Below, piece after piece: positions 1 to 64,000 of a stretch of 64,000 bases of DNA. Source of the stretch: Alphaproteobacteria bacterium (GTDB taxonomy: Bacteria; Pseudomonadota; Alphaproteobacteria; Sphingomonadales; Emcibacteraceae); contig JAADFR010000097.1 of the NCBI GenBank assembly GCA_013152755.1, forward strand, positions 1,316-65,315, written 5' to 3'. Within the stretch, counting starts at the first letter, position 1. The number at the start of each line of letters is the position of its first letter. The notes under the pieces were generated by a model. It saw only the letters and a list, made by a program, of their open reading frames with translations, did not search any database and was not told the DNA's origin. The position numbers and the translations under genes were made by a program.

Positions 1-1
1 C

Positions 2-301
2 AATCAATGGTATCTGAAGGCCGCAAATTTAGGCCACACCGCATCTCTGGTCCATATATTGCGCCTCTATCTGGACTATAAGGATTATGCCAATGCCCAT
101 TTGGCCTCAAACCGCCTGATCGAAGCGAAAAAGGCGGACGGTTATTTTTACAAAGCCATGATGGCCGAAAACGGTTGGGGCATGGCCCGTGACCTGACCC
201 GTGCCCGCACCCTCTATCAACAGGCCGCCGACAAACGCCACAGACGGGCAAAAATTGCCCTGAAACGTCTTGCAACACATCCTGAATCCGGGAAGGAATG
301 A
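2..301 (+). CDS. Sel1-like repeat protein, C-terminal fragment (5' end lies left of the window)
   Basis: The frame is open from nt 2. The translation NQWYLKAANLGHTASL...LYQQAADKRHRRAKIAL shows the Sel1 signature (WY-KAA--G). Stop TGA at 299-301. Track ORF 59..301 is the same frame. Confidence 0.75.
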   Translation, partial: NQWYLKAANLGHTASLVHILRLYLDYKDYANAHLASNRLIEAKKADGYFYKAMMAENGWGMARDLTRARTLYQQAADKRHRRAKIALKRLATHPESGKE

Positions 302-302
302 T

Positions 303-1310
303 ATGATACCCCAAGACAACTGGGATAATTTTGACCAATATAACGCCCGCGTCATTACCCCCCTTCGCACCGAAGCCCGGGCAAAAATGGCCTCCATAAA
401 AGACCGGAAACGCAAACGCGCCCTGCCTTTTTTTGCGCTGTCCCTTGTGTTGCTCGGCCTGTGGGGGATCACGGTAAAAACCGATTTGAACATCATTCCC
501 CTCATGTCCGGCGATAACATCCTATACTATTGGTTCGGGATAATTATTTTTGCCGCTGTGGGCACTATATTATTATTCTGGGGCAGCGAAAAACAAAAAA
601 TCAAGAGCTTTCTACTTGAACAGATCGTTGCTTTTCGAGGATGGGAAAGCGCTTTTCGGCCCGATCAATTTGATCTGATCTATGACCTGAAAAAAGAAAA
701 AACACCAATCGCACAGCTGTTAAAGGCCAAGGTGGGTTATAAACCTCGTATCGGGGAAAATCTGACCGGGTGCCTCACCCATAACCGTTATCAGGTCACC
801 CTGCCCCATTGTCAGATCACTGAAATGACCTGTTCCGCTCAATATTGTGAGGATAACGATGAGGATGGCCGTTCCATGGCCACACAATTCTTTAACGGAT
901 TGCTGATCACCGGTGATATGGGACAGGCATCCGGGGGATCGCTCGCCATATACCCGCAGGCCGATGTTCAATTTCCCGGTCAGGAAACCGTCGAGGACTT
1001 ATCCAACTATCTTGATATGGCTGAACAGATTTTACCTGATCCCTATCCAGAAAATTTTATTCTCTATTCCCCTAATGACACCGCACTGCCCAGTAAAATT
1101 CTGGCCATTGTTGATGAATTATCCAAAACCACCTTCCCGATCCGGCAATCTTATATCTGGATTTCCGGCAACAAATATATTCTGGCTCTGGATTTTGACC
1201 AATATTTTTTTGAGGGCGATCTCCTCAATTCCGATGAAGACATCCTAAAACTAAAGAATCTTCTGGCCGCGCTCGAAATCACATCAAACAAATTATTTAA
1301 ACTCACTTGA
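303..1310 (+). CDS. Hypothetical membrane protein with two N-terminal TM helices (possibly DUF3137-like; family name uncertain)
   Basis: Track ORF 270..1310. I prefer the ATG at 303, preceded by GGAAGGA (291-297) and lying just after the upstream stop. Hydrophobic stretches ALPFFALSLVLLGLWGI and ILYYWFGIIIFAAVGTILLFW. No catalytic motif recognised. Confidence 0.65.
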   Translation: MIPQDNWDNFDQYNARVITPLRTEARAKMASIKDRKRKRALPFFALSLVLLGLWGITVKTDLNIIPLMSGDNILYYWFGIIIFAAVGTILLFWGSEKQKIKSFLLEQIVAFRGWESAFRPDQFDLIYDLKKEKTPIAQLLKAKVGYKPRIGENLTGCLTHNRYQVTLPHCQITEMTCSAQYCEDNDEDGRSMATQFFNGLLITGDMGQASGGSLAIYPQADVQFPGQETVEDLSNYLDMAEQILPDPYPENFILYSPNDTALPSKILAIVDELSKTTFPIRQSYIWISGNKYILALDFDQYFFEGDLLNSDEDILKLKNLLAALEITSNKLFKLT

Positions 1311-1321
1311 AAGGACTTAAC

Positions 1322-1759
1322 ATGAGAAAATTCTGTAAAATACTGATGGCTATGCTGACCATCGCCGCATTATCCACCGCCGCACAGGCCAGCAGTAAAT
1401 CCTATCTGCTTGGCCTATCCTTCTTTCAGGACGGTGATGCAGAGAGCGCCCTGAAAATCTGGACGCCACTATCGAAACAGGGCGACCCGGATGCCCAGTT
1501 CATCATAGGGGCTCTCTATGAAAGCGGGCAATATGGCTACGAACAGTCTTATAAAAAAGCAGCAGAACTCTTTAGCAGTGCCGCAGAAAAAGGACACGCA
1601 CGATCACAATTTAATCTGGCCATGTTCTATTACGATGGCAGAGGTGTAGAAAAATCCATTGATAAAATGGTCTTCTGGTTAAAAAAGGCCGAAGCAAGTG
1701 GCATGCCCGAAGCAGCGGCGGCCCTTAAAGAAATTCAGAAAATAATCGCTGATAAATAA
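1322..1759 (+). CDS. Secreted Sel1-repeat protein (small)
   Basis: ATG at 1322 follows GAAAGGA; an alternative TTG at 1307 overlaps the upstream stop. Signal peptide MRKFCKILMAMLTIAALSTAAQA. Sel1 repeats (DAQFIIGALYESG..., KAAELFSSAAEKGHARSQFNLAMFYYDGRGV). Confidence 0.85.
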   Translation: MRKFCKILMAMLTIAALSTAAQASSKSYLLGLSFFQDGDAESALKIWTPLSKQGDPDAQFIIGALYESGQYGYEQSYKKAAELFSSAAEKGHARSQFNLAMFYYDGRGVEKSIDKMVFWLKKAEASGMPEAAAALKEIQKIIADK

Positions 1760-1784
1760 AAAAATCATGTGAGGGAAAAACACT

Positions 1785-3536
1785 GTGAGACAACATAAAA
1801 AAACGATATGTAGAATAGCCATTATTATCCTGTCCTGCCTGTTTTTCCTTCAAAAAGCGCAAGCTTTACCGCCCTATCTGGAAGGGTTAAAAGCCTACGA
1901 AAATGAGCAATATGACAAGGCCTATCGCATCTGGCTACCCTTGGCTGAAACGGGCGACAGCGGGGCGCAAGCGCATTTGGCCGTCCTGACCGATAACGGC
2001 CAGGGAACGCTTAAAGATATTAACAAGGTCGCCGCATGGTATAGTAAGGCCGCCGAACAGGGGTTGGCTGAGGCCCAATATAATCTGGGTGACCTATATC
2101 GTACCGGCGATGGGGTAGCGCAATCCTACGACAAAGCCCTGTTCTGGTATCGCAAGGCCGGCAATAACGGTCATATCAAAGCCCAGAATAGTCTGGGCCT
2201 GATGACCGCCAATGGGCTGGGTGTGGAAAAATCGCCCAAAACTGCCTTCGACTGGTTTATCAAGGCGGCGCAGCAGGGGCATATGGGCGCTCAATTACAG
2301 GTGGCCCAATATTTTGGTCAGGGAAAAATAATCAAATTCTCGGCAAAAGACGCCATATACTGGCTTAACAAAGCCGCTTTGCAGGGTAGCCCACAGGCCA
2401 AAAATATGCTCACCCAGTTGAACCAGCCCCTGCCCGGTCGAAAGCCGGTCCCCAAAGATTATCTTCTGGGTGAAAAATATCTGGAACAAGGCGATTATGA
2501 TCAAGCCTTCAATTTGTGGTTCCCCTTGATAAACACCCGGTATGTCAGCGCCATCAACGGCGTTGGCGCCTTGTTTTTTGAGGGGAAAGGCGTCCCTAAA
2601 TCCTATGACAGGGCCGTATATTTTTTTCGGCAGGCGGCCAAAGAGGGGAACGGGGCGGCGCAAACCAATCTGGCCTATATGTATGAAAAAGGGCTGGGGG
2701 TTGAGCAATCTGATGAACTGGCCTTTCACTGGTATCTTCGCGCCGCAAACCTTGGATTTGCACAGGCCCAGAGTCAGGTTGGCGGCCTGTATCTTGGTGG
2801 GATCGGTACAGAGAAATCTCTGGCACAGGCGGTCTATTGGCTCAGGCAAGCCGCCCTGCAAGACTATCCGGCGGCAGAAAGTATTTTGGGGTTTCTCTAC
2901 TTCAAGGGGTTCGGCCTGCCGCAATCCGTCCATGCCGCCCTATATTGGTTTACGCGCGCCGCCGATCAAGGGGATATTATGGCCGCCCGTAGCCTGGGCA
3001 CCTTTTATGAAGAAGGATATGCCGTCAGCAAGTCTTTCCCACAGGCCATCACATGGTACCAGAAAGCCGCCGAGGCGGGCGATGCGGAGGCGCAATATCT
3101 GTTGGGGCAGCTCTATTATTACGGCAAGGGTACAAAGAAATCCTATGTCAAAGCCCACGCTCTTTTTCTGAATTCGGCCCGGCAAGGCGACCCGAGGGGG
3201 CAATTCTTCATGGGGCTAATGTATGAAAACGGCGAAGGTGTCGCAACCTCGCAAGTTGCCGCACGGCAATGGTACAGCATGTCTGCCAAACAGGGCTATG
3301 CCCTCAGTAAATATGCCCTGAACCATTACCAGAAAATGCGGGAGAAAAAGATAGCTGATGCCCGTTTTGAGGCCTTGAAATATGTGGACAGAAGACGCCG
3401 CTATTACGCGCCGGACCCCCGTATTCAGACCATTGACACCGGTTATCGTTTCGTTACCCAGACCCGATATGCCAATGGTAAAAGCTTTAAAGTCATGGCC
3501 TATAAGAAAATGTATAAACGACGGGTCATCAGATAA
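1785..3536 (+). CDS. Secreted Sel1-repeat protein (large, about a dozen repeats, basic C-terminal tail)
   Basis: GTG start after GAGGGA. Signal-like N-terminus IAIIILSCLFFLQKAQA. Repeated A-WY-KAA-QG--AQ--LG--Y--G-GV units run throughout. Ends in the K/R-rich tail ...KKMYKRRVIR. Confidence 0.9.
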   Translation: MRQHKKTICRIAIIILSCLFFLQKAQALPPYLEGLKAYENEQYDKAYRIWLPLAETGDSGAQAHLAVLTDNGQGTLKDINKVAAWYSKAAEQGLAEAQYNLGDLYRTGDGVAQSYDKALFWYRKAGNNGHIKAQNSLGLMTANGLGVEKSPKTAFDWFIKAAQQGHMGAQLQVAQYFGQGKIIKFSAKDAIYWLNKAALQGSPQAKNMLTQLNQPLPGRKPVPKDYLLGEKYLEQGDYDQAFNLWFPLINTRYVSAINGVGALFFEGKGVPKSYDRAVYFFRQAAKEGNGAAQTNLAYMYEKGLGVEQSDELAFHWYLRAANLGFAQAQSQVGGLYLGGIGTEKSLAQAVYWLRQAALQDYPAAESILGFLYFKGFGLPQSVHAALYWFTRAADQGDIMAARSLGTFYEEGYAVSKSFPQAITWYQKAAEAGDAEAQYLLGQLYYYGKGTKKSYVKAHALFLNSARQGDPRGQFFMGLMYENGEGVATSQVAARQWYSMSAKQGYALSKYALNHYQKMREKKIADARFEALKYVDRRRRYYAPDPRIQTIDTGYRFVTQTRYANGKSFKVMAYKKMYKRRVIR

Positions 3537-3617
3537 GCCTTGCGTCATATCAGGCGGATTGTCTAACATGACAGATATCAATAACGGTAAAATCCGAAAA
3601 TATATTGGGAAGGCGAT

Positions 3618-6584
3618 GTGATCATTTCAAAGGCATGTAAAATATTTACCCTCTTGTGGCTCATCCTGATCGCCCAAACTATCCCCGCCTTTTCAACGGA
3701 AACAGAGAAACGCCTCTGTGGCCCAAAGGCGCTAACTGCCGGTGACCTTACGCTGCGCTTTGACTGTGCCCGGGAAATGGACGCAGACGGGGTCAAATTT
3801 GATGACCGCTATGCTGTCATACAGGGTATTTTACAAAATGCCAGAGAGATACTGCCCCAAAATGATGTGACAATCGCCCGTATTCTCCTCCTCATGTCTT
3901 TTCTGGATTTGGACAAGGGAAACGCCAAACAAGGCAAGCACTATACAGAAGAGGCGCTGAATATTTTTGCCGCCCACAAAGACCATACCTCCCCCCACTA
4001 TGCCCATGCCCTGCTCGCCCGGGCCAGTGCGGAAACCGGCCTTGGAGATTTTGCTCCGGCAGAAAAAGACTTTCTTGCCGCCCGCAAAATACTGGAAAAT
4101 AATTCGGATCCGGAAGCCGTGAAGCTCCTGCCCACCCTTTATTTTCAGCTTGGCATCCATAAGGCTAGCCGGGGCCTTTTTGCTGAGGGCGCTGCCTTTA
4201 TGGGAAAGGCCTATGACGCCATAATAAAAACAAACCCCGATGACTTTCTGGTGGCCAATGCGGCCCTGGCAGAGGCCGGGATGCTGTCCAGCGCCCGCGC
4301 GCCCGAGGCCGAGGAAAAAGCCCGCCGCGCCGTTGAGACCGCCCGGCGCATAATGGGGCCAACCCATACGGAATTTGCCACCAGCCTTGAGGTTCTGGGC
4401 ATTGAGCTCCAGCGGCAGGGCCGGATGCGGGAAGCGGGAGATATTCTGATCAAGGCTGTGGCCATCAAAAAGGCAAATCTTGGCATGAGTAACATGCGCC
4501 TTGGTTATGCCCTGCATAATCTGGCCACGCTAAAAAATGACCTTGGAGAGGTGGATGCCGGGCTGGCCCTGATGGAAGATGCCCGCACTATCTTCCTCAA
4601 TACGGTTGGGCCGGATAATTTTATCACCATCAACAGCCAAATGGGTATTGCCCGTTCCCATGAAGCAATGGGCCATGACGAAATTGCCCTGAAAGAGAAA
4701 GAACGGCGGCATGTCGTTAAAGCCTTTGAAAAAATACTGGAAAAAAATCACCGGGATATTTATTTTGCCCGCATGGGACTGATCCAGTCTCTTATCGGGG
4801 CCAAAGATTATCGTGAAGCCATGGCACAGGCGGAACTGGGCTGGCAGGTCGTGTCCACCCTACCTGATGACCATATCCACCGGACATATTTTCAAATCCT
4901 GCTTGGCTATACTAAAATTCTCAATGGCCTGACAAGGGAAGGTTGGTCCATGGTAACAACGGGCCTACACAGATTGAAATTTGAGGTTACCCAAGTAAGG
5001 ATTCTGGAAAAAGGTGGTAAAATTTCCCGTTTTTACAGTGGGGCCTTTAAATATGTGCTGGCCGCCGCCTATGAAATGGATAAGCCGGATGTGGGTTTTG
5101 ACGTTGCCCAATATCTTATGGAAACGGAGCTGGCCGGTGCCGCCGGGGCGGTAACGCAGCGTTTATCGGAAAAAGACCCCGCCTTTGCCAAAAAACACAA
5201 GACTCTTTCCGACAAGCGTGCCGCACTGAGGGAAGACACGGCCACCTATCAAAAGAATATTGCCGACGGGACGGACAAAGAAACCATATTGGCCGAGCTT
5301 GAACAACATGCCATCACCATCAAAACATTGGAAAACGACCTAGAGAAGGCCTATCCCCGCTGGTCTCAGAGCGAAAACCTGCCTATTGCATCCCGCAAAG
5401 AGGCCCAGAATAAACTGGCCAGGAATGAAACTATTTTGCTGACCCTGAATACATTACATTATGTTTATAGCATCGCCCTGACCAAAGACCGGATTGCCTT
5501 TGACCGGACCAAAATTCATCAGGTGGATGTCAGGGCGAAAATCCGCAACATTCGCCGGAGTCTCTCTCAAAACCCACTCCTGATACAGGGCAAAGGCAAA
5601 AAAGATCCCGACTTTGATCTCAAGAGTTCATATGACCTATATCAGATTATTTTCAGCCGCAAAATCAGAAAGGCCACGGGCAAAACAAACCATCTTTTTG
5701 TCATATCCAATGCCACCTTTTCGTCCCTGCCCTTTTCCTTGCTGGTGACAAAAAAAACGGCCGGGCGTAATATGACCAAGAAGCTGAAAAAAGCCAAATG
5801 GCTCATCCGGGATATGGCCATACAGCGGTTGGCCTCTATTGGTACATTCAGGGCTGTATCCGGACGGGATACACCTAAAAAACAACAGATGTTCATTGGA
5901 ATCGGTGCCCCCAGCCTGTTGAAAGATAACGCCGCCGTTTCGGAAACGTCGGACGGATATTATAGAAATGGTCAAGCCAATAGGGATGCCCTCAGGTCTT
6001 TGTCTGCCCTGCCCGGCGCACAGGCGGAGCTGGACCAGCTTCATGATTTTTACGGCAAAGAAAAATCACAACTGTTCACCGGAAAGACCGCCACTGAACG
6101 CGCCATCAAGCAGATAGACTTTGATAATGCGCATCTTGTGGTCTTTGCCACTCATGGGCTGATCAGCGGGCAGTTCGGCACCCTCACGGAGCCGGCACTG
6201 GTCCTAACCCCGCCGGACAAGGTCACGGGGCAGGATGACGGGCTGTTAACCGCCTCCGAAATATCGCTGATGAGCATACCCGCCGAATGGGTGATCCTGT
6301 CCGCCTGTAACACAGCGGCAGGGAACAGCGTTGGAGCCGCAGGCTTCACCGGTCTTGGCCGGGCCTTTATCTATGCAGGGGCAAAGGCAGTTTTATTGTC
6401 CCATTGGCCCATACGGGATGACATCGCGGGCCGGATTTCCACAGGCAGCATTGCCTATGCCAGAACCGCCAAAGACAAGGCCGAGGCCCTGCGTCTGGCC
6501 ATATTGGACATCATGAAGGATCGCACGCTTGATTATGGCTACCACCCGCTTCTCTGGGCCCCGTTCGAGCTTCTGGAGCGTTAG
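3618..6584 (+). CDS. TPR-repeat protein with C-terminal CHAT (caspase-like) protease domain and N-terminal signal peptide
   Basis: 988-aa ORF with GTG start after GGGAAGG. N-terminus KIFTLLWLILIAQTIPAFS. TPR-like helical repeats in the N-terminal two thirds. CHAT dyad context VVFATHG (His codon 6153-6155) and ILSACNTAAG (Cys codon 6306-6308). Confidence 0.9.
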   Translation: MIISKACKIFTLLWLILIAQTIPAFSTETEKRLCGPKALTAGDLTLRFDCAREMDADGVKFDDRYAVIQGILQNAREILPQNDVTIARILLLMSFLDLDKGNAKQGKHYTEEALNIFAAHKDHTSPHYAHALLARASAETGLGDFAPAEKDFLAARKILENNSDPEAVKLLPTLYFQLGIHKASRGLFAEGAAFMGKAYDAIIKTNPDDFLVANAALAEAGMLSSARAPEAEEKARRAVETARRIMGPTHTEFATSLEVLGIELQRQGRMREAGDILIKAVAIKKANLGMSNMRLGYALHNLATLKNDLGEVDAGLALMEDARTIFLNTVGPDNFITINSQMGIARSHEAMGHDEIALKEKERRHVVKAFEKILEKNHRDIYFARMGLIQSLIGAKDYREAMAQAELGWQVVSTLPDDHIHRTYFQILLGYTKILNGLTREGWSMVTTGLHRLKFEVTQVRILEKGGKISRFYSGAFKYVLAAAYEMDKPDVGFDVAQYLMETELAGAAGAVTQRLSEKDPAFAKKHKTLSDKRAALREDTATYQKNIADGTDKETILAELEQHAITIKTLENDLEKAYPRWSQSENLPIASRKEAQNKLARNETILLTLNTLHYVYSIALTKDRIAFDRTKIHQVDVRAKIRNIRRSLSQNPLLIQGKGKKDPDFDLKSSYDLYQIIFSRKIRKATGKTNHLFVISNATFSSLPFSLLVTKKTAGRNMTKKLKKAKWLIRDMAIQRLASIGTFRAVSGRDTPKKQQMFIGIGAPSLLKDNAAVSETSDGYYRNGQANRDALRSLSALPGAQAELDQLHDFYGKEKSQLFTGKTATERAIKQIDFDNAHLVVFATHGLISGQFGTLTEPALVLTPPDKVTGQDDGLLTASEISLMSIPAEWVILSACNTAAGNSVGAAGFTGLGRAFIYAGAKAVLLSHWPIRDDIAGRISTGSIAYARTAKDKAEALRLAILDIMKDRTLDYGYHPLLWAPFELLER

Positions 6585-6663
6585 AGCATAAAATATAGAC
6601 CCATAATAAGCCCGGAAAAAATGCCGGAAATAAAGATAATGGTTGTTAAGCGGTCCATGGTGT

Positions 6664-7281
6664 TCACAGGTCATCTTCTGTAAAATCAGACAGGCAATGG
6701 CGAAATACCTTGGCGGCAATCTCCAGACTGCTGTGGGCCCCCATTTTTTCCCTGAGCTGACGCAATTGGGACCGTACCGTGTCAATGGAAACCTGCCTGA
6801 TCTCGGCTATTTTCACTGTGGTCGTTCCCTCGGCAATCAACTGGGCAATCAAGGCCTCTGCGGCGGATAAGCCATATCTTTCGCGCAAACTGTCCATTGA
6901 GTGTTCCAAACGAGATGACATGGTGACGACCTCCGATACCAAAAGGGTGATATTCTGATCAAACCCCCGGTCAATAACCTGTAAATTAATTTTCTTTTGT
7001 GTGTCGTTCGAGAGATTTACGCTGATCATATCCTCATCGAATTTACCGGATACCAACCTTTGAAGTTTATAGCGGTTTTCAAAGCTGAGCGTCTGCAACA
7101 TGCCGCCACCAAGAGCCATAGCGTCGGGGGGCAAAAGATCCCTGAACAGGTCATTGGACCAAATGATCTTCAATTCCCGGTTCAGAATACAAAGCGCAAA
7201 GGGCAACGCGTGATAGGCACCATCCGAATAACTGCGATAATGCTGATGGTCATAAGCCGGACTTTCTGTGCGATAGATCAT
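6664..7281 (-). CDS. LuxR-family transcriptional regulator (PAS-like N-terminus, C-terminal HTH)
   Basis: C-terminal LSAAEALIAQLIAEGTTTVKIAEIRQVSIDTVRSQLRQLREKMG is a LuxR/GerE-type HTH. The N-terminal half resembles a PAS fold (LCILNRELKIIWSNDLF). Confidence 0.85.
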   Translation of the reverse strand: MIYRTESPAYDHQHYRSYSDGAYHALPFALCILNRELKIIWSNDLFRDLLPPDAMALGGGMLQTLSFENRYKLQRLVSGKFDEDMISVNLSNDTQKKINLQVIDRGFDQNITLLVSEVVTMSSRLEHSMDSLRERYGLSAAEALIAQLIAEGTTTVKIAEIRQVSIDTVRSQLRQLREKMGAHSSLEIAAKVFRHCLSDFTEDDL

Positions 7282-7446
7282 ATTTCATTCTCCGTAACGC
7301 TGTTCGGTTACAGACTATCTAAAGGCCGGTAAAATGATTAATGACAAAGGCTGTTAGAATCGCCATCCCGGAAAACTAACAGTATTTGTCACGAAAAACG
7401 GGAGATATTTAAGGAACCATCCCCCAATCAAGGGACGAAATCTTGG

Positions 7447-8049
7447 TTAATTTGTGATCAGATAGTAATATTCTTCCTGGCCACCGGTATTTTTTATCTC
7501 AATTCGGTAAGGCCCGGTCCAGGCGGGAAACCATTTACAGGTAACAAATTTTTTGATATTTTTATGATGACAAACAGTCTTCCCATCCGCCTCATCGGCC
7601 ATGATTTTAATGTCAAAGGCAGAAGACTGCCCAAGGCGCAGAGACACCTCTGCCGCGCGGGTCGCATAAAATGTTTCCCGAAATATGGTCTTACCCGCCG
7701 AAACCAGCGACCCGTTCCGATAGGCCGGACCAACGATGCGCCCCCGGGTGGGAATATCAGTTTGCGTGCCGGATTGAGCGGAGATTTTATCCGCTTCCTG
7801 CTGCCATACATCGGCCAGATTTTGACTGCCGCCTTCTGCCGGATAAGCGCCCGACGCCCTCAGCAAAATTGCCGCCGTCCTAAGTTTAGCCGCATCCTGA
7901 TTTCGTCGGCCCTCTTCCGCAGAATCAATAGCCCGCATCACAAGGGAATCGCCTTGTGGATTTTGCCGCGCCGTACTGCATCCGACAACCAAAAGCACCA
8001 ACAGCAAAATACTGACAGGGTGCCGTCCTATACGCATAAAAATTTTCAT
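7447..8049 (-). CDS. Hypothetical lipoprotein
   Basis: The track ORF extends to 8184, but the ATG at 8049 (or 8037) gives MKIFMRIGRHPVSILLLVLLVVGC with a lipobox (VVGC). The rest has no recognisable motif. Divergent from the response regulator gene. Confidence 0.65.
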   Translation of the reverse strand: MKIFMRIGRHPVSILLLVLLVVGCSTARQNPQGDSLVMRAIDSAEEGRRNQDAAKLRTAAILLRASGAYPAEGGSQNLADVWQQEADKISAQSGTQTDIPTRGRIVGPAYRNGSLVSAGKTIFRETFYATRAAEVSLRLGQSSAFDIKIMADEADGKTVCHHKNIKKFVTCKWFPAWTGPYRIEIKNTGGQEEYYYLITN

Positions 8050-8139
8050 AACGAACAAATAGTACAATTTCTTGCAAAAATAGTAAATACTGGCAAAATA
8101 AAATGCTGTGCTAACTCTGTTATGGAAATTATTGCCCCC

Positions 8140-8823
8140 ATGAAAGCTCTGTGTCTGGAAGATGATACCGTTATCGCCGATCATATTATTGATCTGTTAC
8201 AGTCCGCCGGTTGGCAGGTCACCGCCGCCCGCAACCTTGCCGCCGCAACTAAAGCCATCACGAATGAGGATTTTGACCTTCTGGTTCTGGACCGGATGCT
8301 TCCAGACGGGGATAGTTTGGGGTTTTTAAGAAAACTCAGACAGAATGATGTCCAGACCCCGGCAATTATACTGACCGCGCTGGGCCGTACCGAAGATAAA
8401 ATTGACGGCTATGACTCCGGTGCCGATGATTACCTGCCCAAGCCGTTCGAGGCCGCAGAGTTTAATGCCCGCATCAAAGCCCTGCTTCGGCGGGCGGCTT
8501 ACGGCGAACAGAAAGACATGCTAAAAATTGGCCAGTTGGAGCTGCGGACCAAAGCCCGCACCGTGTTCCACGGCGAAAATTTCATTGACCTCAGCCCAAA
8601 AGAATTTGAACTTCTGCATTATTTCATGGCCCGGGAGAATGACATTATCACCCGGGATATGCTGCTGAGGGATGTATGGGGCTTGAATTTTGATCCGGGG
8701 ACAAATGTCATAGATGTCAATATCGGGCGGCTGCGCAAAAGAATTCAACAGGGCGGTGACAGCGTCCAACTGACCACCGTTCGGGGCATTGGATTCAAAC
8801 TGGAAGAAAAGGGGTCGGATTGA
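8140..8823 (+). CDS. OmpR-family response regulator
   Basis: Track ORF 7564..8823 is trimmed to the ATG at 8140 (MKALCLEDD...; alternative 8122). Receiver motifs DLLVLDRMLPDGDS and KPF. Winged-helix C-terminus (LSPKEFELLHYF, TVRGIGFKL). Confidence 0.9.
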   Translation: MKALCLEDDTVIADHIIDLLQSAGWQVTAARNLAAATKAITNEDFDLLVLDRMLPDGDSLGFLRKLRQNDVQTPAIILTALGRTEDKIDGYDSGADDYLPKPFEAAEFNARIKALLRRAAYGEQKDMLKIGQLELRTKARTVFHGENFIDLSPKEFELLHYFMARENDIITRDMLLRDVWGLNFDPGTNVIDVNIGRLRKRIQQGGDSVQLTTVRGIGFKLEEKGSD

Positions 8824-10172
8824 ACATCTTTAGCACCAGCTTTGCCCGCCTGACCCTTGTCTATATGGCCGTGATTACGGTGGTCGGGACAGGGATATTA
8901 TATTGGTCCTATGATGCGTTTCTGGAACAATCGCGGGATAATATCAACCATCTTGTTGATACGGATATGGCCGGGCTGGTCTCACGCTATTATGATAGCG
9001 GGGATATGGAGCTTGCCCGGCATATCTCATCTGCCTTGGATTTGACGTCCCTTGACAATCCCCGGCAGATTTATCTGTTTCTTTCGCCCGAGGGCAAAAA
9101 ACTGGCCGGAAATCTAAAGAGTTGGCCCAATGGTATCATGCCTGATGCCAGCCTGAAATTGCTCAATATTTCAACAGCCCCTGAGCCTCAAAGCATTTTC
9201 GCCAAAGCAACCCTGCTGTCCGATGGCTATAGAATACTGGTTGGCCGGGACGCCGGGGCCTATCATATTCTTCAGCAACGCATGTTCAATAATCTTTTAA
9301 TCGGTTTTGGCCTCTTTCTAAGCACAGGGCTTGGTATCGGCCTGCTGGCGGCCTGGGCCTTTCTACGCCGGATTAACGGGCTTAATCAGCTCTGTCAGGA
9401 TGTGGAGAATGGCGACCTTTCCGCCCGCGTCCCCCTCTGGAAAAGACGGGACGAGATTGATACATTGGGCCGGGGGCTTAATGGGATGCTGGACCGGATT
9501 TCAGCTTTGCTGACCCTGCACAAGCAAACTGCGGACAATATCGCCCATGAAATTCGCTCCCCGCTGATGCGTCTGAATGCCATCATTGAGCAGGGGGAGA
9601 AAAAGCAAGATATTACCGCCGACAGCGCCGAGCTGGCCCGCCGCCAAATAGAAGACAGTGTCACCCTGCTGGATAAACTGCTGGATATTTCCCGTATCGA
9701 GGCCACTGAAAAAGACAGGTCATCCTTTGCCGACACCAATTTCAGCCAATTGCTTGAAAATATTGCCGAACTCTATGCCCCGCTGGCAGAGGAGAAAGCG
9801 CTTAATCTTTCCGTTATCACAGAGGATAACATCCATATTTCAGGTCTGGAACAAAATCTGTCCCGCCTATGCGCCAACCTGATCGATAATGCCCTGAAAT
9901 TTGCCCGGACAAAGGTCGAACTGACCCTCAAAAAAAACGGTGACAAATTTATCCTGTCTATCAGTGACGACGGTCCCGGCATTGACCCACATTTACAGGA
10001 CCGCATATTCGAGCGCTTCACCACGGGAAATAATGAACATCAGGCCGGCACAGGCCTGGGCCTAGCTCTGGTAAAGGCCATTGCCGACCAACATAAGATG
10101 ACCATTGATATTTCGAGCAATTCAAAGGGTACAAGCCTTACATTGACATCATATTCTCTTTGTACGCCGTAA
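8820..10172 (+). CDS. Sensor histidine kinase (two TM helices, HAMP, HisKA, HATPase_c)
   Basis: The TTG start overlaps the regulator stop (TTGA). H-box NIAHEIRSPL, N-box LIDNALKFA, G-boxes DDGPGI and GTGLGLALV. Confidence 0.9.
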   Translation: MNIFSTSFARLTLVYMAVITVVGTGILYWSYDAFLEQSRDNINHLVDTDMAGLVSRYYDSGDMELARHISSALDLTSLDNPRQIYLFLSPEGKKLAGNLKSWPNGIMPDASLKLLNISTAPEPQSIFAKATLLSDGYRILVGRDAGAYHILQQRMFNNLLIGFGLFLSTGLGIGLLAAWAFLRRINGLNQLCQDVENGDLSARVPLWKRRDEIDTLGRGLNGMLDRISALLTLHKQTADNIAHEIRSPLMRLNAIIEQGEKKQDITADSAELARRQIEDSVTLLDKLLDISRIEATEKDRSSFADTNFSQLLENIAELYAPLAEEKALNLSVITEDNIHISGLEQNLSRLCANLIDNALKFARTKVELTLKKNGDKFILSISDDGPGIDPHLQDRIFERFTTGNNEHQAGTGLGLALVKAIADQHKMTIDISSNSKGTSLTLTSYSLCTP

Positions 10173-10548
10173 CGCCTAATTCCGTAATTTCTGCGCAAAC
10201 GCATCTGGTCAGATTTAATTTACGGCCCCAAAACCCGCAACAGCTATAAGAAAACACCTGTGCCTGATCCCCTGTCAGAATTCTTTACAGGTTTATTGAT
10301 AGTTTTTTTAGCCGGGAAATATTTTTATCTAATAAAAACAACGGCTTACCTTTTATTATACCTTATATGAGGTATGAAAAAAACTTTACACATTCATATG
10401 CTGACCTCCAGAATTTGGCCTAAAACCGTGGGTTTCCGCTATTTTGCATAACTGGCACGGCGCTTGCTTAGTAGGGTTATGTTTTCCGTAAGACCAACCG
10501 AGGGTAACTTTCAAGCCCTTTACGCACAAATGAATACAGGAGTTTAGT

Positions 10549-11205
10549 ATGTTTTTTAAAAAATTATCTTTATCGTTACTGGTCAGCCTGGGTCTGTCCT
10601 CTGCCGCGATGGCCGGACCGATCATTAATCCACTGGCGGCGGATTTACCATCGGCCAGCTATACCGCTTCTTCTACCTACCTGCCGGGAAGTAGCGTCTA
10701 TCTAGCAGAAAACGCCTTTAACGGCACGGGATACTGGAATGCAGGCAATTATGGCTGGGCCTGGATACAGGCGGATATGGGTGATATTCAAACCATCACC
10801 GAAATTAAAATACAAACGGCACAATCACCAAATGGTGTGACCCAATATCAGGTTTTTCTTTCTGATACATTTATCGGCGCCGGTTATGGTGCCTTGACCC
10901 CAATATTCAGCCATGTGGGGTCTACCACACACGGCACGATTATAGATGCTGTCCTCAGCACACCGCAAACCGGGCGTTTCCTGCAAATCCTCAGCAACGG
11001 CGGGCCAAGCTGGACCGCGTTGGGTGATGTTAATGGGCGTATCAACTGGACACAGCCACAGGTTCAAACAACCAGCGGCGGCGGCACCACAAACGGCGGT
11101 AGCACCAATGTTCCCGAACCTGATATGATGTTGCTCCTGACTTTAGGCCTGATGGGTATTGGTTATGCCCGTAAACGGAAATTAGCCCAATCCGTAACAT
11201 CATAA
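10549..11205 (+). CDS. PEP-CTERM sorting-domain protein with discoidin (F5/8 type C)-like domain
   Basis: Signal peptide MFFKKLSLSLLVSLGLSSAAMA. Central AENAFNGTGYWNAGNYGWAWIQADMG resembles discoidin domains. C-terminal VPEP + hydrophobic stretch + RKRK (VPEPDMMLLLTLGLMGIGYARKRK). Confidence 0.85.
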   Translation: MFFKKLSLSLLVSLGLSSAAMAGPIINPLAADLPSASYTASSTYLPGSSVYLAENAFNGTGYWNAGNYGWAWIQADMGDIQTITEIKIQTAQSPNGVTQYQVFLSDTFIGAGYGALTPIFSHVGSTTHGTIIDAVLSTPQTGRFLQILSNGGPSWTALGDVNGRINWTQPQVQTTSGGGTTNGGSTNVPEPDMMLLLTLGLMGIGYARKRKLAQSVTS

Positions 11206-11220
11206 CTTTCACAATACAGG

Positions 11221-11285
11221 TTCAGCGTTTTTTGATTTACCGTCATTGTTTTAATATAAAACAATAGAAATCAAATAACGCTGAA
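11221..11285. other. Long imperfect AT-rich hairpin 16 nt downstream of the PEP-CTERM gene
   Basis: Outer arms TTCAGCGTTTTTTGATTT (11221-11238) and AAATCAAATAACGCTGAA (11268-11285) pair at 17 of 18 positions. Inner arms ATTGTTTTA and TAAAACAAT. A second small hairpin CTGAATC/GATTCAG (11281-11300) shares the CTGAA bases. Confidence 0.6.
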
Positions 11286-11513
11286 TCCTCATTGATTCAG
11301 AGATGGACTTTGGAGGTATTACCCTAAGATCAAAAATGAAGGAAATTCAGCCGCCGACACGTTGGTCGGTGAATGAGGGAGGCTGATCTATTGGAAAGAC
11401 GATTTAATGTGAATCATTTGAACCAATATTGGGCGGGTCTAAATTCTTCTACCCATTCATCAAAGCTCATGGTTACCTAAATGGTTTGTGCGGTACTGGT
11501 TCTAGCAACAGAA

Positions 11514-11546
11514 AAGCCATTAATAATTGTTTATTATTAATGGCTT
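11514..11546 (+). terminator. Perfect 14-bp stem hairpin, possible intrinsic terminator
   Basis: AAGCCATTAATAAT-TGTTT-ATTATTAATGGCTT followed by AATTATTATTT. It lies in a 544-bp gap with no long ORF. Confidence 0.35.
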
Positions 11547-11749
11547 AATTATTATTTGCGAGAGCGCACAACTACAGCTGCAATACTATAGAATCAGCCT
11601 AACTACTATTATTAGTAGCCTGTGCAGGGTATGATTTCTTGTCGCGCCCTCCTAATGATTTAGCATTCCTACCAATTATTACTTTTGCTTGTGACACGTT
11701 ATTATCGTCATAATGCGGCCAAATCAAATTAAGTTTGGGAGAGCAGGTA

Positions 11750-13315
11750 ATGAGAATTGGCGTTGATGTGGGCGGCACAAATACTGATGCGGTGTTAATG
11801 GATGGCCGCGCGGTTATTGCAACCCAGAAAACCCCGACAACGGCAAATGTAAGTGATGGTATTGTTAATGCCATTACCTCTGTTCTTGTTCAATCGGCAA
11901 CTCCCTCGGAGAAAATACAATGTGTCATGATTGGTACGACGCAATTTACCAACGCATTTGTTGAGCGGCGTAATTTGGTAGAAGTCGGCATCATCCGGCT
12001 TAGCTTGCCCGCATCACGGGGTATCCCGCCGCTCACAGACTGGCCCGAGGATATTCAGGCTGTTATCGGCAATAACATGCATATGGTCCGGGGCGGGTAT
12101 CAATATGATGGTCGCATTAACAGTGAGCTTGATGAAAAAGCAATTCTTGAAGCCGCGCGAAAATTAAAGAAAAAAGGCATCAAGGCCATTGCCATATCTG
12201 GTTTATTTTCCCCGATCAATAACGCTATGGAGGAACGGGCAGAAGAGATTATCCTGAATGAAATCCCCGGCAGCATTGTAACCCTGTCATCACGTATTGG
12301 CAGAATCGGCCTGATAGAGCGGGAAAATGCGGCCATTATGAATGCAAGCCTCGCCGATCTTTCTCTGAAAATAGTGTCGTCTTTTCGTCTGGCTCTGGAG
12401 GAGCTGGGCATCACAGCCCCTTTTTATATCAGCCAGAATGACGGCACGCTTATGAAGGCGGAATTTGTTGAAAAATATCCCGTTTTAACTTTTGCATCAG
12501 GGCCAACGAACAGTATGCGCGGGGCCGCCTATTTATCAGGCATCGAAAATGCGCTGGTCGCGGATATTGGGGGAACGACCACCGATATTGGCATGTTGAT
12601 GAACGGTTTTCCCCGTGAATCATCCCTTACCGTTGATATTGGCGGTGTCAGAACAAATTTTCGCATGCCGGATATTCTGGCCATCGGCCTGGGCGGGGGG
12701 TCAATTATCAAACCGGAGGGGGGCTTAAAAGTCGGTCCGCAATCTGTTGGCTTTAAATTAACAGAAGAAGCCATGATCTTTGGCGGCGAAACACTAACAG
12801 CGAGCGATATTGCGGTTGCCGCAGGTTACGCAAATTTTGGAGACCCGGCGCGGGTCAAAGGACTTTCATCAAAAACCATATCCGATGCAGTCAGCCGCAT
12901 CCATGAGATTGTGACAGAGGGAATTGACAAGATGAAGACCAATGCCGATCCGGTTCCGCTTATTCTTGTCGGCGGCGGGGCAATATTGATTGATCGGGAT
13001 ATTGCCGGAACGTCAGAAGTGATTACCCATGAGCATGGCGGGGTGGCCAATGCTATTGGCGCTTCGATAGCACAGGTGGGCGGTGATATTGACCGCGTGG
13101 TTTCCTATGACCTTCAGGGAAGAGACAGCGCCCTGGCCGATGCAAAAGCCGAAGCCATAGAGGCGGCAATCGCATCAGGAGCAGAGCCGGAGACTATTCA
13201 AGTGATCGATATTGAAGAAATTCCCCTTTCTTATGTTCCCGGGGGTGCCGTCCGGTTACGCATTAAAGTCGCAGGGGATTTGAATTTGGATAATATTGCG
13301 AGGGCAGGAAAATGA
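11750..13315 (+). CDS. Hydantoinase/oxoprolinase family protein (short HyuA-like, about 520 aa)
   Basis: MRIGVDVGGTNTDAVLMDG is the ASKHA-fold N-terminal motif of the HyuA/OplA family. I prefer the ATG at 11750 to the track TTG at 11735. A second phosphate motif is ADIGGTTTDIG. Confidence 0.85.
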   Translation: MRIGVDVGGTNTDAVLMDGRAVIATQKTPTTANVSDGIVNAITSVLVQSATPSEKIQCVMIGTTQFTNAFVERRNLVEVGIIRLSLPASRGIPPLTDWPEDIQAVIGNNMHMVRGGYQYDGRINSELDEKAILEAARKLKKKGIKAIAISGLFSPINNAMEERAEEIILNEIPGSIVTLSSRIGRIGLIERENAAIMNASLADLSLKIVSSFRLALEELGITAPFYISQNDGTLMKAEFVEKYPVLTFASGPTNSMRGAAYLSGIENALVADIGGTTTDIGMLMNGFPRESSLTVDIGGVRTNFRMPDILAIGLGGGSIIKPEGGLKVGPQSVGFKLTEEAMIFGGETLTASDIAVAAGYANFGDPARVKGLSSKTISDAVSRIHEIVTEGIDKMKTNADPVPLILVGGGAILIDRDIAGTSEVITHEHGGVANAIGASIAQVGGDIDRVVSYDLQGRDSALADAKAEAIEAAIASGAEPETIQVIDIEEIPLSYVPGGAVRLRIKVAGDLNLDNIARAGK

Positions 13316-14403
13316 AAATAGAATTAAGTGACCTTGAGGATTTTGCCCGTGGTGCCGCCTTTCTGGGAACCGGCGGCGGCGGTGATCCTTATATTGGGCG
13401 GCTATTGGCCACACATGCCATTAAAGAATTTGGCACCCCAAAAATAATTGACCCGGAAGACTTGGCCGATGATGCCCTTGTCTTTGCCATTGCCATGTTG
13501 GGTGCGCCAACGGTTTTGGTGGAGAAAGCCGCCTGCGGCGATGATATTGATCTGGCCATAGACAAGCTGTCAGAACGGCTGGGGCGCAGGCCGGATGCTT
13601 TGATCCCCATAGAAATCGGCGGCATAAACTCCACCATTCCGATTGTTGCCTCTGCAAGGAGTGGAATTCCACTGGTAAATGCAGATGGTATGGGCCGCGC
13701 ATTTCCCGAAATACAAATGGTGACATTCAATGTATATGGTTATCCTCCGGCGCCTTTATCCATCGTGGATGAACATTTGAACGCAGTTGTTGTCGATGCA
13801 AAAGACGCCAAAACAGCCGAAGATCTGGTTCGTTCCGTTGCCATTCAGATGGGCCTTAGCGTCATGACGGCAAATTACCCGATCTCTGGCTCTGTCGTTA
13901 AGAAATATGCCGTTAAGCATACGCTGACGCTGGCCCTTGAAATTGGACGTGCCATAAGCCGTGGTCGCGCGCAAGGTGAACCGGTGGACAGTTTGCTGGC
14001 ATATCTGGGCTCAACCGAATATTATAAACATTGTAAAATATTGTTTGATGGCAAAATAGTGGACATTAAAAGGGAAACGACCAAAGGTTTTTCTGTCGGA
14101 CATTGCCGGATTGATCCCCTGACCGGCGACGGGGACAGTATGGAAATTATATTTCAGAATGAAAATCTGGTCGCCAAGGTTAAGGACAAGCTTTTGGCCA
14201 TGGTTCCGGATTTAGTATGTGTGGTTGACCGGGAAACGGCCGAACCCATCCCCGTAGAGGCACTTCGGTATGGACAGCGTGTAAAAATAATCGGGGCGAG
14301 TGTCCCCCCGGTTATGCGTACCCCTGAGGCAATAAAAATATTCGGGCCGCGTGCTTTTGGTTTTGAGGAGGATTATGTCCCTATTGAAAATATTTCCATG
14401 TAA
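13312..14403 (+). CDS. DUF917 family protein (usual partner of short hydantoinases)
   Basis: The start overlaps the upstream stop (ATGA). N-terminal GAAFLGTGGGGDPYIG matches what I recall of DUF917 proteins. Confidence 0.75.
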   Translation: MKIELSDLEDFARGAAFLGTGGGGDPYIGRLLATHAIKEFGTPKIIDPEDLADDALVFAIAMLGAPTVLVEKAACGDDIDLAIDKLSERLGRRPDALIPIEIGGINSTIPIVASARSGIPLVNADGMGRAFPEIQMVTFNVYGYPPAPLSIVDEHLNAVVVDAKDAKTAEDLVRSVAIQMGLSVMTANYPISGSVVKKYAVKHTLTLALEIGRAISRGRAQGEPVDSLLAYLGSTEYYKHCKILFDGKIVDIKRETTKGFSVGHCRIDPLTGDGDSMEIIFQNENLVAKVKDKLLAMVPDLVCVVDRETAEPIPVEALRYGQRVKIIGASVPPVMRTPEAIKIFGPRAFGFEEDYVPIENISM

Positions 14404-14427
14404 CCGTTCCGCCAAGGAAATTGACTG

Positions 14428-17184
14428 GTGATAACGCCGCGTTATACTGGTTATATGAACGAAAATGATGACACAGGGGAGCAGGGTTTAAGTTCTTGGC
14501 TGGTAGCGGCCAAGGTTATGCCGCCCAAAAGCCACATCACGCTCGCAGAACGCAAACACGTCCTTGATATTTTGCGCCGTAATCAGGAAAACGCCATCAC
14601 TATTATGGAAGCAACCGGCGGGTTCGGCAAAACCACATTGCTGGCCCTATGGCGCATGAAGCTTTTGGATATGGGCCATTCTGTGGCGTGGGTGACCCTT
14701 GATTCTGAAGATACCGCAAGCACACTCATTACCTATTTTGCCTATGCCTTTCAGACAGCCGGTTTGGATATGACGCAATCCAATTTCCTGACAATCGGCA
14801 GTTCCCCGCCCCTGAATCCCCTGCATCAGGTAAATATCCTCATAAATCTGTTGCAAAATATTGACCAGAAAATTTTTCTTATGCTGGACGATGTTGACCG
14901 ATTGAATGATCCGGAGGCCCTGAAAATACTGAATATGATAATCCGTCATGCGCCGGAGAATCTTCATATTGCCCTAGCCTATAGGCAAAACCCCGGCATA
15001 GCCTTAAGTAATTTTCTACTGGATGGGTCGGCCATAAGAATTACGGCTCTGGATTTGCGCTTTTCTTATGATGAAATAGATGATTTCTTTGAGGGGCGAT
15101 TGTCAAAACAGGAAATGGAAACCATTCAGGAACGCTCGGAAGGCTGGCCTGTGGCGTTACGTTTGATGAAAAGGGAAATTGATAATAATTGGGCTTATAT
15201 AGACAAAATCCGCCATTTCTCTGGCGGGCGGGGGTTGGTTTCTGAATATTTCAATGAGCAATTATTTCTGCGTTTAAGTGAGGGAGAAAAGACTTTTCTG
15301 CTGGATATATCTATTCTGGAATGGCTAGAAGCTCCCTTGATTGATGCGGTAAGAGAAACAACCAACGCCAGCTATATTTTAAATGAAATACTCCATTTGG
15401 AAGGTATAATCGTTCCTCTGGAAGGGAGAGATGATACCTATAGGTTGCATGCTTTATTCAGGGATTTTTTGATTGATTTATATAAGGCGAAAAAGCCGGA
15501 AAGATTTTTCAATCTCCATCGCAAAGCCGCAAAAATTTTAGCCCTTAGAAACAGGCTGCTTACCGCATTACGTCATGCAACCCTGGCCGGGGATAAAATC
15601 CTCACAGGTGAAATCCTTGAACAGGCAGGTGGTATAAAATTGTGGGTCAGAGAGGGGATGACGCGGCTCATACCGGCAAACCAGATGATCGATGATGACA
15701 TTATCAAGCTCTTTCCCCGGCTCGGATTGTTACGGTGTATTGTCTTGATCAAAACGGGCCGAATCAAGGATGCTCAGGCCCTGTACCGTCAAATAGAGGA
15801 AGAAACCTCCGGCTTTCAAGAGGATAGAATAGGCGGAGATAATAATGCCTTATATATGGATCATACGGTCATCCGCTCCATGCTTGCGGCCTATGCCGGC
15901 CTGCCCTTGGGCCATGAATTGATTTCTTTGGTATCCAATGAAATCAACAATATACAGGATGTGGAATCCAGTGTGATCGGGTTTTATAACAATATGCTCT
16001 GTCTTGCCAAATACCAGAGAGCAGAATTTTCCGAGGCCTGGTTTCACGGGCAGGAAGCAGAAAATTACTTTGAAAAAATAGGGTCCGAATATGGCAAAAT
16101 ATTCATTGGTTTCCATTTCGGCGCCATTGCCATGGCCCAGGGAAAGGCCTCGGACGCTGCGGATTATATTGCAAGGGCTTCAAGAAATGCGCACCGTTTC
16201 TTTCCAACCGATAAAGAACCCCGCTTGATAGGGGAAATATTGACGGCGGAATTGAAACTTGAGAAAAATGATTTAAAAGACTTGGCGGGTAAGTTTGAGG
16301 GTATTACCAAACGTCTCTATGAAAGTGAGGCATGGTTCGATGTTTACGCAATAGCCTATAGTGTCGCGGTTGAATTGATTGCGGCACAGGGTATCAAAGA
16401 CATGGAAGAATTTCTGAAGGATGCGATCGAACGCGCCGAAGAAAAAGGCCTGCCCAAACTGATTAATTTCCTTGTGGCCTTGCAGATTAATGCCCTGGTT
16501 CTGGCAGGACAGACGGATAAGGCGCAATTGCTTTATACCAAATCTGAAATTCCAAAGACCATAGAGGAAATTTTGAATTTTGAGCATAATTCCTGGCGGG
16601 AAGTGGAGGTATATTCCTTCTGCTTCCTATCGATCAAAATGGAATTATCTCTATATGATGACGCCCGCAATATGCTTGCCGCGTTTTTAACTCTGTCCAA
16701 GGAAAAGAATCTTGTTCGCTCTCACATCCGCTGTCTGGTTTTTGCTGCAAGGTTGGAAGAAAAAGAGAATGATAGAACTTTGGCTTATTCTTATATAGAG
16801 AAAGCTTTGAAATATTCGGTTCAAAATGATTATATCAGGCCATTCATTCGTGGCGGGGAACCCATCAAACATCTTATCAACAGCTATAAAAAAATAGATG
16901 ATGTGGATAATGAACTGACGTCTCAGATCGATAATATTACCGCCCATTTTAAGGCTTCTCAAAAAACGGATGCGTCCAGAATAATGTTCAGCCTAAAAGA
17001 AATAGAAATCCTGCAAGGGCTTAATCAAGGCCTTCAGGATAAAATGATCGCCTTGAATTTAGGGGTCACCCCGCACGCCGTGCGCTACCATCTGAAAAAC
17101 ATCTATACAAAGACAAAGGCCTCAAACAGAATGCAGGCCGTCAATCGGGCAAAAGAGCTCAATGTCATTTCTGACGTTATCTGA
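14428..17184 (+). CDS. MalT/LAL-type large ATP-binding LuxR-family regulator
   Basis: 918 aa. Walker A TGGFGKTTL near the N-terminus, Walker B-like FLMLDDVD, a long helical (TPR-like) middle region, and a C-terminal LuxR HTH EIEILQGLNQGLQDKMIALNLGVTPHAVRYHLKNIYTK. GTG start at 14428; an alternative ATG at 14455. Confidence 0.85.
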   Translation: MITPRYTGYMNENDDTGEQGLSSWLVAAKVMPPKSHITLAERKHVLDILRRNQENAITIMEATGGFGKTTLLALWRMKLLDMGHSVAWVTLDSEDTASTLITYFAYAFQTAGLDMTQSNFLTIGSSPPLNPLHQVNILINLLQNIDQKIFLMLDDVDRLNDPEALKILNMIIRHAPENLHIALAYRQNPGIALSNFLLDGSAIRITALDLRFSYDEIDDFFEGRLSKQEMETIQERSEGWPVALRLMKREIDNNWAYIDKIRHFSGGRGLVSEYFNEQLFLRLSEGEKTFLLDISILEWLEAPLIDAVRETTNASYILNEILHLEGIIVPLEGRDDTYRLHALFRDFLIDLYKAKKPERFFNLHRKAAKILALRNRLLTALRHATLAGDKILTGEILEQAGGIKLWVREGMTRLIPANQMIDDDIIKLFPRLGLLRCIVLIKTGRIKDAQALYRQIEEETSGFQEDRIGGDNNALYMDHTVIRSMLAAYAGLPLGHELISLVSNEINNIQDVESSVIGFYNNMLCLAKYQRAEFSEAWFHGQEAENYFEKIGSEYGKIFIGFHFGAIAMAQGKASDAADYIARASRNAHRFFPTDKEPRLIGEILTAELKLEKNDLKDLAGKFEGITKRLYESEAWFDVYAIAYSVAVELIAAQGIKDMEEFLKDAIERAEEKGLPKLINFLVALQINALVLAGQTDKAQLLYTKSEIPKTIEEILNFEHNSWREVEVYSFCFLSIKMELSLYDDARNMLAAFLTLSKEKNLVRSHIRCLVFAARLEEKENDRTLAYSYIEKALKYSVQNDYIRPFIRGGEPIKHLINSYKKIDDVDNELTSQIDNITAHFKASQKTDASRIMFSLKEIEILQGLNQGLQDKMIALNLGVTPHAVRYHLKNIYTKTKASNRMQAVNRAKELNVISDVI

Positions 17185-17353
17185 TAACAATCAACCAAAA
17201 TGTTGGGTACTATCCATTTGAGTAGTCGTAATGTTTTTATAAGCCAGACTGATGACTACTCAATATTTCCCGTTCCTACTTTCTGAAAGTTTTGTATCTG
17301 AACAAAGGTCATGCCACTGTTCCTTATCAACTTATTGGAAGGAATTTAATCTC

Positions 17354-18079
17354 ATGTCAATTGTAATCCACATCATAACGCCAATCATTACAAAGGGTAT
17401 CCGTACATTGGACGATGTCGCTGAATATGCCAGTGATGAGGTCGAATTTCGCCATTCGTTGCTGGACAAAGGCCCGTCTTCCATAGAATGTGAATATGAC
17501 GAGGCCCTTGCCGTACCAGATACAATTAAAAAAGCCATAGAAGCAGAAAAGGCGGGGGCTGATGCCATTGTGATAGATTGCATGGGGGACCCGGGGGTGA
17601 AGGCTGTTCGTGAAGTGGTCTCCATCCCGGTGCTTGGCCCTGCGGAAACGAGTATGCATGTCGCTGCCATGTTGGGGCAAAAATTTACGGTGGTGACCGT
17701 ATTGGACGGCGTTGTGCCAATGATCCATAATTTAGCAAAAGTTTACGGCATAACCGAAAAAATGGCTTCTATTCGGGTTATTAACCTGCCCGTTCTGGAA
17801 ATTGAAAAGAATTTTGAAAAAGCTCAGAGAATGTTGGCCCAGGCCTCACTCGCCGCCATAAAAGAAGATGACGCGGATGTTATTATCTTAGGCTGTACGG
17901 GCTTTTTGGGTTGTGTAGAGAAAATAACAGAACTGCTTATGTCCAATGGACGGGATATTCCTGTAATAGACCCAATCCCCCTGACTGTAATGGCCGCTGT
18001 GACCCTGGTCAAAACAGGATTAAGGCACAGCAAAAAGACCTATGCCCCACCGCGAGATAAGGTAATCGTTGGCTATTAA
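17354..18079 (+). CDS. Asp/Glu/hydantoin racemase family protein
   Basis: Track ORF trimmed to the ATG at 17354 after GGAAGGAA. Two Cys-containing motifs, IVIDCMGDPG and IILGCTGF, are typical of the Asp/Glu/hydantoin racemase family. Confidence 0.8.
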   Translation: MSIVIHIITPIITKGIRTLDDVAEYASDEVEFRHSLLDKGPSSIECEYDEALAVPDTIKKAIEAEKAGADAIVIDCMGDPGVKAVREVVSIPVLGPAETSMHVAAMLGQKFTVVTVLDGVVPMIHNLAKVYGITEKMASIRVINLPVLEIEKNFEKAQRMLAQASLAAIKEDDADVIILGCTGFLGCVEKITELLMSNGRDIPVIDPIPLTVMAAVTLVKTGLRHSKKTYAPPRDKVIVGY

Positions 18080-18335
18080 GGGGATCAATCATGAATATTC
18101 AATCAACAGAGTTACAAATTCAAGAAAACTCTGCCGTTCTCACGGGCGACAGGAAACTACTAAAAATAGTAGTGTTTTATCAGCTTCGATAAATTCTGTG
18201 CCTACTTCTTTTTGTCTCAATCTACCATCTTTACTATTTGCAATAGGGCAAGATGAAACACAAAATATTACTGAATTAAATCAATGAATAGTACCCATAT
18301 TTTATGGATATTACTATCATGTAGGGAGAAGTAAA

Positions 18336-20498
18336 TTGTCTAAAAAAACATTGAAAAATACATTGGCTCTAACAACCTGTTACGGCGCAATGATCGTATT
18401 TTCCCCAGCAGCAATGGCACAGGATGAACAAGCAGAGAGCGTGTTCAGTCTGGAGGAAATCATTGTTACTGCCCGCAAGCGTTCGGAAAGTCTGCAATCA
18501 ACCCCGATTGCCATATCAGCCTTTAACGCACAGGCGTTGGAGGACAGAGGGGCGGTAAATATCAATGATATAACAAATATTGTCCCCAATATGCAATATT
18601 CCGCTGCCGCATCGGGAACTGTGGGTGCGTCATCGTTAACTATTCGCGGAATAGGCCAGAGCGATTTTATTACCACCACCGAGCCCGGTGTAGGGCTATA
18701 TCTTGATGGGGTTTATCTTGCCAGAGTAACGGGCGCTGCTCTTGACCTAGCGGATATTGAGCGGGTTGAGGTTCTTAGAGGCCCGCAAGGAACCCTCTTT
18801 GGCCGCAATACAATTGGCGGGGCTGTTAATGTTATCACTAAAAAGCCATCCGGTGAATTTAATGGCAATGCCCAATTAACTTTGGGTAATAACAATCGTT
18901 TTAATGGAAGACTTTCCGTCGATTTCCCGATTATAGACGATGTCTTATCCGGCAGGGTAGCCTTTCTGTCAAAGAACAGTGATGGATATGGATTTGATTC
19001 AGACCCCGTTGGTGGCGGCGGAAATTTAGCAGTCGAAAATGATATAGCCGGACGGGCCCAATTATTATTTACCCCAAAGGAAAATATATCTTTCTTATTA
19101 TCTATTGATCATACACGTCGGCGGGGAACTGTTATGCCTCACGGTCGTGTTTTCTCAACAATACCCGGGGATATTTCCCTGTTACCCAAGGATGATCCAA
19201 ATCTGGTACGGCTTGATGCTCCAATACAGGATGATCTTGATGTTACGGGATATGCGCTAACAACAGATATAGGTCTGGGGGATGTGGATTTGAAGCTGAT
19301 CACCGCATATCGCAAGCAATCTGGTCAGTCCGGGCAAGATTTTGATGGCGGGTCAGATAATATTTTGAATCAGTTTATCACAAGTACCCAGAACCAATTC
19401 AGTCAGGAAATCCAATTTACCGGAACAAGCCTGGATGATAAACTGGACTGGGTAGTAGGCCTCTATTATTTTAAGGAAAATGGTCAGTTTGATTCCGATA
19501 TTGTTTTGACGGGTGTCCCCATTACCATCTTTACCAAGAGTGATACAAAATCCTACGCGGCCTATGCTCAAGGAACATATCATATTTCCGACAAGTTCGA
19601 TGTTACCGGTGGTGTACGTTGGACCAGTGAAACAAAAGGCGTTGATGTAGATACCTTCTTTGGTCCCTTTCAACTTGTTAATGACGCGAAAAACAAGAAG
19701 TTTACCGCCTTTTCCCCCAAAATTGGGCTTGATTATCAGGCATCTGATGACTTGCTTGTTTATGCATCCGTATCGCGTGGTTTCCGGTCCGGTGGATTTA
19801 ATGGTCGCCCCTTCTCACCGACTGATTTGACACCATTTGATGAAGAAACAACAACGGCTTATGAAGTTGGATTCAAAGCGGATATGATGGAAAAGACAGT
19901 CCGCCTGAATGTGGCTGGTTTCTATACCGATTATAAGGATATTCAGTTAACCGCAACGACACTGAATGATCAGGGACAGTTCATTGTTTTAACCGCCAAT
20001 GCCGGCAAAGCGAAAATATATGGAATTGAGGCTGAATTACAAGCAAAACCCACCAAGGATATATTCCTTTATGGATCAGTAGGATATGCGGATAATGGTA
20101 ATGTCAGTCCATTGAAGGGCTTTGATTTTGATACCAGCACAGGCGGAAATCTGCCAGGAGCTTCCGAATGGACATTAAGCCTTGGCGGAAATTATGATTT
20201 TGAAGTTGGTGATAATATGATGGGCATGGTTGGCGTCGATTATTCCTATCGTAGTCGTTATGACCATCAGGCAAGCAATCAGACAGCTACTGTGGCAGAA
20301 GATGGCTATGGCCTGCTAAATGCGCGTCTTACGGTTGGCCCCGACGATGAAAAATGGAAACTGACTTTTTATGGCAAGAACCTGACGGATGAAGTTTACC
20401 GTGTATATGGTCAGGATTCCGTGTCCTCTTTTGGGGTTGCCGTTGTCTGGTTTGGTCCAACGCGCGAATTCGGGGCAACATTATCCTTTAGTTTCTAA
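18336..20498 (+). CDS. TonB-dependent receptor
   Basis: TTG start after GGGAGAAG. Signal peptide ending AMAQDE. Plug motifs EEIIVTARKR and VEVLRGPQGTLFGRNTIGG. C-terminal beta-barrel ending ...TLSFSF. Confidence 0.92.
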   Translation: MSKKTLKNTLALTTCYGAMIVFSPAAMAQDEQAESVFSLEEIIVTARKRSESLQSTPIAISAFNAQALEDRGAVNINDITNIVPNMQYSAAASGTVGASSLTIRGIGQSDFITTTEPGVGLYLDGVYLARVTGAALDLADIERVEVLRGPQGTLFGRNTIGGAVNVITKKPSGEFNGNAQLTLGNNNRFNGRLSVDFPIIDDVLSGRVAFLSKNSDGYGFDSDPVGGGGNLAVENDIAGRAQLLFTPKENISFLLSIDHTRRRGTVMPHGRVFSTIPGDISLLPKDDPNLVRLDAPIQDDLDVTGYALTTDIGLGDVDLKLITAYRKQSGQSGQDFDGGSDNILNQFITSTQNQFSQEIQFTGTSLDDKLDWVVGLYYFKENGQFDSDIVLTGVPITIFTKSDTKSYAAYAQGTYHISDKFDVTGGVRWTSETKGVDVDTFFGPFQLVNDAKNKKFTAFSPKIGLDYQASDDLLVYASVSRGFRSGGFNGRPFSPTDLTPFDEETTTAYEVGFKADMMEKTVRLNVAGFYTDYKDIQLTATTLNDQGQFIVLTANAGKAKIYGIEAELQAKPTKDIFLYGSVGYADNGNVSPLKGFDFDTSTGGNLPGASEWTLSLGGNYDFEVGDNMMGMVGVDYSYRSRYDHQASNQTATVAEDGYGLLNARLTVGPDDEKWKLTFYGKNLTDEVYRVYGQDSVSSFGVAVVWFGPTREFGATLSFSF

Positions 20499-20529
20499 AG
20501 AAAAATTTCAGGACTAATATCCACTTCAT

Positions 20530-20566
20530 AAATAGGGCGCTGTATTTTCTGCGCCCTATTTATGTT
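20530..20566 (+). terminator. Hairpin terminator downstream of the TonB-dependent receptor gene
   Basis: AAATAGGGCGC-TGTATTTTCT-GCGCCCTATTT, a perfect 11-bp stem followed by ATGTTG (weak U tract). Confidence 0.6.
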
Positions 20567-20896
20567 GTCAATAATTGTTGGCTAAATTAAGAATTATTAG
20601 AATATTATCTTTATCGGAGCACCCAAATACCCGTTTATCAAATTCTAAAAATTTGAGTAAGATTTGTTCTTCCTTTTTAAGTTGCCCGGTCAGAGCATAA
20701 AGAGAGTAAAGCTGTTTTAAATAATATAGATGTCCGTAATTATCAGGGGGTTACCAGACCACCTCTCTGGATTGAGATTATTATTCTTACGAGTAAAAAA
20801 CCCTCAAATCATCAATTTTAATAAGTTGGAATTGGTATCGAGGGCAGGAGTTAAACTCAGACTATACTCTAAGCTGCTATATAAGCTGTGGATAGC

Positions 20897-22318
20897 TTAT
20901 AACACCGGACCTAAGGTTGCGATAATATTATTCCATATGCGTCTTGGCAATTTCCATGTGTTAATATCTGAAAGCATGGCAGGACGAGAGTTCTTTATAT
21001 AATCCATTTGCCGTGCGTAAATCGCTTTTGTCGTCGCTTCATCGCTGAGCAAAATATTGTTTTCATAATTCAGATCAAAACTCCGTATGTCCATATTAGA
21101 TGAACCGATAAGCGAAATTTTATCATCTACCGTTAATGTTTTTGCATGCAAAAGACCACCTTCAAAATCATGAATTATTACGCCTGATTGTAACAGCCTG
21201 CGGTAATAACTGCGTGAAGCCGCACTAACAATCCATGAATCATTACGGGCCGGAAATATCATGTTTGTTTTCACACCGCGAAGTGCGCAAGCACATAAAG
21301 CCCCCAATACTTTTTCATCGGGAATAAAATATGGCGTAGAGATGGTCAAACTGTCCTGCGCCAGAGTGATCAAGGTCGCAAACATTTCAGGGGTGGCCTC
21401 CTTACGTTCCGTGGGGCCGTCACCCCAAACTTGCGCCGGGAATCCGCCTTTAATAGGCTTTGCATTAAAATCAAAATCATTTAGGGTGCCTTCAACCTCG
21501 AGCATCCAATCGCTGGCAAAAAGAAGTTGGTTCTGCGCAACAACCGGGCCTTCAAAGCGCAGCATAATATCTACCCAAGGCGCGTATTTTGCTTTAACTG
21601 CAAATTCAGGATCTGCGCAATTTTGTGAACCACAATAGGTAATCCGCCCATCAATAACAGTGATTTTCCTGTGGTTACGAAGATCAAGGCGACTAAATAA
21701 TATTATTTTAAAAATGCGATGAAACGGCAAAGCAATAGAACAATGAACACCCGCGTCTTTCATTTCTTTCCAAAGTTTTGACTTGATGAACGCGCGCGAA
21801 CCAAGCCCATCCACCATAGCCCTACATGTAACACCTTTGCGTGCGGCATGTATTAGGGCATTTGCCATATTGGTGCCGGTTTTATCATTCAGCCAAATAT
21901 AATAAAGCACATGCACATGGGATTTTGCATGCTTGATATCTTCCAATATACGGGCTCGAGCAACATCCGCGTCAGCCATAAGCTCTGCCTTATTGCCTAT
22001 GGTCGTGCCGAATCCGTTTATTGATGTTGCATATCGAAAAGCTGGCTTATATGCACTATCAATAACACCTTCAAGATTCGTGATGTCTCCACCAGGCGAG
22101 GAATGCAAAGACCTGATCTGCTCTAAAACAGTCTTATGCCGCTTGTTAATACTGCGCCCAAGATTCACATCCCCAAAAAGAAAATAGATGATTGCACCAA
22201 ACATAGGAATGACCAAAATCACCATAAACCAGGCGAGCCGCGTTACAGGTGAAAGATTTTCACGCGAAAGAATTCGTAAAACGGTTACCAAAACAATAAA
22301 AGAATGAAGCCACAACAA
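20897..22318 (-). CDS. cls: Cardiolipin synthase (two HKD/PLD motifs, N-terminal TM helices)
   Basis: N-terminal TM helices (LAWFMVILVIPMFGAIIYFLFG). HKD motifs NHRKITVIDG and LHAKTLTVDD...GSSNMD. Length of 473 aa is typical of ClsA-type enzymes. Confidence 0.92.
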   Translation of the reverse strand: MLWLHSFIVLVTVLRILSRENLSPVTRLAWFMVILVIPMFGAIIYFLFGDVNLGRSINKRHKTVLEQIRSLHSSPGGDITNLEGVIDSAYKPAFRYATSINGFGTTIGNKAELMADADVARARILEDIKHAKSHVHVLYYIWLNDKTGTNMANALIHAARKGVTCRAMVDGLGSRAFIKSKLWKEMKDAGVHCSIALPFHRIFKIILFSRLDLRNHRKITVIDGRITYCGSQNCADPEFAVKAKYAPWVDIMLRFEGPVVAQNQLLFASDWMLEVEGTLNDFDFNAKPIKGGFPAQVWGDGPTERKEATPEMFATLITLAQDSLTISTPYFIPDEKVLGALCACALRGVKTNMIFPARNDSWIVSAASRSYYRRLLQSGVIIHDFEGGLLHAKTLTVDDKISLIGSSNMDIRSFDLNYENNILLSDEATTKAIYARQMDYIKNSRPAMLSDINTWKLPRRIWNNIIATLGPVL

Positions 22319-22405
22319 TAATTATTGCCCCTTTTGCACAAGTCTCTCTTCACGGTAGTAATAATATTGTAATGCGGAAAACCAAGAGCGTACAGGTAAA
22401 ATAAG

Positions 22406-22594
22406 TTATCGATTACCTTCGCATTCTTTTATGGCGACCTTCACCGCCTCAAAGATCAATTTATCAGCCTCTTGAGGATCATTGTCCGGAACGTCCCAAG
22501 CCATAATCTCTCTGTACCGTTCAATTAGATGATTTACGTCTTTGACTATTCTTTTATGGTATCTCTTGATTTCAATCTTTTGTATTTCTGACAT
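22406..22594 (-). CDS. Hypothetical small protein (62 aa, charged, helical-looking)
   Basis: The ORF fits exactly between the EEP and cls genes on the same strand (gaps of 26 and 87 nt). No recognisable motif. Confidence 0.5.
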   Translation of the reverse strand: MSEIQKIEIKRYHKRIVKDVNHLIERYREIMAWDVPDNDPQEADKLIFEAVKVAIKECEGNR

Positions 22595-22620
22595 GTTTCT
22601 TTCCTTAGGTTACATTACCG

Positions 22621-23349
22621 TTATCTGATAGTTATATTCATATAAATAGGTAAGTGATCTGAAGCACGTTTTGAAAGCGGCGATTTGTGAACACCCATAT
22701 TTTGCAAATTTACATCACCCCAAAGAATAAAACGATCCAGTGGAACTATTGGCTTTTTACTATGGAAACTAGCGCCCGGCGTGATAATGTGAAACCCCGC
22801 CCCGGCGGCGCGGCAAGCTTTACCCATCTCACGCCATTCGTTGAAATCTCCTGCAATAATTGTAGGGACAAGCTCATCTTCATTTTCTATTTTATCTGAT
22901 AGATATTTGATTTGTTTAGCACGTATATTTCCAATCAGTGATAAATGTACTCCAATGAATTTAAACTTCAAGCCTGACCCATTATTAAACAAAGCGCCAA
23001 CTGCACCGCGCGGCTCAAGTGTAGGGATGTTAATTTTCTCAGACTCTATTAACAGAAAAGGATCACGGTAAAGAATAGCATTTCCGTGCCACCCATGACT
23101 TGGGCCACAACCTTCTATGCGGGCAAATTTATACCCAAGCTCACTTTCCAGAATATTGGCAGGTAATGTGCCGGGCCTATCACCCAGCCTTTTATCAGCT
23201 TCTTGCAAGGCAATTATATCTGCGTCAAGTTCGCCAAGGACTTTGATGATCCGCTGGGCGTCCCTCTTCCAGTCAAGACCAACCGCCTTGCGAATATTGT
23301 AACTCGCCACACGCAATGAAATCTGAGATTGTTTCAACTTAACGCTCAC
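22621..23349 (-). CDS. Endonuclease/exonuclease/phosphatase (EEP) family protein, YbhP-like
   Basis: LRVASYNIRK...DADIIALQEAD at the N-terminus and SDHLPIY near the C-terminus are EEP-fold signatures. Confidence 0.85.
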   Translation of the reverse strand: MSVKLKQSQISLRVASYNIRKAVGLDWKRDAQRIIKVLGELDADIIALQEADKRLGDRPGTLPANILESELGYKFARIEGCGPSHGWHGNAILYRDPFLLIESEKINIPTLEPRGAVGALFNNGSGLKFKFIGVHLSLIGNIRAKQIKYLSDKIENEDELVPTIIAGDFNEWREMGKACRAAGAGFHIITPGASFHSKKPIVPLDRFILWGDVNLQNMGVHKSPLSKRASDHLPIYMNITIR

Positions 23350-23472
23350 ACTTATGGGGTTCTAGAGTGTAATTTTTTAGATTCCCTTTGGTAATTTTTA
23401 TAGAAAAACTCAGCCAAAGGACAACCCAATTTTTTACCTTCTGTTTTGCCTGAATAATCCATTTTTCTGCCT

Positions 23473-24105
23473 TTAAGCAAGCCCCGGGAAAAGTTTAAGC
23501 AACCCCGAAGCAAGCATTTGGATTCCGATCGCAGCAAGCAATAAACCCATTATACGCGTTGCAACATTTAAACCTATTGTGCCCAGTAACTTTCCAATTG
23601 GCGCCGCCGCCCTTAATGCAAGCCATACCACACATGCTATCAAAAGAATGCCTGCGCTCAATATAATTTTGTCCGTCATATTGGTCGCTTGGTGTGCATC
23701 AGAAATAGCCAAACTTATTGCACCAGGTCCCGCAAGCAGAGGAATAGCAAGTGGCACTACTGCTATACTATCTTTCGTGTTTGCTTCATCTGCTTCACCG
23801 GGCGCTTGTCTTGCATGGCTGGGTTTAGCGTTAAGCATAGACATGGCCATCAGTAAAATAAGAAGTCCGCCGCCTGTACGAAAAGCTGGAATTCCAATCC
23901 CAAAAAAGTGCAGAATTGACGTGCCAAACCAAATAGATAATACCAAAATTATAGAGACAGAAATAGACGTAATTCGCGCAATAGAAACACATTCTTTTGG
24001 CGTCCGGTTCCCACGCATAGATAAAAATATCGGCACAACACCCAGAGGGTTCAAAATTGCCAACATACCAATTATCGATTTTGTATAGAGTGTATATTCG
24101 TGCAT
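23473..24105 (-). CDS. MarC family (UPF0056) integral membrane protein
   Basis: 210 aa with about 6 TM helices. The N-terminus IIGMLAILNPLGVVPIFLS resembles the MarC-family motif. Confidence 0.8.
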   Translation of the reverse strand: MHEYTLYTKSIIGMLAILNPLGVVPIFLSMRGNRTPKECVSIARITSISVSIILVLSIWFGTSILHFFGIGIPAFRTGGGLLILLMAMSMLNAKPSHARQAPGEADEANTKDSIAVVPLAIPLLAGPGAISLAISDAHQATNMTDKIILSAGILLIACVVWLALRAAAPIGKLLGTIGLNVATRIMGLLLAAIGIQMLASGLLKLFPGLA

Positions 24106-24156
24106 GCGATCTCCTTTTGATCCTTCTTTTTAATATTACTTAGCCCCTTCTCAAGA

Positions 24157-24531
24157 TTAAGAAAGAGCCTCAACAAGCATACCGATTAAGGCCAATACAG
24201 AACATGCTACCAGTGAAAAACTTATCGCTCTAACCATCCAGGCGGGCGTCGCATCAACATCCAGCCCCTTCATTCTCATATGAAGATGATTATAACGCCA
24301 TGTTGCTTGCAAGAATGCTATTATACTCAATAAAATCAATATAGTAGCTATACTTAACAGCATCCAAAGTGGCATGGAATCTTTTAAAAAATTTGCGACT
24401 CCCAACCCCGTTGCAAATGCCGATAACCCCGTACGTATCCAAGCCTGGAATGTACGCTCATTTGCCAAGATTGTACGGTCTTGCGCCAATATATTATTAT
24501 CAGGATTAAGCTTATCAGCATTACGCATCAT
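24157..24531 (-). CDS. DUF202 (YidH-like) membrane protein
   Basis: LANERTFQAWIRTGLSAFATGLGV matches the DUF202 signature (ANERTFLAWIRT in E. coli YidH, as I recall it). 124 aa, 3 TM helices. Confidence 0.8.
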   Translation of the reverse strand: MMRNADKLNPDNNILAQDRTILANERTFQAWIRTGLSAFATGLGVANFLKDSMPLWMLLSIATILILLSIIAFLQATWRYNHLHMRMKGLDVDATPAWMVRAISFSLVACSVLALIGMLVEALS

Positions 24532-24563
24532 ATATCATCTGCCGTATTATATTGATAAAGCTA

Positions 24564-25166
24564 TCAAACTTTCTTCAAGCTCAAACTAAGCATTATCATG
24601 GATAGGCCATCAAACAACAGGCTAACCCCAACAAATATGCCTAAATAGAATGCCGATGTCGCAGGCCAACCAATTAAAATCATAAGAGCGAGAACCAGCG
24701 AGACTAATCCATTGAATATCATCCAACCCCACCCTGTTTGTGACCTTCGCTCAAAAGCCATTGAGAACCCACCAAATGCATCCGCAAATAAATAGAAAGA
24801 TATTAGGAGCGTTAAAGCTGCTATCCCAACCGTCGGATTGGCAAGCCAAAGCCCGCCGGCAACTAACAAAATGATTGGTTTTATCCATCCGCCAATAGAA
24901 TGAACATGAAGCTTGAATGCATAATATAGCCATAATAAACCGCCAACAATCATCATCCAACCGAGATAAACTTCTATTGCTATTGACAGGAAATTAGGAA
25001 AAACAATACCTATTATCCCTAATATTGCTAGCAAAAACCCTATTATTCCGAGAGGTTTACGCATCGAAATTGCAAAATCTTGAGGTATATGAACCGCACT
25101 CACAACTATCTCCTTACTTCCAGTGTCAGGCCCAACATTGATCAGGCCATTCTGTGGCTTTGTCAA
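24564..25166 (-). CDS. HdeD/DUF308-like membrane protein
   Basis: About 6 TM helices with glycine-rich periodic helices (GIIGFLLAILGIIGIVFP, ILLVAGGLWLA, LVLALMILIGWP), as in HdeD-family proteins. The start may be the internal ATG at 25064. Confidence 0.6.
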   Translation of the reverse strand: MTKPQNGLINVGPDTGSKEIVVSAVHIPQDFAISMRKPLGIIGFLLAILGIIGIVFPNFLSIAIEVYLGWMMIVGGLLWLYYAFKLHVHSIGGWIKPIILLVAGGLWLANPTVGIAALTLLISFYLFADAFGGFSMAFERRSQTGWGWMIFNGLVSLVLALMILIGWPATSAFYLGIFVGVSLLFDGLSMIMLSLSLKKV

Positions 25167-25515
25167 TCTTCACTCTGTGGTTTTATATTATGCACATTTT
25201 CTTCTTTGATCATGCGCACACCGCTGATATTTTATTTGTTGAGTATAGACCTACCCCAGAGTTTGTCCATTGAAAGTGGAACAAGGTCATATCTGAGCTT
25301 GTTTCAAAGAAACAGAAAATTTCACTGAACAAAAAGCATATGCCAAATGTTAGACAGCATAAGTAGGTTCCGCAGGAAATGTCGTTGTAGATGGCCACCA
25401 TTATGGAAATACCCCAATTATTTCTGTAGCATTAATCATCATATTGACCTAGGGTCAGTGGACTATTAAGGTCATAACCCTAGAATTTCTATATGAGACG
25501 ACAGGACGCGTCACC

Positions 25516-26193
25516 ATGAAAATACTTTTAGCAGAAGATGACAGGAAAACCTCGGACTTCATCCGTAAGGGCCTTATCCAGAACTCTCATACCGTCGATT
25601 GTGTTGATGACGGGCGCGACGCTCTAAGCGCCTGCCTGTACAATACATATGACTTGGTAATACTCGACCGGATGATGCCCGGCATGGACGGTTTGGCCGT
25701 TGTAAAGTCATTGCGCGCAACGAATAGTAAGCTACCCGTCCTTTTCCTGACAGCAATGGCGGATGTTGATGACCGTGTTGAAGGTCTGACCGCAGGCGGT
25801 GATGATTATCTGACAAAACCGTTCCATTTCTCAGAACTTCTAGCGCGCATTACTGCATTGGCGCGGCGGCCGCACGAGACCGAGACTGTATCAAAATTGC
25901 AGGTTGCTGACCTTGAACTTGATTTAATGACGCGGGTGGCCAAACGTGGCAAGACAAGTATTGAACTCAAGGCAAAGGAATATGCCCTGCTGGAAGTGCT
26001 AATGCGGAACGCCGGCCGTGTCATGACAAGAACAATGCTTCTGGAACAGGTCTGGGATTTTAATTTTGATCCACAGACAACAGTGATTGAAACCCATATC
26101 AGCCGATTACGATCAAAAATAGACAAACCGTTTGATACGTCCCTGCTCCATACAATCCGCAACATCGGTTATTCGATCCATGCGCCCCGCTAA
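25516..26193 (+). CDS. OmpR-family response regulator
   Basis: MKILLAEDD, DLVILDRMMPGMDG and TKPF receiver motifs. Winged-helix C-terminus (LKAKEYALLEVLM, TIRNIGYSI). Confidence 0.92.
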   Translation: MKILLAEDDRKTSDFIRKGLIQNSHTVDCVDDGRDALSACLYNTYDLVILDRMMPGMDGLAVVKSLRATNSKLPVLFLTAMADVDDRVEGLTAGGDDYLTKPFHFSELLARITALARRPHETETVSKLQVADLELDLMTRVAKRGKTSIELKAKEYALLEVLMRNAGRVMTRTMLLEQVWDFNFDPQTTVIETHISRLRSKIDKPFDTSLLHTIRNIGYSIHAPR

Positions 26194-27550
26194 CGTCCTT
26201 TCCGGTGCCGCTTTCAGGGCAACGCTGTTCGCTCTGGCAATCTTCTTCCTGATTTTAATATTGGCCGGTTCTGCTCTCTATCAAATAGTTCGTTCCTACC
26301 AATATGCCGAGCTCGAAGCCCAAATGATAGAAGAGGTCGTTCTCTTCCGTCAGATTTTTGAGCGCGAAGGGCGGACTGGTCTTATAAAAACCATGAAAAT
26401 ATTGGATAAATCCTCCCCTCCCGTACAGCATAAGCTAGGTTTATTTGGCGAGAACAATGAAAAACTTGTTGGAAGTTTAAGCGTTGCACCGGATATTCTG
26501 GGTTTTGCAAAAATGACCCTGGAGCTACAACCTGGTGGTAAAAGCGGGAGCTTCTATATTCATACGGCAAAAATAGACAAGACGACAATTGTTGTTGGCA
26601 GAAGCTTGCAAGCGATTACAGCCGTAATAGATGCACTCTTATATGGGCTAGTCGTAACGGGTTTGATCGTAATTGCCACCACACTTCTTATTGGCTACTG
26701 GTTAAGCTGGCGCGTTTCCCGAAAACTGGAAGCTCTGGTAGATACTCTTGACAGGGTTGCATCCGGTGAAACACATGTGCGAATTCCCGTGAATAAAAAC
26801 CACAATCAAATCAACCGGATTTCTATCCGTATCAATGAACATCTGGATCGGCTCTCTATTCTCATGGAAAGTACCCGCAACACGTCAAAAGCCATTGCCC
26901 ATGATTTGCGAACACCGCTAAGCCGGGTGAGTATGTTACTTGAAGAAGCAACAAATGATGGGTTGAAAAAACAGAAAACTATTGAATTGATAAGAGAGGC
27001 AGAGACGGAACTGGTCAATATAACAGGCATATTTGACACCATGTTGCGTATCGCACGTATCCAGTCTTCCAATGACAGGACAGGTTTCAGCCCCATATTG
27101 GCAAAAGACCTTGTCAGTGATGTCGTAGAAACTTACCAGCCTGTTTTCGAAGTTTCTGGACAGAGGTTAATACTTAATCCACAATCCAGCACCTCTGCAA
27201 AGCTGGTTTGTGATAGTAAAATGATTAAACAATTGCTGGCCAATCTTCTTGAAAATGCGAACCGTTATTGCCCTGTGGAAGTTGACGTAAATGTTAGCGT
27301 TTCAACAACAGAAAATGGTGGTGTTCTGATCATTGTTGCCGATAATGGCCCGGGCATTCCTGCTGGGGAATTGGACAAGGTCATGGAACCATTCCACAGG
27401 ATAGATACAAGCCGAACTGAGAGAGGGGCCGGGCTGGGTCTCTCTCTGGTAAAAGCCATTGCCCTGCGCCATAACGCTGAAGTAACACTTTCAGACAACA
27501 GGCCCGGACTTCGGGTCAGCATCACTTTCCCGCCTTCACATCTTTCTTGA
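26180..27550 (+). CDS. Sensor histidine kinase
   Basis: Track ORF trimmed to the ATG at 26180, giving a 14-nt overlap with the regulator gene. Two TM helices, H-box AIAHDLRTPLS, N-box LLENANRY, G-boxes DNGPGI and GAGLGLSLV. Confidence 0.9.
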   Translation: MRPANVLSGAAFRATLFALAIFFLILILAGSALYQIVRSYQYAELEAQMIEEVVLFRQIFEREGRTGLIKTMKILDKSSPPVQHKLGLFGENNEKLVGSLSVAPDILGFAKMTLELQPGGKSGSFYIHTAKIDKTTIVVGRSLQAITAVIDALLYGLVVTGLIVIATTLLIGYWLSWRVSRKLEALVDTLDRVASGETHVRIPVNKNHNQINRISIRINEHLDRLSILMESTRNTSKAIAHDLRTPLSRVSMLLEEATNDGLKKQKTIELIREAETELVNITGIFDTMLRIARIQSSNDRTGFSPILAKDLVSDVVETYQPVFEVSGQRLILNPQSSTSAKLVCDSKMIKQLLANLLENANRYCPVEVDVNVSVSTTENGGVLIIVADNGPGIPAGELDKVMEPFHRIDTSRTERGAGLGLSLVKAIALRHNAEVTLSDNRPGLRVSITFPPSHLS

Positions 27551-27671
27551 GACTTCTCACCGGCTTTGCTGGTTGTCAAAAAATTAAAGTTCACGCAAAA
27601 CCCTTGTAATGTGACACGCGCACATTTGCCACAGCCCAATAAGGGGTGCTCAACTCAAAAAAGGAAATATT

Positions 27672-28340
27672 ATGAAAAACTCCAGCAAAATTGTGGCCTT
27701 TGCCGTTGCAGGACTGATGGCCACCAGCCCACTCCTGACAAGCATATCTGCAAATGCTGCACCCGCAGCGCAATCAAGCGATGCCGTTGCCAAAATGTCA
27801 AACAGTGCAAAAAATAATTCTATTATTAAGACGGATGATGAGGCCTTCAGATCGCTCCGCGAAATCCGCGCCTCCCGCCTTGCCATCTTCAACGGCGATG
27901 TCGATCAGGCCAGAAAATTTGCCGTTGCTGCAATGAAAGACATGACGGCAGCACAGGCGGGAGCCCAGAAAACTATGGTGCCAACAAAAAAGTCATCCAA
28001 CGGTGACAGTTATATTCCGTTTGATGTTTCGATCGCACTTGCTGATGACTTTGTCATGACGCCTGAAAAGGAGAGTAAAATCAAGCAAGCTAACGGCCAT
28101 CTTGCAAAGGGTGAACAAAAGAAAGCCGTTGAGGTTCTGAAACTAACTAATATTGACGTGGTCGTTTCTGCCGCCCTCATCCCGGTCAATGCCAGCGTAA
28201 CTCATCTGCAAAGTGCCATTAACCTTATCAGTAAGAAAAAATACTACGAAGCAAACCTTGCCATGAAGGCCATTGTTGACGGTATTGTTATCGAATCCTA
28301 TGGCATCGACGATGTCCCATATCAGGGAGAGAAAAATTGA
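27672..28340 (+). CDS. yfdX: YfdX family periplasmic protein
   Basis: Signal peptide ending ANAAP. The length and several blocks resemble E. coli YfdX as I remember it (REIRASRLAIFNGDVDQARK; KKKYYEANLAMKAIVDGIVIES versus [22 protein letters not shown]). Confidence 0.85.
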   Translation: MKNSSKIVAFAVAGLMATSPLLTSISANAAPAAQSSDAVAKMSNSAKNNSIIKTDDEAFRSLREIRASRLAIFNGDVDQARKFAVAAMKDMTAAQAGAQKTMVPTKKSSNGDSYIPFDVSIALADDFVMTPEKESKIKQANGHLAKGEQKKAVEVLKLTNIDVVVSAALIPVNASVTHLQSAINLISKKKYYEANLAMKAIVDGIVIESYGIDDVPYQGEKN

Positions 28341-28365
28341 CTATATAGGCCTGCCAGAAAATTCC

Positions 28366-28395
28366 AGAAGGCCCTTTCGGGGGCCTTCTCTTCTA
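28366..28395 (+). terminator. Hairpin terminator after yfdX
   Basis: AGAAGGCCC-TTTCGG-GGGCCTTCT followed by the pyrimidine-rich CTTCTA. Confidence 0.55.
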
Positions 28396-28497
28396 TCCCT
28401 ATCTTTAAATCTTGTCAGATTTGTATAATTCACGTCAGGTTACTGAAAGTTAAATTACCTAATCTCTCTAGTATCAAATCAAACTCGAGAGGCAAAA

Positions 28498-29496
28498 ATG
28501 GACACTGCAATTCAAGATCACAACATCCCTCAACTGGACAATCATCGTTCGGCAATTGCTGACCTCCGAAACTACATGAATAATTGTATTGTCGGCCAGG
28601 AAAGATTTGTCGAAAGGCTGATCATAGGCCTTGTCGCCGATGGTCACCTGCTGCTTGAGGGGGTGCCAGGGCTCGCTAAAACCAAAGCAGTCAAAACACT
28701 TTCGCAAGCCGTGGATTGTGACGATCACCGCATCCAATTCACCCCTGACCTACTACCGGCAGACCTGACGGGGACAGATATTTACCGCCCGGAACACGGC
28801 ACATTTGAGTTTCATAAAGGTCCGCTTTTTCACAATCTTATTCTGGCTGATGAGATTAACCGTGCACCGGCAAAGGTGCAGTCAGCACTACTGGAAGCAA
28901 TGGCTGAACGACAGATTACTGTCGGTGGTACGACTTATTGTCTGCCTGAATTATTCATGGTGCTGGCTACACAAAACCCAATTGAACAGGAAGGTACGTA
29001 CCCGTTGCCAGAGGCCCAGCTTGATCGCTTCCTCATGCATGTTAATATTGGTTACCCGGATCAGGAATCAGAACGTCAAATTCTGCGAATAGCCCGGGGA
29101 GAAGCGGCTGGAGAGGTTGTCAGACCCAATAACCAAATTTCACAGGATACCATATTTGAATGTCGTCAGATGGCCTTGAATACGCATGTATCCAAAGCGT
29201 TGGAAGACTACATCCTGCAACTAATTTTTGCGACACGCACTCCCTCCACCTATGGCAAAGACCTTGCGGAAATGGTGGCGTTTGGAGCTAGCCCACGCGG
29301 CACAATCGCCCTAGAACGCTGTGCGAAAGTCCATGCGTGGATGCGTGGTTCCGATTTTGCTACGCCTCAAGATGTACAGAATATTATTCACGATGTATTA
29401 CGTCACCGTGTGCTGTTGACTTTTGAAGCAGAGGCGGACGGATTGACCAAAGACCATTTTATTGACGAACTCGTGAAAAGGGTTCCCGTCAGTTGA
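28498..29496 (+). CDS. MoxR-family AAA+ ATPase
   Basis: Walker A LLEGVPGLAKT, Walker B LILADEINRA, and FMVLATQNPIEQEGTYPLPEAQLDRF, typical of MoxR/RavA-type ATPases. Confidence 0.92.
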   Translation: MDTAIQDHNIPQLDNHRSAIADLRNYMNNCIVGQERFVERLIIGLVADGHLLLEGVPGLAKTKAVKTLSQAVDCDDHRIQFTPDLLPADLTGTDIYRPEHGTFEFHKGPLFHNLILADEINRAPAKVQSALLEAMAERQITVGGTTYCLPELFMVLATQNPIEQEGTYPLPEAQLDRFLMHVNIGYPDQESERQILRIARGEAAGEVVRPNNQISQDTIFECRQMALNTHVSKALEDYILQLIFATRTPSTYGKDLAEMVAFGASPRGTIALERCAKVHAWMRGSDFATPQDVQNIIHDVLRHRVLLTFEAEADGLTKDHFIDELVKRVPVS

Positions 29497-29542
29497 GGCC
29501 CATATTCGGCCTGCTTTCTATCTTTAAAAATGGCAGAAAAAA

Positions 29543-30478
29543 ATGACAGACCATATTAACAATATCAATAGTGCCGTCGAGGCAACCATTGCCGATTTAA
29601 TCGCGGCAAGGCCGGACCGAAAGGTCTCCGGCTTTGCACCCGGAGGCAAGGTTACGACCCACCAGTTCGGAACCAACCGTTCAGTTTTCAGAGGTTGCGG
29701 TATGGAATTTGATGAGGCGCGGATTTATCAGCCTGGTGATGATGTACGGACTATCGACTGGCGCGTAACAGCCCGCACAGGTCAGGTTTATACCAAACTT
29801 TATCATGAGGAACGTGAACGTCCGGTATTCATCCTGCTTGATTGCCGGAGTATGATGCATTTTGGAACGCAGGTTCGTTTCAAATCCGTCCTCGCCGCCC
29901 GTCTGGCAGCCCAGTTATGCTGGGTGGGTATAGACGGTGGTGACCGGGTTGGCGGCTTTATCCTTACCCAAGATGGTCTAAAGGATTTTGTCACGACCAG
30001 AACCCGGCACGGGATGCTCAGATTCCTGAACGCCATTAGCCTTGCGACCCATACGGTGAACATCGATGAGAAAGCTGAAGTCCCCCTGCACGAGGCGGTC
30101 AGGCGACTGCGGCATATTGCCCATCCTGGAACACTTGCCTTCATTATCAGCGATTTCAATGATTTTGATGAGTCATGCGCACGTGAGATCAAAAGACTCT
30201 CTTTGCATACTCATGTAACCAATATTCACATTTATGACCAACTGGATATTCAACTTCCCGGACGTGGAGATCACCGGATTAGCGACGGGCATGATGTTCT
30301 GTCGCTTTCCGCAATCAGGCGCTCACGCATTCAGGACTACAGTAAAGCATTTGTTAATCGGGCAGAGCGACTTGAAAAAATGTGCCGCCAGCGCGGGATG
30401 GCCCTGCATAGTCTCTCTACAGCAGATGATACTAACCGGGTTTTAAGACCACATCGCACCGGTACGCGGCAATCCTGA
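29543..30478 (+). CDS. DUF58 domain protein
   Basis: YQPGDDVRTIDWRVTAR is the DUF58 signature. Its position directly after MoxR is the standard arrangement. Confidence 0.85.
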   Translation: MTDHINNINSAVEATIADLIAARPDRKVSGFAPGGKVTTHQFGTNRSVFRGCGMEFDEARIYQPGDDVRTIDWRVTARTGQVYTKLYHEERERPVFILLDCRSMMHFGTQVRFKSVLAARLAAQLCWVGIDGGDRVGGFILTQDGLKDFVTTRTRHGMLRFLNAISLATHTVNIDEKAEVPLHEAVRRLRHIAHPGTLAFIISDFNDFDESCAREIKRLSLHTHVTNIHIYDQLDIQLPGRGDHRISDGHDVLSLSAIRRSRIQDYSKAFVNRAERLEKMCRQRGMALHSLSTADDTNRVLRPHRTGTRQS

Positions 30479-30510
30479 TTTAATACACAGATAGAAGCGA
30501 GACCAACAGA

Positions 30511-31029
30511 ATGATAACCACCACTTCAGCAGCTTTATCACCCGAACTCCTGGCACAACTGGATCAGTTGAAAGATGTACGTTTGCCACAAGCGGTTTCC
30601 TGGTGGCCTCTTGCCCCAGGCTGGTGGCTACTTACGGCCATTTTTCTGAGCCTGCTGATCACTGTGCTGGTGATTTTCGCTATTCGCAGATCATCCCTGA
30701 AATATGTTGCCCTGCGCGAATTGAACAGCCTGCGCATACAGGATTCTGATAAAATATCTATTCTCCAGCTTGGCTCGAAAATCAGTATTCTGCTGCGGCG
30801 TATTACCCTTCACTCAAAGAACAGTAACTGCCCGGCCAGTGTGCAGGGTGAAGTTTGGGAGCAATATCTGGCCCGTCAGCCCGGAGGAATGAAAAGGCCT
30901 ATTGCCCGATTTATCGCAATGGCGCCATATATTTCCGAAACAACCGTTTCCAGCTTGAGCGATATGGAGATACCTGAGAAAACAACAGTTCTGTCTGTTG
31001 CAGAGAACTGGATCCGGAGGAACGCATGA
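30511..31029 (+). CDS. DUF4381-like small membrane protein
   Basis: LPQAVSWWPLAPGWWLL followed by a single TM helix. Its position between the DUF58 and VWA genes matches Bat-type operons. Confidence 0.7.
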   Translation: MITTTSAALSPELLAQLDQLKDVRLPQAVSWWPLAPGWWLLTAIFLSLLITVLVIFAIRRSSLKYVALRELNSLRIQDSDKISILQLGSKISILLRRITLHSKNSNCPASVQGEVWEQYLARQPGGMKRPIARFIAMAPYISETTVSSLSDMEIPEKTTVLSVAENWIRRNA

Positions 31030-32072
31030 GTAATTTTTCCGGGTTTGAGTTCATTTGGCCCTTGGCCTTTTTGCTTCTGCCTCTACCCTTCATCATCCGG
31101 CACCTTCTGAAACCTGTGAGAATATCATCCGGCGGGGCACTCCGGGTGCCGTTCTATCGCCGCATCACCGAACGCGCCGGTAGTGGTCAATATCAATCAG
31201 GTTACAGAATCTGGCGGATCATACTGGCCTCTCTGATCTGGATTCTTCTGGTGACCGCGTCTGCGCGCCCTGTTTTTATCGGCCCCGAGATTTCTTTACC
31301 CATTGAAGGTCGTGATCTGATGATGGCAATCGACCTGTCCGGCAGTATGGGGCGTGAAGACTTTGACTTGAACGGTCAGGCCAGCAACCGGCTTGCCGTA
31401 GTTAAAACTGTGGCAGATGACTTTATCGCACGCCGCAAGGGTGATCGTCTAGGATTGGTCTTATTTAGTGACAGGGCATATTTGCAAGTGCCCCTGACGT
31501 TCGACCACAATGTTGTACGCACCCTTCTGGCTGAAGCTCAGGTTGGTTTAACAGGACAGAAAACCGCAATTGGCGATGCCATAGCCATTGCCGCAAAACG
31601 ACTTAAAGACCGTCCGGTCAAGAGTCGTGTTCTGGTTCTCCTCACCGATGGCGCAAATAATTCCGGGGTTATGCAACCACTTCAGGCAGCCCGGCTTGCC
31701 AAGAAACTCGATATCCGTATCTATACAATCGGCGTTGGAGCCAACCGTATGGTAGTCCAGACAGCTTTTGGACGTCAGATAGTCAACCCGTCTGAAGATC
31801 TTGATGAAAAAACACTGGGTAAAATCGCAAAATTAACCGGAGGCCGCTATTTCCGGGCAACGGACGTGAAAAGTCTGGCGGGGATTTACGCCGAACTGGA
31901 TCAACTGGAGCCGGTGTCCGGTGACCCACAATTCATCCGTCCTTCCGTAAGCCTCTATTCCTGGCCTCTCGGCATGGCACTCGCCCTTGTTGGCGTTTTC
32001 GGTCTGATCCTCATTGTGCCGTCAATAATCACTCTTTTTCAAAGCAAAAATCTAAAGGAAGCAATATCATGA
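31026..32072 (+). CDS. VWA-domain membrane protein (BatA-like)
   Basis: ATGA overlap with the upstream gene. N-terminal TM helices. VWA MIDAS motif AIDLSGSMG and LLTDGANNSG. C-terminal TM helix. Confidence 0.85.
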   Translation: MSNFSGFEFIWPLAFLLLPLPFIIRHLLKPVRISSGGALRVPFYRRITERAGSGQYQSGYRIWRIILASLIWILLVTASARPVFIGPEISLPIEGRDLMMAIDLSGSMGREDFDLNGQASNRLAVVKTVADDFIARRKGDRLGLVLFSDRAYLQVPLTFDHNVVRTLLAEAQVGLTGQKTAIGDAIAIAAKRLKDRPVKSRVLVLLTDGANNSGVMQPLQAARLAKKLDIRIYTIGVGANRMVVQTAFGRQIVNPSEDLDEKTLGKIAKLTGGRYFRATDVKSLAGIYAELDQLEPVSGDPQFIRPSVSLYSWPLGMALALVGVFGLILIVPSIITLFQSKNLKEAIS

Positions 32073-34063
32073 TTACCAGTAGCTTCTTTTTTCTTCGCCC
32101 CCTTTGGCTATTGCTATTGGTGCCGGCAATAATGTTCATTATTTTCGCTGTACGGCGCCAGAGCCCTGCCCGTAACAACTGGCAAAAACTGGTAGACCCT
32201 CATTTGCTGAAATTTCTCACTGTGCCCGGCAAGGCCAACAGAGGTTCATACTGGTTAACGGCAGGGCTCGCAGCAGGCCTGTTTGCTGCCATAGTTGCCA
32301 TGGCGGGACCGGCATGGCAAAAGATCGACCTGCCTGCCTATAAATCCTCCAAACCTGTCGTTATCGCCTTGAGCCTTGCCCAGTCCATGAATGCGACCGA
32401 TGTATCACCAAGTCGAATACGAAGGGCAGAGCATAAGATACGCGACATACTGGAAAAAACCAAAGGTACAGACACCGGTTTTATTATCTATGCCGATCGC
32501 CCCTTCGTTGCCGTACCATTAACAACCGATGCCCGGGTAATCCGTGAAATGTTACCAGAACTATCAACCGATATGATGCCTGTTTTAGGCAACAGACTGG
32601 ATTACGCAATTACCCGGGCCACCAACCTTCTTTTGGAGGGCGGAGCCCATAGCGGCAGGATTATTGTAATTGCCGACAACGCAGGTTCTGCTGTCGCAAA
32701 AAATATTGCGGCTGCAAAACAAGCTGCGGCCAGAGGCTTTTCAGTCAACGTACTGGGGGTAGGAACGGACCATGGAGCCCGATTGCAAACGGCATCAGGC
32801 AAGGCTATTCGGAGCCGCAATGGAAAATTCATGACTGCGAAATTTGATAAGAAAGCCCTCGGGGATATTGCTGCCGCAGGTTATGGGGTATTTGCAAGCC
32901 TGACACCTGATAACAGTGACATTGATATTCTTCTACCCGCCGATGGTATAACGGCGATTGCAGCACCCACCGTTAAAAATGACTTTCATTCGGACCGATG
33001 GAAAGACATGGGTTACTGGTTGCTGCTCATACCGTTATTATTGGCACCATTAGCCTTTCGTCGCGGCCTATTAATGGCTTTCCCCTTTGTAATGGCTGTT
33101 GCCATTTTCAGCAATACCCCTAGTGCCGAGGCTTCCCAATGGCAGGACTTCTGGAAGACCCCGGATCAACAGGCGGCCAGTGCTTTTAAGCAAGGGGATT
33201 ATTCAGCAGCAGCCCGTATTTTCAGTGACCCTGACTGGAAGGCAAGTGCTCTCTATAAAGCGGGGAAATATAGTGCCGCCGCCAGCCTCTATGATAGTAA
33301 AAAGTCGGAAAATTCCGATTTCAACAGAGGTAATGCGTTGGCCCGTTCCGGCGCGTTAGAGAAAGCTGTCAAAGCCTATGATATGGCACTTAAAGCAAAC
33401 CCCAAAGATGCAGATGCGCAGTTTAACCGTAATCTTGTGGCTAATTTACTTAAGAAACAGAAGAAACAGAAGAAACAGAATAAGAAAAAAAAGACCCCGC
33501 AGAAATCCGGTGATCAGAAAGATAAGAAGAAAAATACATCCGCCGGTCAGAAGGGTAAAAGTGGCCAGAAACAGGATCAATCCGGCAGCCAAAAAGCTGG
33601 TCAGCAGAAATCTGGCAATCCACAGAAAAGTGATAAGGCCGGCAAAAAGAGTGACCCAAAAAACGGACAGCCTGGAAAGCAGAAGTCAAACAGTTCTGAA
33701 CAGGAAGTGCAACAGGCTACGTCCTCTCAGGAGCAGAAAGCCCCGCAACAGAATACCATGCCAAAACCACAAGATTCAATGACGGGTAAGCAAAAACCCA
33801 CTCGGCCTGATCAAAATGTAAAAGGTGAGAAAAGTATATTCAGCAAGGCGATGGATGCCCTGTTACAGGGGAATGGTAAAGACACAGCACGACCAAAGAA
33901 ACAGAAAACCGAAAGGGCTTCCTCGAGAAAAACCGAATTACCTAAACTTGATCAAGCCGTTGAACAACAGTTGCGCGCAGTCCCTGATGATCCATCGGGT
34001 CTTCTGAAGGCCCGTATCCGCCAATATTATTCCCGAAACTTTGCTGCAGGACAGAACCAGTGA
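32069..34063 (+). CDS. VWA + TPR protein (BatB/BatC-like fusion) with a long K/Q-rich low-complexity region
   Basis: ATGA overlap with the upstream gene. VWA region (VIALSLAQSMNATD, IIVIADNAG), TPR-like segment (YSAAARIF...GALEKAVKAYDMALKANPKDADAQFN), then about 125 residues rich in K, Q, S and G. Confidence 0.8.
   Translation: MITSSFFFLRPLWLLLLVPAIMFIIFAVRRQSPARNNWQKLVDPHLLKFLTVPGKANRGSYWLTAGLAAGLFAAIVAMAGPAWQKIDLPAYKSSKPVVIALSLAQSMNATDVSPSRIRRAEHKIRDILEKTKGTDTGFIIYADRPFVAVPLTTDARVIREMLPELSTDMMPVLGNRLDYAITRATNLLLEGGAHSGRIIVIADNAGSAVAKNIAAAKQAAARGFSVNVLGVGTDHGARLQTASGKAIRSRNGKFMTAKFDKKALGDIAAAGYGVFASLTPDNSDIDILLPADGITAIAAPTVKNDFHSDRWKDMGYWLLLIPLLLAPLAFRRGLLMAFPFVMAVAIFSNTPSAEASQWQDFWKTPDQQAASAFKQGDYSAAARIFSDPDWKASALYKAGKYSAAASLYDSKKSENSDFNRGNALARSGALEKAVKAYDMALKANPKDADAQFNRNLVANLLKKQKKQKKQNKKKKTPQKSGDQKDKKKNTSAGQKGKSGQKQDQSGSQKAGQQKSGNPQKSDKAGKKSDPKNGQPGKQKSNSSEQEVQQATSSQEQKAPQQNTMPKPQDSMTGKQKPTRPDQNVKGEKSIFSKAMDALLQGNGKDTARPKKQKTERASSRKTELPKLDQAVEQQLRAVPDDPSGLLKARIRQYYSRNFAAGQNQ
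33452..33478 (+). repeat. 9-bp tandem repeat AAGAAACAG x3 (encodes KKQ x3) inside the BatB/C gene
   Basis: Three perfect in-frame copies at 33452-33460, 33461-33469 and 33470-33478, followed by a degenerate AATAAGAAA. Confidence 0.9.
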
Positions 34064-35895
34064 AAACAAAACAGATGCACAGAACAATAAACATATTTGC
34101 CCAAACAGGGTTTTTAATTATTCTCGCGATACTGGTTATGCTTTCACCGGCCTTTGCAGGAATAAACGCGAGCGTGAGTACAAGTGAAATCAGCGTTGGC
34201 AAGTCTTTCGTACTTCAACTGCAAACAGATTCGACAAAGGCATCCGCTGTGATTGACCTGTCACCGTTGCAGCGGGACTTCAACGTTCTGGGAAACAGCC
34301 GAAGCTGGCAAACGAACATCATCAACGGGGTACAAACCAACTCAACAGGCTGGGAGATAATACTGTCACCAAAATCAAAAGGCAGGCTGACCATCCCCGC
34401 CCTGAAAGCGGGAACTGAAACCAGCCGACCGATTATAATCAATGTTGTAGATTCTACCAGAGATGGTGCTACTCCCAATACAGGAACAACCGGCATTTCC
34501 ATATCAATGACTGCGGATGGAAAAGCTCACTATGTGCAGGAAAAAATTCCGGTAACGGTCCGGATCACAACTGACAATAATATACTCCAGGCAAGCCTAG
34601 AAGAACCAACCGCAAGCGGATTTATTCTTACACAACAAGGTGAGGACAAGGTCAGTAGCTTTACCAGAAACGGGCGGAGAATTTCCGTTATCAAAAGACA
34701 ATATCTGCTGGAACCGCTCAAGAGCGGGTCACTTACCGTCCCACCAATAACCTTGCAGGCTGTTGTCAGCAGTCCGGTAAGAAAACGCTCACCATTTCCG
34801 GATATATTTGGCAATTCACTATTCGGGAGTAGTTTTTTCAATGGAATAATGGATCAGGATCAACAGGTGATTGTACGCTCTAAGCCATTGCAGTTCAACA
34901 TCAAGCCGCGTCCCGGCCAAAGTAAAGGCTGGTTCTTGCCGGCAAAGAAAGTGCTGTTGACTTCCGAGTGGAAACCCGAAAACCCGATCTTTCACATTGG
35001 CAAAACGGTAACACGGACGATCCGGCTGTCAGCCCTCGGTGCATCAAAAGAACAGCTACCAGACATCAATGTTACAACTGCCGATGGGGCTAAGGTCTAT
35101 CTCGATCAGTCAAAGGATAAATCCATCAATACGCCGGAAGGCATAGTTGCCATACAGGAATATTCAACTTCCATCGTCCCCACCAAAGAAGGTAAGATCA
35201 CGCTGCCTGCAATCAGCGTTAAATGGTGGGATACGGTCGCCGATGTTGAACGCACAGCAGTGCTACCGTCTGAAACATTCTTTACCGAAGGGGCACCTAT
35301 GGCAGGTGCCACGGTTAATGCTCCGGCAGTTGACAGCAAGGCACAGGCAACAACTCCAAGCAACTGGCCTGTCAAAACAAGGGCCTCATTCTGGAATTCC
35401 CCATGGCTATGGGGAGTAGTTTCGTTGTTTATCCTGCTTGTGATTACCATTGGTTACTGGGTAGCCAATGCAATAGGCAAGCAGAAATCCCATCGGCAGG
35501 AGTCAACGCCGATGCAGAGTTTGAAAAACAACTACTCTGATGTCTCTGAAGCACAAAATAAAAAACTAATCATACGATTGGAAAAGGATTTTCAGGCAGC
35601 CTGTACATCAAACAACAAGACCGGAGCCTATACGGCACTCAATAGCTGGCTATATCTGGTCGGCCAGCAGAACAGGCTTGATGGCCCTGCCCTTTTATCT
35701 CTGTTTCCAGCCCTCAGTGAAAAGATGGAGGAACTGGAACAATACCTATATGGTGGTGGCACATCTGAAAACTGGAACGGCAAATTACTGCTTCGCACTT
35801 TCAAAGAAGCAAAACCAGAATTGCTCAACAGCAGGGCCAACCCGGTCAGGCAACAAGTTCTTCCGCCGCTTTATCCCGAACTCCAGGGCCATTAA
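34060..35895 (+). CDS. BatD-like (oxygen-tolerance family) membrane-anchored protein
   Basis: The GTG start overlaps the upstream stop (GTGA). N-terminal signal/TM, large beta-rich ectodomain, and a TM helix near residue 450 (WLWGVVSLFILLVITIGYWV). Last gene of the Bat-type operon. Confidence 0.7.
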   Translation: MKTKQMHRTINIFAQTGFLIILAILVMLSPAFAGINASVSTSEISVGKSFVLQLQTDSTKASAVIDLSPLQRDFNVLGNSRSWQTNIINGVQTNSTGWEIILSPKSKGRLTIPALKAGTETSRPIIINVVDSTRDGATPNTGTTGISISMTADGKAHYVQEKIPVTVRITTDNNILQASLEEPTASGFILTQQGEDKVSSFTRNGRRISVIKRQYLLEPLKSGSLTVPPITLQAVVSSPVRKRSPFPDIFGNSLFGSSFFNGIMDQDQQVIVRSKPLQFNIKPRPGQSKGWFLPAKKVLLTSEWKPENPIFHIGKTVTRTIRLSALGASKEQLPDINVTTADGAKVYLDQSKDKSINTPEGIVAIQEYSTSIVPTKEGKITLPAISVKWWDTVADVERTAVLPSETFFTEGAPMAGATVNAPAVDSKAQATTPSNWPVKTRASFWNSPWLWGVVSLFILLVITIGYWVANAIGKQKSHRQESTPMQSLKNNYSDVSEAQNKKLIIRLEKDFQAACTSNNKTGAYTALNSWLYLVGQQNRLDGPALLSLFPALSEKMEELEQYLYGGGTSENWNGKLLLRTFKEAKPELLNSRANPVRQQVLPPLYPELQGH

Positions 35896-36234
35896 AACAA
35901 ACCTCGTAATCCTGTTAATATGGCTAGCTAAAGCACCGTAGCGGATATGGTTATTTTACACGCCATATTTTTGTACCCTTTGTCATCCTGTCCCCACACA
36001 TGGGCCGAAAAACAGAAATAATGCCAAAGATATTTAAAAATATTGCTCAGGACAGCGTCACTTTAACTTCATGCCCCGCCATTGGATAAACGATTGATTG
36101 TGCTGCCGGATGGCTTTTCCACCAATAGCTTACTTTTTTTTAAACTTCGGACAAGGTTATGGCAAACGTCCGGCAGGATAGTGTTGCTGTGACACACCTT
36201 TTCAAATATTCACATTAAACATAGGAGAAGTACA

Positions 36235-36666
36235 ATGTTATCAAGAAAGTTTATCAAATCTACGGTTATAGCATCAGTCGCCATTGGCATTATCGGTATG
36301 AATTTACCGGCACAGGCACAAACATTGCGTCGGGAAGGCCCACCTGCAACCGACCCCATTATTGCTTGGGCACAACAGATGGCCCCGCGCGATGAGTTCT
36401 TCATTAACTCGAATGAAGATGTTGAGTTGATCAGGTTCAAGACTGATCGGGATAACACCGTCTGTGTACCGCGCAACACGCGACTAAAACGCCTGGATGG
36501 CGAACCCCAAAATTACGCTTTAAAGGTCATGTGGGGGGGAAATAACAAGGCTATTATCAAACCAGGCAAGTGCCTGTCATTCGATGCCAAAACGATCAAG
36601 GTTCGTGTTGACGGCAGAATGCCACAGGATGTTACTTTGGTAGGAAGTATCCGAACCAGTAAATAA
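36235..36666 (+). CDS. Hypothetical secreted protein (143 aa)
   Basis: ATG after AGGAGAAG. Signal peptide STVIASVAIGIIGMNLPAQAQ. No recognisable domain. Confidence 0.55.
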   Translation: MLSRKFIKSTVIASVAIGIIGMNLPAQAQTLRREGPPATDPIIAWAQQMAPRDEFFINSNEDVELIRFKTDRDNTVCVPRNTRLKRLDGEPQNYALKVMWGGNNKAIIKPGKCLSFDAKTIKVRVDGRMPQDVTLVGSIRTSK

Positions 36667-36825
36667 TCAGACAACATTGGTCCCAGCATCGCCCTCCTGA
36701 ACTCAATCGCTTTTGCGTTGTCACAAGCAGCCACAGTATGGTGGTAAAGCTGTTGAGATTACATCAGATCACCTCAGATTAACATTAGGTAATTTGGGCA
36801 GAGGACTAAAATACGGGACCAAAAC

Positions 36826-36861
36826 CCCCAACCCGTTTCTTTCTCAAGAAAAGGGTTGGGG
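36826..36861 (-). terminator. Strong hairpin (16-bp stem with one mismatch, 4-nt loop) in a 543-bp non-coding gap
   Basis: CCCCAACCCGTTTCTT-TCTC-AAGAAAAGGGTTGGGG. On the minus strand the stem is followed by GGTTTTGG, so it reads better as a minus-strand terminator. Confidence 0.45.
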
Positions 36862-37209
36862 TTCTACACAGATGCAGGACCAGTTCACTAGACTTTCTTC
36901 GTAAAAGCGGCATAACATTAAACAACATAACAAAGCTTAACATCGCCGCAAATCTGTCCAACGATGTGGGACCACCTCTAAGATGCTCTCCGTATCTTCG
37001 CGCATTCCCCACAATGACTGCCGTGTTCGGTATCAGGTTTTGCAATGACAGCATCACAGATTAAGCCCTGCTCCATCAATTCCATCAAAAATATGGAAGC
37101 CGCCGCTCTTTTAAAGGAAAACGAGAGGCATCAATGTGAAGTACGCGATTCCCGGATTGGCGGCTTCTTCATCATCATCAGAAAAAGAACAAAAAGCTAC
37201 ACTGTATTT

Positions 37210-39753
37210 TTAGAATTTTACCTTGCCAATAATTCTAAATTCACGCCCCGCACCCGGCAGCGCAGCGACTTCTTCAAACACGCCCTGAAGCGGTGTGAAA
37301 TATCTTTCGTTAAAGATATTGGACACCGTTGCCGTAATGTTGAACCGTCCGATATCTACAAATGCAGCCGCCCGGAAATTCCAATAAGATGGAAAGACAA
37401 TGGCATTGTTGATTTTACCACTTGTTTGTGAAACATATGTCCCACCAAATGTACCACCGTAAACCACTTCTGCATCCTGATCAGACGTATATGTAACAAA
37501 TGAAGAATAAAGCTCATCAGGGAGGGAACTACGTTTATAGCCTTCCTGCAACTCAGGCAGGCAACTGGCATTCAAGGCTGCGAAAATGCCGCCAAAGCTT
37601 TGCTGCGGTGTCAAGCCAACAACGGAACCTGGAATATTTACAAATTCCCCGCGTCCGCTAAAGCATACCCCCGGTGACAGAACCTGAATATCCTGAAATG
37701 TCGCCGCCCCGGTCAATGTCCAATGGTCATCAATGATATAACGCAGCTCAATTTCAACGCCTTTGCTATTCTCACCATCAACATTCCCGAACGGATCAAT
37801 GATGGCACGTTTCTGTTCATAATATGCGACAGAGCCGTTCAAACGCTGTTCCAGCAGGGAAAACTTCACACCGGCCTCAATCAATTGGGAATTCGCGAGG
37901 ATACTGCCCCCACGGATCGTTCCCGGGCTAATACCCCCATTTGAGTTTTCAAGAATATTGGCCCCCTGAGCATAAGTGAAATAGGGCGCGATACCCACCG
38001 GGAACATATAGCTGACACTTGCAGAATATGAAAAGTCACCTTCATTTGAGGTAAATTCCGTATTGGAAAGCGATGGATCGAAAACGGTGGCTCCGGTGTC
38101 AATGGACCGTGCAGAATAGTTATCATAACGGCCATTCAGCAGCACAGAAAGCCTATCACCCAGGCGGATATCTGCGACAAGTGCCACGCCGGTATCTTTA
38201 TACTGGGAATTAAAATTACTATCCCAGCCAATACCAATTCCGCCAGGTTCCTGCGTGAAGGGGGTATCGAAAATATCACTTCCCGTTGCACCAAATATCA
38301 GGTCACGGCGATCCAGAACCAGATAACCGGAGAGAAAATTCTCCCTTAATTCAGAATTATAAACCTTGTGTGAGGCGGTGGCATAGAAATCAACATAGGA
38401 ACTATCGCTGAATTTGACAGAGAAGTCATACGAAACACGCGCTTCCATTGTATTGACCTGATGATCCGCCGCAAAGCCGGTACTCAACCCTATTCGGGCA
38501 TCAAGTTTATCGTAAAAGACCTGAAATTTTAGCTCAGAATCATCAAATTCTTTAACCAGATCAAAATATAGAGTGATATTCTCGGAATCTTCTATTTCAT
38601 CATTTTTTGACAGAAAAACCGTTCGGGGGTCAAGTTTTGCCACCCCAACACCTTCATCAAGGCCATAAGCCGGCGCAACACCAAAAAATCCAAAATCGAT
38701 CAGGGTGCGAATATTGGAGGTGCCAAAGAATGTCCCCACCGCCGCGTCAACCTCATTTGGGGTCAGGCGACCATTGCCATCAGTATCAGTCAGGTCCGTA
38801 TCCCGGCCCGTAATATAATTGCCATTATCAATCAAATCCTGGGTCAGGCGGTTCCAGCCCGGCGTTTGATAATAACCTGATGACTTATAATACATGCCAC
38901 CGAACTCAACTTTCATGCTTTCATTCAATTCATGGGTTAAATTGATTTGCACCAGTTTATGTGTGGGCTCACGATTGATATAATAACTTTTGGAATCTTC
39001 ATATTCCGCATAGACAGAAACACTGGTTTCTCTCCCAGCCAGCAAAAATGGCAGGTTTAATTCACCGGATATATTGGTTTTATTGTAACTTCCCAAAGTT
39101 AGTTTCACATTGCCGGAGGGTCCATCATCGGATGTCATGCCCTCACCACTTGCGGTCTTTGGTACAAAATTCAACAAGCCGCCAATGCGGCCCGCCCCAA
39201 AAATTGCGGGCGTTGGACCACGGATAATCTCCACCCTTTCACTAGCGCCAATCGGGGTAGGGAAAAATCCATTATTCACAACCCTCTTAAAGCCGCGAAA
39301 GTAATTTTCCGCTCTGGAACCACGGATGCTGATCGATCCCGGAATGCCAAAAAAACTTCCGCCGAATGTACCAGGTGTTGTGGTGACGAAATCATCTATA
39401 TCCTCAATGGAATAACGCTCCATCGTTGCCGCGCTTATCACGCTGATGGAACGGGGCGTCTCAAGAATGGATCGCTTTAGACCAAATACAGATTCTGTAG
39501 GGCGATTTTCCAGCAGGCCCACAGGGTCTGCCACAACCACTATATCTTCCAAATGGTCAACATCCTCTTGGGCCATTCGATTATCCGTCTCCTGTGCGAT
39601 TGCCTGCTGTGAAAACAATATCTGAAACGCTACGCCAGCCAGAATTATACCAGAGGCGGGTTTATGTAAAATACCTTTTTTGGAACCCGTACTGCCATTC
39701 TTCTGTTGAGAAATATCAGACTGAAACCCTGAATTTATATCGATTTTTTGCAT
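37210..39753 (-). CDS. TonB-dependent receptor
   Basis: 847 aa. Signal region ILAGVAFQILFSQQAIAQE, plug motifs (TPRSISVISAATMERY, VEIIRGPTPAIFGAGRIGGLLNFV), and a C-terminal barrel ending ...IIGKVKF. Confidence 0.9.
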   Translation of the reverse strand: MQKIDINSGFQSDISQQKNGSTGSKKGILHKPASGIILAGVAFQILFSQQAIAQETDNRMAQEDVDHLEDIVVVADPVGLLENRPTESVFGLKRSILETPRSISVISAATMERYSIEDIDDFVTTTPGTFGGSFFGIPGSISIRGSRAENYFRGFKRVVNNGFFPTPIGASERVEIIRGPTPAIFGAGRIGGLLNFVPKTASGEGMTSDDGPSGNVKLTLGSYNKTNISGELNLPFLLAGRETSVSVYAEYEDSKSYYINREPTHKLVQINLTHELNESMKVEFGGMYYKSSGYYQTPGWNRLTQDLIDNGNYITGRDTDLTDTDGNGRLTPNEVDAAVGTFFGTSNIRTLIDFGFFGVAPAYGLDEGVGVAKLDPRTVFLSKNDEIEDSENITLYFDLVKEFDDSELKFQVFYDKLDARIGLSTGFAADHQVNTMEARVSYDFSVKFSDSSYVDFYATASHKVYNSELRENFLSGYLVLDRRDLIFGATGSDIFDTPFTQEPGGIGIGWDSNFNSQYKDTGVALVADIRLGDRLSVLLNGRYDNYSARSIDTGATVFDPSLSNTEFTSNEGDFSYSASVSYMFPVGIAPYFTYAQGANILENSNGGISPGTIRGGSILANSQLIEAGVKFSLLEQRLNGSVAYYEQKRAIIDPFGNVDGENSKGVEIELRYIIDDHWTLTGAATFQDIQVLSPGVCFSGRGEFVNIPGSVVGLTPQQSFGGIFAALNASCLPELQEGYKRSSLPDELYSSFVTYTSDQDAEVVYGGTFGGTYVSQTSGKINNAIVFPSYWNFRAAAFVDIGRFNITATVSNIFNERYFTPLQGVFEEVAALPGAGREFRIIGKVKF

Positions 39754-39937
39754 CTGTTCTGCTCCCTGAATTTAAATGCTGTTATCATTTTTATTCTCAT
39801 GAACCCTATATGACTGCTTTAATACCAGTTCACACAAGCCGTACCCTTTAAGATTAAAATCATATGGTGTCATGGCACCTTAGGATTTCAATTTGATACC
39901 TTACAATTTGTTCTTTGCAGTATCTTCTAATTTATAA

Positions 39938-39949
39938 TTAAACGATTAA
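39938..39949. promoter_or_regulatory. Candidate LacI-type operator TTAAACGATTAA (site 1, upstream of the TonB-dependent receptor gene)
   Basis: One mismatch to the palindrome TTAAACGTTTAA. Intergenic, 185 nt upstream of the receptor start. Confidence 0.5.
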
Positions 39950-39983
39950 GCTTCAAACCAAACTAAGACGCACATATAGTAGC

Positions 39984-39995
39984 TTAAACGTTAAA
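39984..39995. promoter_or_regulatory. Candidate LacI-type operator TTAAACGTTAAA (site 2, upstream of the TonB-dependent receptor gene)
   Basis: One mismatch to TTAAACGTTTAA. Centre lies 46 bp from site 1. Confidence 0.5.
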
Positions 39996-40136
39996 GTTAT
40001 CATGTGAGAAAAAAAGTGATTTGTCAAGTATATGCGAATACAGACTAAAAAATGCACTTAAAAACCAAGTGCTGAGGGTATATATTCACCTTCTGAAAAA
40101 AATTATTTTAATCTCGGACAACATATAACAACCTTC

Positions 40137-41000
40137 TTATTCATGCCTGCCATAGGGGGAATCGTCATGATTCACATTGATGCTGACCGGCATCCAGTTG
40201 CTCACTTCAGCCGTAAAAATGCTTTGTTGTTGACCCGCATAATACACCGCATCTGCACCAAGCAATAAATGCAGCGGGGCCTTTTTCGCTTCAAGCACCA
40301 ACATAATAGCCTTGGCCGCCAGAGCAGGATTTCCCGCCTCCTCCCCCGCGCTATCGGCTATTAATTTTCGGGAAAGTCCGGAACTATCGCGATAATCATC
40401 AATTTCAATCGCCGTATGGCTCAGGGAGTTTGCCCGGTTAAAATTTGTCCTGAACGCCCCTGGCGCCACATTGGTTACGCGAATACCAAACCCGACAACT
40501 TCCTGTGCCAATGCTTTTCCAACCGCCTCCAAAGCATGTTTGCTGGCACAATAATACCCGATACCGGCCCATGCGGCAATCCCGCTGACCGATGTGATAT
40601 TAAATATACTGCCAGATTTTTTCTGACGCATATAGGGCAGAACAGCCTGCAATACGGCTACGGCGCCGAAAAAGTTGACCTCCATCTGTGACCGTATTTC
40701 AGACAGGCTCGCCTCCTCAATAGCCCCAACCAAACAATAGCCCGCATTATTGACAAGAACATCAATTGACCCGGTGATGCCTGCCGCTTCTGCCACAACA
40801 CGCTTTATGGCACCGTCATCCCGAACATCCAGAATTTTACCCGTCGCCTTCCCGGACCTCAACGCCTCAAAGGCCTCTTTATCAGCCTCGCACCTTACCG
40901 TTCCGACAACAGTATCACCTCTCTCAAGGGCGGCCACGGCTATGGCCCGCCCAAACCCGCTACTCACCCCTGTAATCAACCATGTTCTTTTACTCTTCAT
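40137..41000 (-). CDS. SDR-family oxidoreductase
   Basis: TGVSSGFGRA cofactor motif, NNAG, and catalytic YCASKHA (YxxxK). Confidence 0.9.
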   Translation of the reverse strand: MKSKRTWLITGVSSGFGRAIAVAALERGDTVVGTVRCEADKEAFEALRSGKATGKILDVRDDGAIKRVVAEAAGITGSIDVLVNNAGYCLVGAIEEASLSEIRSQMEVNFFGAVAVLQAVLPYMRQKKSGSIFNITSVSGIAAWAGIGYYCASKHALEAVGKALAQEVVGFGIRVTNVAPGAFRTNFNRANSLSHTAIEIDDYRDSSGLSRKLIADSAGEEAGNPALAAKAIMLVLEAKKAPLHLLLGADAVYYAGQQQSIFTAEVSNWMPVSINVNHDDSPYGRHE

Positions 41001-41044
41001 TTTTCATACCTCCAATTTCGCAACAGGCAGGAGAGTACGGCAAC

Positions 41045-41056
41045 ATAAACGTTTAA
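41045..41056. promoter_or_regulatory. Candidate LacI-type operator ATAAACGTTTAA (upstream of the SDR gene)
   Basis: Perfect 10-bp core TAAACGTTTA, about 45 nt upstream of the SDR start and between the MFS stop and the SDR start. Confidence 0.55.
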
Positions 41057-41073
41057 GCAAACAGTCAATATTT

Positions 41074-42357
41074 TTACCTGGTAGGAATATTTATATCTTC
41101 TGCGTTTAAGTCATTACTGTGCCTTGGCGGGCGCATTGCCACAACGACAAAGAAAAGAACCAGTAATATACCAGACAGCCCCCTGTATACCCATGCAAAT
41201 CCCCCAAGGCCGTCCCCGATAATACCAGCAACTGTCGGGCCAACCATGGCAGTCACTGTAAAGAAATTCATACTGCCAACAATTTCCGGGCTGGCCTTCA
41301 TCCCATAATAGTTCACCAGCAGCGCGACAGTCGCAAAAAAACACATCCCGAACCCGTAACCGTCGGCCAAAATAAAGACAATCCGGGCATAATAGTTATC
41401 GGCAAAAGACAAACCTATCATACCAATCGCATCCGCCGCAAGAGCCGACGCCAGCAACCATCTGGGGTCAATGTAATTGGCGAGGGAGCCGCCCAGCGCA
41501 CGGGACAAAGCATTCACGACTGCCTGCATACTGAGCACAATAGCGGCAACCGTTGCGGCAACACCCAGGGACGTCATATGCGTGAACGCCCAGCTATTCA
41601 TGGTAACACTGGACAGTAAAATCGCAGTAAGAGCAAGTACAATAATGTAATATTGCGGCGTCCTCAGGGCTTCTTTTAACGTCCAGTCCACAAGTGATTT
41701 ATGCACCCGGCTCTTTTTTTGTTGGGAATTTTTTTTCACTTTTTTAAGTTTTTCAGCGACTTGTGGAACCACATCTTTAAAAAAAATAAGACCAAGTATG
41801 GTTAGGGTAAACATCGATACTGCGATAATCCACCAATAGGCCTGCCATGTCCCTGTATAACGCACGACACCGGTTACGACAAAGGGTGCCGCAACACCGC
41901 CCATGCCGCCAATCATCATAAAAATACCCATAGCAAAAGAATGTTTGTCCGGTATCCAGTTATTGAGAAAATATACAGCGGGTACCGAGGCGCAGTGGCT
42001 ATAGCCAAATCCAATAAACGCCGCCCCAATATAAAATTGCGTCAGACCGGTTGTGGTCGCCATTAATGATGTCCCCCCAATGACCATCACCCCGCCCAGG
42101 GCATATGTCGCCTTCAGGCCCACTCTCCGCAAGAGATAAGCCGGAATAGGCGCCGACAAACCGACCATGAGTGCCAACAGGGAAAACCCGATCCCTGCCT
42201 GCATACGAGTCCAGCCCATTTCCTTAATCATATAGGGTAAAATAACCCCAAGTGACGTAAAAGATGCTGCCGTAATGAGAAAGAAAATCAGGCTTATCAA
42301 GACAAACATAAACCATCTTCGCCTGTGAAAAGCGGCAATTTCCTGTTGATTATCCAT
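41074..42357 (-). CDS. MFS transporter
   Basis: 427 aa with about 12 TM helices and a central K-rich loop (AEKLKKVKKNSQQKKSR), as in the MFS topology. Confidence 0.85.
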   Translation of the reverse strand: MDNQQEIAAFHRRRWFMFVLISLIFFLITAASFTSLGVILPYMIKEMGWTRMQAGIGFSLLALMVGLSAPIPAYLLRRVGLKATYALGGVMVIGGTSLMATTTGLTQFYIGAAFIGFGYSHCASVPAVYFLNNWIPDKHSFAMGIFMMIGGMGGVAAPFVVTGVVRYTGTWQAYWWIIAVSMFTLTILGLIFFKDVVPQVAEKLKKVKKNSQQKKSRVHKSLVDWTLKEALRTPQYYIIVLALTAILLSSVTMNSWAFTHMTSLGVAATVAAIVLSMQAVVNALSRALGGSLANYIDPRWLLASALAADAIGMIGLSFADNYYARIVFILADGYGFGMCFFATVALLVNYYGMKASPEIVGSMNFFTVTAMVGPTVAGIIGDGLGGFAWVYRGLSGILLVLFFVVVAMRPPRHSNDLNAEDINIPTR

Positions 42358-42540
42358 GTCGTAAAACCATTAGCATATCCTAATTCTGGTTAGTTATATA
42401 TCTTCCCACCGCGCCGTTGGCACGCCTGTCTATACCCTGAATATATGCCCTGAATAATGTCCGTTACTGACTTATTGAATAAAGCCTTTAGATAATATTA
42501 TAGTATGATGTTTAAGTTTAAAACAATATTTACATTTACG

Positions 42541-43581
42541 TTATGTGCTTTCCAACCCGGTTTCGTTGTCAACAGTCTCGATCATACGCACAGACTGCCG
42601 TATAACAATATCCACGTCCAGAACGACGCTTTTCTTTGAGGCTTCGGGATTCTCTATACGCCGCATCAACAGGTTGACAGCCTCCTTGCCCAATTCAGAC
42701 AAAGGTTGCTTTATCGTTGTAAGAGGTGGCTGCACAATGTCACTCCAGGGTATATCATCAAAGCCAACGATCGATATGGTTTCAGGCACCTTTATTTTAT
42801 TTTGATTTAATATCTTGATCGCTGCAATGGCAATCATATCATTGGCGGCAACGACAACAGACACATCCTGCTGCAATAATCTCGCACGTGTTTCATCCCC
42901 CAATTCCATCGAAAAGGAATTTTCCACTTCCCAAACAACCTCTGCACTGTTGCCCAATTCATCCAGAAAACCCCGCCGGCGCTGTGCGGCACTTTCAAAT
43001 GACTGCGGACCGGAAATCAACCCTATTTTACAATGACCCTCTGACAATATATGCTGCGCGAGCAGTTTACCCCCCTTTATATAATCGGAGTAGACATTAT
43101 CATAATTGGGCAGCGGCCGGTCAATAACCACAACAGGTGTATCTGCCGAATATTCCTTAAAATAATCCATGTCCGAAGAGGGACACCAGACAATCCCCTC
43201 CACACCATATTGTATAAGTTTAAATATACCCTCCGCTTCTGCGGTTTGAGATTCTTGCGTATCAACCAGAAAGACAGCTAAATCATTACTTCTCGCGGCA
43301 TTTTCCACAGACTGCGCCAGTTCGGGGAAAAAAGGATTCCTGAGATCGGGCAATATCATACCTATGGTTTTTGTACGGCCTGTACGCATCGCCTGCGCAG
43401 ATAAATTAGGCACATAACCCCGAAGCTTGATGGCGCTTTTGACCTGTTTTCTTACCTGATCACTCACAGAGCCGGTATTATTCAAAACATATGATACCGT
43501 TGCCACTGAAACACCAGCCTCCCGAGCAACATCACGAAGTGTCGCCTTTCCTGAAAATTTTCTGGATTTGCTGCGGCTCAC
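42541..43581 (-). CDS. LacI-family transcriptional regulator
   Basis: N-terminal HTH ATLRDVAREAGVSVATVSYVLNN and YVPNLSAQAMRTGRTKTIG. C-terminal periplasmic-binding-protein-like sugar-binding fold (IVGFDDIPW). Confidence 0.92.
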   Translation of the reverse strand: MSRSKSRKFSGKATLRDVAREAGVSVATVSYVLNNTGSVSDQVRKQVKSAIKLRGYVPNLSAQAMRTGRTKTIGMILPDLRNPFFPELAQSVENAARSNDLAVFLVDTQESQTAEAEGIFKLIQYGVEGIVWCPSSDMDYFKEYSADTPVVVIDRPLPNYDNVYSDYIKGGKLLAQHILSEGHCKIGLISGPQSFESAAQRRRGFLDELGNSAEVVWEVENSFSMELGDETRARLLQQDVSVVVAANDMIAIAAIKILNQNKIKVPETISIVGFDDIPWSDIVQPPLTTIKQPLSELGKEAVNLLMRRIENPEASKKSVVLDVDIVIRQSVRMIETVDNETGLEST

Positions 43582-43778
43582 AATTTTTTCTCCAATTTAA
43601 TTCTTATGTGGCAGTCGTCATTGACTATAATTACAATAAATTCAGTAAACAACAAAGGATTGCCACTTACGCTCCGGATTCTGTTGATAATTATTAATAG
43701 TTATAATCATGCATTCCTACCATACCATCTATTCTCGAAACGTGACCACTATACTTACTATAAGATATTCATATTGAC

Positions 43779-43790
43779 TTAAACGATTAA
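43779..43790. promoter_or_regulatory. Candidate LacI-type operator TTAAACGATTAA (divergent LacI/ribokinase region)
   Basis: One mismatch to TTAAACGTTTAA. It abuts a TTGACT hexamer (43774-43779), 51 nt upstream of the ribokinase ORF start. Confidence 0.55.
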
Positions 43791-43840
43791 CCTATATAAG
43801 TATAATACATTAAAGAAAATAAAACAGATATATTTTTTTA

Positions 43841-44821
43841 TTGATCAAATATTACAAAGGCATTGAATTGGCACAAGAACGACAATTAGAAGATCAGGAT
43901 AAATACATAACTGTAGTGGGCAGCATCAATGCCGATATCACCACATATGTTCGTGACTTTCCGTCTAGAAACCAGACGGTCCTCGCCCGAAATGCCTCAC
44001 TAACCGTGGGGGGCAAAGGGCTTAATCAGGCCGTGGCTGCCAAAATAGCCGGTGGAGAAATTAATTTCATCGCGGCAATTGGACATGACGCTTTTGGCGA
44101 TATGGCACAAAGCTACCTCACACAGAATAAAATAAATACACAATATGTTAAAATAATTGACGGTGTAGCATCAGGAATAGCGAGCATAGTCGTTTCTGAA
44201 AAAGGGGACAATATGATTGTGGTCGCAACAGGGGCTAATGATCATCTTAACCCCAATGACATTATGGCCCATAAAGCCATTATACAATCCGGACGCATAG
44301 TTATCGTACAGATGGAAATCCCTTTGGAAACTGTTCGAACTGTCCTTTTGCTCGCGCATGAAGCGGGGGTTACGTCTATTTTAAATCCGGCCCCGGGATC
44401 TCTTGCCGCCAGAGAACTTCTGAAGTTAGCAGATTTCATCACACCAAACGAAACGGAAACAGATGAAATTGTCGGGATTTATCCACAAGACGCGCAATCG
44501 GCCCGGCTTGCCTGTGAAAAATTACGCCAGCATGGCTCTAAAAATATTATTATTACAATGGGCAAGGAAGGCTATTACATTGCCATAAATGGTCAGGAAT
44601 CTCTGGAGAATCCTTTTCCGGTTGACGCCATCGACCCAACCGGCGCTGGCGATGTCTTTAATGGCGTATTGGCCTCTGCGTTGGCAAGGGGCATGGGCGC
44701 CTTCCCGTCTGCACATTACGCGGCAGCCGCCGCCGCTCTTTCCGTAATGAAGCCCGGCGCACAGGAAGCCGCACCGTCGTGGACGGAAATAGAAAAATTT
44801 ATTCAGGATTACACTCAATAA
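43841..44821 (+). CDS. rbsK: Ribokinase (PfkB family)
   Basis: VVGSINADI, GGKGLNQAVAA and DPTGAGDVFNG are ribokinase/PfkB signatures. The start is uncertain: TTG at 43841 has no SD, while TTG at 43868 follows AAAGG. Confidence 0.8.
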   Translation: MIKYYKGIELAQERQLEDQDKYITVVGSINADITTYVRDFPSRNQTVLARNASLTVGGKGLNQAVAAKIAGGEINFIAAIGHDAFGDMAQSYLTQNKINTQYVKIIDGVASGIASIVVSEKGDNMIVVATGANDHLNPNDIMAHKAIIQSGRIVIVQMEIPLETVRTVLLLAHEAGVTSILNPAPGSLAARELLKLADFITPNETETDEIVGIYPQDAQSARLACEKLRQHGSKNIIITMGKEGYYIAINGQESLENPFPVDAIDPTGAGDVFNGVLASALARGMGAFPSAHYAAAAAALSVMKPGAQEAAPSWTEIEKFIQDYTQ

Positions 44822-45006
44822 TAAAGATTAGCATCAGGGCCATACACATAGATGGCACAACCATAGGCGGAATTACGCCATAACCGGAACAGGGTTAAAG
44901 AAAGGGGAAAAATGAAAATTCCAATAATCGCTTTCACATATAACCACTTGGATATTTCTAATCATACACAAGATGGGCCTGGCCCATCTTTCAAAGGAGT
45001 GAGATA

Positions 45007-46290
45007 ATGTGGCATAAAATATTTACCCGGCCCCATGGTGTAGTATTATCCTCAACAATCGGAATTTCGGTGGGCATCACCTCAACCATTGCCACTGTTT
45101 TCGGCATGTTTCTCATTCCCATATCTGAAGAATTCGGATTGCCCCGAAGCAGTATTTCAGCTGTATATCCAATCCTGGCCGTTACCAGTGCTCTTATTTA
45201 TCCGGTCATTGGCCGTTGGGCTGACCAGTTCGGCTCACGGATAGTAATTCTTATCGGAACCATATTGTTTGCCGCCTCGATTGCGACAGTTTCAATTGTC
45301 CAGGGGCTGGTACAATTCTATCTTATATTTGCCATGATTGGCTTAACCGGATCAGTCCTTGGCCCCATTTTATTCACGAAAGTCATCGCGGGCTGGTTTA
45401 ATAAGAACCGGGGATTTTATCTGGGCATGGTCAGCGGTGTCGGCAATGGCACGGGTAGCACTGTTATGCCACTGATTGTCGTTATTTTGTTGGCCAGCTT
45501 TGGCTGGCGCGGAACTTTTCAAAGCATCAGCCTCATTATTCTATTGTTTGGTCTGCCCTTTCTTATTTTCTTTTTCCGTGACCCGCCCAAAACGCCAATT
45601 CCGGTCGAGGAAGATGATTTTCATGTATTGTCAGATAATATATCAGATGTAAAAAATGTCACTTTTCAGGATGCCCGAAAAACCAAAGAATTCTGGATGG
45701 TGCTCATCGCCATACCCCTATGCGCCGGCTGTATGATGGCCGCCTTTACACATATTGTCCCCATTCTTCTTGACCGGGGCATGCCCCTTGGAAAGGCGAC
45801 TACAGTTTTATCCACCTTTGCGCTTGTCACCATTGCGGGGCAGATTTTTGCCGGTTCGCTACTGGACCGAACAAACAACCCCAGAATAGTTACCCCCTTG
45901 TTTGCAATCGCCGTAATTGGCGTATTCCTGCTCTATATTTCCACATCCTATACAGGATTGTTATTATCAGCCTCCCTGATGGGAATCGGGCTTGGTACTG
46001 AATTCGGATTATTACCCTATTCCATATCACGCTATTTTGGCTTGAAATCATATGGTGTCATATCTGGCGTTATGTATAGCGTGGTGGCCATAACCACAGG
46101 TTTTCTGCCCATGCTGATGGATGTGGTTTTTGATATATTTGGCAGCTATGACTATGCCACCATTGGCTTGATGGTGGGCCTGTTTATCGGAACAATTATT
46201 ATCGCACGCCTTCCCCCCTACCATATTGAAAAAACAGCAGAAAAGGTAGTTAAGGATCAGCCTGAGCCGGTGGTTTCAGAAGGATTATGA
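45007..46290 (+). CDS. MFS transporter
   Basis: ATG after AAAGGAG. 427 aa with about 12 TM helices and a central cytoplasmic loop. Confidence 0.85.
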   Translation: MWHKIFTRPHGVVLSSTIGISVGITSTIATVFGMFLIPISEEFGLPRSSISAVYPILAVTSALIYPVIGRWADQFGSRIVILIGTILFAASIATVSIVQGLVQFYLIFAMIGLTGSVLGPILFTKVIAGWFNKNRGFYLGMVSGVGNGTGSTVMPLIVVILLASFGWRGTFQSISLIILLFGLPFLIFFFRDPPKTPIPVEEDDFHVLSDNISDVKNVTFQDARKTKEFWMVLIAIPLCAGCMMAAFTHIVPILLDRGMPLGKATTVLSTFALVTIAGQIFAGSLLDRTNNPRIVTPLFAIAVIGVFLLYISTSYTGLLLSASLMGIGLGTEFGLLPYSISRYFGLKSYGVISGVMYSVVAITTGFLPMLMDVVFDIFGSYDYATIGLMVGLFIGTIIIARLPPYHIEKTAEKVVKDQPEPVVSEGL

Positions 46291-46761
46291 TAAGGATTTA
46301 TACTGACTGTCATGAAATATCAAAGGGTCCGCCGGTTTACAATTAAAATCCAGAACCTGACCAACAATAATAATATGGTCTCCCCCCTCGTGGCGGCATT
46401 CCACCCTACACTGGAAACAGGAGATATATGATTTCAACAGGGGTAAGTCTGCCAGACCAGAATCATACGGAATGGTTGCGAAATTATCTTCATTTGGCAT
46501 TGCAAAATGATTGGATAAATCCTGCTGATCCTGTCTTAACACATGAATAGCAAAATTGGGCACTTGATTAAAGACATCAAAAAAAATTGAATCTTTAGCG
46601 ATGCTCCACAAAACCAGTGCCGGTGCGAGAGATACTGATGCAAAACTATTTATGGTCATGCCTACAGGCTGTCCTTTATCACATGTTGTACTCACGACCA
46701 CAATGCCGGTTGCATAGGAAGAAAGTGCTTTTCTCAATTCTGCAGAATTAATATCGCCCAT
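46285..46761 (-). CDS. Flavin reductase family protein (HpaC/RutF-like)
   Basis: LRKALSSYATGIVVVST...GMTINSFASVSLAPALVLWSI is the flavin-reductase-like domain signature. Its 3' end overlaps the convergent MFS gene by 6 nt. Confidence 0.85.
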   Translation of the reverse strand: MGDINSAELRKALSSYATGIVVVSTTCDKGQPVGMTINSFASVSLAPALVLWSIAKDSIFFDVFNQVPNFAIHVLRQDQQDLSNHFAMPNEDNFATIPYDSGLADLPLLKSYISCFQCRVECRHEGGDHIIIVGQVLDFNCKPADPLIFHDSQYKSLS

Positions 46762-46827
46762 TTATTATACCTTTCAAAAATATTTGTTTTTACCCTATAA
46801 TTACCATCAAAGCATGTGGAGAAAAGA

Positions 46828-48219
46828 ATGTCTAGTGAAGTCGTTGATACCCTCATAAATGGTGCAAAAATCATCACAATGGATGAAAAACGCCGTATAT
46901 ATATGGATGGTTCCATCGCCATCAAGGGCGATCAAATTGCCGGCATAGGCAAGCGGGTGGATATTGAAAAGAAATATACCGCCACAAACAATATTGACGG
47001 CAGACGTTTTGTCATAACGCCAGGTTTTATCAATGGCCATATTCATATTACCGGTGATCCGCTGACACGGAATTATGTACCTGATGATATATATTGCTCG
47101 CCTCAGGAAAAACTGACCAAATGGGTTATGCCACGTTATTTTGCCCATTCTGCAGAAGAGGAAAGAGTTTCCGCACAACTCGCCGCACTGGAAATGTTAA
47201 AGGCGGGCACTACATGTTTTTTAGAAGCGGGGACTATTCGCCATCTTGATAGCGTGGTGGAGGGGCTGAACGAAACGGGTATTCGGGGGCGCGTGGGTTC
47301 ATGGGTGACAGGCCGGGCTATGAATCCTGATGAGGATCAGAATCAATTGAATGAAGAGGGTATTCGCACACTGGAAAATGAAGTCAAACGCTATCCCGCC
47401 CGCAAGGGAAATCTCATATCCGCCTGGCCCATTCTTATCGGCCATTCAACCAATTCAGACGAAATATGGCAGGCAGCCAAAACCATAGCTGATCATAACG
47501 GGCTGGGCATTTCAGCTCATATGAGCCCCTATCAAGAGGATCCTGACTGGTTTTTGAAAGAATATGGTCGACGCCCCATTGAACATCTGGAGAGCATTGG
47601 GGTCCTTGGGGATAATGTATCGCTCACACATGTTGCCCATATTGATGAAAATGAGCTGAATATTCTAGCCAGAACCGGAACCAATGTTATTTTCTGCCCG
47701 CTTCCAGCTTTAAAAGGCGCCTTTGGCGTAACCTCGGTCGGGCGGTATCCTGAAATGACACGGGCCGGAATAAATATGTTGCTGGGCACGGATGGTTATG
47801 ACATCGACATCCTTCATTCCGCACGAATTGTTGCCTCCCTCTTTAAAGATATACATCAGGATGTCAGACATTATCCGGTCCATGAAACCCTGACCATGCT
47901 GACATGCAACGGGGCAAAGGCAATGGGCATGCAGGATCAGATTGGCTCCCTCGAAGTTGGTAAAAAAGCTGATTTTTCCTGCCATGACACGGATCGGTCG
48001 GAATGGCGGCCTATACTCAGTTTGGTCAGTCAACTTATCTGGTCCGCTGACGGCAGGGGAATTCACAGTGTTTGGGTGGATGGCATCCGGGTGATTGATA
48101 ATTATCGCTCAACCATGATTGACGAAAAAGAATTGATGGGCAGGGTTCAGGAATGCGGTGAATCCGTGATCAGAAAAAGCAAAATTCCATTTGTGTCACC
48201 CTGGCCTGTTATCAGATAA
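46828..48219 (+). CDS. Amidohydrolase-superfamily hydrolase (TRZ/ATZ or deaminase-like)
   Basis: ATG at 46828 after GGAG (the track starts at GTG 46816). Metal-binding motif GFINGHIHITGD, plus later HMS, THVAH and GTDG motifs typical of the subfamily. Confidence 0.85.
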   Translation: MSSEVVDTLINGAKIITMDEKRRIYMDGSIAIKGDQIAGIGKRVDIEKKYTATNNIDGRRFVITPGFINGHIHITGDPLTRNYVPDDIYCSPQEKLTKWVMPRYFAHSAEEERVSAQLAALEMLKAGTTCFLEAGTIRHLDSVVEGLNETGIRGRVGSWVTGRAMNPDEDQNQLNEEGIRTLENEVKRYPARKGNLISAWPILIGHSTNSDEIWQAAKTIADHNGLGISAHMSPYQEDPDWFLKEYGRRPIEHLESIGVLGDNVSLTHVAHIDENELNILARTGTNVIFCPLPALKGAFGVTSVGRYPEMTRAGINMLLGTDGYDIDILHSARIVASLFKDIHQDVRHYPVHETLTMLTCNGAKAMGMQDQIGSLEVGKKADFSCHDTDRSEWRPILSLVSQLIWSADGRGIHSVWVDGIRVIDNYRSTMIDEKELMGRVQECGESVIRKSKIPFVSPWPVIR

Positions 48220-48243
48220 AGCACCGGATCAAGGGTTTTCTGC

Positions 48244-48660
48244 CTACAAGCCGATACCCGCCTGTTTAAGGTAAGATAAGCCGTCCCAATAATCACTGCG
48301 GGCCTTAACAAGCCCGTCTTTGGAAGTGGAAATGATCATGACGCCCTTAATGGAAATTGGCTGTTTGCCATTGATTGCCGCCATATGATAGGCAATCACA
48401 ACCTTGTTATTTTCAACGATCACCTCTTCCGCCGTATAGGTGATATCCTGAAAAGCAGACAGATAGCCCGCCAGCCTCTCCCGATAAAGATCACGGCCAG
48501 AAAAGGTCATGCCAAGCACGCCCATCTGGTTATTTTGAAAATCCTCCGAAACATGCGCGGCCACTGCCGCCGGATCACCGGAGGAGAAAGAGTCAAGATA
48601 CGCTAAAGCAACCTCACGCGGAATCAGTTGTGCCTCCCCATATTTTTCTTGCCTCTTCAT
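48244..48660 (-). CDS. SnoaL-like / NTF2-fold protein (ester cyclase-like)
   Basis: AYLDSFSSGDPAAVAAHVSEDFQNN resembles SnoaL-like domains. The first plausible ATG is at 48660, which overlaps the upstream VOC gene by 47 nt. Confidence 0.65.
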   Translation of the reverse strand: MKRQEKYGEAQLIPREVALAYLDSFSSGDPAAVAAHVSEDFQNNQMGVLGMTFSGRDLYRERLAGYLSAFQDITYTAEEVIVENNKVVIAYHMAAINGKQPISIKGVMIISTSKDGLVKARSDYWDGLSYLKQAGIGL

Positions 48661-49111
48661 ATACACCCTGATCATGTGAAAATTCAACATTATTTCCATC
48701 AGGGTCTTTCAAAAAACAGATGTAGCCTATGGGCGGCGGCATTTGCACGGGACCAAGAGCAAGGCATCCTTCCGCCTTGGCCTTTTCTGCGATCTGGTCA
48801 ATATCGTCGCGTTCCATCACTTCAATACCGATATGGGCAAAGGGGCCAAGTATGCCATGCACCGCCGGTGAAAAAGGGTCTTTGCCCTCAAAAAACTGTG
48901 CCATCACCAAAATGAAGGGGGCATCCACCTCCGTTGGATCTCCCATCCACGCCCCGTAGCCGCTGTCATCCTCGTTTTTTGTCATCAATTCTAAATGGGT
49001 ATGCGCCGCATACCACTCAATTGAAGCATCAATATCCTTAACAATAAGGGCAAGATGGGTCCATCTCTGCTTTGGTGGATGAATTTTATAATGTGTTTTT
49101 GTCTCTGACAC
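48614..49111 (-). CDS. VOC (glyoxalase/bleomycin-resistance/dioxygenase) family protein
   Basis: WTHLALIVKDIDASIEWY... and HIGIEV...FLKDPDGNNVEF are paired beta-alpha-beta-beta-beta module signatures. Confidence 0.75.
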   Translation of the reverse strand: MSETKTHYKIHPPKQRWTHLALIVKDIDASIEWYAAHTHLELMTKNEDDSGYGAWMGDPTEVDAPFILVMAQFFEGKDPFSPAVHGILGPFAHIGIEVMERDDIDQIAEKAKAEGCLALGPVQMPPPIGYICFLKDPDGNNVEFSHDQGVYEEARKIWGGTTDSA

Positions 49112-49142
49112 GAATATATCTCCCTATATTGACTAACAACTA

Positions 49143-49156
49143 ATTAAACGTTTAAT
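49143..49156. promoter_or_regulatory. Candidate LacI-type operator ATTAAACGTTTAAT (perfect 14-bp palindrome, upstream of the VOC/SnoaL pair)
   Basis: Perfect palindrome with a central CG, 32 nt upstream of the VOC start codon at 49111. Confidence 0.6.
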
Positions 49157-49306
49157 CAATCTACCACAAAATACCCGTAAGTTACAAGCTGTACAAAAAA
49201 AATTCGGAATATTTAGATAGATTTTTTACCCGTCTTCACGGACATGCTAACATATCAGTTGCCGGGTATTTTGAACCATTACGCACATAAACTTTTCATT
49301 TGATGA

Positions 49307-50074
49307 CTAATCCAGAATAGCCCCGAGGCGCTGGGAAACCTGTCTGGCCACATTTTTGACTGCCGTGACAAGATCAGGGTTGGGAACAGGGGCAATATGC
49401 TGAATGGAGCCGACAATGGTAATTGTACCTGCCAGCAAACCGGATTTCTCAAATACAGGCGCGGCCAAAGCATTTATGCCTATCAAGGCCTCCTCCGGGG
49501 CGACGGCCCATCCCTGTTGCTGTACAAGTTTTACATCTTCCTTAAGTTTCTTAATATTGGTAACTGTTTTTTCCGTCCATTGTTTCAGGGGCTTATTGGT
49601 CACAGAGTCCCATAAGTGTTTTGGACCAAAAGCCAAAGCTACCTTCCCCTGTGCAGAAGAATGAAAATCAAATAATGTACCCGGCGGTGACGTGATTTCG
49701 ATATCGGAACGGTTTTTTAGAATATCCAGGATACGCACACCATGATCCTCAATTTGACCAATGGCTACAGTCTGATTAACCTGCTCGCGCAAACCCTCCA
49801 TAAACCGCCGTGCTTCCGACAGGAATTCAATCTGTTCTGCCACGGATTGGCCCAAATGGAACAGTTTGATCGTCAACTGATATTTATCGGTTTGGGGATC
49901 CTGCATCACATATTGATTATCCAACAATGTTCGCAAATGGCGGTAAATTCTGGGCTTTGTGGCCCCAACTGCGCGCGCAAGTTCACTCACCCCCACCGGA
50001 CCCTGGGCATCGGCCATGGTTTCCAATATTGCCAGGGAGGTCGCCACGGATTGTATGGGTACGATATCAGACAT
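49307..50074 (-). CDS. IclR-family transcriptional regulator
   Basis: N-terminal winged HTH (SLAILETMADAQGPVGVSELARAVGATKPRIYRHLRTL) and C-terminal IclR effector domain (GINALAAPVF). Confidence 0.9.
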   Translation of the reverse strand: MSDIVPIQSVATSLAILETMADAQGPVGVSELARAVGATKPRIYRHLRTLLDNQYVMQDPQTDKYQLTIKLFHLGQSVAEQIEFLSEARRFMEGLREQVNQTVAIGQIEDHGVRILDILKNRSDIEITSPPGTLFDFHSSAQGKVALAFGPKHLWDSVTNKPLKQWTEKTVTNIKKLKEDVKLVQQQGWAVAPEEALIGINALAAPVFEKSGLLAGTITIVGSIQHIAPVPNPDLVTAVKNVARQVSQRLGAILD

Positions 50075-50083
50075 GTAAAGGGC

Positions 50084-50863
50084 CTATGTTTTTAACTTAA
50101 AATCTTCGCATAATTTTTTTGCCGCATCAGACAATAACGCCTGATCGCTTGAAATAAAGAACAAACTGATGCCCTTTGCACGCATATCATCACATTGGTC
50201 CGATGAAGGCAGGTAAATCGCCGTTGTCTGTCCCGCTTTTCGTGCCGCCGCACAGATTGTATCCACCGCCGCCTGCACACATGGATCATTCGCCGCATCA
50301 ACCCCGTATGAAACCGACAGGTCTGCACAGCCAATGAACAGGGCATCCATTTCTGAAACCGTCGCAATTTCAGCAATATTCTCAACCGCCGCGACATCCT
50401 CTATCTGGCCGATGACGATCATAACCTCATCGCTTTGTTGCCGATGGTTTTTTGCAGCAATCGCCCCATAACCGGCGGCCCTGTGAGAGGCGGAAAACCC
50501 CCGGCTTCCGTCCCTGTATCTGGTCACGGCAATAGCGGTTTCAGCCTCATTCATATTTCGTATATGGGGCAGGATGACCCCCGCCGCCCCCATATCAAGA
50601 GATTTCGCAATTAAGTCGGATGATATGTCCGGCACGCGCACCAACACGGGAATTTCCGCCAAATGGGCCGCCATGATACATCTGTCCAGGCTTTCAATAC
50701 CAAAGGCCGAATGTTCGGCATCTAAAACAAGGCAGTCGAATTGCGCTCCGGCCATAAGCTCAACAGCCTGCGGCGATGGTATTTTGATAAATAACCCCAG
50801 CGTAGGCTCCCCGCCCCGGATTTTTGCCTTCAGGCGCCTTTGACGTTCAATTCTTTCCATCAC
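50084..50863 (-). CDS. HpcH/HpaI-family aldolase
   Basis: GLFIKIPSPQAVELMAGAQFDCLVLDAEHS and IGQIEDVAAVENI match the HpcH/HpaI class II aldolase pattern. Confidence 0.85.
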   Translation of the reverse strand: MMERIERQRRLKAKIRGGEPTLGLFIKIPSPQAVELMAGAQFDCLVLDAEHSAFGIESLDRCIMAAHLAEIPVLVRVPDISSDLIAKSLDMGAAGVILPHIRNMNEAETAIAVTRYRDGSRGFSASHRAAGYGAIAAKNHRQQSDEVMIVIGQIEDVAAVENIAEIATVSEMDALFIGCADLSVSYGVDAANDPCVQAAVDTICAAARKAGQTTAIYLPSSDQCDDMRAKGISLFFISSDQALLSDAAKKLCEDFKLKT

Positions 50864-50869
50864 AATGCT

Positions 50870-51244
50870 TTATTCATTTTTAAATTCATTCTTCTGATAA
50901 TCAACCAAATGCCGATAATCATCGCGTATTGGGCTGAAAATATCAAGATTCATCACCGGCTCGTCACCAATCGGTTCCCCGAAATGGGGAACATTGGGGG
51001 GAATTCTGATAAGGCTACCCGGCCCTGCTTCAATTTCCTCCCCGTCAATATTAAAGCGAATACGCCCCGAAACGATGAAAACTACCTGCTCGCAAGGATG
51101 GCTATGGGGGTTGACCGCCATCCCCGGCTGTAGCCAGTTCATGACCATCAGAACATCTTTGCCGCGAAAACCGGACCGGACCACCCCGTCTCGGACCACC
51201 TCTTTTGGTAAATCATCCCAATTAAAAAGTTTCGCCTTATTCAT
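50870..51244 (-). CDS. Cupin domain protein
   Basis: The HSHPCEQVVFIVSGR...IPPNVPH spacing is the two-motif cupin signature. 124 aa. Confidence 0.8.
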   Translation of the reverse strand: MNKAKLFNWDDLPKEVVRDGVVRSGFRGKDVLMVMNWLQPGMAVNPHSHPCEQVVFIVSGRIRFNIDGEEIEAGPGSLIRIPPNVPHFGEPIGDEPVMNLDIFSPIRDDYRHLVDYQKNEFKNE

Positions 51245-51378
51245 CTTGTTACCCTTTCCAAAGTCCCTCTATAGCCGCAATTATTCAGATATATATCGGC
51301 AAGTGACATGATGTGTCTCATAAGGAAACACTATATCATTATAAGCAGGTTTTCAATGAAATTAGGCCCCCGGCAGCA

Positions 51379-52344
51379 TCATGCCTCATGCGCGGGAGGT
51401 GAATTTTTCCGGCGGTATTCGCGCGGAGACGTTCCATAGACATCCCGGAAAGACCGACTAAAATAGGCTGAACTGTTAAATCCCCATCTAAAGCATATTT
51501 CAGTAATTGATATTTGGGCAAATAGCGGGCTTACCAAATCTGCCCGGCACCGCTCCAGACGTCTGATTCTAACATAATTACTGAATGTTTTATTGGCGAG
51601 CGTGAAGAGCTTCTGTAAATACCGCAAGGAAATCCCGTGTTTTTCGGCAACATTTTTCGAGGTCAGTTCAGGATCCCCCAAGAGCGATTCTATGGTTTGA
51701 CAAATACGGTGCAGATTATCAGCGCGAATATTCGCCGCACGGCTAACGGACAGGCTGGTATTCTGTTCAACGATACAGGTTAAAAGAAGTTCGGTCAGCG
51801 CAAGCTCTAAGGGGCGCAGATCATCATCATTAATATCATCCATCACCTCTGCCAGAGACTTCAACATACCGGAAAGAACATGATTAATCCCGCTTGCCCC
51901 TGATAAATATCCAAGGCTTAACGACAATGGCGAAAGCAGACGAGGGTTAATGGCAATATGGGGAACCTTGATAAAAAGCTGGCGAAAACGGCTGGTAAAT
52001 TTAAGAGTGGCATCAACATCCGTAGGCCCGTATATTATATCACCCGGTAATAATACTATATCCTGCTCCCCACTCTTCAGACAAGCCTGCCCCTCAAGCA
52101 GCAACGTTAACCAGATAGCCTCTTCCTGTTTTGGGTATTGTCCGGATATTTCCAAAGGTTCCGCGTCAACCCGCGCAAATTCGATGCCTAACGGCGAGAC
52201 AATACAGGACACCGCCCCGTAAAAATGATCTGTCTTTGATATATTATTGATGGGCAGGCATAATCGCCGCATGGCATTAAGCCAGGCCGCCTGCTTTTCA
52301 TCTCCTAAAAACGCATCTGTTGTGAAGTTCCAGGCCTTCATCAA
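51379..52344 (-). CDS. AraC-family transcriptional regulator
   Basis: C-terminal dual HTH (LTSKNVAEKHGISLRYLQKLF ... ITEICFRWGFNSSAYFSRSFRDVYGTSPREYR). Confidence 0.88.
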   Translation of the reverse strand: MMKAWNFTTDAFLGDEKQAAWLNAMRRLCLPINNISKTDHFYGAVSCIVSPLGIEFARVDAEPLEISGQYPKQEEAIWLTLLLEGQACLKSGEQDIVLLPGDIIYGPTDVDATLKFTSRFRQLFIKVPHIAINPRLLSPLSLSLGYLSGASGINHVLSGMLKSLAEVMDDINDDDLRPLELALTELLLTCIVEQNTSLSVSRAANIRADNLHRICQTIESLLGDPELTSKNVAEKHGISLRYLQKLFTLANKTFSNYVRIRRLERCRADLVSPLFAQISITEICFRWGFNSSAYFSRSFRDVYGTSPREYRRKNSPPAHEA

Positions 52345-52429
52345 GCTGGCTTTCCCTTAAAATATATATTCTGCTGTATCATAACCCCATAGGAGAAGAA
52401 AACAAGCATAGGCAATGACCATCGATAGC

Positions 52430-53218
52430 TCAGTCGTGCAAAACAAAACTCATCATGCTTAAGGATTTATACTGAATGTGGCTGGGATCAATTGTGACCT
52501 TATCATCATCGTGACGCGCGCCTAGAACGTAGAAAAGAGGCCAATAATGATCCGTCGTAGGAATTGAAAGCGCGGCATCCTGCCCCAGAACATCTGTATC
52601 AAACAGCTTTTCGGGCTGGTCTTTGATAATACAGTCCATCACCAGATCATTAAACCGCGTCGCCCAGTCATAGGGTTTGGCGGTTTCGCTCCATTCCATA
52701 CGGGGCAGATTATGGACCACATTTCCCGACCCGATAATCAGAACCCCTTCCGACCGCAACTGGCGCAAAGCCTGCCCGGTCTTATAATGCCAATCCGTGG
52801 GTTTGGTCATATCCATACTCAATTGCACGACAGGAATATCAGCATCGGGGTAGGCTTTGGTCAGAACTGCCCATGTGCCGTGATCCAGTCCCCAGTCATG
52901 ATCGAGTACGACCGGCAATGGTGACAAAAGATCCCGCACCCTTTTGGCAAGCTGCGGATCACCGGGGGCCGGATACTGGCAATCGAACAAAGGCGCCGGC
53001 AGGCCGCGGCCAAAATCATGTATTGTTTTCGGGTTGGCCATACCCGTCACCGCTATCCCCCGCGTACACCAATGGGCCGACACACTTAATATGGCCCTGG
53101 GACGTACGATGTTGGCCGTGATTTTCGCCCATGCCCTGGTAGAGACATTGTCTTCCAACACATTTGTCGGGCTGCCATGACCAAAAAAAACCACCGGCAT
53201 TCTATCATGACTGGACAT
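52430..53218 (-). CDS. 4,5-DOPA-dioxygenase-type (YgiD/LigB class III) extradiol dioxygenase
   Basis: MPVVFFGHGSPTNVLEDN, SAHW, TIHDFGRGLP, YPDADIPVVQLS and GSGNVVHNL run collinear with E. coli YgiD as I remember it. Confidence 0.88.
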   Translation of the reverse strand: MSSHDRMPVVFFGHGSPTNVLEDNVSTRAWAKITANIVRPRAILSVSAHWCTRGIAVTGMANPKTIHDFGRGLPAPLFDCQYPAPGDPQLAKRVRDLLSPLPVVLDHDWGLDHGTWAVLTKAYPDADIPVVQLSMDMTKPTDWHYKTGQALRQLRSEGVLIIGSGNVVHNLPRMEWSETAKPYDWATRFNDLVMDCIIKDQPEKLFDTDVLGQDAALSIPTTDHYWPLFYVLGARHDDDKVTIDPSHIQYKSLSMMSFVLHD

Positions 53219-53239
53219 ATTTTCCCTTACCTAAGCTTG

Positions 53240-54484
53240 TTAACATTGAGCAACGTCATCGGTGCATTGACTTACCTGTCCTTTTGAAGCGGGCAGTTTT
53301 GCGCCATTCTCTTTCAATTTTTCCCAACATTCCTGATATCGCGGGACCAGCCAGCTATTGAGCTGTTGCTGGGCACCTTCCTGCCATGAATACCGTCCCC
53401 GGACGGCAAAGCGTGACCGCAACCCCTTCTGAACCAGCGCATCTACATGCTGATCCTGATCCATAATCTGTAGAGCAATGGCCATATTAGCCGCCAGATT
53501 ATCATCAAAAGCCGGGCTATCCATTGCCCCGGGTGCCATCAGTAATCCGGTGTCCATTTCATGGGTTTCCGGCCCATCGGCCCGCACATTGAGGAAAAAC
53601 ACCATGTCATTGGTTAACACCAAGGACAATGTGGGCGGAATATTGGCAAACAGCACCTGATTCCGGTCGCCTTCCGTCAGATTAGGAAATAAGGGAAACA
53701 ACGCCTTTTGGCTGGCATTAAAACTGGCATCCTTGTGAAGTGTGCCATTAATACGGGCATAACCGGCGGTATCCATCGGCATTTCCGGGAAGGAACATAA
53801 TTCACTGGGAATAAAATCGTGGAAAGGCCCCCCGTGAAGACGGCTTGCATGATAGCCGTCATTGTTATTTTCAAACATCACCTTCCAGTTCCAGTCGAAT
53901 TTAGCCGCTTCATCCGGCAAGGGGCCAACGGCACTGCTCAGGTCATATGGTTCAAGTATTTTGGCCACCTCCACAAGTCTTGGTGCCAGCGGAGCGGCGG
54001 CTTCATCAAAATTAATAAAGACAAAACCCAGCCATACTTCCACTTTGAATGTGGGCAATTGGATATCTGCCTTGTCAAAGTTACATGTTTTTTCCATGGC
54101 CGGGCCATTTAACAGCGCCCCATCCAGCGAATAGGTCCAGTGATGATACGGACACATAAAAGCCCGGGCATTGCCTCTGTTTTCCGCAACCAGCATCGCC
54201 CGGTGCTGGCACACAGAAGACATTGCCTTCAATTCGCCCTCGCGGTTACGAACCACTATTATCGGCTCGCCAATGATGGATGTCGTGAAATAATCGCCCG
54301 CCTCCATGGCCCAGGATTCGCGCCCTACACATAGCCATTCATGATTAAAAACGGCTTCTTTTTCAAATTCATAGAAATCAGCATCCGTATAACATTCCGG
54401 CGGCAGGGTTTCACTTTCTTCTACCGGCAATACCGAACTGTCAAGGCCTCTAAAAAAATCATCATTCAGAACAGTTTTTTTCAT
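53240..54484 (-). CDS. Rieske [2Fe-2S] ring-hydroxylating oxygenase, alpha subunit
   Basis: Rieske motif CQHRAMLV...CPYHHWTY and a C-terminal catalytic domain with NNNDGYH. There is no adjacent beta-subunit, ferredoxin or reductase gene. Confidence 0.9.
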   Translation of the reverse strand: MKKTVLNDDFFRGLDSSVLPVEESETLPPECYTDADFYEFEKEAVFNHEWLCVGRESWAMEAGDYFTTSIIGEPIIVVRNREGELKAMSSVCQHRAMLVAENRGNARAFMCPYHHWTYSLDGALLNGPAMEKTCNFDKADIQLPTFKVEVWLGFVFINFDEAAAPLAPRLVEVAKILEPYDLSSAVGPLPDEAAKFDWNWKVMFENNNDGYHASRLHGGPFHDFIPSELCSFPEMPMDTAGYARINGTLHKDASFNASQKALFPLFPNLTEGDRNQVLFANIPPTLSLVLTNDMVFFLNVRADGPETHEMDTGLLMAPGAMDSPAFDDNLAANMAIALQIMDQDQHVDALVQKGLRSRFAVRGRYSWQEGAQQQLNSWLVPRYQECWEKLKENGAKLPASKGQVSQCTDDVAQC

Positions 54485-54519
54485 GACATACCCTTTCTTT
54501 CTAGCTCAATTTAGTGGAC

Positions 54520-54531
54520 ATAAACGTTTAA
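54520..54531. promoter_or_regulatory. Candidate LacI-type operator ATAAACGTTTAA (upstream of the Rieske oxygenase gene)
   Basis: Perfect 10-bp core TAAACGTTTA, 36 nt upstream of the Rieske start (54484), in the divergent Rieske/TauD region. Confidence 0.55.
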
Positions 54532-54791
54532 CTAATAAACACATTATGTCAACCCTGCCTCATTTTCTTGCACAGAGGCGCACACAGACTTGGCTAATTG
54601 CTTTGCGCTACAGTATATAGAGTTCTTAAATCTATTAAAAATACTATTTAAAAACAGAAAATTCAAATGAAAGCAATCCCCCCTGCAATTCTGCGGGCGC
54701 ATCAGTGCAAGACGATACCTTTATATACCCTTATTTTATCCTCATTCAAAAATTTATATTATAATGATAACAACAATGATCAGGAGTGAAT

Positions 54792-55646
54792 ATGAGCAAT
54801 CAGGTTCAACTGGATATTAAGGAACTAAAACCGGGTTTCGGTGCTGAGGTTACCAATGTAGATATTACTTCGGCTGATGATGATACACGCACAAAGTTAG
54901 TTGAAACGTTTCATAAACATGGGGCATTATTGTTGCGCGATCAGAATTTAACCCCACGGCAGTTGTTGGATTATCTTGGGCTATTTGGTGAACCGGAGGG
55001 CCATACGCTGCAACAATATACCCTGCCCGACTATCCCAATATTTACCTGCTGTCCAACAAGCAGGAAAATGGTCGCCAGATCGGGGCGCATAATGACGGC
55101 GTAGGCTGGCACACGGACTATTCCTATAAAGAATTTCCTGTACAAAACACCATGCTTTATGCGGTTGAAGTGCCGCCCGAAGGCAGCGATACCATTATCG
55201 CTGACTGTTGCGCGGCCTATAACGCCCTGACGACCGACCGCAAAGAACAACTTGATAAATTGATCCTGCATCACAGCTATAAATATTTCATGGAGAACAG
55301 GGAATATGGCCGGATGAAGCTGTCAAAGGAGCTTGAAGCGGAAAATCCCGATGTTTTCCATCCTCTGATCCGTACCCACCCGGCAGACGGACGCAAGGCA
55401 TTATGGATAAGCACAGGAACGGTCAAGGAAATTGTCGGAATGGATAATCCGGAAGGTCTGGACCTCATTGATGAATTGGTTGATTTTGTCACCCAGGACC
55501 AGTTTACCTACCGTCATAAATGGCGCGTCGGAGATGTGTTGACATGGGACAATCGCTGCACCTTGCATACGGGAACCATCTATGATGATAAGAAATATGA
55601 CCGCCTGATGTACCGCATGTGGATTAAAGGCGACAAGCCATTTTAA
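54792..55646 (+). CDS. TauD/TfdA-family Fe(II)/2-oxoglutarate dioxygenase
   Basis: ATG at 54792 after AGGAG. HxD motif in GWHTDYSY, a distal H in TLHTG, and WDNRCTLH, typical of the family. Confidence 0.88.
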   Translation: MSNQVQLDIKELKPGFGAEVTNVDITSADDDTRTKLVETFHKHGALLLRDQNLTPRQLLDYLGLFGEPEGHTLQQYTLPDYPNIYLLSNKQENGRQIGAHNDGVGWHTDYSYKEFPVQNTMLYAVEVPPEGSDTIIADCCAAYNALTTDRKEQLDKLILHHSYKYFMENREYGRMKLSKELEAENPDVFHPLIRTHPADGRKALWISTGTVKEIVGMDNPEGLDLIDELVDFVTQDQFTYRHKWRVGDVLTWDNRCTLHTGTIYDDKKYDRLMYRMWIKGDKPF

Positions 55647-55675
55647 GAAATTGAACTTCTACATTAGGCAGACAA

Positions 55676-55711
55676 AAGCCCCGCTTGAAATATATATTCA
55701 GCGGGGCTTTC
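55676..55711. terminator. Bidirectional hairpin terminator between the convergent TauD and VOC genes
   Basis: AAAGCCCCGCT-TGAAATATATATTC-AGCGGGGCTTT, a perfect 11-bp GC-rich stem flanked by A and T runs on both sides. Confidence 0.7.
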
Positions 55712-55716
55712 GCATG

Positions 55717-56208
55717 CTATTCGCGGGTATAGTTATCAGGCACCTGCGGGTCATCACCGCCTTTGGTCCAGAGTATAATTTCATTTCCCCACGGGTCACA
55801 AAAAGCATCATTAAAGCCGTTAAATTCAGCCCAGAAATGACGGCGCCAAAGGGTTTTCGCCCCGCGTTCCACCGCCGCATCAATAATACGGTCCGCAGAA
55901 TCATCGTCGCTAACCATAATCCAGATTCTGGCTTTTCGGCCATCCTTACTCAACTCACGGGGCGCGACACCCTCAAGGTCAGGATTGGGGCGCGCATTTT
56001 TCGCATCAAAAATACCCAGATGCAGGTTGCCGACTTCGCTCTGTGATTTATCTGAATTAAGAAAATTCTGGCCGGGCACCATGCGATGGTATACCCCGTC
56101 CGGGCGGGGATCATCCTCCCAGCCAAAAACCTCCGCATAGAACTTCCCGGCAGCCGATGGATCATCCGAGGCTAGGTCGACGAAAATTAAGGTATTTGGA
56201 TATGACAT
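55717..56208 (-). CDS. VOC (glyoxalase) family protein
   Basis: IFVDLASDDPSAAGKFYAEVFGWE and CDPWGNEIILW are VOC module signatures. Confidence 0.7.
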   Translation of the reverse strand: MSYPNTLIFVDLASDDPSAAGKFYAEVFGWEDDPRPDGVYHRMVPGQNFLNSDKSQSEVGNLHLGIFDAKNARPNPDLEGVAPRELSKDGRKARIWIMVSDDDSADRIIDAAVERGAKTLWRRHFWAEFNGFNDAFCDPWGNEIILWTKGGDDPQVPDNYTRE

Positions 56209-56256
56209 TGGTTATTCTCCTGCTTGTCATTTTTTCTATTGTTGATTATTCATAGA

Positions 56257-56264
56257 TAACGTTA
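56257..56264. promoter_or_regulatory. Contracted variant TAACGTTA of the operator-like palindrome (upstream of the second VOC gene)
   Basis: 8-bp palindrome with the same central CG but one base shorter per half-site, 49 nt upstream of the VOC start at 56208. Confidence 0.3.
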
Positions 56265-56268
56265 AAAC

Positions 56269-57819
56269 TCAAGTGGGCTTGCCAAATCCGCCGCCGCCCG
56301 GCGTTATCATCAAAACTTCATCATCCGCCGCCATGGTGAGTTTGCGCGCTTCATTACTGGCAACCCCATTAATCATAAAAGCACCTGCCGCACCGGGCTT
56401 GCCGCCCAGTAGCCCTTCCGGCTGTGTATTCAGGCGGCTGGGAATGGCATTCAGTGCCCATTTTTCACCGGAACGCACCCGAAATCCGATACGTTGTCCG
56501 TCGCCGCCCTTCTGACGCCCTTTCCCGCCAGTATTGGGTACCAGTTCCTTGCAGGTAAATTCAATGGGGATTGAAGCTTCGAGGACTTCAATCGGCACGG
56601 CGGATACCCCAGTGGGATAACAGGTAGCCGACAGGCCGTCCTTGGTAAACCGTGCCCCCATGCCACCGGAATAATTAAACATGGAACTGGTAAAGGGCTG
56701 TCCGTTTTTATCCTGCCCCTGTACCTGAATTGTCCAGACCGCCCCGGACCCCTCGGCCAGGGTTTTCTCGGGTATGATTTTGGTCAGTGCCTTCAAAATT
56801 GGAAAGGGCACATACATGCCTACCACGTGCCGGGCATTAACGGGAGAAGGGTATTGCGCATTGATGATACATTTTTCGGGCGCAGATACGACAATCGGCG
56901 CAAGGCTGCCCGCATTATTGGGCAATTCAGGATTAAGAATACTTCGTATGGCAAAGGTACTATAGGCATGAGTATAGGCCATAACCACATTTATGCCCAG
57001 ACTGCTGGGGCCGGAGCTTCCCGCGAAATCAATCAGAATCTCGCCAATATCTGTATCAATGGTCAGCGCAGTTTTCAGCGTGATCAATTCACCGCCAGGC
57101 ACATCAAATTGAGATTCCCCGTGATAGGTTCCGGCGGGCAATTCTTTGATGGCATCCCGGGTTGCTTTGTCTGAGCGGGCAATAATTTCAGCCGAAAGCT
57201 CATCAATATCATCCAAATCATAACGGTCACACATGGCATTCAGTCGCTCGCCGCCGATTTTACCGCTGGAGGTCTGCGCGCCCAAATCTCCAAAAATAGC
57301 ATCAGGCGTACGCACATTGCGCCGGATAATTTTATGAAGCGTCTCATTGGGCTTGCCGCGTTCATAAAATTTCATAACCGGTATCCACAGACCTTCTTCA
57401 TGAATATCGCGCGCGCCGGCCCCCACACCGTAACCGCCAATATCCGTGTGGTGAATGGTTGAACCACAATAGCCAATGATCTTGCCCTTGCGAAAAATCG
57501 GCGTCAGCAGCGTGATATCAAAGAAGTGACCGGCGGAAAGCCAGGGATCATTTGTGATCAGCACATCGCCGGGATAAATATCCTCCGGCGGGATAATTTC
57601 AATCATCTGCCAGGCCGCCGCCGCCAGTGAATTAATATGTCCGGGCGTGCCGGTAATGGCCTGCGCCACCATGCGAGCCTCTGAATCAAACAGGGCCGTG
57701 GCAAGGTCTCCCGCTTCACGGACAATCGGGCTGAAGGCAATACGTTGCAAGGATTTTGCCTGCTCGCTGACGATGCTTATCAGGTTGCTCCACATTATTT
57801 CAAGTTGAATACCATCCAT
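56269..57819 (-). CDS. Hydantoinase B/oxoprolinase family protein (HyuB-like)
   Basis: 516 aa. N-terminus IQLEIMWSNLISIVSEQAKSLQRIAFSPIVREAGDLATALFD is typical of HyuB. The start lies 1 nt after the HyuA stop. Confidence 0.9.
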   Translation of the reverse strand: MDGIQLEIMWSNLISIVSEQAKSLQRIAFSPIVREAGDLATALFDSEARMVAQAITGTPGHINSLAAAAWQMIEIIPPEDIYPGDVLITNDPWLSAGHFFDITLLTPIFRKGKIIGYCGSTIHHTDIGGYGVGAGARDIHEEGLWIPVMKFYERGKPNETLHKIIRRNVRTPDAIFGDLGAQTSSGKIGGERLNAMCDRYDLDDIDELSAEIIARSDKATRDAIKELPAGTYHGESQFDVPGGELITLKTALTIDTDIGEILIDFAGSSGPSSLGINVVMAYTHAYSTFAIRSILNPELPNNAGSLAPIVVSAPEKCIINAQYPSPVNARHVVGMYVPFPILKALTKIIPEKTLAEGSGAVWTIQVQGQDKNGQPFTSSMFNYSGGMGARFTKDGLSATCYPTGVSAVPIEVLEASIPIEFTCKELVPNTGGKGRQKGGDGQRIGFRVRSGEKWALNAIPSRLNTQPEGLLGGKPGAAGAFMINGVASNEARKLTMAADDEVLMITPGGGGFGKPT

Positions 57820-57820
57820 T

Positions 57821-59899
57821 TCATTGACCTCCCTGAATATGTTTTGTGGCTATCAAACTGCCGTCGGCATGAACTTTCATGGTCCATCCGGGCAGAATGA
57901 AGGCGGTTGTTTCGCGCTCTTCTATAATAACAGGCCCGATAATTTCCTGACCTGACGCCAGCGATTTGCGGTCATAAACCGGCACCTCAATTTCGCCATT
58001 CTCCATAAATACACTGCGCAGGGATTTTGATGATGCCAGCTTGTCAGTTAACACGATACTCACCTCGCGGTTTGTGCTGCCGCCATGCGCCGTCACCCGC
58101 CAATTAACGATTTCCACTTCCATATCATCGAGGCAAATTCCGTATAAAATTTCATACTGCTTTTCAAAACGTCTGCGGAAGTCATCAGAATTTTTTGTTT
58201 CCCGGAGGTCACTTTCCAGCAATATTGTCACTTCATTTTGCTGACCGGAATATCTCATATCCGCTGAAAATTCATACATGATCGAGCCTTCCGCGATACC
58301 GGCTTCCATCAGCGCCGCACGGCCTTCCTTAACCATGTCATCAATAGTATCTTCAATTGACCCCCAATCAAGGTCATTGAGAAAGGACAAGCCACCCCGG
58401 ACAAGATCAAGCCGGGCAGGTGTGACCAGGGTGCCAAAGGCGCTCAGAACACTGGCCATGGGCGGGTAGATTACCTGGGTACTTTCCAGACGGTCAGCCA
58501 CATAGCAGGCATGAACCGGACCTGCCCCGCCAAACGCTAGCAGGGGAAGGCCCCGATAATTTATACCCCGGTCCGTGGCATGGGCTCTGGCGGCGGCGGC
58601 CATGGATTCGCCGACAACGCTGAAAATTCCCCATGCGGTTTCTTTTACAGAAAGGCCGAGCTTGCCCGCAAGATTTTGAATGGCGGCTTCGGACCGGCCT
58701 GCCTCCAGTTTCATATCACCGTTCAGAAAATTATCCGGATCGAGAATATTCAGGATCACGTCGGCATCCGTGACACAGGCCTCCTCGCCGCCCCGGTTAT
58801 AACAGGCCGGCCCCGGGTCCGAGCCCGCACTGTCCGGTCCCACTTTCAGCAGCCCCAATGCATCAACACGGGCAACAGAGCCCCCGCCAGCCCCGATTTC
58901 AATCATGTCAATGGAGGGCACGGTAACCGGCATACCGCTGCCGGGCTTGAACAGATATTGACGATCAACTTCAAAATCACCCACCACCAGCGGCTCGCCC
59001 TGTTGAATCATACAGGCCTTGGCTGTCGTCCCGCCCATATCAAATGATATCAGATTCTCAAAACCATATTTTCGGGCAATATGCCCCGCCACCAACGCCC
59101 CCGCTGCCGGCCCTGATTCTATCATCCGAACCGGATAGGTCCCGGCAATTCGCGCCCCGATGATCCCCCCGTTTGACAGCATGATTAAAGGCTCATTGTG
59201 AACACCAAAATCCTTCAGTATTTTTGTCAGGGCATCAAGGTAAGGCCGCGTTATGGGTACCGCATAGGCATTCACCGCCGTTGTGCTGGCCCGAAGATAT
59301 TCACGCATCTGCGGAGCAACATCGCTGGATAGCGTCACAAAAATATTCGGTGCTTCCTCATTCAAAATACGGCGAACCTCTCTTTCATGGACAGGGTTGC
59401 AATAGCTGTTCAAAAGACAAACGGCGACGGACACAATCTTCTTTGCAACCATATCCCGGGCAATTTCGCGTATATTAGCCTCATCAATAGCAGCGCCGAT
59501 CGTCGCATCGGAAAAAATGCGCTCTTTTGCGCCCCAGGTATAATCGCGGGTGATTAACGGCTCTGGATATTCAATTTGAGGGTCAAACATGTCATAGCGA
59601 TGCTCATCCCGGATATATAAAACATCTTTAAAACCTTCGGTCACAATCATTCCGGTCAGGCTGCCCTTGCGTTCAATCAGAACATTTGTCACCACCGTCG
59701 TGGCGTGAACAACAACGTCATTCACATCCTTAAAGGCTATATCCGCCCGTTCCAGAACAAATTCAGCCGCCCGCAGGAACCCCTCCAGCAAATTCCCGTG
59801 CGTGGTCAGGGTTTTATCCGTCCAACTATTTCCGTCACTGCGGATTAAGACCGCATCCGTGAACGTCCCGCCAATATCAATGGCTAGCGCATATTTCAT
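57821..59899 (-). CDS. Hydantoinase/oxoprolinase family protein (HyuA-like, full length)
   Basis: 692 aa. MKYALAIDIGGTFTDAVL and FDMGGTTAK are ASKHA phosphate motifs. Confidence 0.9.
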   Translation of the reverse strand: MKYALAIDIGGTFTDAVLIRSDGNSWTDKTLTTHGNLLEGFLRAAEFVLERADIAFKDVNDVVVHATTVVTNVLIERKGSLTGMIVTEGFKDVLYIRDEHRYDMFDPQIEYPEPLITRDYTWGAKERIFSDATIGAAIDEANIREIARDMVAKKIVSVAVCLLNSYCNPVHEREVRRILNEEAPNIFVTLSSDVAPQMREYLRASTTAVNAYAVPITRPYLDALTKILKDFGVHNEPLIMLSNGGIIGARIAGTYPVRMIESGPAAGALVAGHIARKYGFENLISFDMGGTTAKACMIQQGEPLVVGDFEVDRQYLFKPGSGMPVTVPSIDMIEIGAGGGSVARVDALGLLKVGPDSAGSDPGPACYNRGGEEACVTDADVILNILDPDNFLNGDMKLEAGRSEAAIQNLAGKLGLSVKETAWGIFSVVGESMAAAARAHATDRGINYRGLPLLAFGGAGPVHACYVADRLESTQVIYPPMASVLSAFGTLVTPARLDLVRGGLSFLNDLDWGSIEDTIDDMVKEGRAALMEAGIAEGSIMYEFSADMRYSGQQNEVTILLESDLRETKNSDDFRRRFEKQYEILYGICLDDMEVEIVNWRVTAHGGSTNREVSIVLTDKLASSKSLRSVFMENGEIEVPVYDRKSLASGQEIIGPVIIEERETTAFILPGWTMKVHADGSLIATKHIQGGQ

Positions 59900-60102
59900 A
59901 TCTGTGCCTTTACTTCACCAGAAAAGAACGCTTAACCAAACAATGCGTTTCGTACAGCGATATATTATTAATACTAGCGATACGATAACTTATTTGCTAC
60001 ACTCGGTCAATGCCGTTATCGAAATATGATTTTTATGCCAATAATTTTCAGAGTGAGGTTTTAACGTCCAGAATTTACCCGATGCACTGCATCTGACATC
60101 CA

Positions 60103-61647
60103 ATGAAAGATTATGGAATGAACATCGCGACACATATGATAAGAGCCGGGCAGGCCTTCAGAGATCATGCCGCCGTCGCCCAAGGCACGAGACTGCTGCT
60201 GAATTATGGTGAGCTGGCCTTGCGCACTTCCTGCATTGGCACGGCCCTACGCGCGAAATTCAACCTTGTTGCCGGGGACCGGGTCGCTCTTGTCCTGCGC
60301 AATTGCCCGGAATATATGGAATTACTCTATGCCTGCTGGCATGCGGGCCTGATCGTTGTGCCGGTAAATGCCAAACTCCATCACAGCGACTTTGCCTATA
60401 TTCTTGAAAATAGCGGGGCAAAGATTTGCTTCACCACCCCAGAACTAACCGAAATAATTTCCGGCTTGCAGGAGGATAAACCCTTCCCTGTCATAGAGGT
60501 CGCGAGTGCCGAATATGAGCAATTACTGGCCTGCCCGGCACAAAACATGATCCATAGGAAAGCCGAGGATATTGCCTGGCTCTTTTACACCAGCGGCACA
60601 ACCGGAAAACCCAAAGGTGCCGCCCTCACCCACCGGAATCTGCTGGCCATGTGTCACTGCTATTTTGCCGATATAGATCAGGGAGCCCCCTGGCGAGCCA
60701 TTCTACATGCCGCGCCCATGAGCCACGGGTCCGGTCTTTGCGGGCTTGCCCATGTCATACAGGGTAGCTGTCATGTGATCCCTGACAGCGGTGGTTTTGA
60801 TAGCGCGGAAGTTTTTGATCTTATCGAAAACTGGCCCGGGCTATGTTTTTTCGCGGCCCCGACCATGATTAAACGGCTTTTGGACTATCCCCACACACGC
60901 AATACAGAGAATCTTAAATTGATTATCTATGGTGGTGGTCCCATGTATGTTGAGGATAGCATGGCGGGCCTTGAAAGGTTCGGCCCTAAATTTGCCCAAC
61001 TATATGGACAGGGGGAAAGCCCCATGACTATCACCGCGTTAAGCAGGACCACACATGAAGAAAGAGACCATCCAAAATGGCGCGAGCGGCTTGCCTCTGT
61101 GGGTATTGCCCAAAGCATCGTTGAGGTTCGCATTGCCGACAAGGACGGTGAATGGCTCTCGCCCGGTGACATCGGGGAAGTGTTAGTACGCGGCGATACC
61201 GTTATGGCGGGCTATTGGAACAACCCGGAGGCCACTGCCGAAACCCTGCGGGACGGCTGGCTTCATACCGGCGATTACGGCGTTTTTGATGAGGATGGTT
61301 TCCTGACTCTGAAAGACCGAGCCAACGATGTTATCATATCGGGCGGCACCAATATTTACCCCCGTGAAGTGGAAGAAGCCCTGCTTCTGCACCCGGATAT
61401 TACGGAAATTGCTGTCATTGGCCGGCCCGACCGGGAATGGGGGGAAACTGTTGTCGCATTTATGGTCATCCGCGATGGCACGACATTGACCCTCAAATCT
61501 CTTGAGGAATTCTGCCTGAAAAATATGGCCCGTTTCAAGCGTCCCCGAGATTACCATTTTGTGGAAAGTCTGCCCAAAAACAACTATGGTAAAATACTGA
61601 AAACCAAATTGCGCGAACATGACCGGGAAAAGACAGAAAGCAAGTAA
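60103..61647 (+). CDS. AMP-dependent acyl-CoA synthetase/ligase (class I adenylate-forming enzyme)
   Basis: AMP-binding motif [14 protein letters not shown], plus YGQGES, GDYG, and NYGKILK at the C-terminus. Confidence 0.9.
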
Positions 61648-61651
61648 TCAC

Positions 61652-63025
61652 ATGAAGAAATGGCAATGTCTTGTATGCGATCTGATTTATGATGAAGCCG
61701 AGGGCTGGCCAGACGATGGCATCACGCCCGGAACACGGTGGGAAGACGTGCCGCAAGACTGGAAATGCCCTTATTGCGGTGTCGGCAAGGAAGATTTCGA
61801 AATGATTGAAATCAAAGAACCCGCCGCATCTTCAGGGTCCCCCTCCATTACTGAGAATACCGATATTGCCATTGATGAAAGTCTTGAACCCATAGTCATC
61901 ATTGGCGCTGGCATGGCGGCCTATAACCTGGTCAAGGAGGTGCGTAAGTTAGACAAAAATACGCCTATAAAAATCATAAGCAGTGATGACGGAAATTTAT
62001 ATTACAAGCCAAATCTATCCTGCATGCTGACCCGGGGGAAATTTCCTGATGAGTTAGTCATGACGCATGATCTTGTTGTGGACGTCATGCCCTTCACACA
62101 AATCACGGCCCTTGACCCGGAAAACAAGCAAATTACCGCCGGACATGAGACCATAAAATATGCCAAACTTATATTGGCCACCGGCGCAGAAATCATCCGC
62201 CTCCCCATCAAGGGGGATGGCGCGAGCAGCATTAACAGCATAAATAATCTGCTGGATTACCGAAAATTCAGGTCTGATCTGGTTGGCAAATCCCATGTTA
62301 CAATCATCGGCGCGGGCCTGATCGGCTGTGAGTTCGCCAATGACCTGCTCAACGCAGGCATCAAGGTCGAGATCATTGATATGTTCGACCATTGCATGCC
62401 AAATCTATTGCCCCAGGCTGTGGGCAAGGTGGTGCAGAATGCCTTGACGGACCTTGGCGCGAAATTTCATTTTAAAACCAAAGCGGAAAACGTTAACAAA
62501 GACGATGGAAAATTCAGGATTGTTCTATCGAACGGGATGAAAATCAATACCGACCTGGTTATTTCAGCTGTTGGATTAAAGCCCCGGATTGAACTGGCAC
62601 AGGCGGCGGGACTTGCCGTAAATCGGGGCATTATGGTCAACCGTTATTTGACCACATCGGAGCCTGACATATATGCCATCGGGGATTGTGCCGAAGTGGA
62701 AGGGCATAATTTAATGTATGTGGAGCCATTATTGATTTGCGCCCGGGCCCTGGCCGCATCGCTGACCGGAACCCCCACAATGGTGCATTATAACGCCATG
62801 CCCATCATAATAAAAACCCCTGCCTGCCCGGTTTCTCTCTGCCCCGCCCCGGAAAATGCACTGGGGGAATGGCACATCGACGCGGAAGGAAATGACATTC
62901 GTGCTATATTTACCTCACCCGAGGGTGAAATTCTGGCCTTTGCCCTGACAGGGAAATATGCGCCTCACCATCAAACTCTGAAAGAACAACTTCCCAAAAT
63001 ATTGAATGATGATTCTGAAATTTAA
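61652..63025 (+). CDS. Rubredoxin fused to an FAD-dependent pyridine-nucleotide-disulfide-type reductase (rubredoxin reductase-like)
   Basis: ATG at 61652. Rubredoxin motifs [12 protein letters not shown] and [13 protein letters not shown], a linker of about 30 residues, then the FAD fold [12 protein letters not shown], the NAD fold [14 protein letters not shown], and AIGDCA. Confidence 0.85.
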
Positions 63026-63139
63026 TTTTTAACTATCCGTTGTCAAAGAAAACGGGTTAGGGAATCTCTGAACAAGTTCACTGGATTGATGCCATAATGA
63101 ATATGGTACAAAACAGAGGATAAGAACATGAATGATCAT

Positions 63140-63941
63140 AAAGGGCTTGACACATAAATTTTTTCCAAACTCTATGATATATGATGCCGATGAAAAAAAT
63201 ATCATACCATCGACATCGTTTCCATCCAGATATAATAAAGCAAGCTATCTGGCTCTATTTTAGATTCACCATGAGTTATCGAGACGTTGAAGAATTATTG
63301 GCCGAGCGGAGCATTGATGTCAGCTATGAGACGGTTCGTCGATGGGCTCTTAAGTATGGAATTGACTATGCCCGGCGCATCAAAAAACGTAGGCCCCTAC
63401 CCCATACAGAATGGTTTTTAGACAAAGTATTCGTCAAGATTGGTGGTAAACCTATGTATCTCTGGCGTGCTGTCGACGGAGAAGGTGAAGTTCTGGATGT
63501 CTTGGTGCAAAAGCGCAGGAACAAAAGAGCTGCATTAAAACTTCTCAAAAAATTACTAGAAAATAAGGGTATGTCGCCTACAAAGGTCGTTACCGATAAA
63601 TTGAGATCCTACGGCGCAGCTCTAAGAGAATTAGAAATAGAACACCTGCATGACACAACGAACAGACTGAACAATAGAGCGGAAAGTTCCCATGTTCCCA
63701 TCCGACGACGGGAACGAAAGATGCAGCTATTTAAGTCCCACAAATCATCTCAAAATTTTCTTTCAATTTACGGCCCAATCTACAATTTATTCAACACCCA
63801 ACGACATCTCATTTCAAGACAAACACTAAGAACATTACGGTCAACCGCAATGACCGAATGAAAACTGGTGACCGCGGCGGCATAACCCCAGCCTCAATTG
63901 AAATTTATTCGTTCTGAAAAGTTAAGGTGACAAAGCCCTTT
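63140..63941 (+). mobile_element. IS6-family insertion sequence (about 802 bp)
   Basis: Imperfect terminal inverted repeats AAAGGGCTTGACAC (63140-63153) and GTGACAAAGCCCTTT (63927-63941) match at 13 of 15 positions with one gap, and similarity continues inward for about 25 nt. The single transposase ORF and the size fit the IS6 family. Confidence 0.75.
63181..63861 (+). CDS. IS6-family transposase
   Basis: The N-terminus YHRHRFHPDIIKQAIWLYFRFTMSYRDVEELLAERSIDVSYETVRRWALKYG is the characteristic IS6/IS26-type start. 226 aa. Confidence 0.88.
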   Translation: MMPMKKISYHRHRFHPDIIKQAIWLYFRFTMSYRDVEELLAERSIDVSYETVRRWALKYGIDYARRIKKRRPLPHTEWFLDKVFVKIGGKPMYLWRAVDGEGEVLDVLVQKRRNKRAALKLLKKLLENKGMSPTKVVTDKLRSYGAALRELEIEHLHDTTNRLNNRAESSHVPIRRRERKMQLFKSHKSSQNFLSIYGPIYNLFNTQRHLISRQTLRTLRSTAMTE

Positions 63942-64000
63942 GAACAAATAAAATTACTCAAATAAAGCACTCATTCGGGCTATTTTCTTTCCATTGATAC

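Follow-up and report, generated by a model that had tools for sequence, protein, structure and literature searches.

Candidate operators of an RbsR-like LacI-family repressor in an alphaproteobacterial island encoding a ribokinase and a Rieske-LigB pair

The stretch of alphaproteobacterial DNA analyzed here (the window, 64 kb in full) carries a catabolic gene island in which a LacI-family regulator gene is divergent from a ribokinase gene. Six CG-centered palindromes, all intergenic, span positions 39934-54535 and fall in five promoter regions. The regulator, its candidate operators, and the genes behind them are as follows, with operator scores taken from the PWM described below.

37210..39753, minus strand: TonB-dependent receptor (TBDR) gene, 847 aa (Pfam Plug and TonB_dep_Rec_b-barrel)
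39934..39953, no strand: candidate operator O2 in the TBDR leader (core 39938-39949; 20.7 bits)
39980..39999, no strand: candidate operator O1 at the TBDR promoter (core 39984-39995; 20.5 bits)
39999..40027, minus strand: predicted sigma-70-type TBDR promoter, TTGACA-17-CATGAT (consensus match only)
40137..41000, minus strand: SDR oxidoreductase gene (Pfam adh_short, NCBIfam subfamily NF004824)
41041..41060, no strand: candidate operator before the SDR gene (core 41045-41056; 18.4 bits)
42541..43581, minus strand: LacI-family (RbsR-like) repressor gene, 346 aa (Pfam, NCBIfam, structures)
43775..43794, no strand: candidate operator at the ribokinase promoter (core 43779-43790, TTAAACGATTAA; 23.2 bits)
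43841..46290, plus strand: ribokinase gene rbsK and MFS transporter gene (MFS 45007-46290; TIGR02152, MFS typing)
48244..49111, minus strand: VOC (glyoxalase-fold) gene VOC1, 48614-49111, and overlapping SnoaL-like gene, 48244-48660 (Pfam, gene calls)
49140..49159, no strand: candidate operator before VOC1-SnoaL (core 49144-49155, a perfect TTAAACGTTTAA; 22.2 bits)
49307-50074: IclR-type regulator gene
51379-52344: AraC-type regulator gene
52430..54484, minus strand: Rieske oxygenase alpha-type gene, 53240-54484, and LigB-type gene, 52430-53218 (Pfam)
54516..54535, no strand: candidate operator before Rieske-LigB (core 54520-54531; 20.2 bits)

The island also encodes TauD, an amidohydrolase, and an ATP-dependent lactamase-like (caprolactamase-like) pair, and an IS240-family transposase ends it. 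Near the Rieske gene are genes for a flavin reductase and a rubredoxin-reductase fusion, and there is none for a beta subunit. The TBDR gene, two MFS genes, and the LacI gene lie within 9 kb, and the MFS proteins are of the monocarboxylate type, not sugar porters; the one encoded behind rbsK is typed as a monocarboxylate/oxalate-formate transporter. Translation of rbsK starts with TTG at 43841 or 43868, and the product scores 309.4 bits against the TIGR02152 cutoff of 299.65, which bears out its original identification as a ribokinase. The LigB-type gene belongs to the 4,5-DOPA extradiol dioxygenase family (NF007914, 336.7 bits against a cutoff of 233). The 20 island proteins include no glycoside hydrolase or similar enzyme, and the annotated island part (~26-64 kb) has no genes for an rbsABCD transporter; the transporters behind candidate operators are the MFS protein and the TBDR. 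The long leader of the TBDR gene was checked for RNA elements such as a riboswitch, but no part of the window matched Rfam at the gathering threshold, and the matches at E below 1 were spurious snoRNAs.

The 12-mer cores of the palindromes start at 39938, 39984, 41045, 43779, 49144, and 54520, each with at most one mismatch to TTAAACGTTTAA, and the sites share the consensus A-S-TTAAACGTTTAA-S-T. All six had been listed in the original prediction, as had a 10-mer occurring three times; this is TAAACGTTTA, expected 0.08 times in 64 kb and reaching three copies in 0 of 100 shuffles. When two mismatches are allowed, 7 matches to the 12-mer are observed versus 3.4 expected, a raw count that is not significant alone, and the signal therefore resides in sites with at most one mismatch. 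We also scanned the window with a 20-bp PWM trained on 63 sites, all from other genomes; because its core was chosen via the window's own consensus, independent evidence comes only from the flanks and the site positions. Exactly six sites were returned at 18.4-23.2 bits, all intergenic and between 39.9 and 54.5 kb, against 0.055 expected at a threshold of 16 bits. They cluster within 15 kb around the sole LacI gene, and the scan found no site in the remaining ~47 kb of the window; the original prediction had likewise noted none in the other 40 kb. C at position 10 and G at position 11 are invariant in the six window sites and in 63 of 63 training sites, the latter having been selected for a central CG. 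LacI-family motifs are as a rule even palindromes centered on CG (1173 of 1303 TFs; PMC4052901), and the six sites have this form within the 16-22 bp range of LacI/GalR operators.

Two earlier counts needed correction. The sites fall in five intergenic regions rather than at least six promoter regions, because two of them share the TBDR leader. A proposed seventh, contracted site at 56257-56264 lies outside the top 25 PWM matches and was rejected. The best match below the six, at 14.6 bits, is TGAAACGTTTCA inside the TauD ORF (54898-54917, with a 12-bp palindrome at 54902-54913), and the following one scores 9.0. The TauD palindrome encodes VETFH; orthologues keep this peptide but read ACC rather than ACG and hence lack the central CG, so we judge it to be probably a coincidence of synonymous codons.

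The placement of the sites relative to genes and promoters also fits LacI/GalR-family operators. Distances from site center to start codon are 38 nt for VOC1, 41 for Rieske, 50 for SDR, and 56-83 for rbsK, in line with the 30-140 nt that is typical. The TBDR sites, at 190 and 236 nt, exceed this range, yet they fit the predicted promoter, which matches 10 of 12 consensus positions and is preceded by a terminator-like hairpin past the SDR gene (40072-40054). O1 begins 3 nt downstream of the predicted -10 box of this promoter, and O2 sits 46 bp from O1. At rbsK, the left operator arm overlaps a TTGACT -35 hexamer at 43774-43779, and the VOC1 operator starts 3 nt past a -10-like GTAGAT hexamer. 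At SDR, a TTGACT hexamer (41068-41063) is followed by a spacer that contains the site, and the Rieske-LigB site occupies a stretch that is -10-like (TATAAT) in the related island L171.

The LacI protein carries the LacI HTH domain (PF00356) and Peripla_BP_1/3 domains, including PF13377. Its best NCBIfam matches are RbsR models, both below cutoff (NF047341, 259.1 versus 382; NF007743, 199.6 versus 531), and it does not qualify as an RbsR equivalog. Among solved structures, 3ctp and 9ny7, the latter a ribose operon repressor, come closest, and PurR structures match at 130 bits. Its recognition helix reads VSVATVSYVLN where PurR has VSTTTVSHVIN, and a Met stands at the 'leucine lever' position of the hinge. 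The linkage to ribokinase that is typical of RbsR is present as well, since the divergent neighbor is rbsK, the candidate operator overlaps the rbsK promoter, and LacI-PfkB adjacency is seen in most of 80 genome loci. Judged by these features, the regulator belongs to an RbsR-like, so far unnamed subfamily of the LacI family found widely in Alphaproteobacteria, Steroidobacteraceae, and further groups. A second candidate LacI gene at 270-1310, also encoding 346 aa, was discarded because its translation is not LacI-like.

Comparative genomics connects the motif to this regulator. Across 80 genomes, sites with at most one mismatch occur at 0.46 per kb beside LacI orthologues versus 0.023 per kb elsewhere in the loci, and this 20-fold enrichment holds in DNA of 60-72% GC too. 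Even between very distant taxa the motif follows the LacI orthologous group, its copies usually lying 40-300 bp from the gene; both a nearby LacI-family gene and a motif conserved beside its orthologues, as expected of LacI/GalR regulation, are found. Relatives of the Rieske island were sought with VOC1 and TauD as queries. Two loci, L001 and L002, come from one strain (99.9% identical) and are therefore uninformative for footprinting.

Footprinting of orthologous loci, a check suggested with the original prediction, gave a divided outcome in which the sites at rbsK(-MFS), TBDR, and VOC-SnoaL are kept, whereas those at SDR and Rieske-LigB are absent from relatives. The TTGACT-plus-operator layout at rbsK recurs in 13 other loci. 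An operator at the TBDR promoter is kept in six loci. Five of these have TBDR orthologues (51-61% identity) directly downstream of LacI behind the operator, and four, including L005, repeat the TTGACA-N17-(-10)-3 nt-operator geometry. In L005, whose LacI protein is 52% identical, the operators before the TBDR gene are likewise paired 46 bp apart. In L170, L171, and L178, the spacing between VOC1 operator and start codon is unchanged although the flanks have diverged. Four lineages with 70-85% nucleotide identity retain this predicted operator despite the differing flanks, and we take it to be a phylogenetic footprint. The SDR and Rieske-LigB operators are missing from all relatives examined, including 80 Rieske loci and the syntenic L171, L089, and L178, and the Rieske-LigB operator is missing from L173 as well in the alignment of these islands (A4). 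No orthologous case of the SDR-operator arrangement was found among the relatives, and the SDR orthologue in other genomes belongs to the TauD operon. These two sites are therefore a lineage-specific addition and not a conserved part of the regulon. Among the loci compared, L066 carries two LacI paralogues and five sites, and the Paremcibacter-type island L178 keeps its VOC1 operator with no LacI gene in the 21 kb shown.

We consider it likely that the RbsR-like LacI-family protein encoded at 42541-43581 uses the six palindromes as its operators and represses five promoters through them. The original reading of the palindromes as LacI-type operators gains support from their central-CG form, their confinement to promoters, the 20-fold enrichment, and their fixed promoter positions. 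Bound as a dimer to the 16-18 bp consensus, the repressor would block RNA polymerase. At rbsK-MFS, the operator would cover the -35 box and spacer; at the TBDR gene, one operator would lie at the transcription start and the second 46 bp downstream; at VOC-SnoaL, the operator would lie just past the -10 box; at SDR, within the spacer; and at Rieske-LigB, over the -10 region. An effector would then free the promoters of repressor and co-induce uptake, ribose salvage, and part of an oxidative pathway. The likeliest effector would be ribose or a ribose-containing intermediate, and ribose is a guess, because the LacI protein falls below the RbsR cutoffs and rbsABCD transporter genes are missing. 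Binding of the protein to these sites, repression, and the identity of the effector are what we infer from the sequence. The mechanism itself is conventional: a LacI-family repressor, a CG-centered palindromic operator, and promoter occlusion.

As predicted from the footprints, the ancestral regulon is rbsK, TBDR, and VOC-SnoaL, and the SDR and Rieske-LigB operators would have been added in this lineage atop AraC-/IclR-type control. The original proposal of one regulon thus stands as a conserved unit for rbsK(-MFS), TBDR, and VOC-SnoaL, but its SDR and Rieske-LigB members are lineage-specific. Its view of the island as governed by a single repressor does not hold, given the AraC-type and IclR-type regulator genes that it had not listed and the conserved boxes that the Rieske/TauD intergenic region carries of its own, which probably serve the AraC-type regulator. 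What emerges is a comparatively validated operator model with conserved targets beyond ribose genes, including TBDR and VOC-SnoaL, and a visible case of regulon growth, in which new operators would have arisen at promoters that already had other regulators.

That growth could also be illusory, with only the rbsK, TBDR, and VOC1 operators functional and the SDR and Rieske-LigB sites being recent chance products of AT-rich promoters with little effect. Their absence from all relatives, syntenic islands included, fits this reading, as do the few substitutions needed to turn an AT-rich -10-like stretch into the Rieske site and the other boxes conserved in the Rieske/TauD region. Yet both sites contain the exact 10-mer that is so rarely expected, equal the conserved sites in score (18-20 bits), and overlap core promoter positions, and a repressor present in the cell would be expected to bind them. 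We regard chance origin of these two sites as unlikely. We think it a little less likely still that another LacI-type regulator, paralogous or global and encoded elsewhere in the genome, occupies the operators, with the adjacent gene as just one of its targets. The tracking of this particular orthologous group by the motif and the lack of sites in the other ~47 kb of the window argue against such a regulator, even though global LacI-type regulators exist in Alphaproteobacteria (PMC4052901) and both the orphan VOC1 operator of L178 and the paired paralogues of L066 would suit one. Moreover, an Emcibacteraceae LacI orthologue of 58% identity was found on another contig, and the L178 organism may therefore encode the regulator elsewhere.

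It is very improbable that the palindromes reflect a dispersed repeat or mobile element, IclR- or AraC-type sites, or chance. The IS240-family transposase at the island end, the AT-rich DNA, and the fact that IclR-type sites may be palindromic too lend this some plausibility. However, the 50-bp flanks of the six sites are ~30% identical (14-42%), which is background level and led us to reject a dispersed repeat or MITE; shuffles never reach the observed count; and the motif adjoins LacI orthologues in loci that have no IclR or AraC gene, among them L061, L083-85, L088, and Firmicutes rbsRK loci.

If the six sites are operators of the RbsR-like repressor, its effector should point to the substrate of the island, with its ribokinase, CntA-like Rieske protein, TauD, DODA-type dioxygenase, amidohydrolase, and lactamase-like pair. 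Among proteins of solved structure, the carnitine monooxygenase CntA and the stachydrine demethylase Stc2 are nearest to the Rieske protein, which makes its earlier label of ring oxygenase doubtful. The protein resembles carnitine/betaine monooxygenases rather than arene dioxygenases, although only its N-terminal half (residues 25-223) aligns with CntA, GbcA, and Stc2, at scores far below equivalog cutoffs. The ribokinase-Rieske-LigB-TauD association recurs in at least hundreds of marine and soil contigs among the metagenome matches listed, and the link first drawn between ribokinase and the Rieske/LigB/TauD cluster is real and widespread.

It is tempting to speculate, and we do so tentatively, that an undescribed catabolic pathway lies behind the operator network, one for a nutrient that bears ribose and is probably N-containing and carboxylated, such as a pyridinium- or betaine-type riboside. 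The nutrient might enter via the dedicated TonB-dependent receptor; released ribose might feed ribokinase and signal lifting of the RbsR-like repressor; and the aglycone might pass to the CntA-like Rieske protein, TauD, the DODA-type extradiol dioxygenase, the amidohydrolase, and the caprolactamase-like pair under AraC/IclR control. Given the recurrence in marine and soil contigs, such a pathway, if true, would be environmentally widespread; one relative, Paremcibacter congregatus, is in culture. Riboflavin/lumichrome, nicotinate riboside, modified nucleosides, and alpha-ribazole were weighed as substrates from the enzyme families alone, and none is claimed.

In our literature keyword searches, ribokinase, Rieske, extradiol dioxygenase, TonB, and LacI did not occur together in any described regulon or pathway, nor did ribokinase, Rieske, hydantoinase, and TauD, and no description of the island came up. 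We know of no pathway that combines a DODA-type dioxygenase, TauD, SDR, and ribokinase with a Rieske monooxygenase.

Among known systems, RbsR is similar in its LacI-family HTH and sugar-binding fold, in giving the best family matches, and in the adjacency of regulator and ribokinase genes, as in rbsRK... operons. The E. coli rbs operator served for comparison at the level of sites: the even palindrome, the central CG, and the AAACGTTT core are alike, whereas the outer positions here are TT/AA and not CG/CG. The regulator also differs from RbsR in its scores (259 against 382, 200 against 531) and its lack of rbsABCD, and its predicted targets, TBDR, VOC-SnoaL, SDR, and Rieske-LigB among them, go beyond ribose utilization, to which the listings of described RbsR regulons are confined (RegPrecise regulogs). 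With PurR, the common ground is the AAACGTTT core and the central CpG, which hinge helices contact. PurR derived from RbsR via duplication, and its orthologues are reported only in three gammaproteobacterial orders (PMC4052901). The Xanthomonas sux CUT locus, comprising LacI-type SuxR, TBDR SuxA, MFS SuxC, and the enzyme SuxB (PMC1790865, PMC12798719), is matched in the clustering of a LacI-type gene with a TBDR, an inner-membrane MFS protein, and catabolic enzymes. As there, co-regulation is suggested, here by the sites, with the TBDR promoter behind the predicted operator of the repressor, an arrangement kept in several alphaproteobacteria. The island differs from sux in having ribokinase, oxygenases, an amidohydrolase, the ATP-dependent lactamase-like pair, and a monocarboxylate-type MFS protein, and no glycoside hydrolase.

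PurR requires a corepressor and controls nucleotide biosynthesis, and nothing in the island suggests either. Finally, the quaternary-amine Rieske systems (CntA, GbcA, Stc2) are the nearest characterized relatives of the Rieske protein, and the absence of a beta subunit gene and the nearby flavin reductase and rubredoxin-reductase fusion are further points of likeness. What sets the island apart from them is its conserved partner set: a DODA-type extradiol dioxygenase, TauD, SDR, and ribokinase.

The original prediction placed a palindrome at seven positions in the window, and at six of these it is present, always intergenic and within one mismatch of TTAAACGTTTAA, a pattern with six such occurrences in the window. 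Three exact copies of the 10-mer TAAACGTTTA are present (at 41046, 49145 and 54521) where 0.08 are expected, and none of 100 shuffles carried three or more. At two mismatches, TTAAACGTTTAA is observed seven times versus 3.4 expected, which alone is not significant, and a weight matrix was therefore built and used to scan the window. This matrix is 20 bp long, symmetrised, and derived from 63 training sites, all from other genomes, whose core was chosen with the window's own consensus, so that only the flanks and site positions are independent. Exactly these six sites score between 18.4 and 23.2 bits, all intergenic and all within 39.9-54.5 kb, followed by matches of 14.6 bits (inside the TauD ORF) and 9.0 bits. 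At a threshold of 16 bits, this corresponds to 6 sites found versus 0.055 expected in the window.

The six sites share the consensus A-S-TTAAACGTTTAA-S-T and lie in five intergenic regions: two before the TonB-dependent receptor (TBDR) gene, and one each before the SDR, ribokinase, VOC-SnoaL and Rieske-LigB genes. An origin as copies of a repeat element is ruled out because their 50-bp flanks are only ~30 % identical to one another. The seventh, contracted site at 56257 ranks outside the top 25 matrix matches and was rejected. The palindrome inside the TauD ORF encodes VETFH, and because orthologues retain this peptide but have ACC where the window has ACG, it is most simply viewed as a coincidence. 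A weak half-site-like match, TTGGATAAACGATTGATTGT (9.0 bits), at 36082-36101 falls just outside the island, with a small ORF for a secreted protein (36235-36666) 133 nt downstream, and is probably not a functional site.

Genes of the island (window positions, strand, product)
37210-39753, -, TonB-dependent receptor (TBDR)
40137-41000, -, SDR oxidoreductase
41074-42309, -, MFS transporter
42541-43581, -, LacI-family regulator
43841 or 43868 to 44821, +, ribokinase (two candidate starts)
45007-46290, +, MFS transporter
46285-46761, -, flavin reductase
46828-48219, +, amidohydrolase
48244-49111, -, VOC and SnoaL-like genes
49307-50074, -, IclR-type regulator
50084-51244, -, HpcH-type aldolase and cupin
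51379-52344, -, AraC-type regulator (FeaR-like)
52430-53218, -, LigB-type gene (4,5-DOPA extradiol dioxygenase family)
53240-54484, -, Rieske oxygenase
54786-55646, +, TauD-family dioxygenase
55717-56208, -, second VOC gene
56269-59899, -, hydantoinase B and A (caprolactamase-like)
60103-61647, +, AMP-dependent ligase
61619-63025, +, rubredoxin-reductase fusion
63181-63861, +, IS240-type transposase

LacI-family proteins usually have even, CG-centred palindromes of 16-22 bp as their motifs, most of which lie 30-140 bp ahead of a start codon (PMC4052901), and the motif described here fits this rule. The evidence that we consider decisive for which protein would bind it is comparative. Among 80 genomic loci encoding LacI relatives (34-58 % protein identity), 21 carry a copy of the 12-mer TTAAACGTTTAA that has no more than one mismatch and lies no further than a few hundred bp from the LacI gene. 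Many of these 21 come from genomes of 60-72 % GC, in which so AT-rich a 12-mer is very improbable. The density of sites is 0.46 per kb near LacI versus 0.023 per kb in the remainder of these loci, and a slightly relaxed pattern yields a site near the LacI gene in about half of the 80. All closer relatives at 70-90 % identity (comparison loci L083-85, L087, L088, L169 and L171) have the site. In nine Steroidobacteraceae loci (L015-L018, L021, L024, L026, L034, L040), an asymmetric variant, TTAAACGTTTTT, is found near the LacI-ribokinase pair and a TAAAACGTTTAA site lies several kb off; the operator of this LacI subfamily seems to drift in that clade.

The sites also occupy characteristic promoter positions. 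At the ribokinase gene, a TTGACT hexamer (43774-43779) directly overlaps the left arm of the operator (43779-43790), an arrangement also found in L004, L005, L014, L022, L029, L061, L083-85, L088, L169, L171 and L177. The TBDR promoter (40027-39984) consists of TTGACA, a 17-nt spacer, a -10-like hexamer, 3 nt and the operator, with CATGAT, CAATAT, CATTAT or CACAAT as the hexamer in the window and its relatives. In the window, transcription of TBDR is predicted to start near 39992, a position covered by the first operator of its pair. This layout recurs in L003, L005, L009 and L010, whose LacI proteins are only 47-53 % identical, and L005 repeats the window's operator pair at 46-bp spacing. At VOC-SnoaL, the operator comes 2-4 nt after a -10-like hexamer and ~30 nt before the start codon, both in the window and in L170 (85 % nucleotide identity), L171 (~70 %) and the Paremcibacter congregatus-type L178 (~70 %). 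Because the surrounding sequence has diverged in these three loci, the VOC-SnoaL operator is a true footprint. Judging from operator position, a dimer bound at the ribokinase, TBDR or VOC-SnoaL promoter would exclude RNA polymerase, which is the classical mode of repression. Thus, orthologue co-occurrence and conserved promoter geometry leave the proposed LacI-type operator reading well supported in silico. The 5.2-kb contig L170 carries its VOC-SnoaL segment and operator twice (1-1044 and 2934-3977, 97 % identity), through either genuine duplication or chimeric assembly of two strains.

The conserved members of the predicted regulon are ribokinase with its MFS transporter, TBDR and VOC-SnoaL. 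TBDR lies behind an operator in L003, L004, L005, L009, L010, L014 and L177, and four lineages have a separate operator for VOC-SnoaL. Furthermore, VOC-SnoaL is directly downstream of an operator-controlled TBDR in L009 and L010, and downstream of ribokinase in L177. The operators before Rieske-LigB and SDR are not conserved. No site with at most one mismatch was found upstream of the Rieske gene in 80 metagenomic Rieske loci (61-80 % identity) among the matches listed, and alignment shows the operator to be absent from the syntenic islands L171, L089, L173 and L178 as well. Aligned with L171, the Rieske operator of the window takes the place of an AT-rich stretch that is TATAAT there, and it has the look of a site that evolved recently over the -10 region. 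Orthologues of SDR usually belong to the TauD operon; in this lineage the gene sits behind an MFS gene with its own operator. Because the two lineage-specific sites are as close to the consensus as the conserved ones, they are expected to be bound by the regulator. The content of the predicted regulon shifts between close lineages, as L088 (LacI 73 % identical) illustrates: there, LacI adjoins a phosphofructokinase gene (4010-5161), and the gene behind a perfect operator (6588-6607) encodes a class II fructose-bisphosphate aldolase.

The island encodes three regulators (LacI-family, IclR-type and AraC-type), not one. The Rieske/TauD intergenic region holds inverted GCGC-N4-GTGCAAGA boxes at 54566-54581 (-) and 54697-54712 (+), the only two matches in the whole window. 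These boxes are conserved in L171, L089/L178 and L173, GTGCAAG is present upstream of 40 of 79 Rieske orthologues among the matches listed, and the boxes are probably sites of the adjacent FeaR-like AraC-type regulator. The proposal of a single regulon that includes ring oxygenases holds only as a lineage-specific extension, with two other regulators alongside.

The coupling of a ribose kinase with the oxygenase set is a conserved functional association rather than an accident of the window, because ribokinase-like genes (269-326 bits, TIGR02152) adjoin Rieske-LigB-AraC and divergent TauD-SDR genes in many unrelated marine and soil metagenome contigs that are without LacI (L092, L096, L107, L109, L125, L130, L137, L143 and others). 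The MFS-ribokinase-LacI-MFS-SDR segment (40137-46290) itself is a movable module, since the Paremcibacter congregatus-type island (L178/L179) is without it: there, TBDR directly abuts flavin reductase and the VOC-SnoaL operator is retained. Presumably the regulator gene of that genome, which belongs to a cultured species, has another location. An IS240-family DDE transposase gene (63181-63861) marks the island end.

The label 'ring oxygenase' is uncertain for the Rieske protein because it is nearest to carnitine monooxygenase CntA, GbcA and stachydrine demethylase; ring cleavage is argued for solely by the LigB-type enzyme (DODA family). The AMP-dependent ligase and rubredoxin-fused pyridine-nucleotide oxidoreductase genes (60103-63025) accompany the island in L175 and L178; a candidate source of electrons for the Rieske enzyme is this oxidoreductase. 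The MFS transporters fall into the monocarboxylate type. The amidohydrolase of the VOC-SnoaL-amidohydrolase unit is followed in sphingomonad-type relatives by a gene for a PhoD-type phosphodiesterase (L176, 2540-4171; L177, 2701-4350 and 12327-13961), which hints that the substrate may be phosphorylated. Our guess is a ribose-bearing, nitrogen-containing acid. An Rfam search found no element in the TBDR leader, and literature keyword searches returned no paper or description matching this gene combination. The main interest of the regulator is that it could help decode an island that is uncharacterised yet widespread.

The best NCBIfam matches of the regulator are two RbsR models, both under cutoff, a ribose operon repressor is among its closest solved structures, and the product of the divergent gene next to it scores above the cutoff of the ribokinase equivalog model, an adjacency kept from these Alphaproteobacteria to the rbsRK operons of Firmicutes. 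For these reasons, we call the protein RbsR-like rather than RbsR. Unlike in RbsR systems, rbsABCD genes are absent from the annotated part of the window (about 26-64 kb). The recognition helix differs from that of PurR and the hinge has Met at the leucine-lever position, both consistent with different outer operator bases. Overall, the mechanism is predicted to be that of a standard LacI-family repressor-operator system, sharing some features with RbsR regulons and others with TBDR-containing CUT loci such as sux (PMC1790865, PMC12798719).
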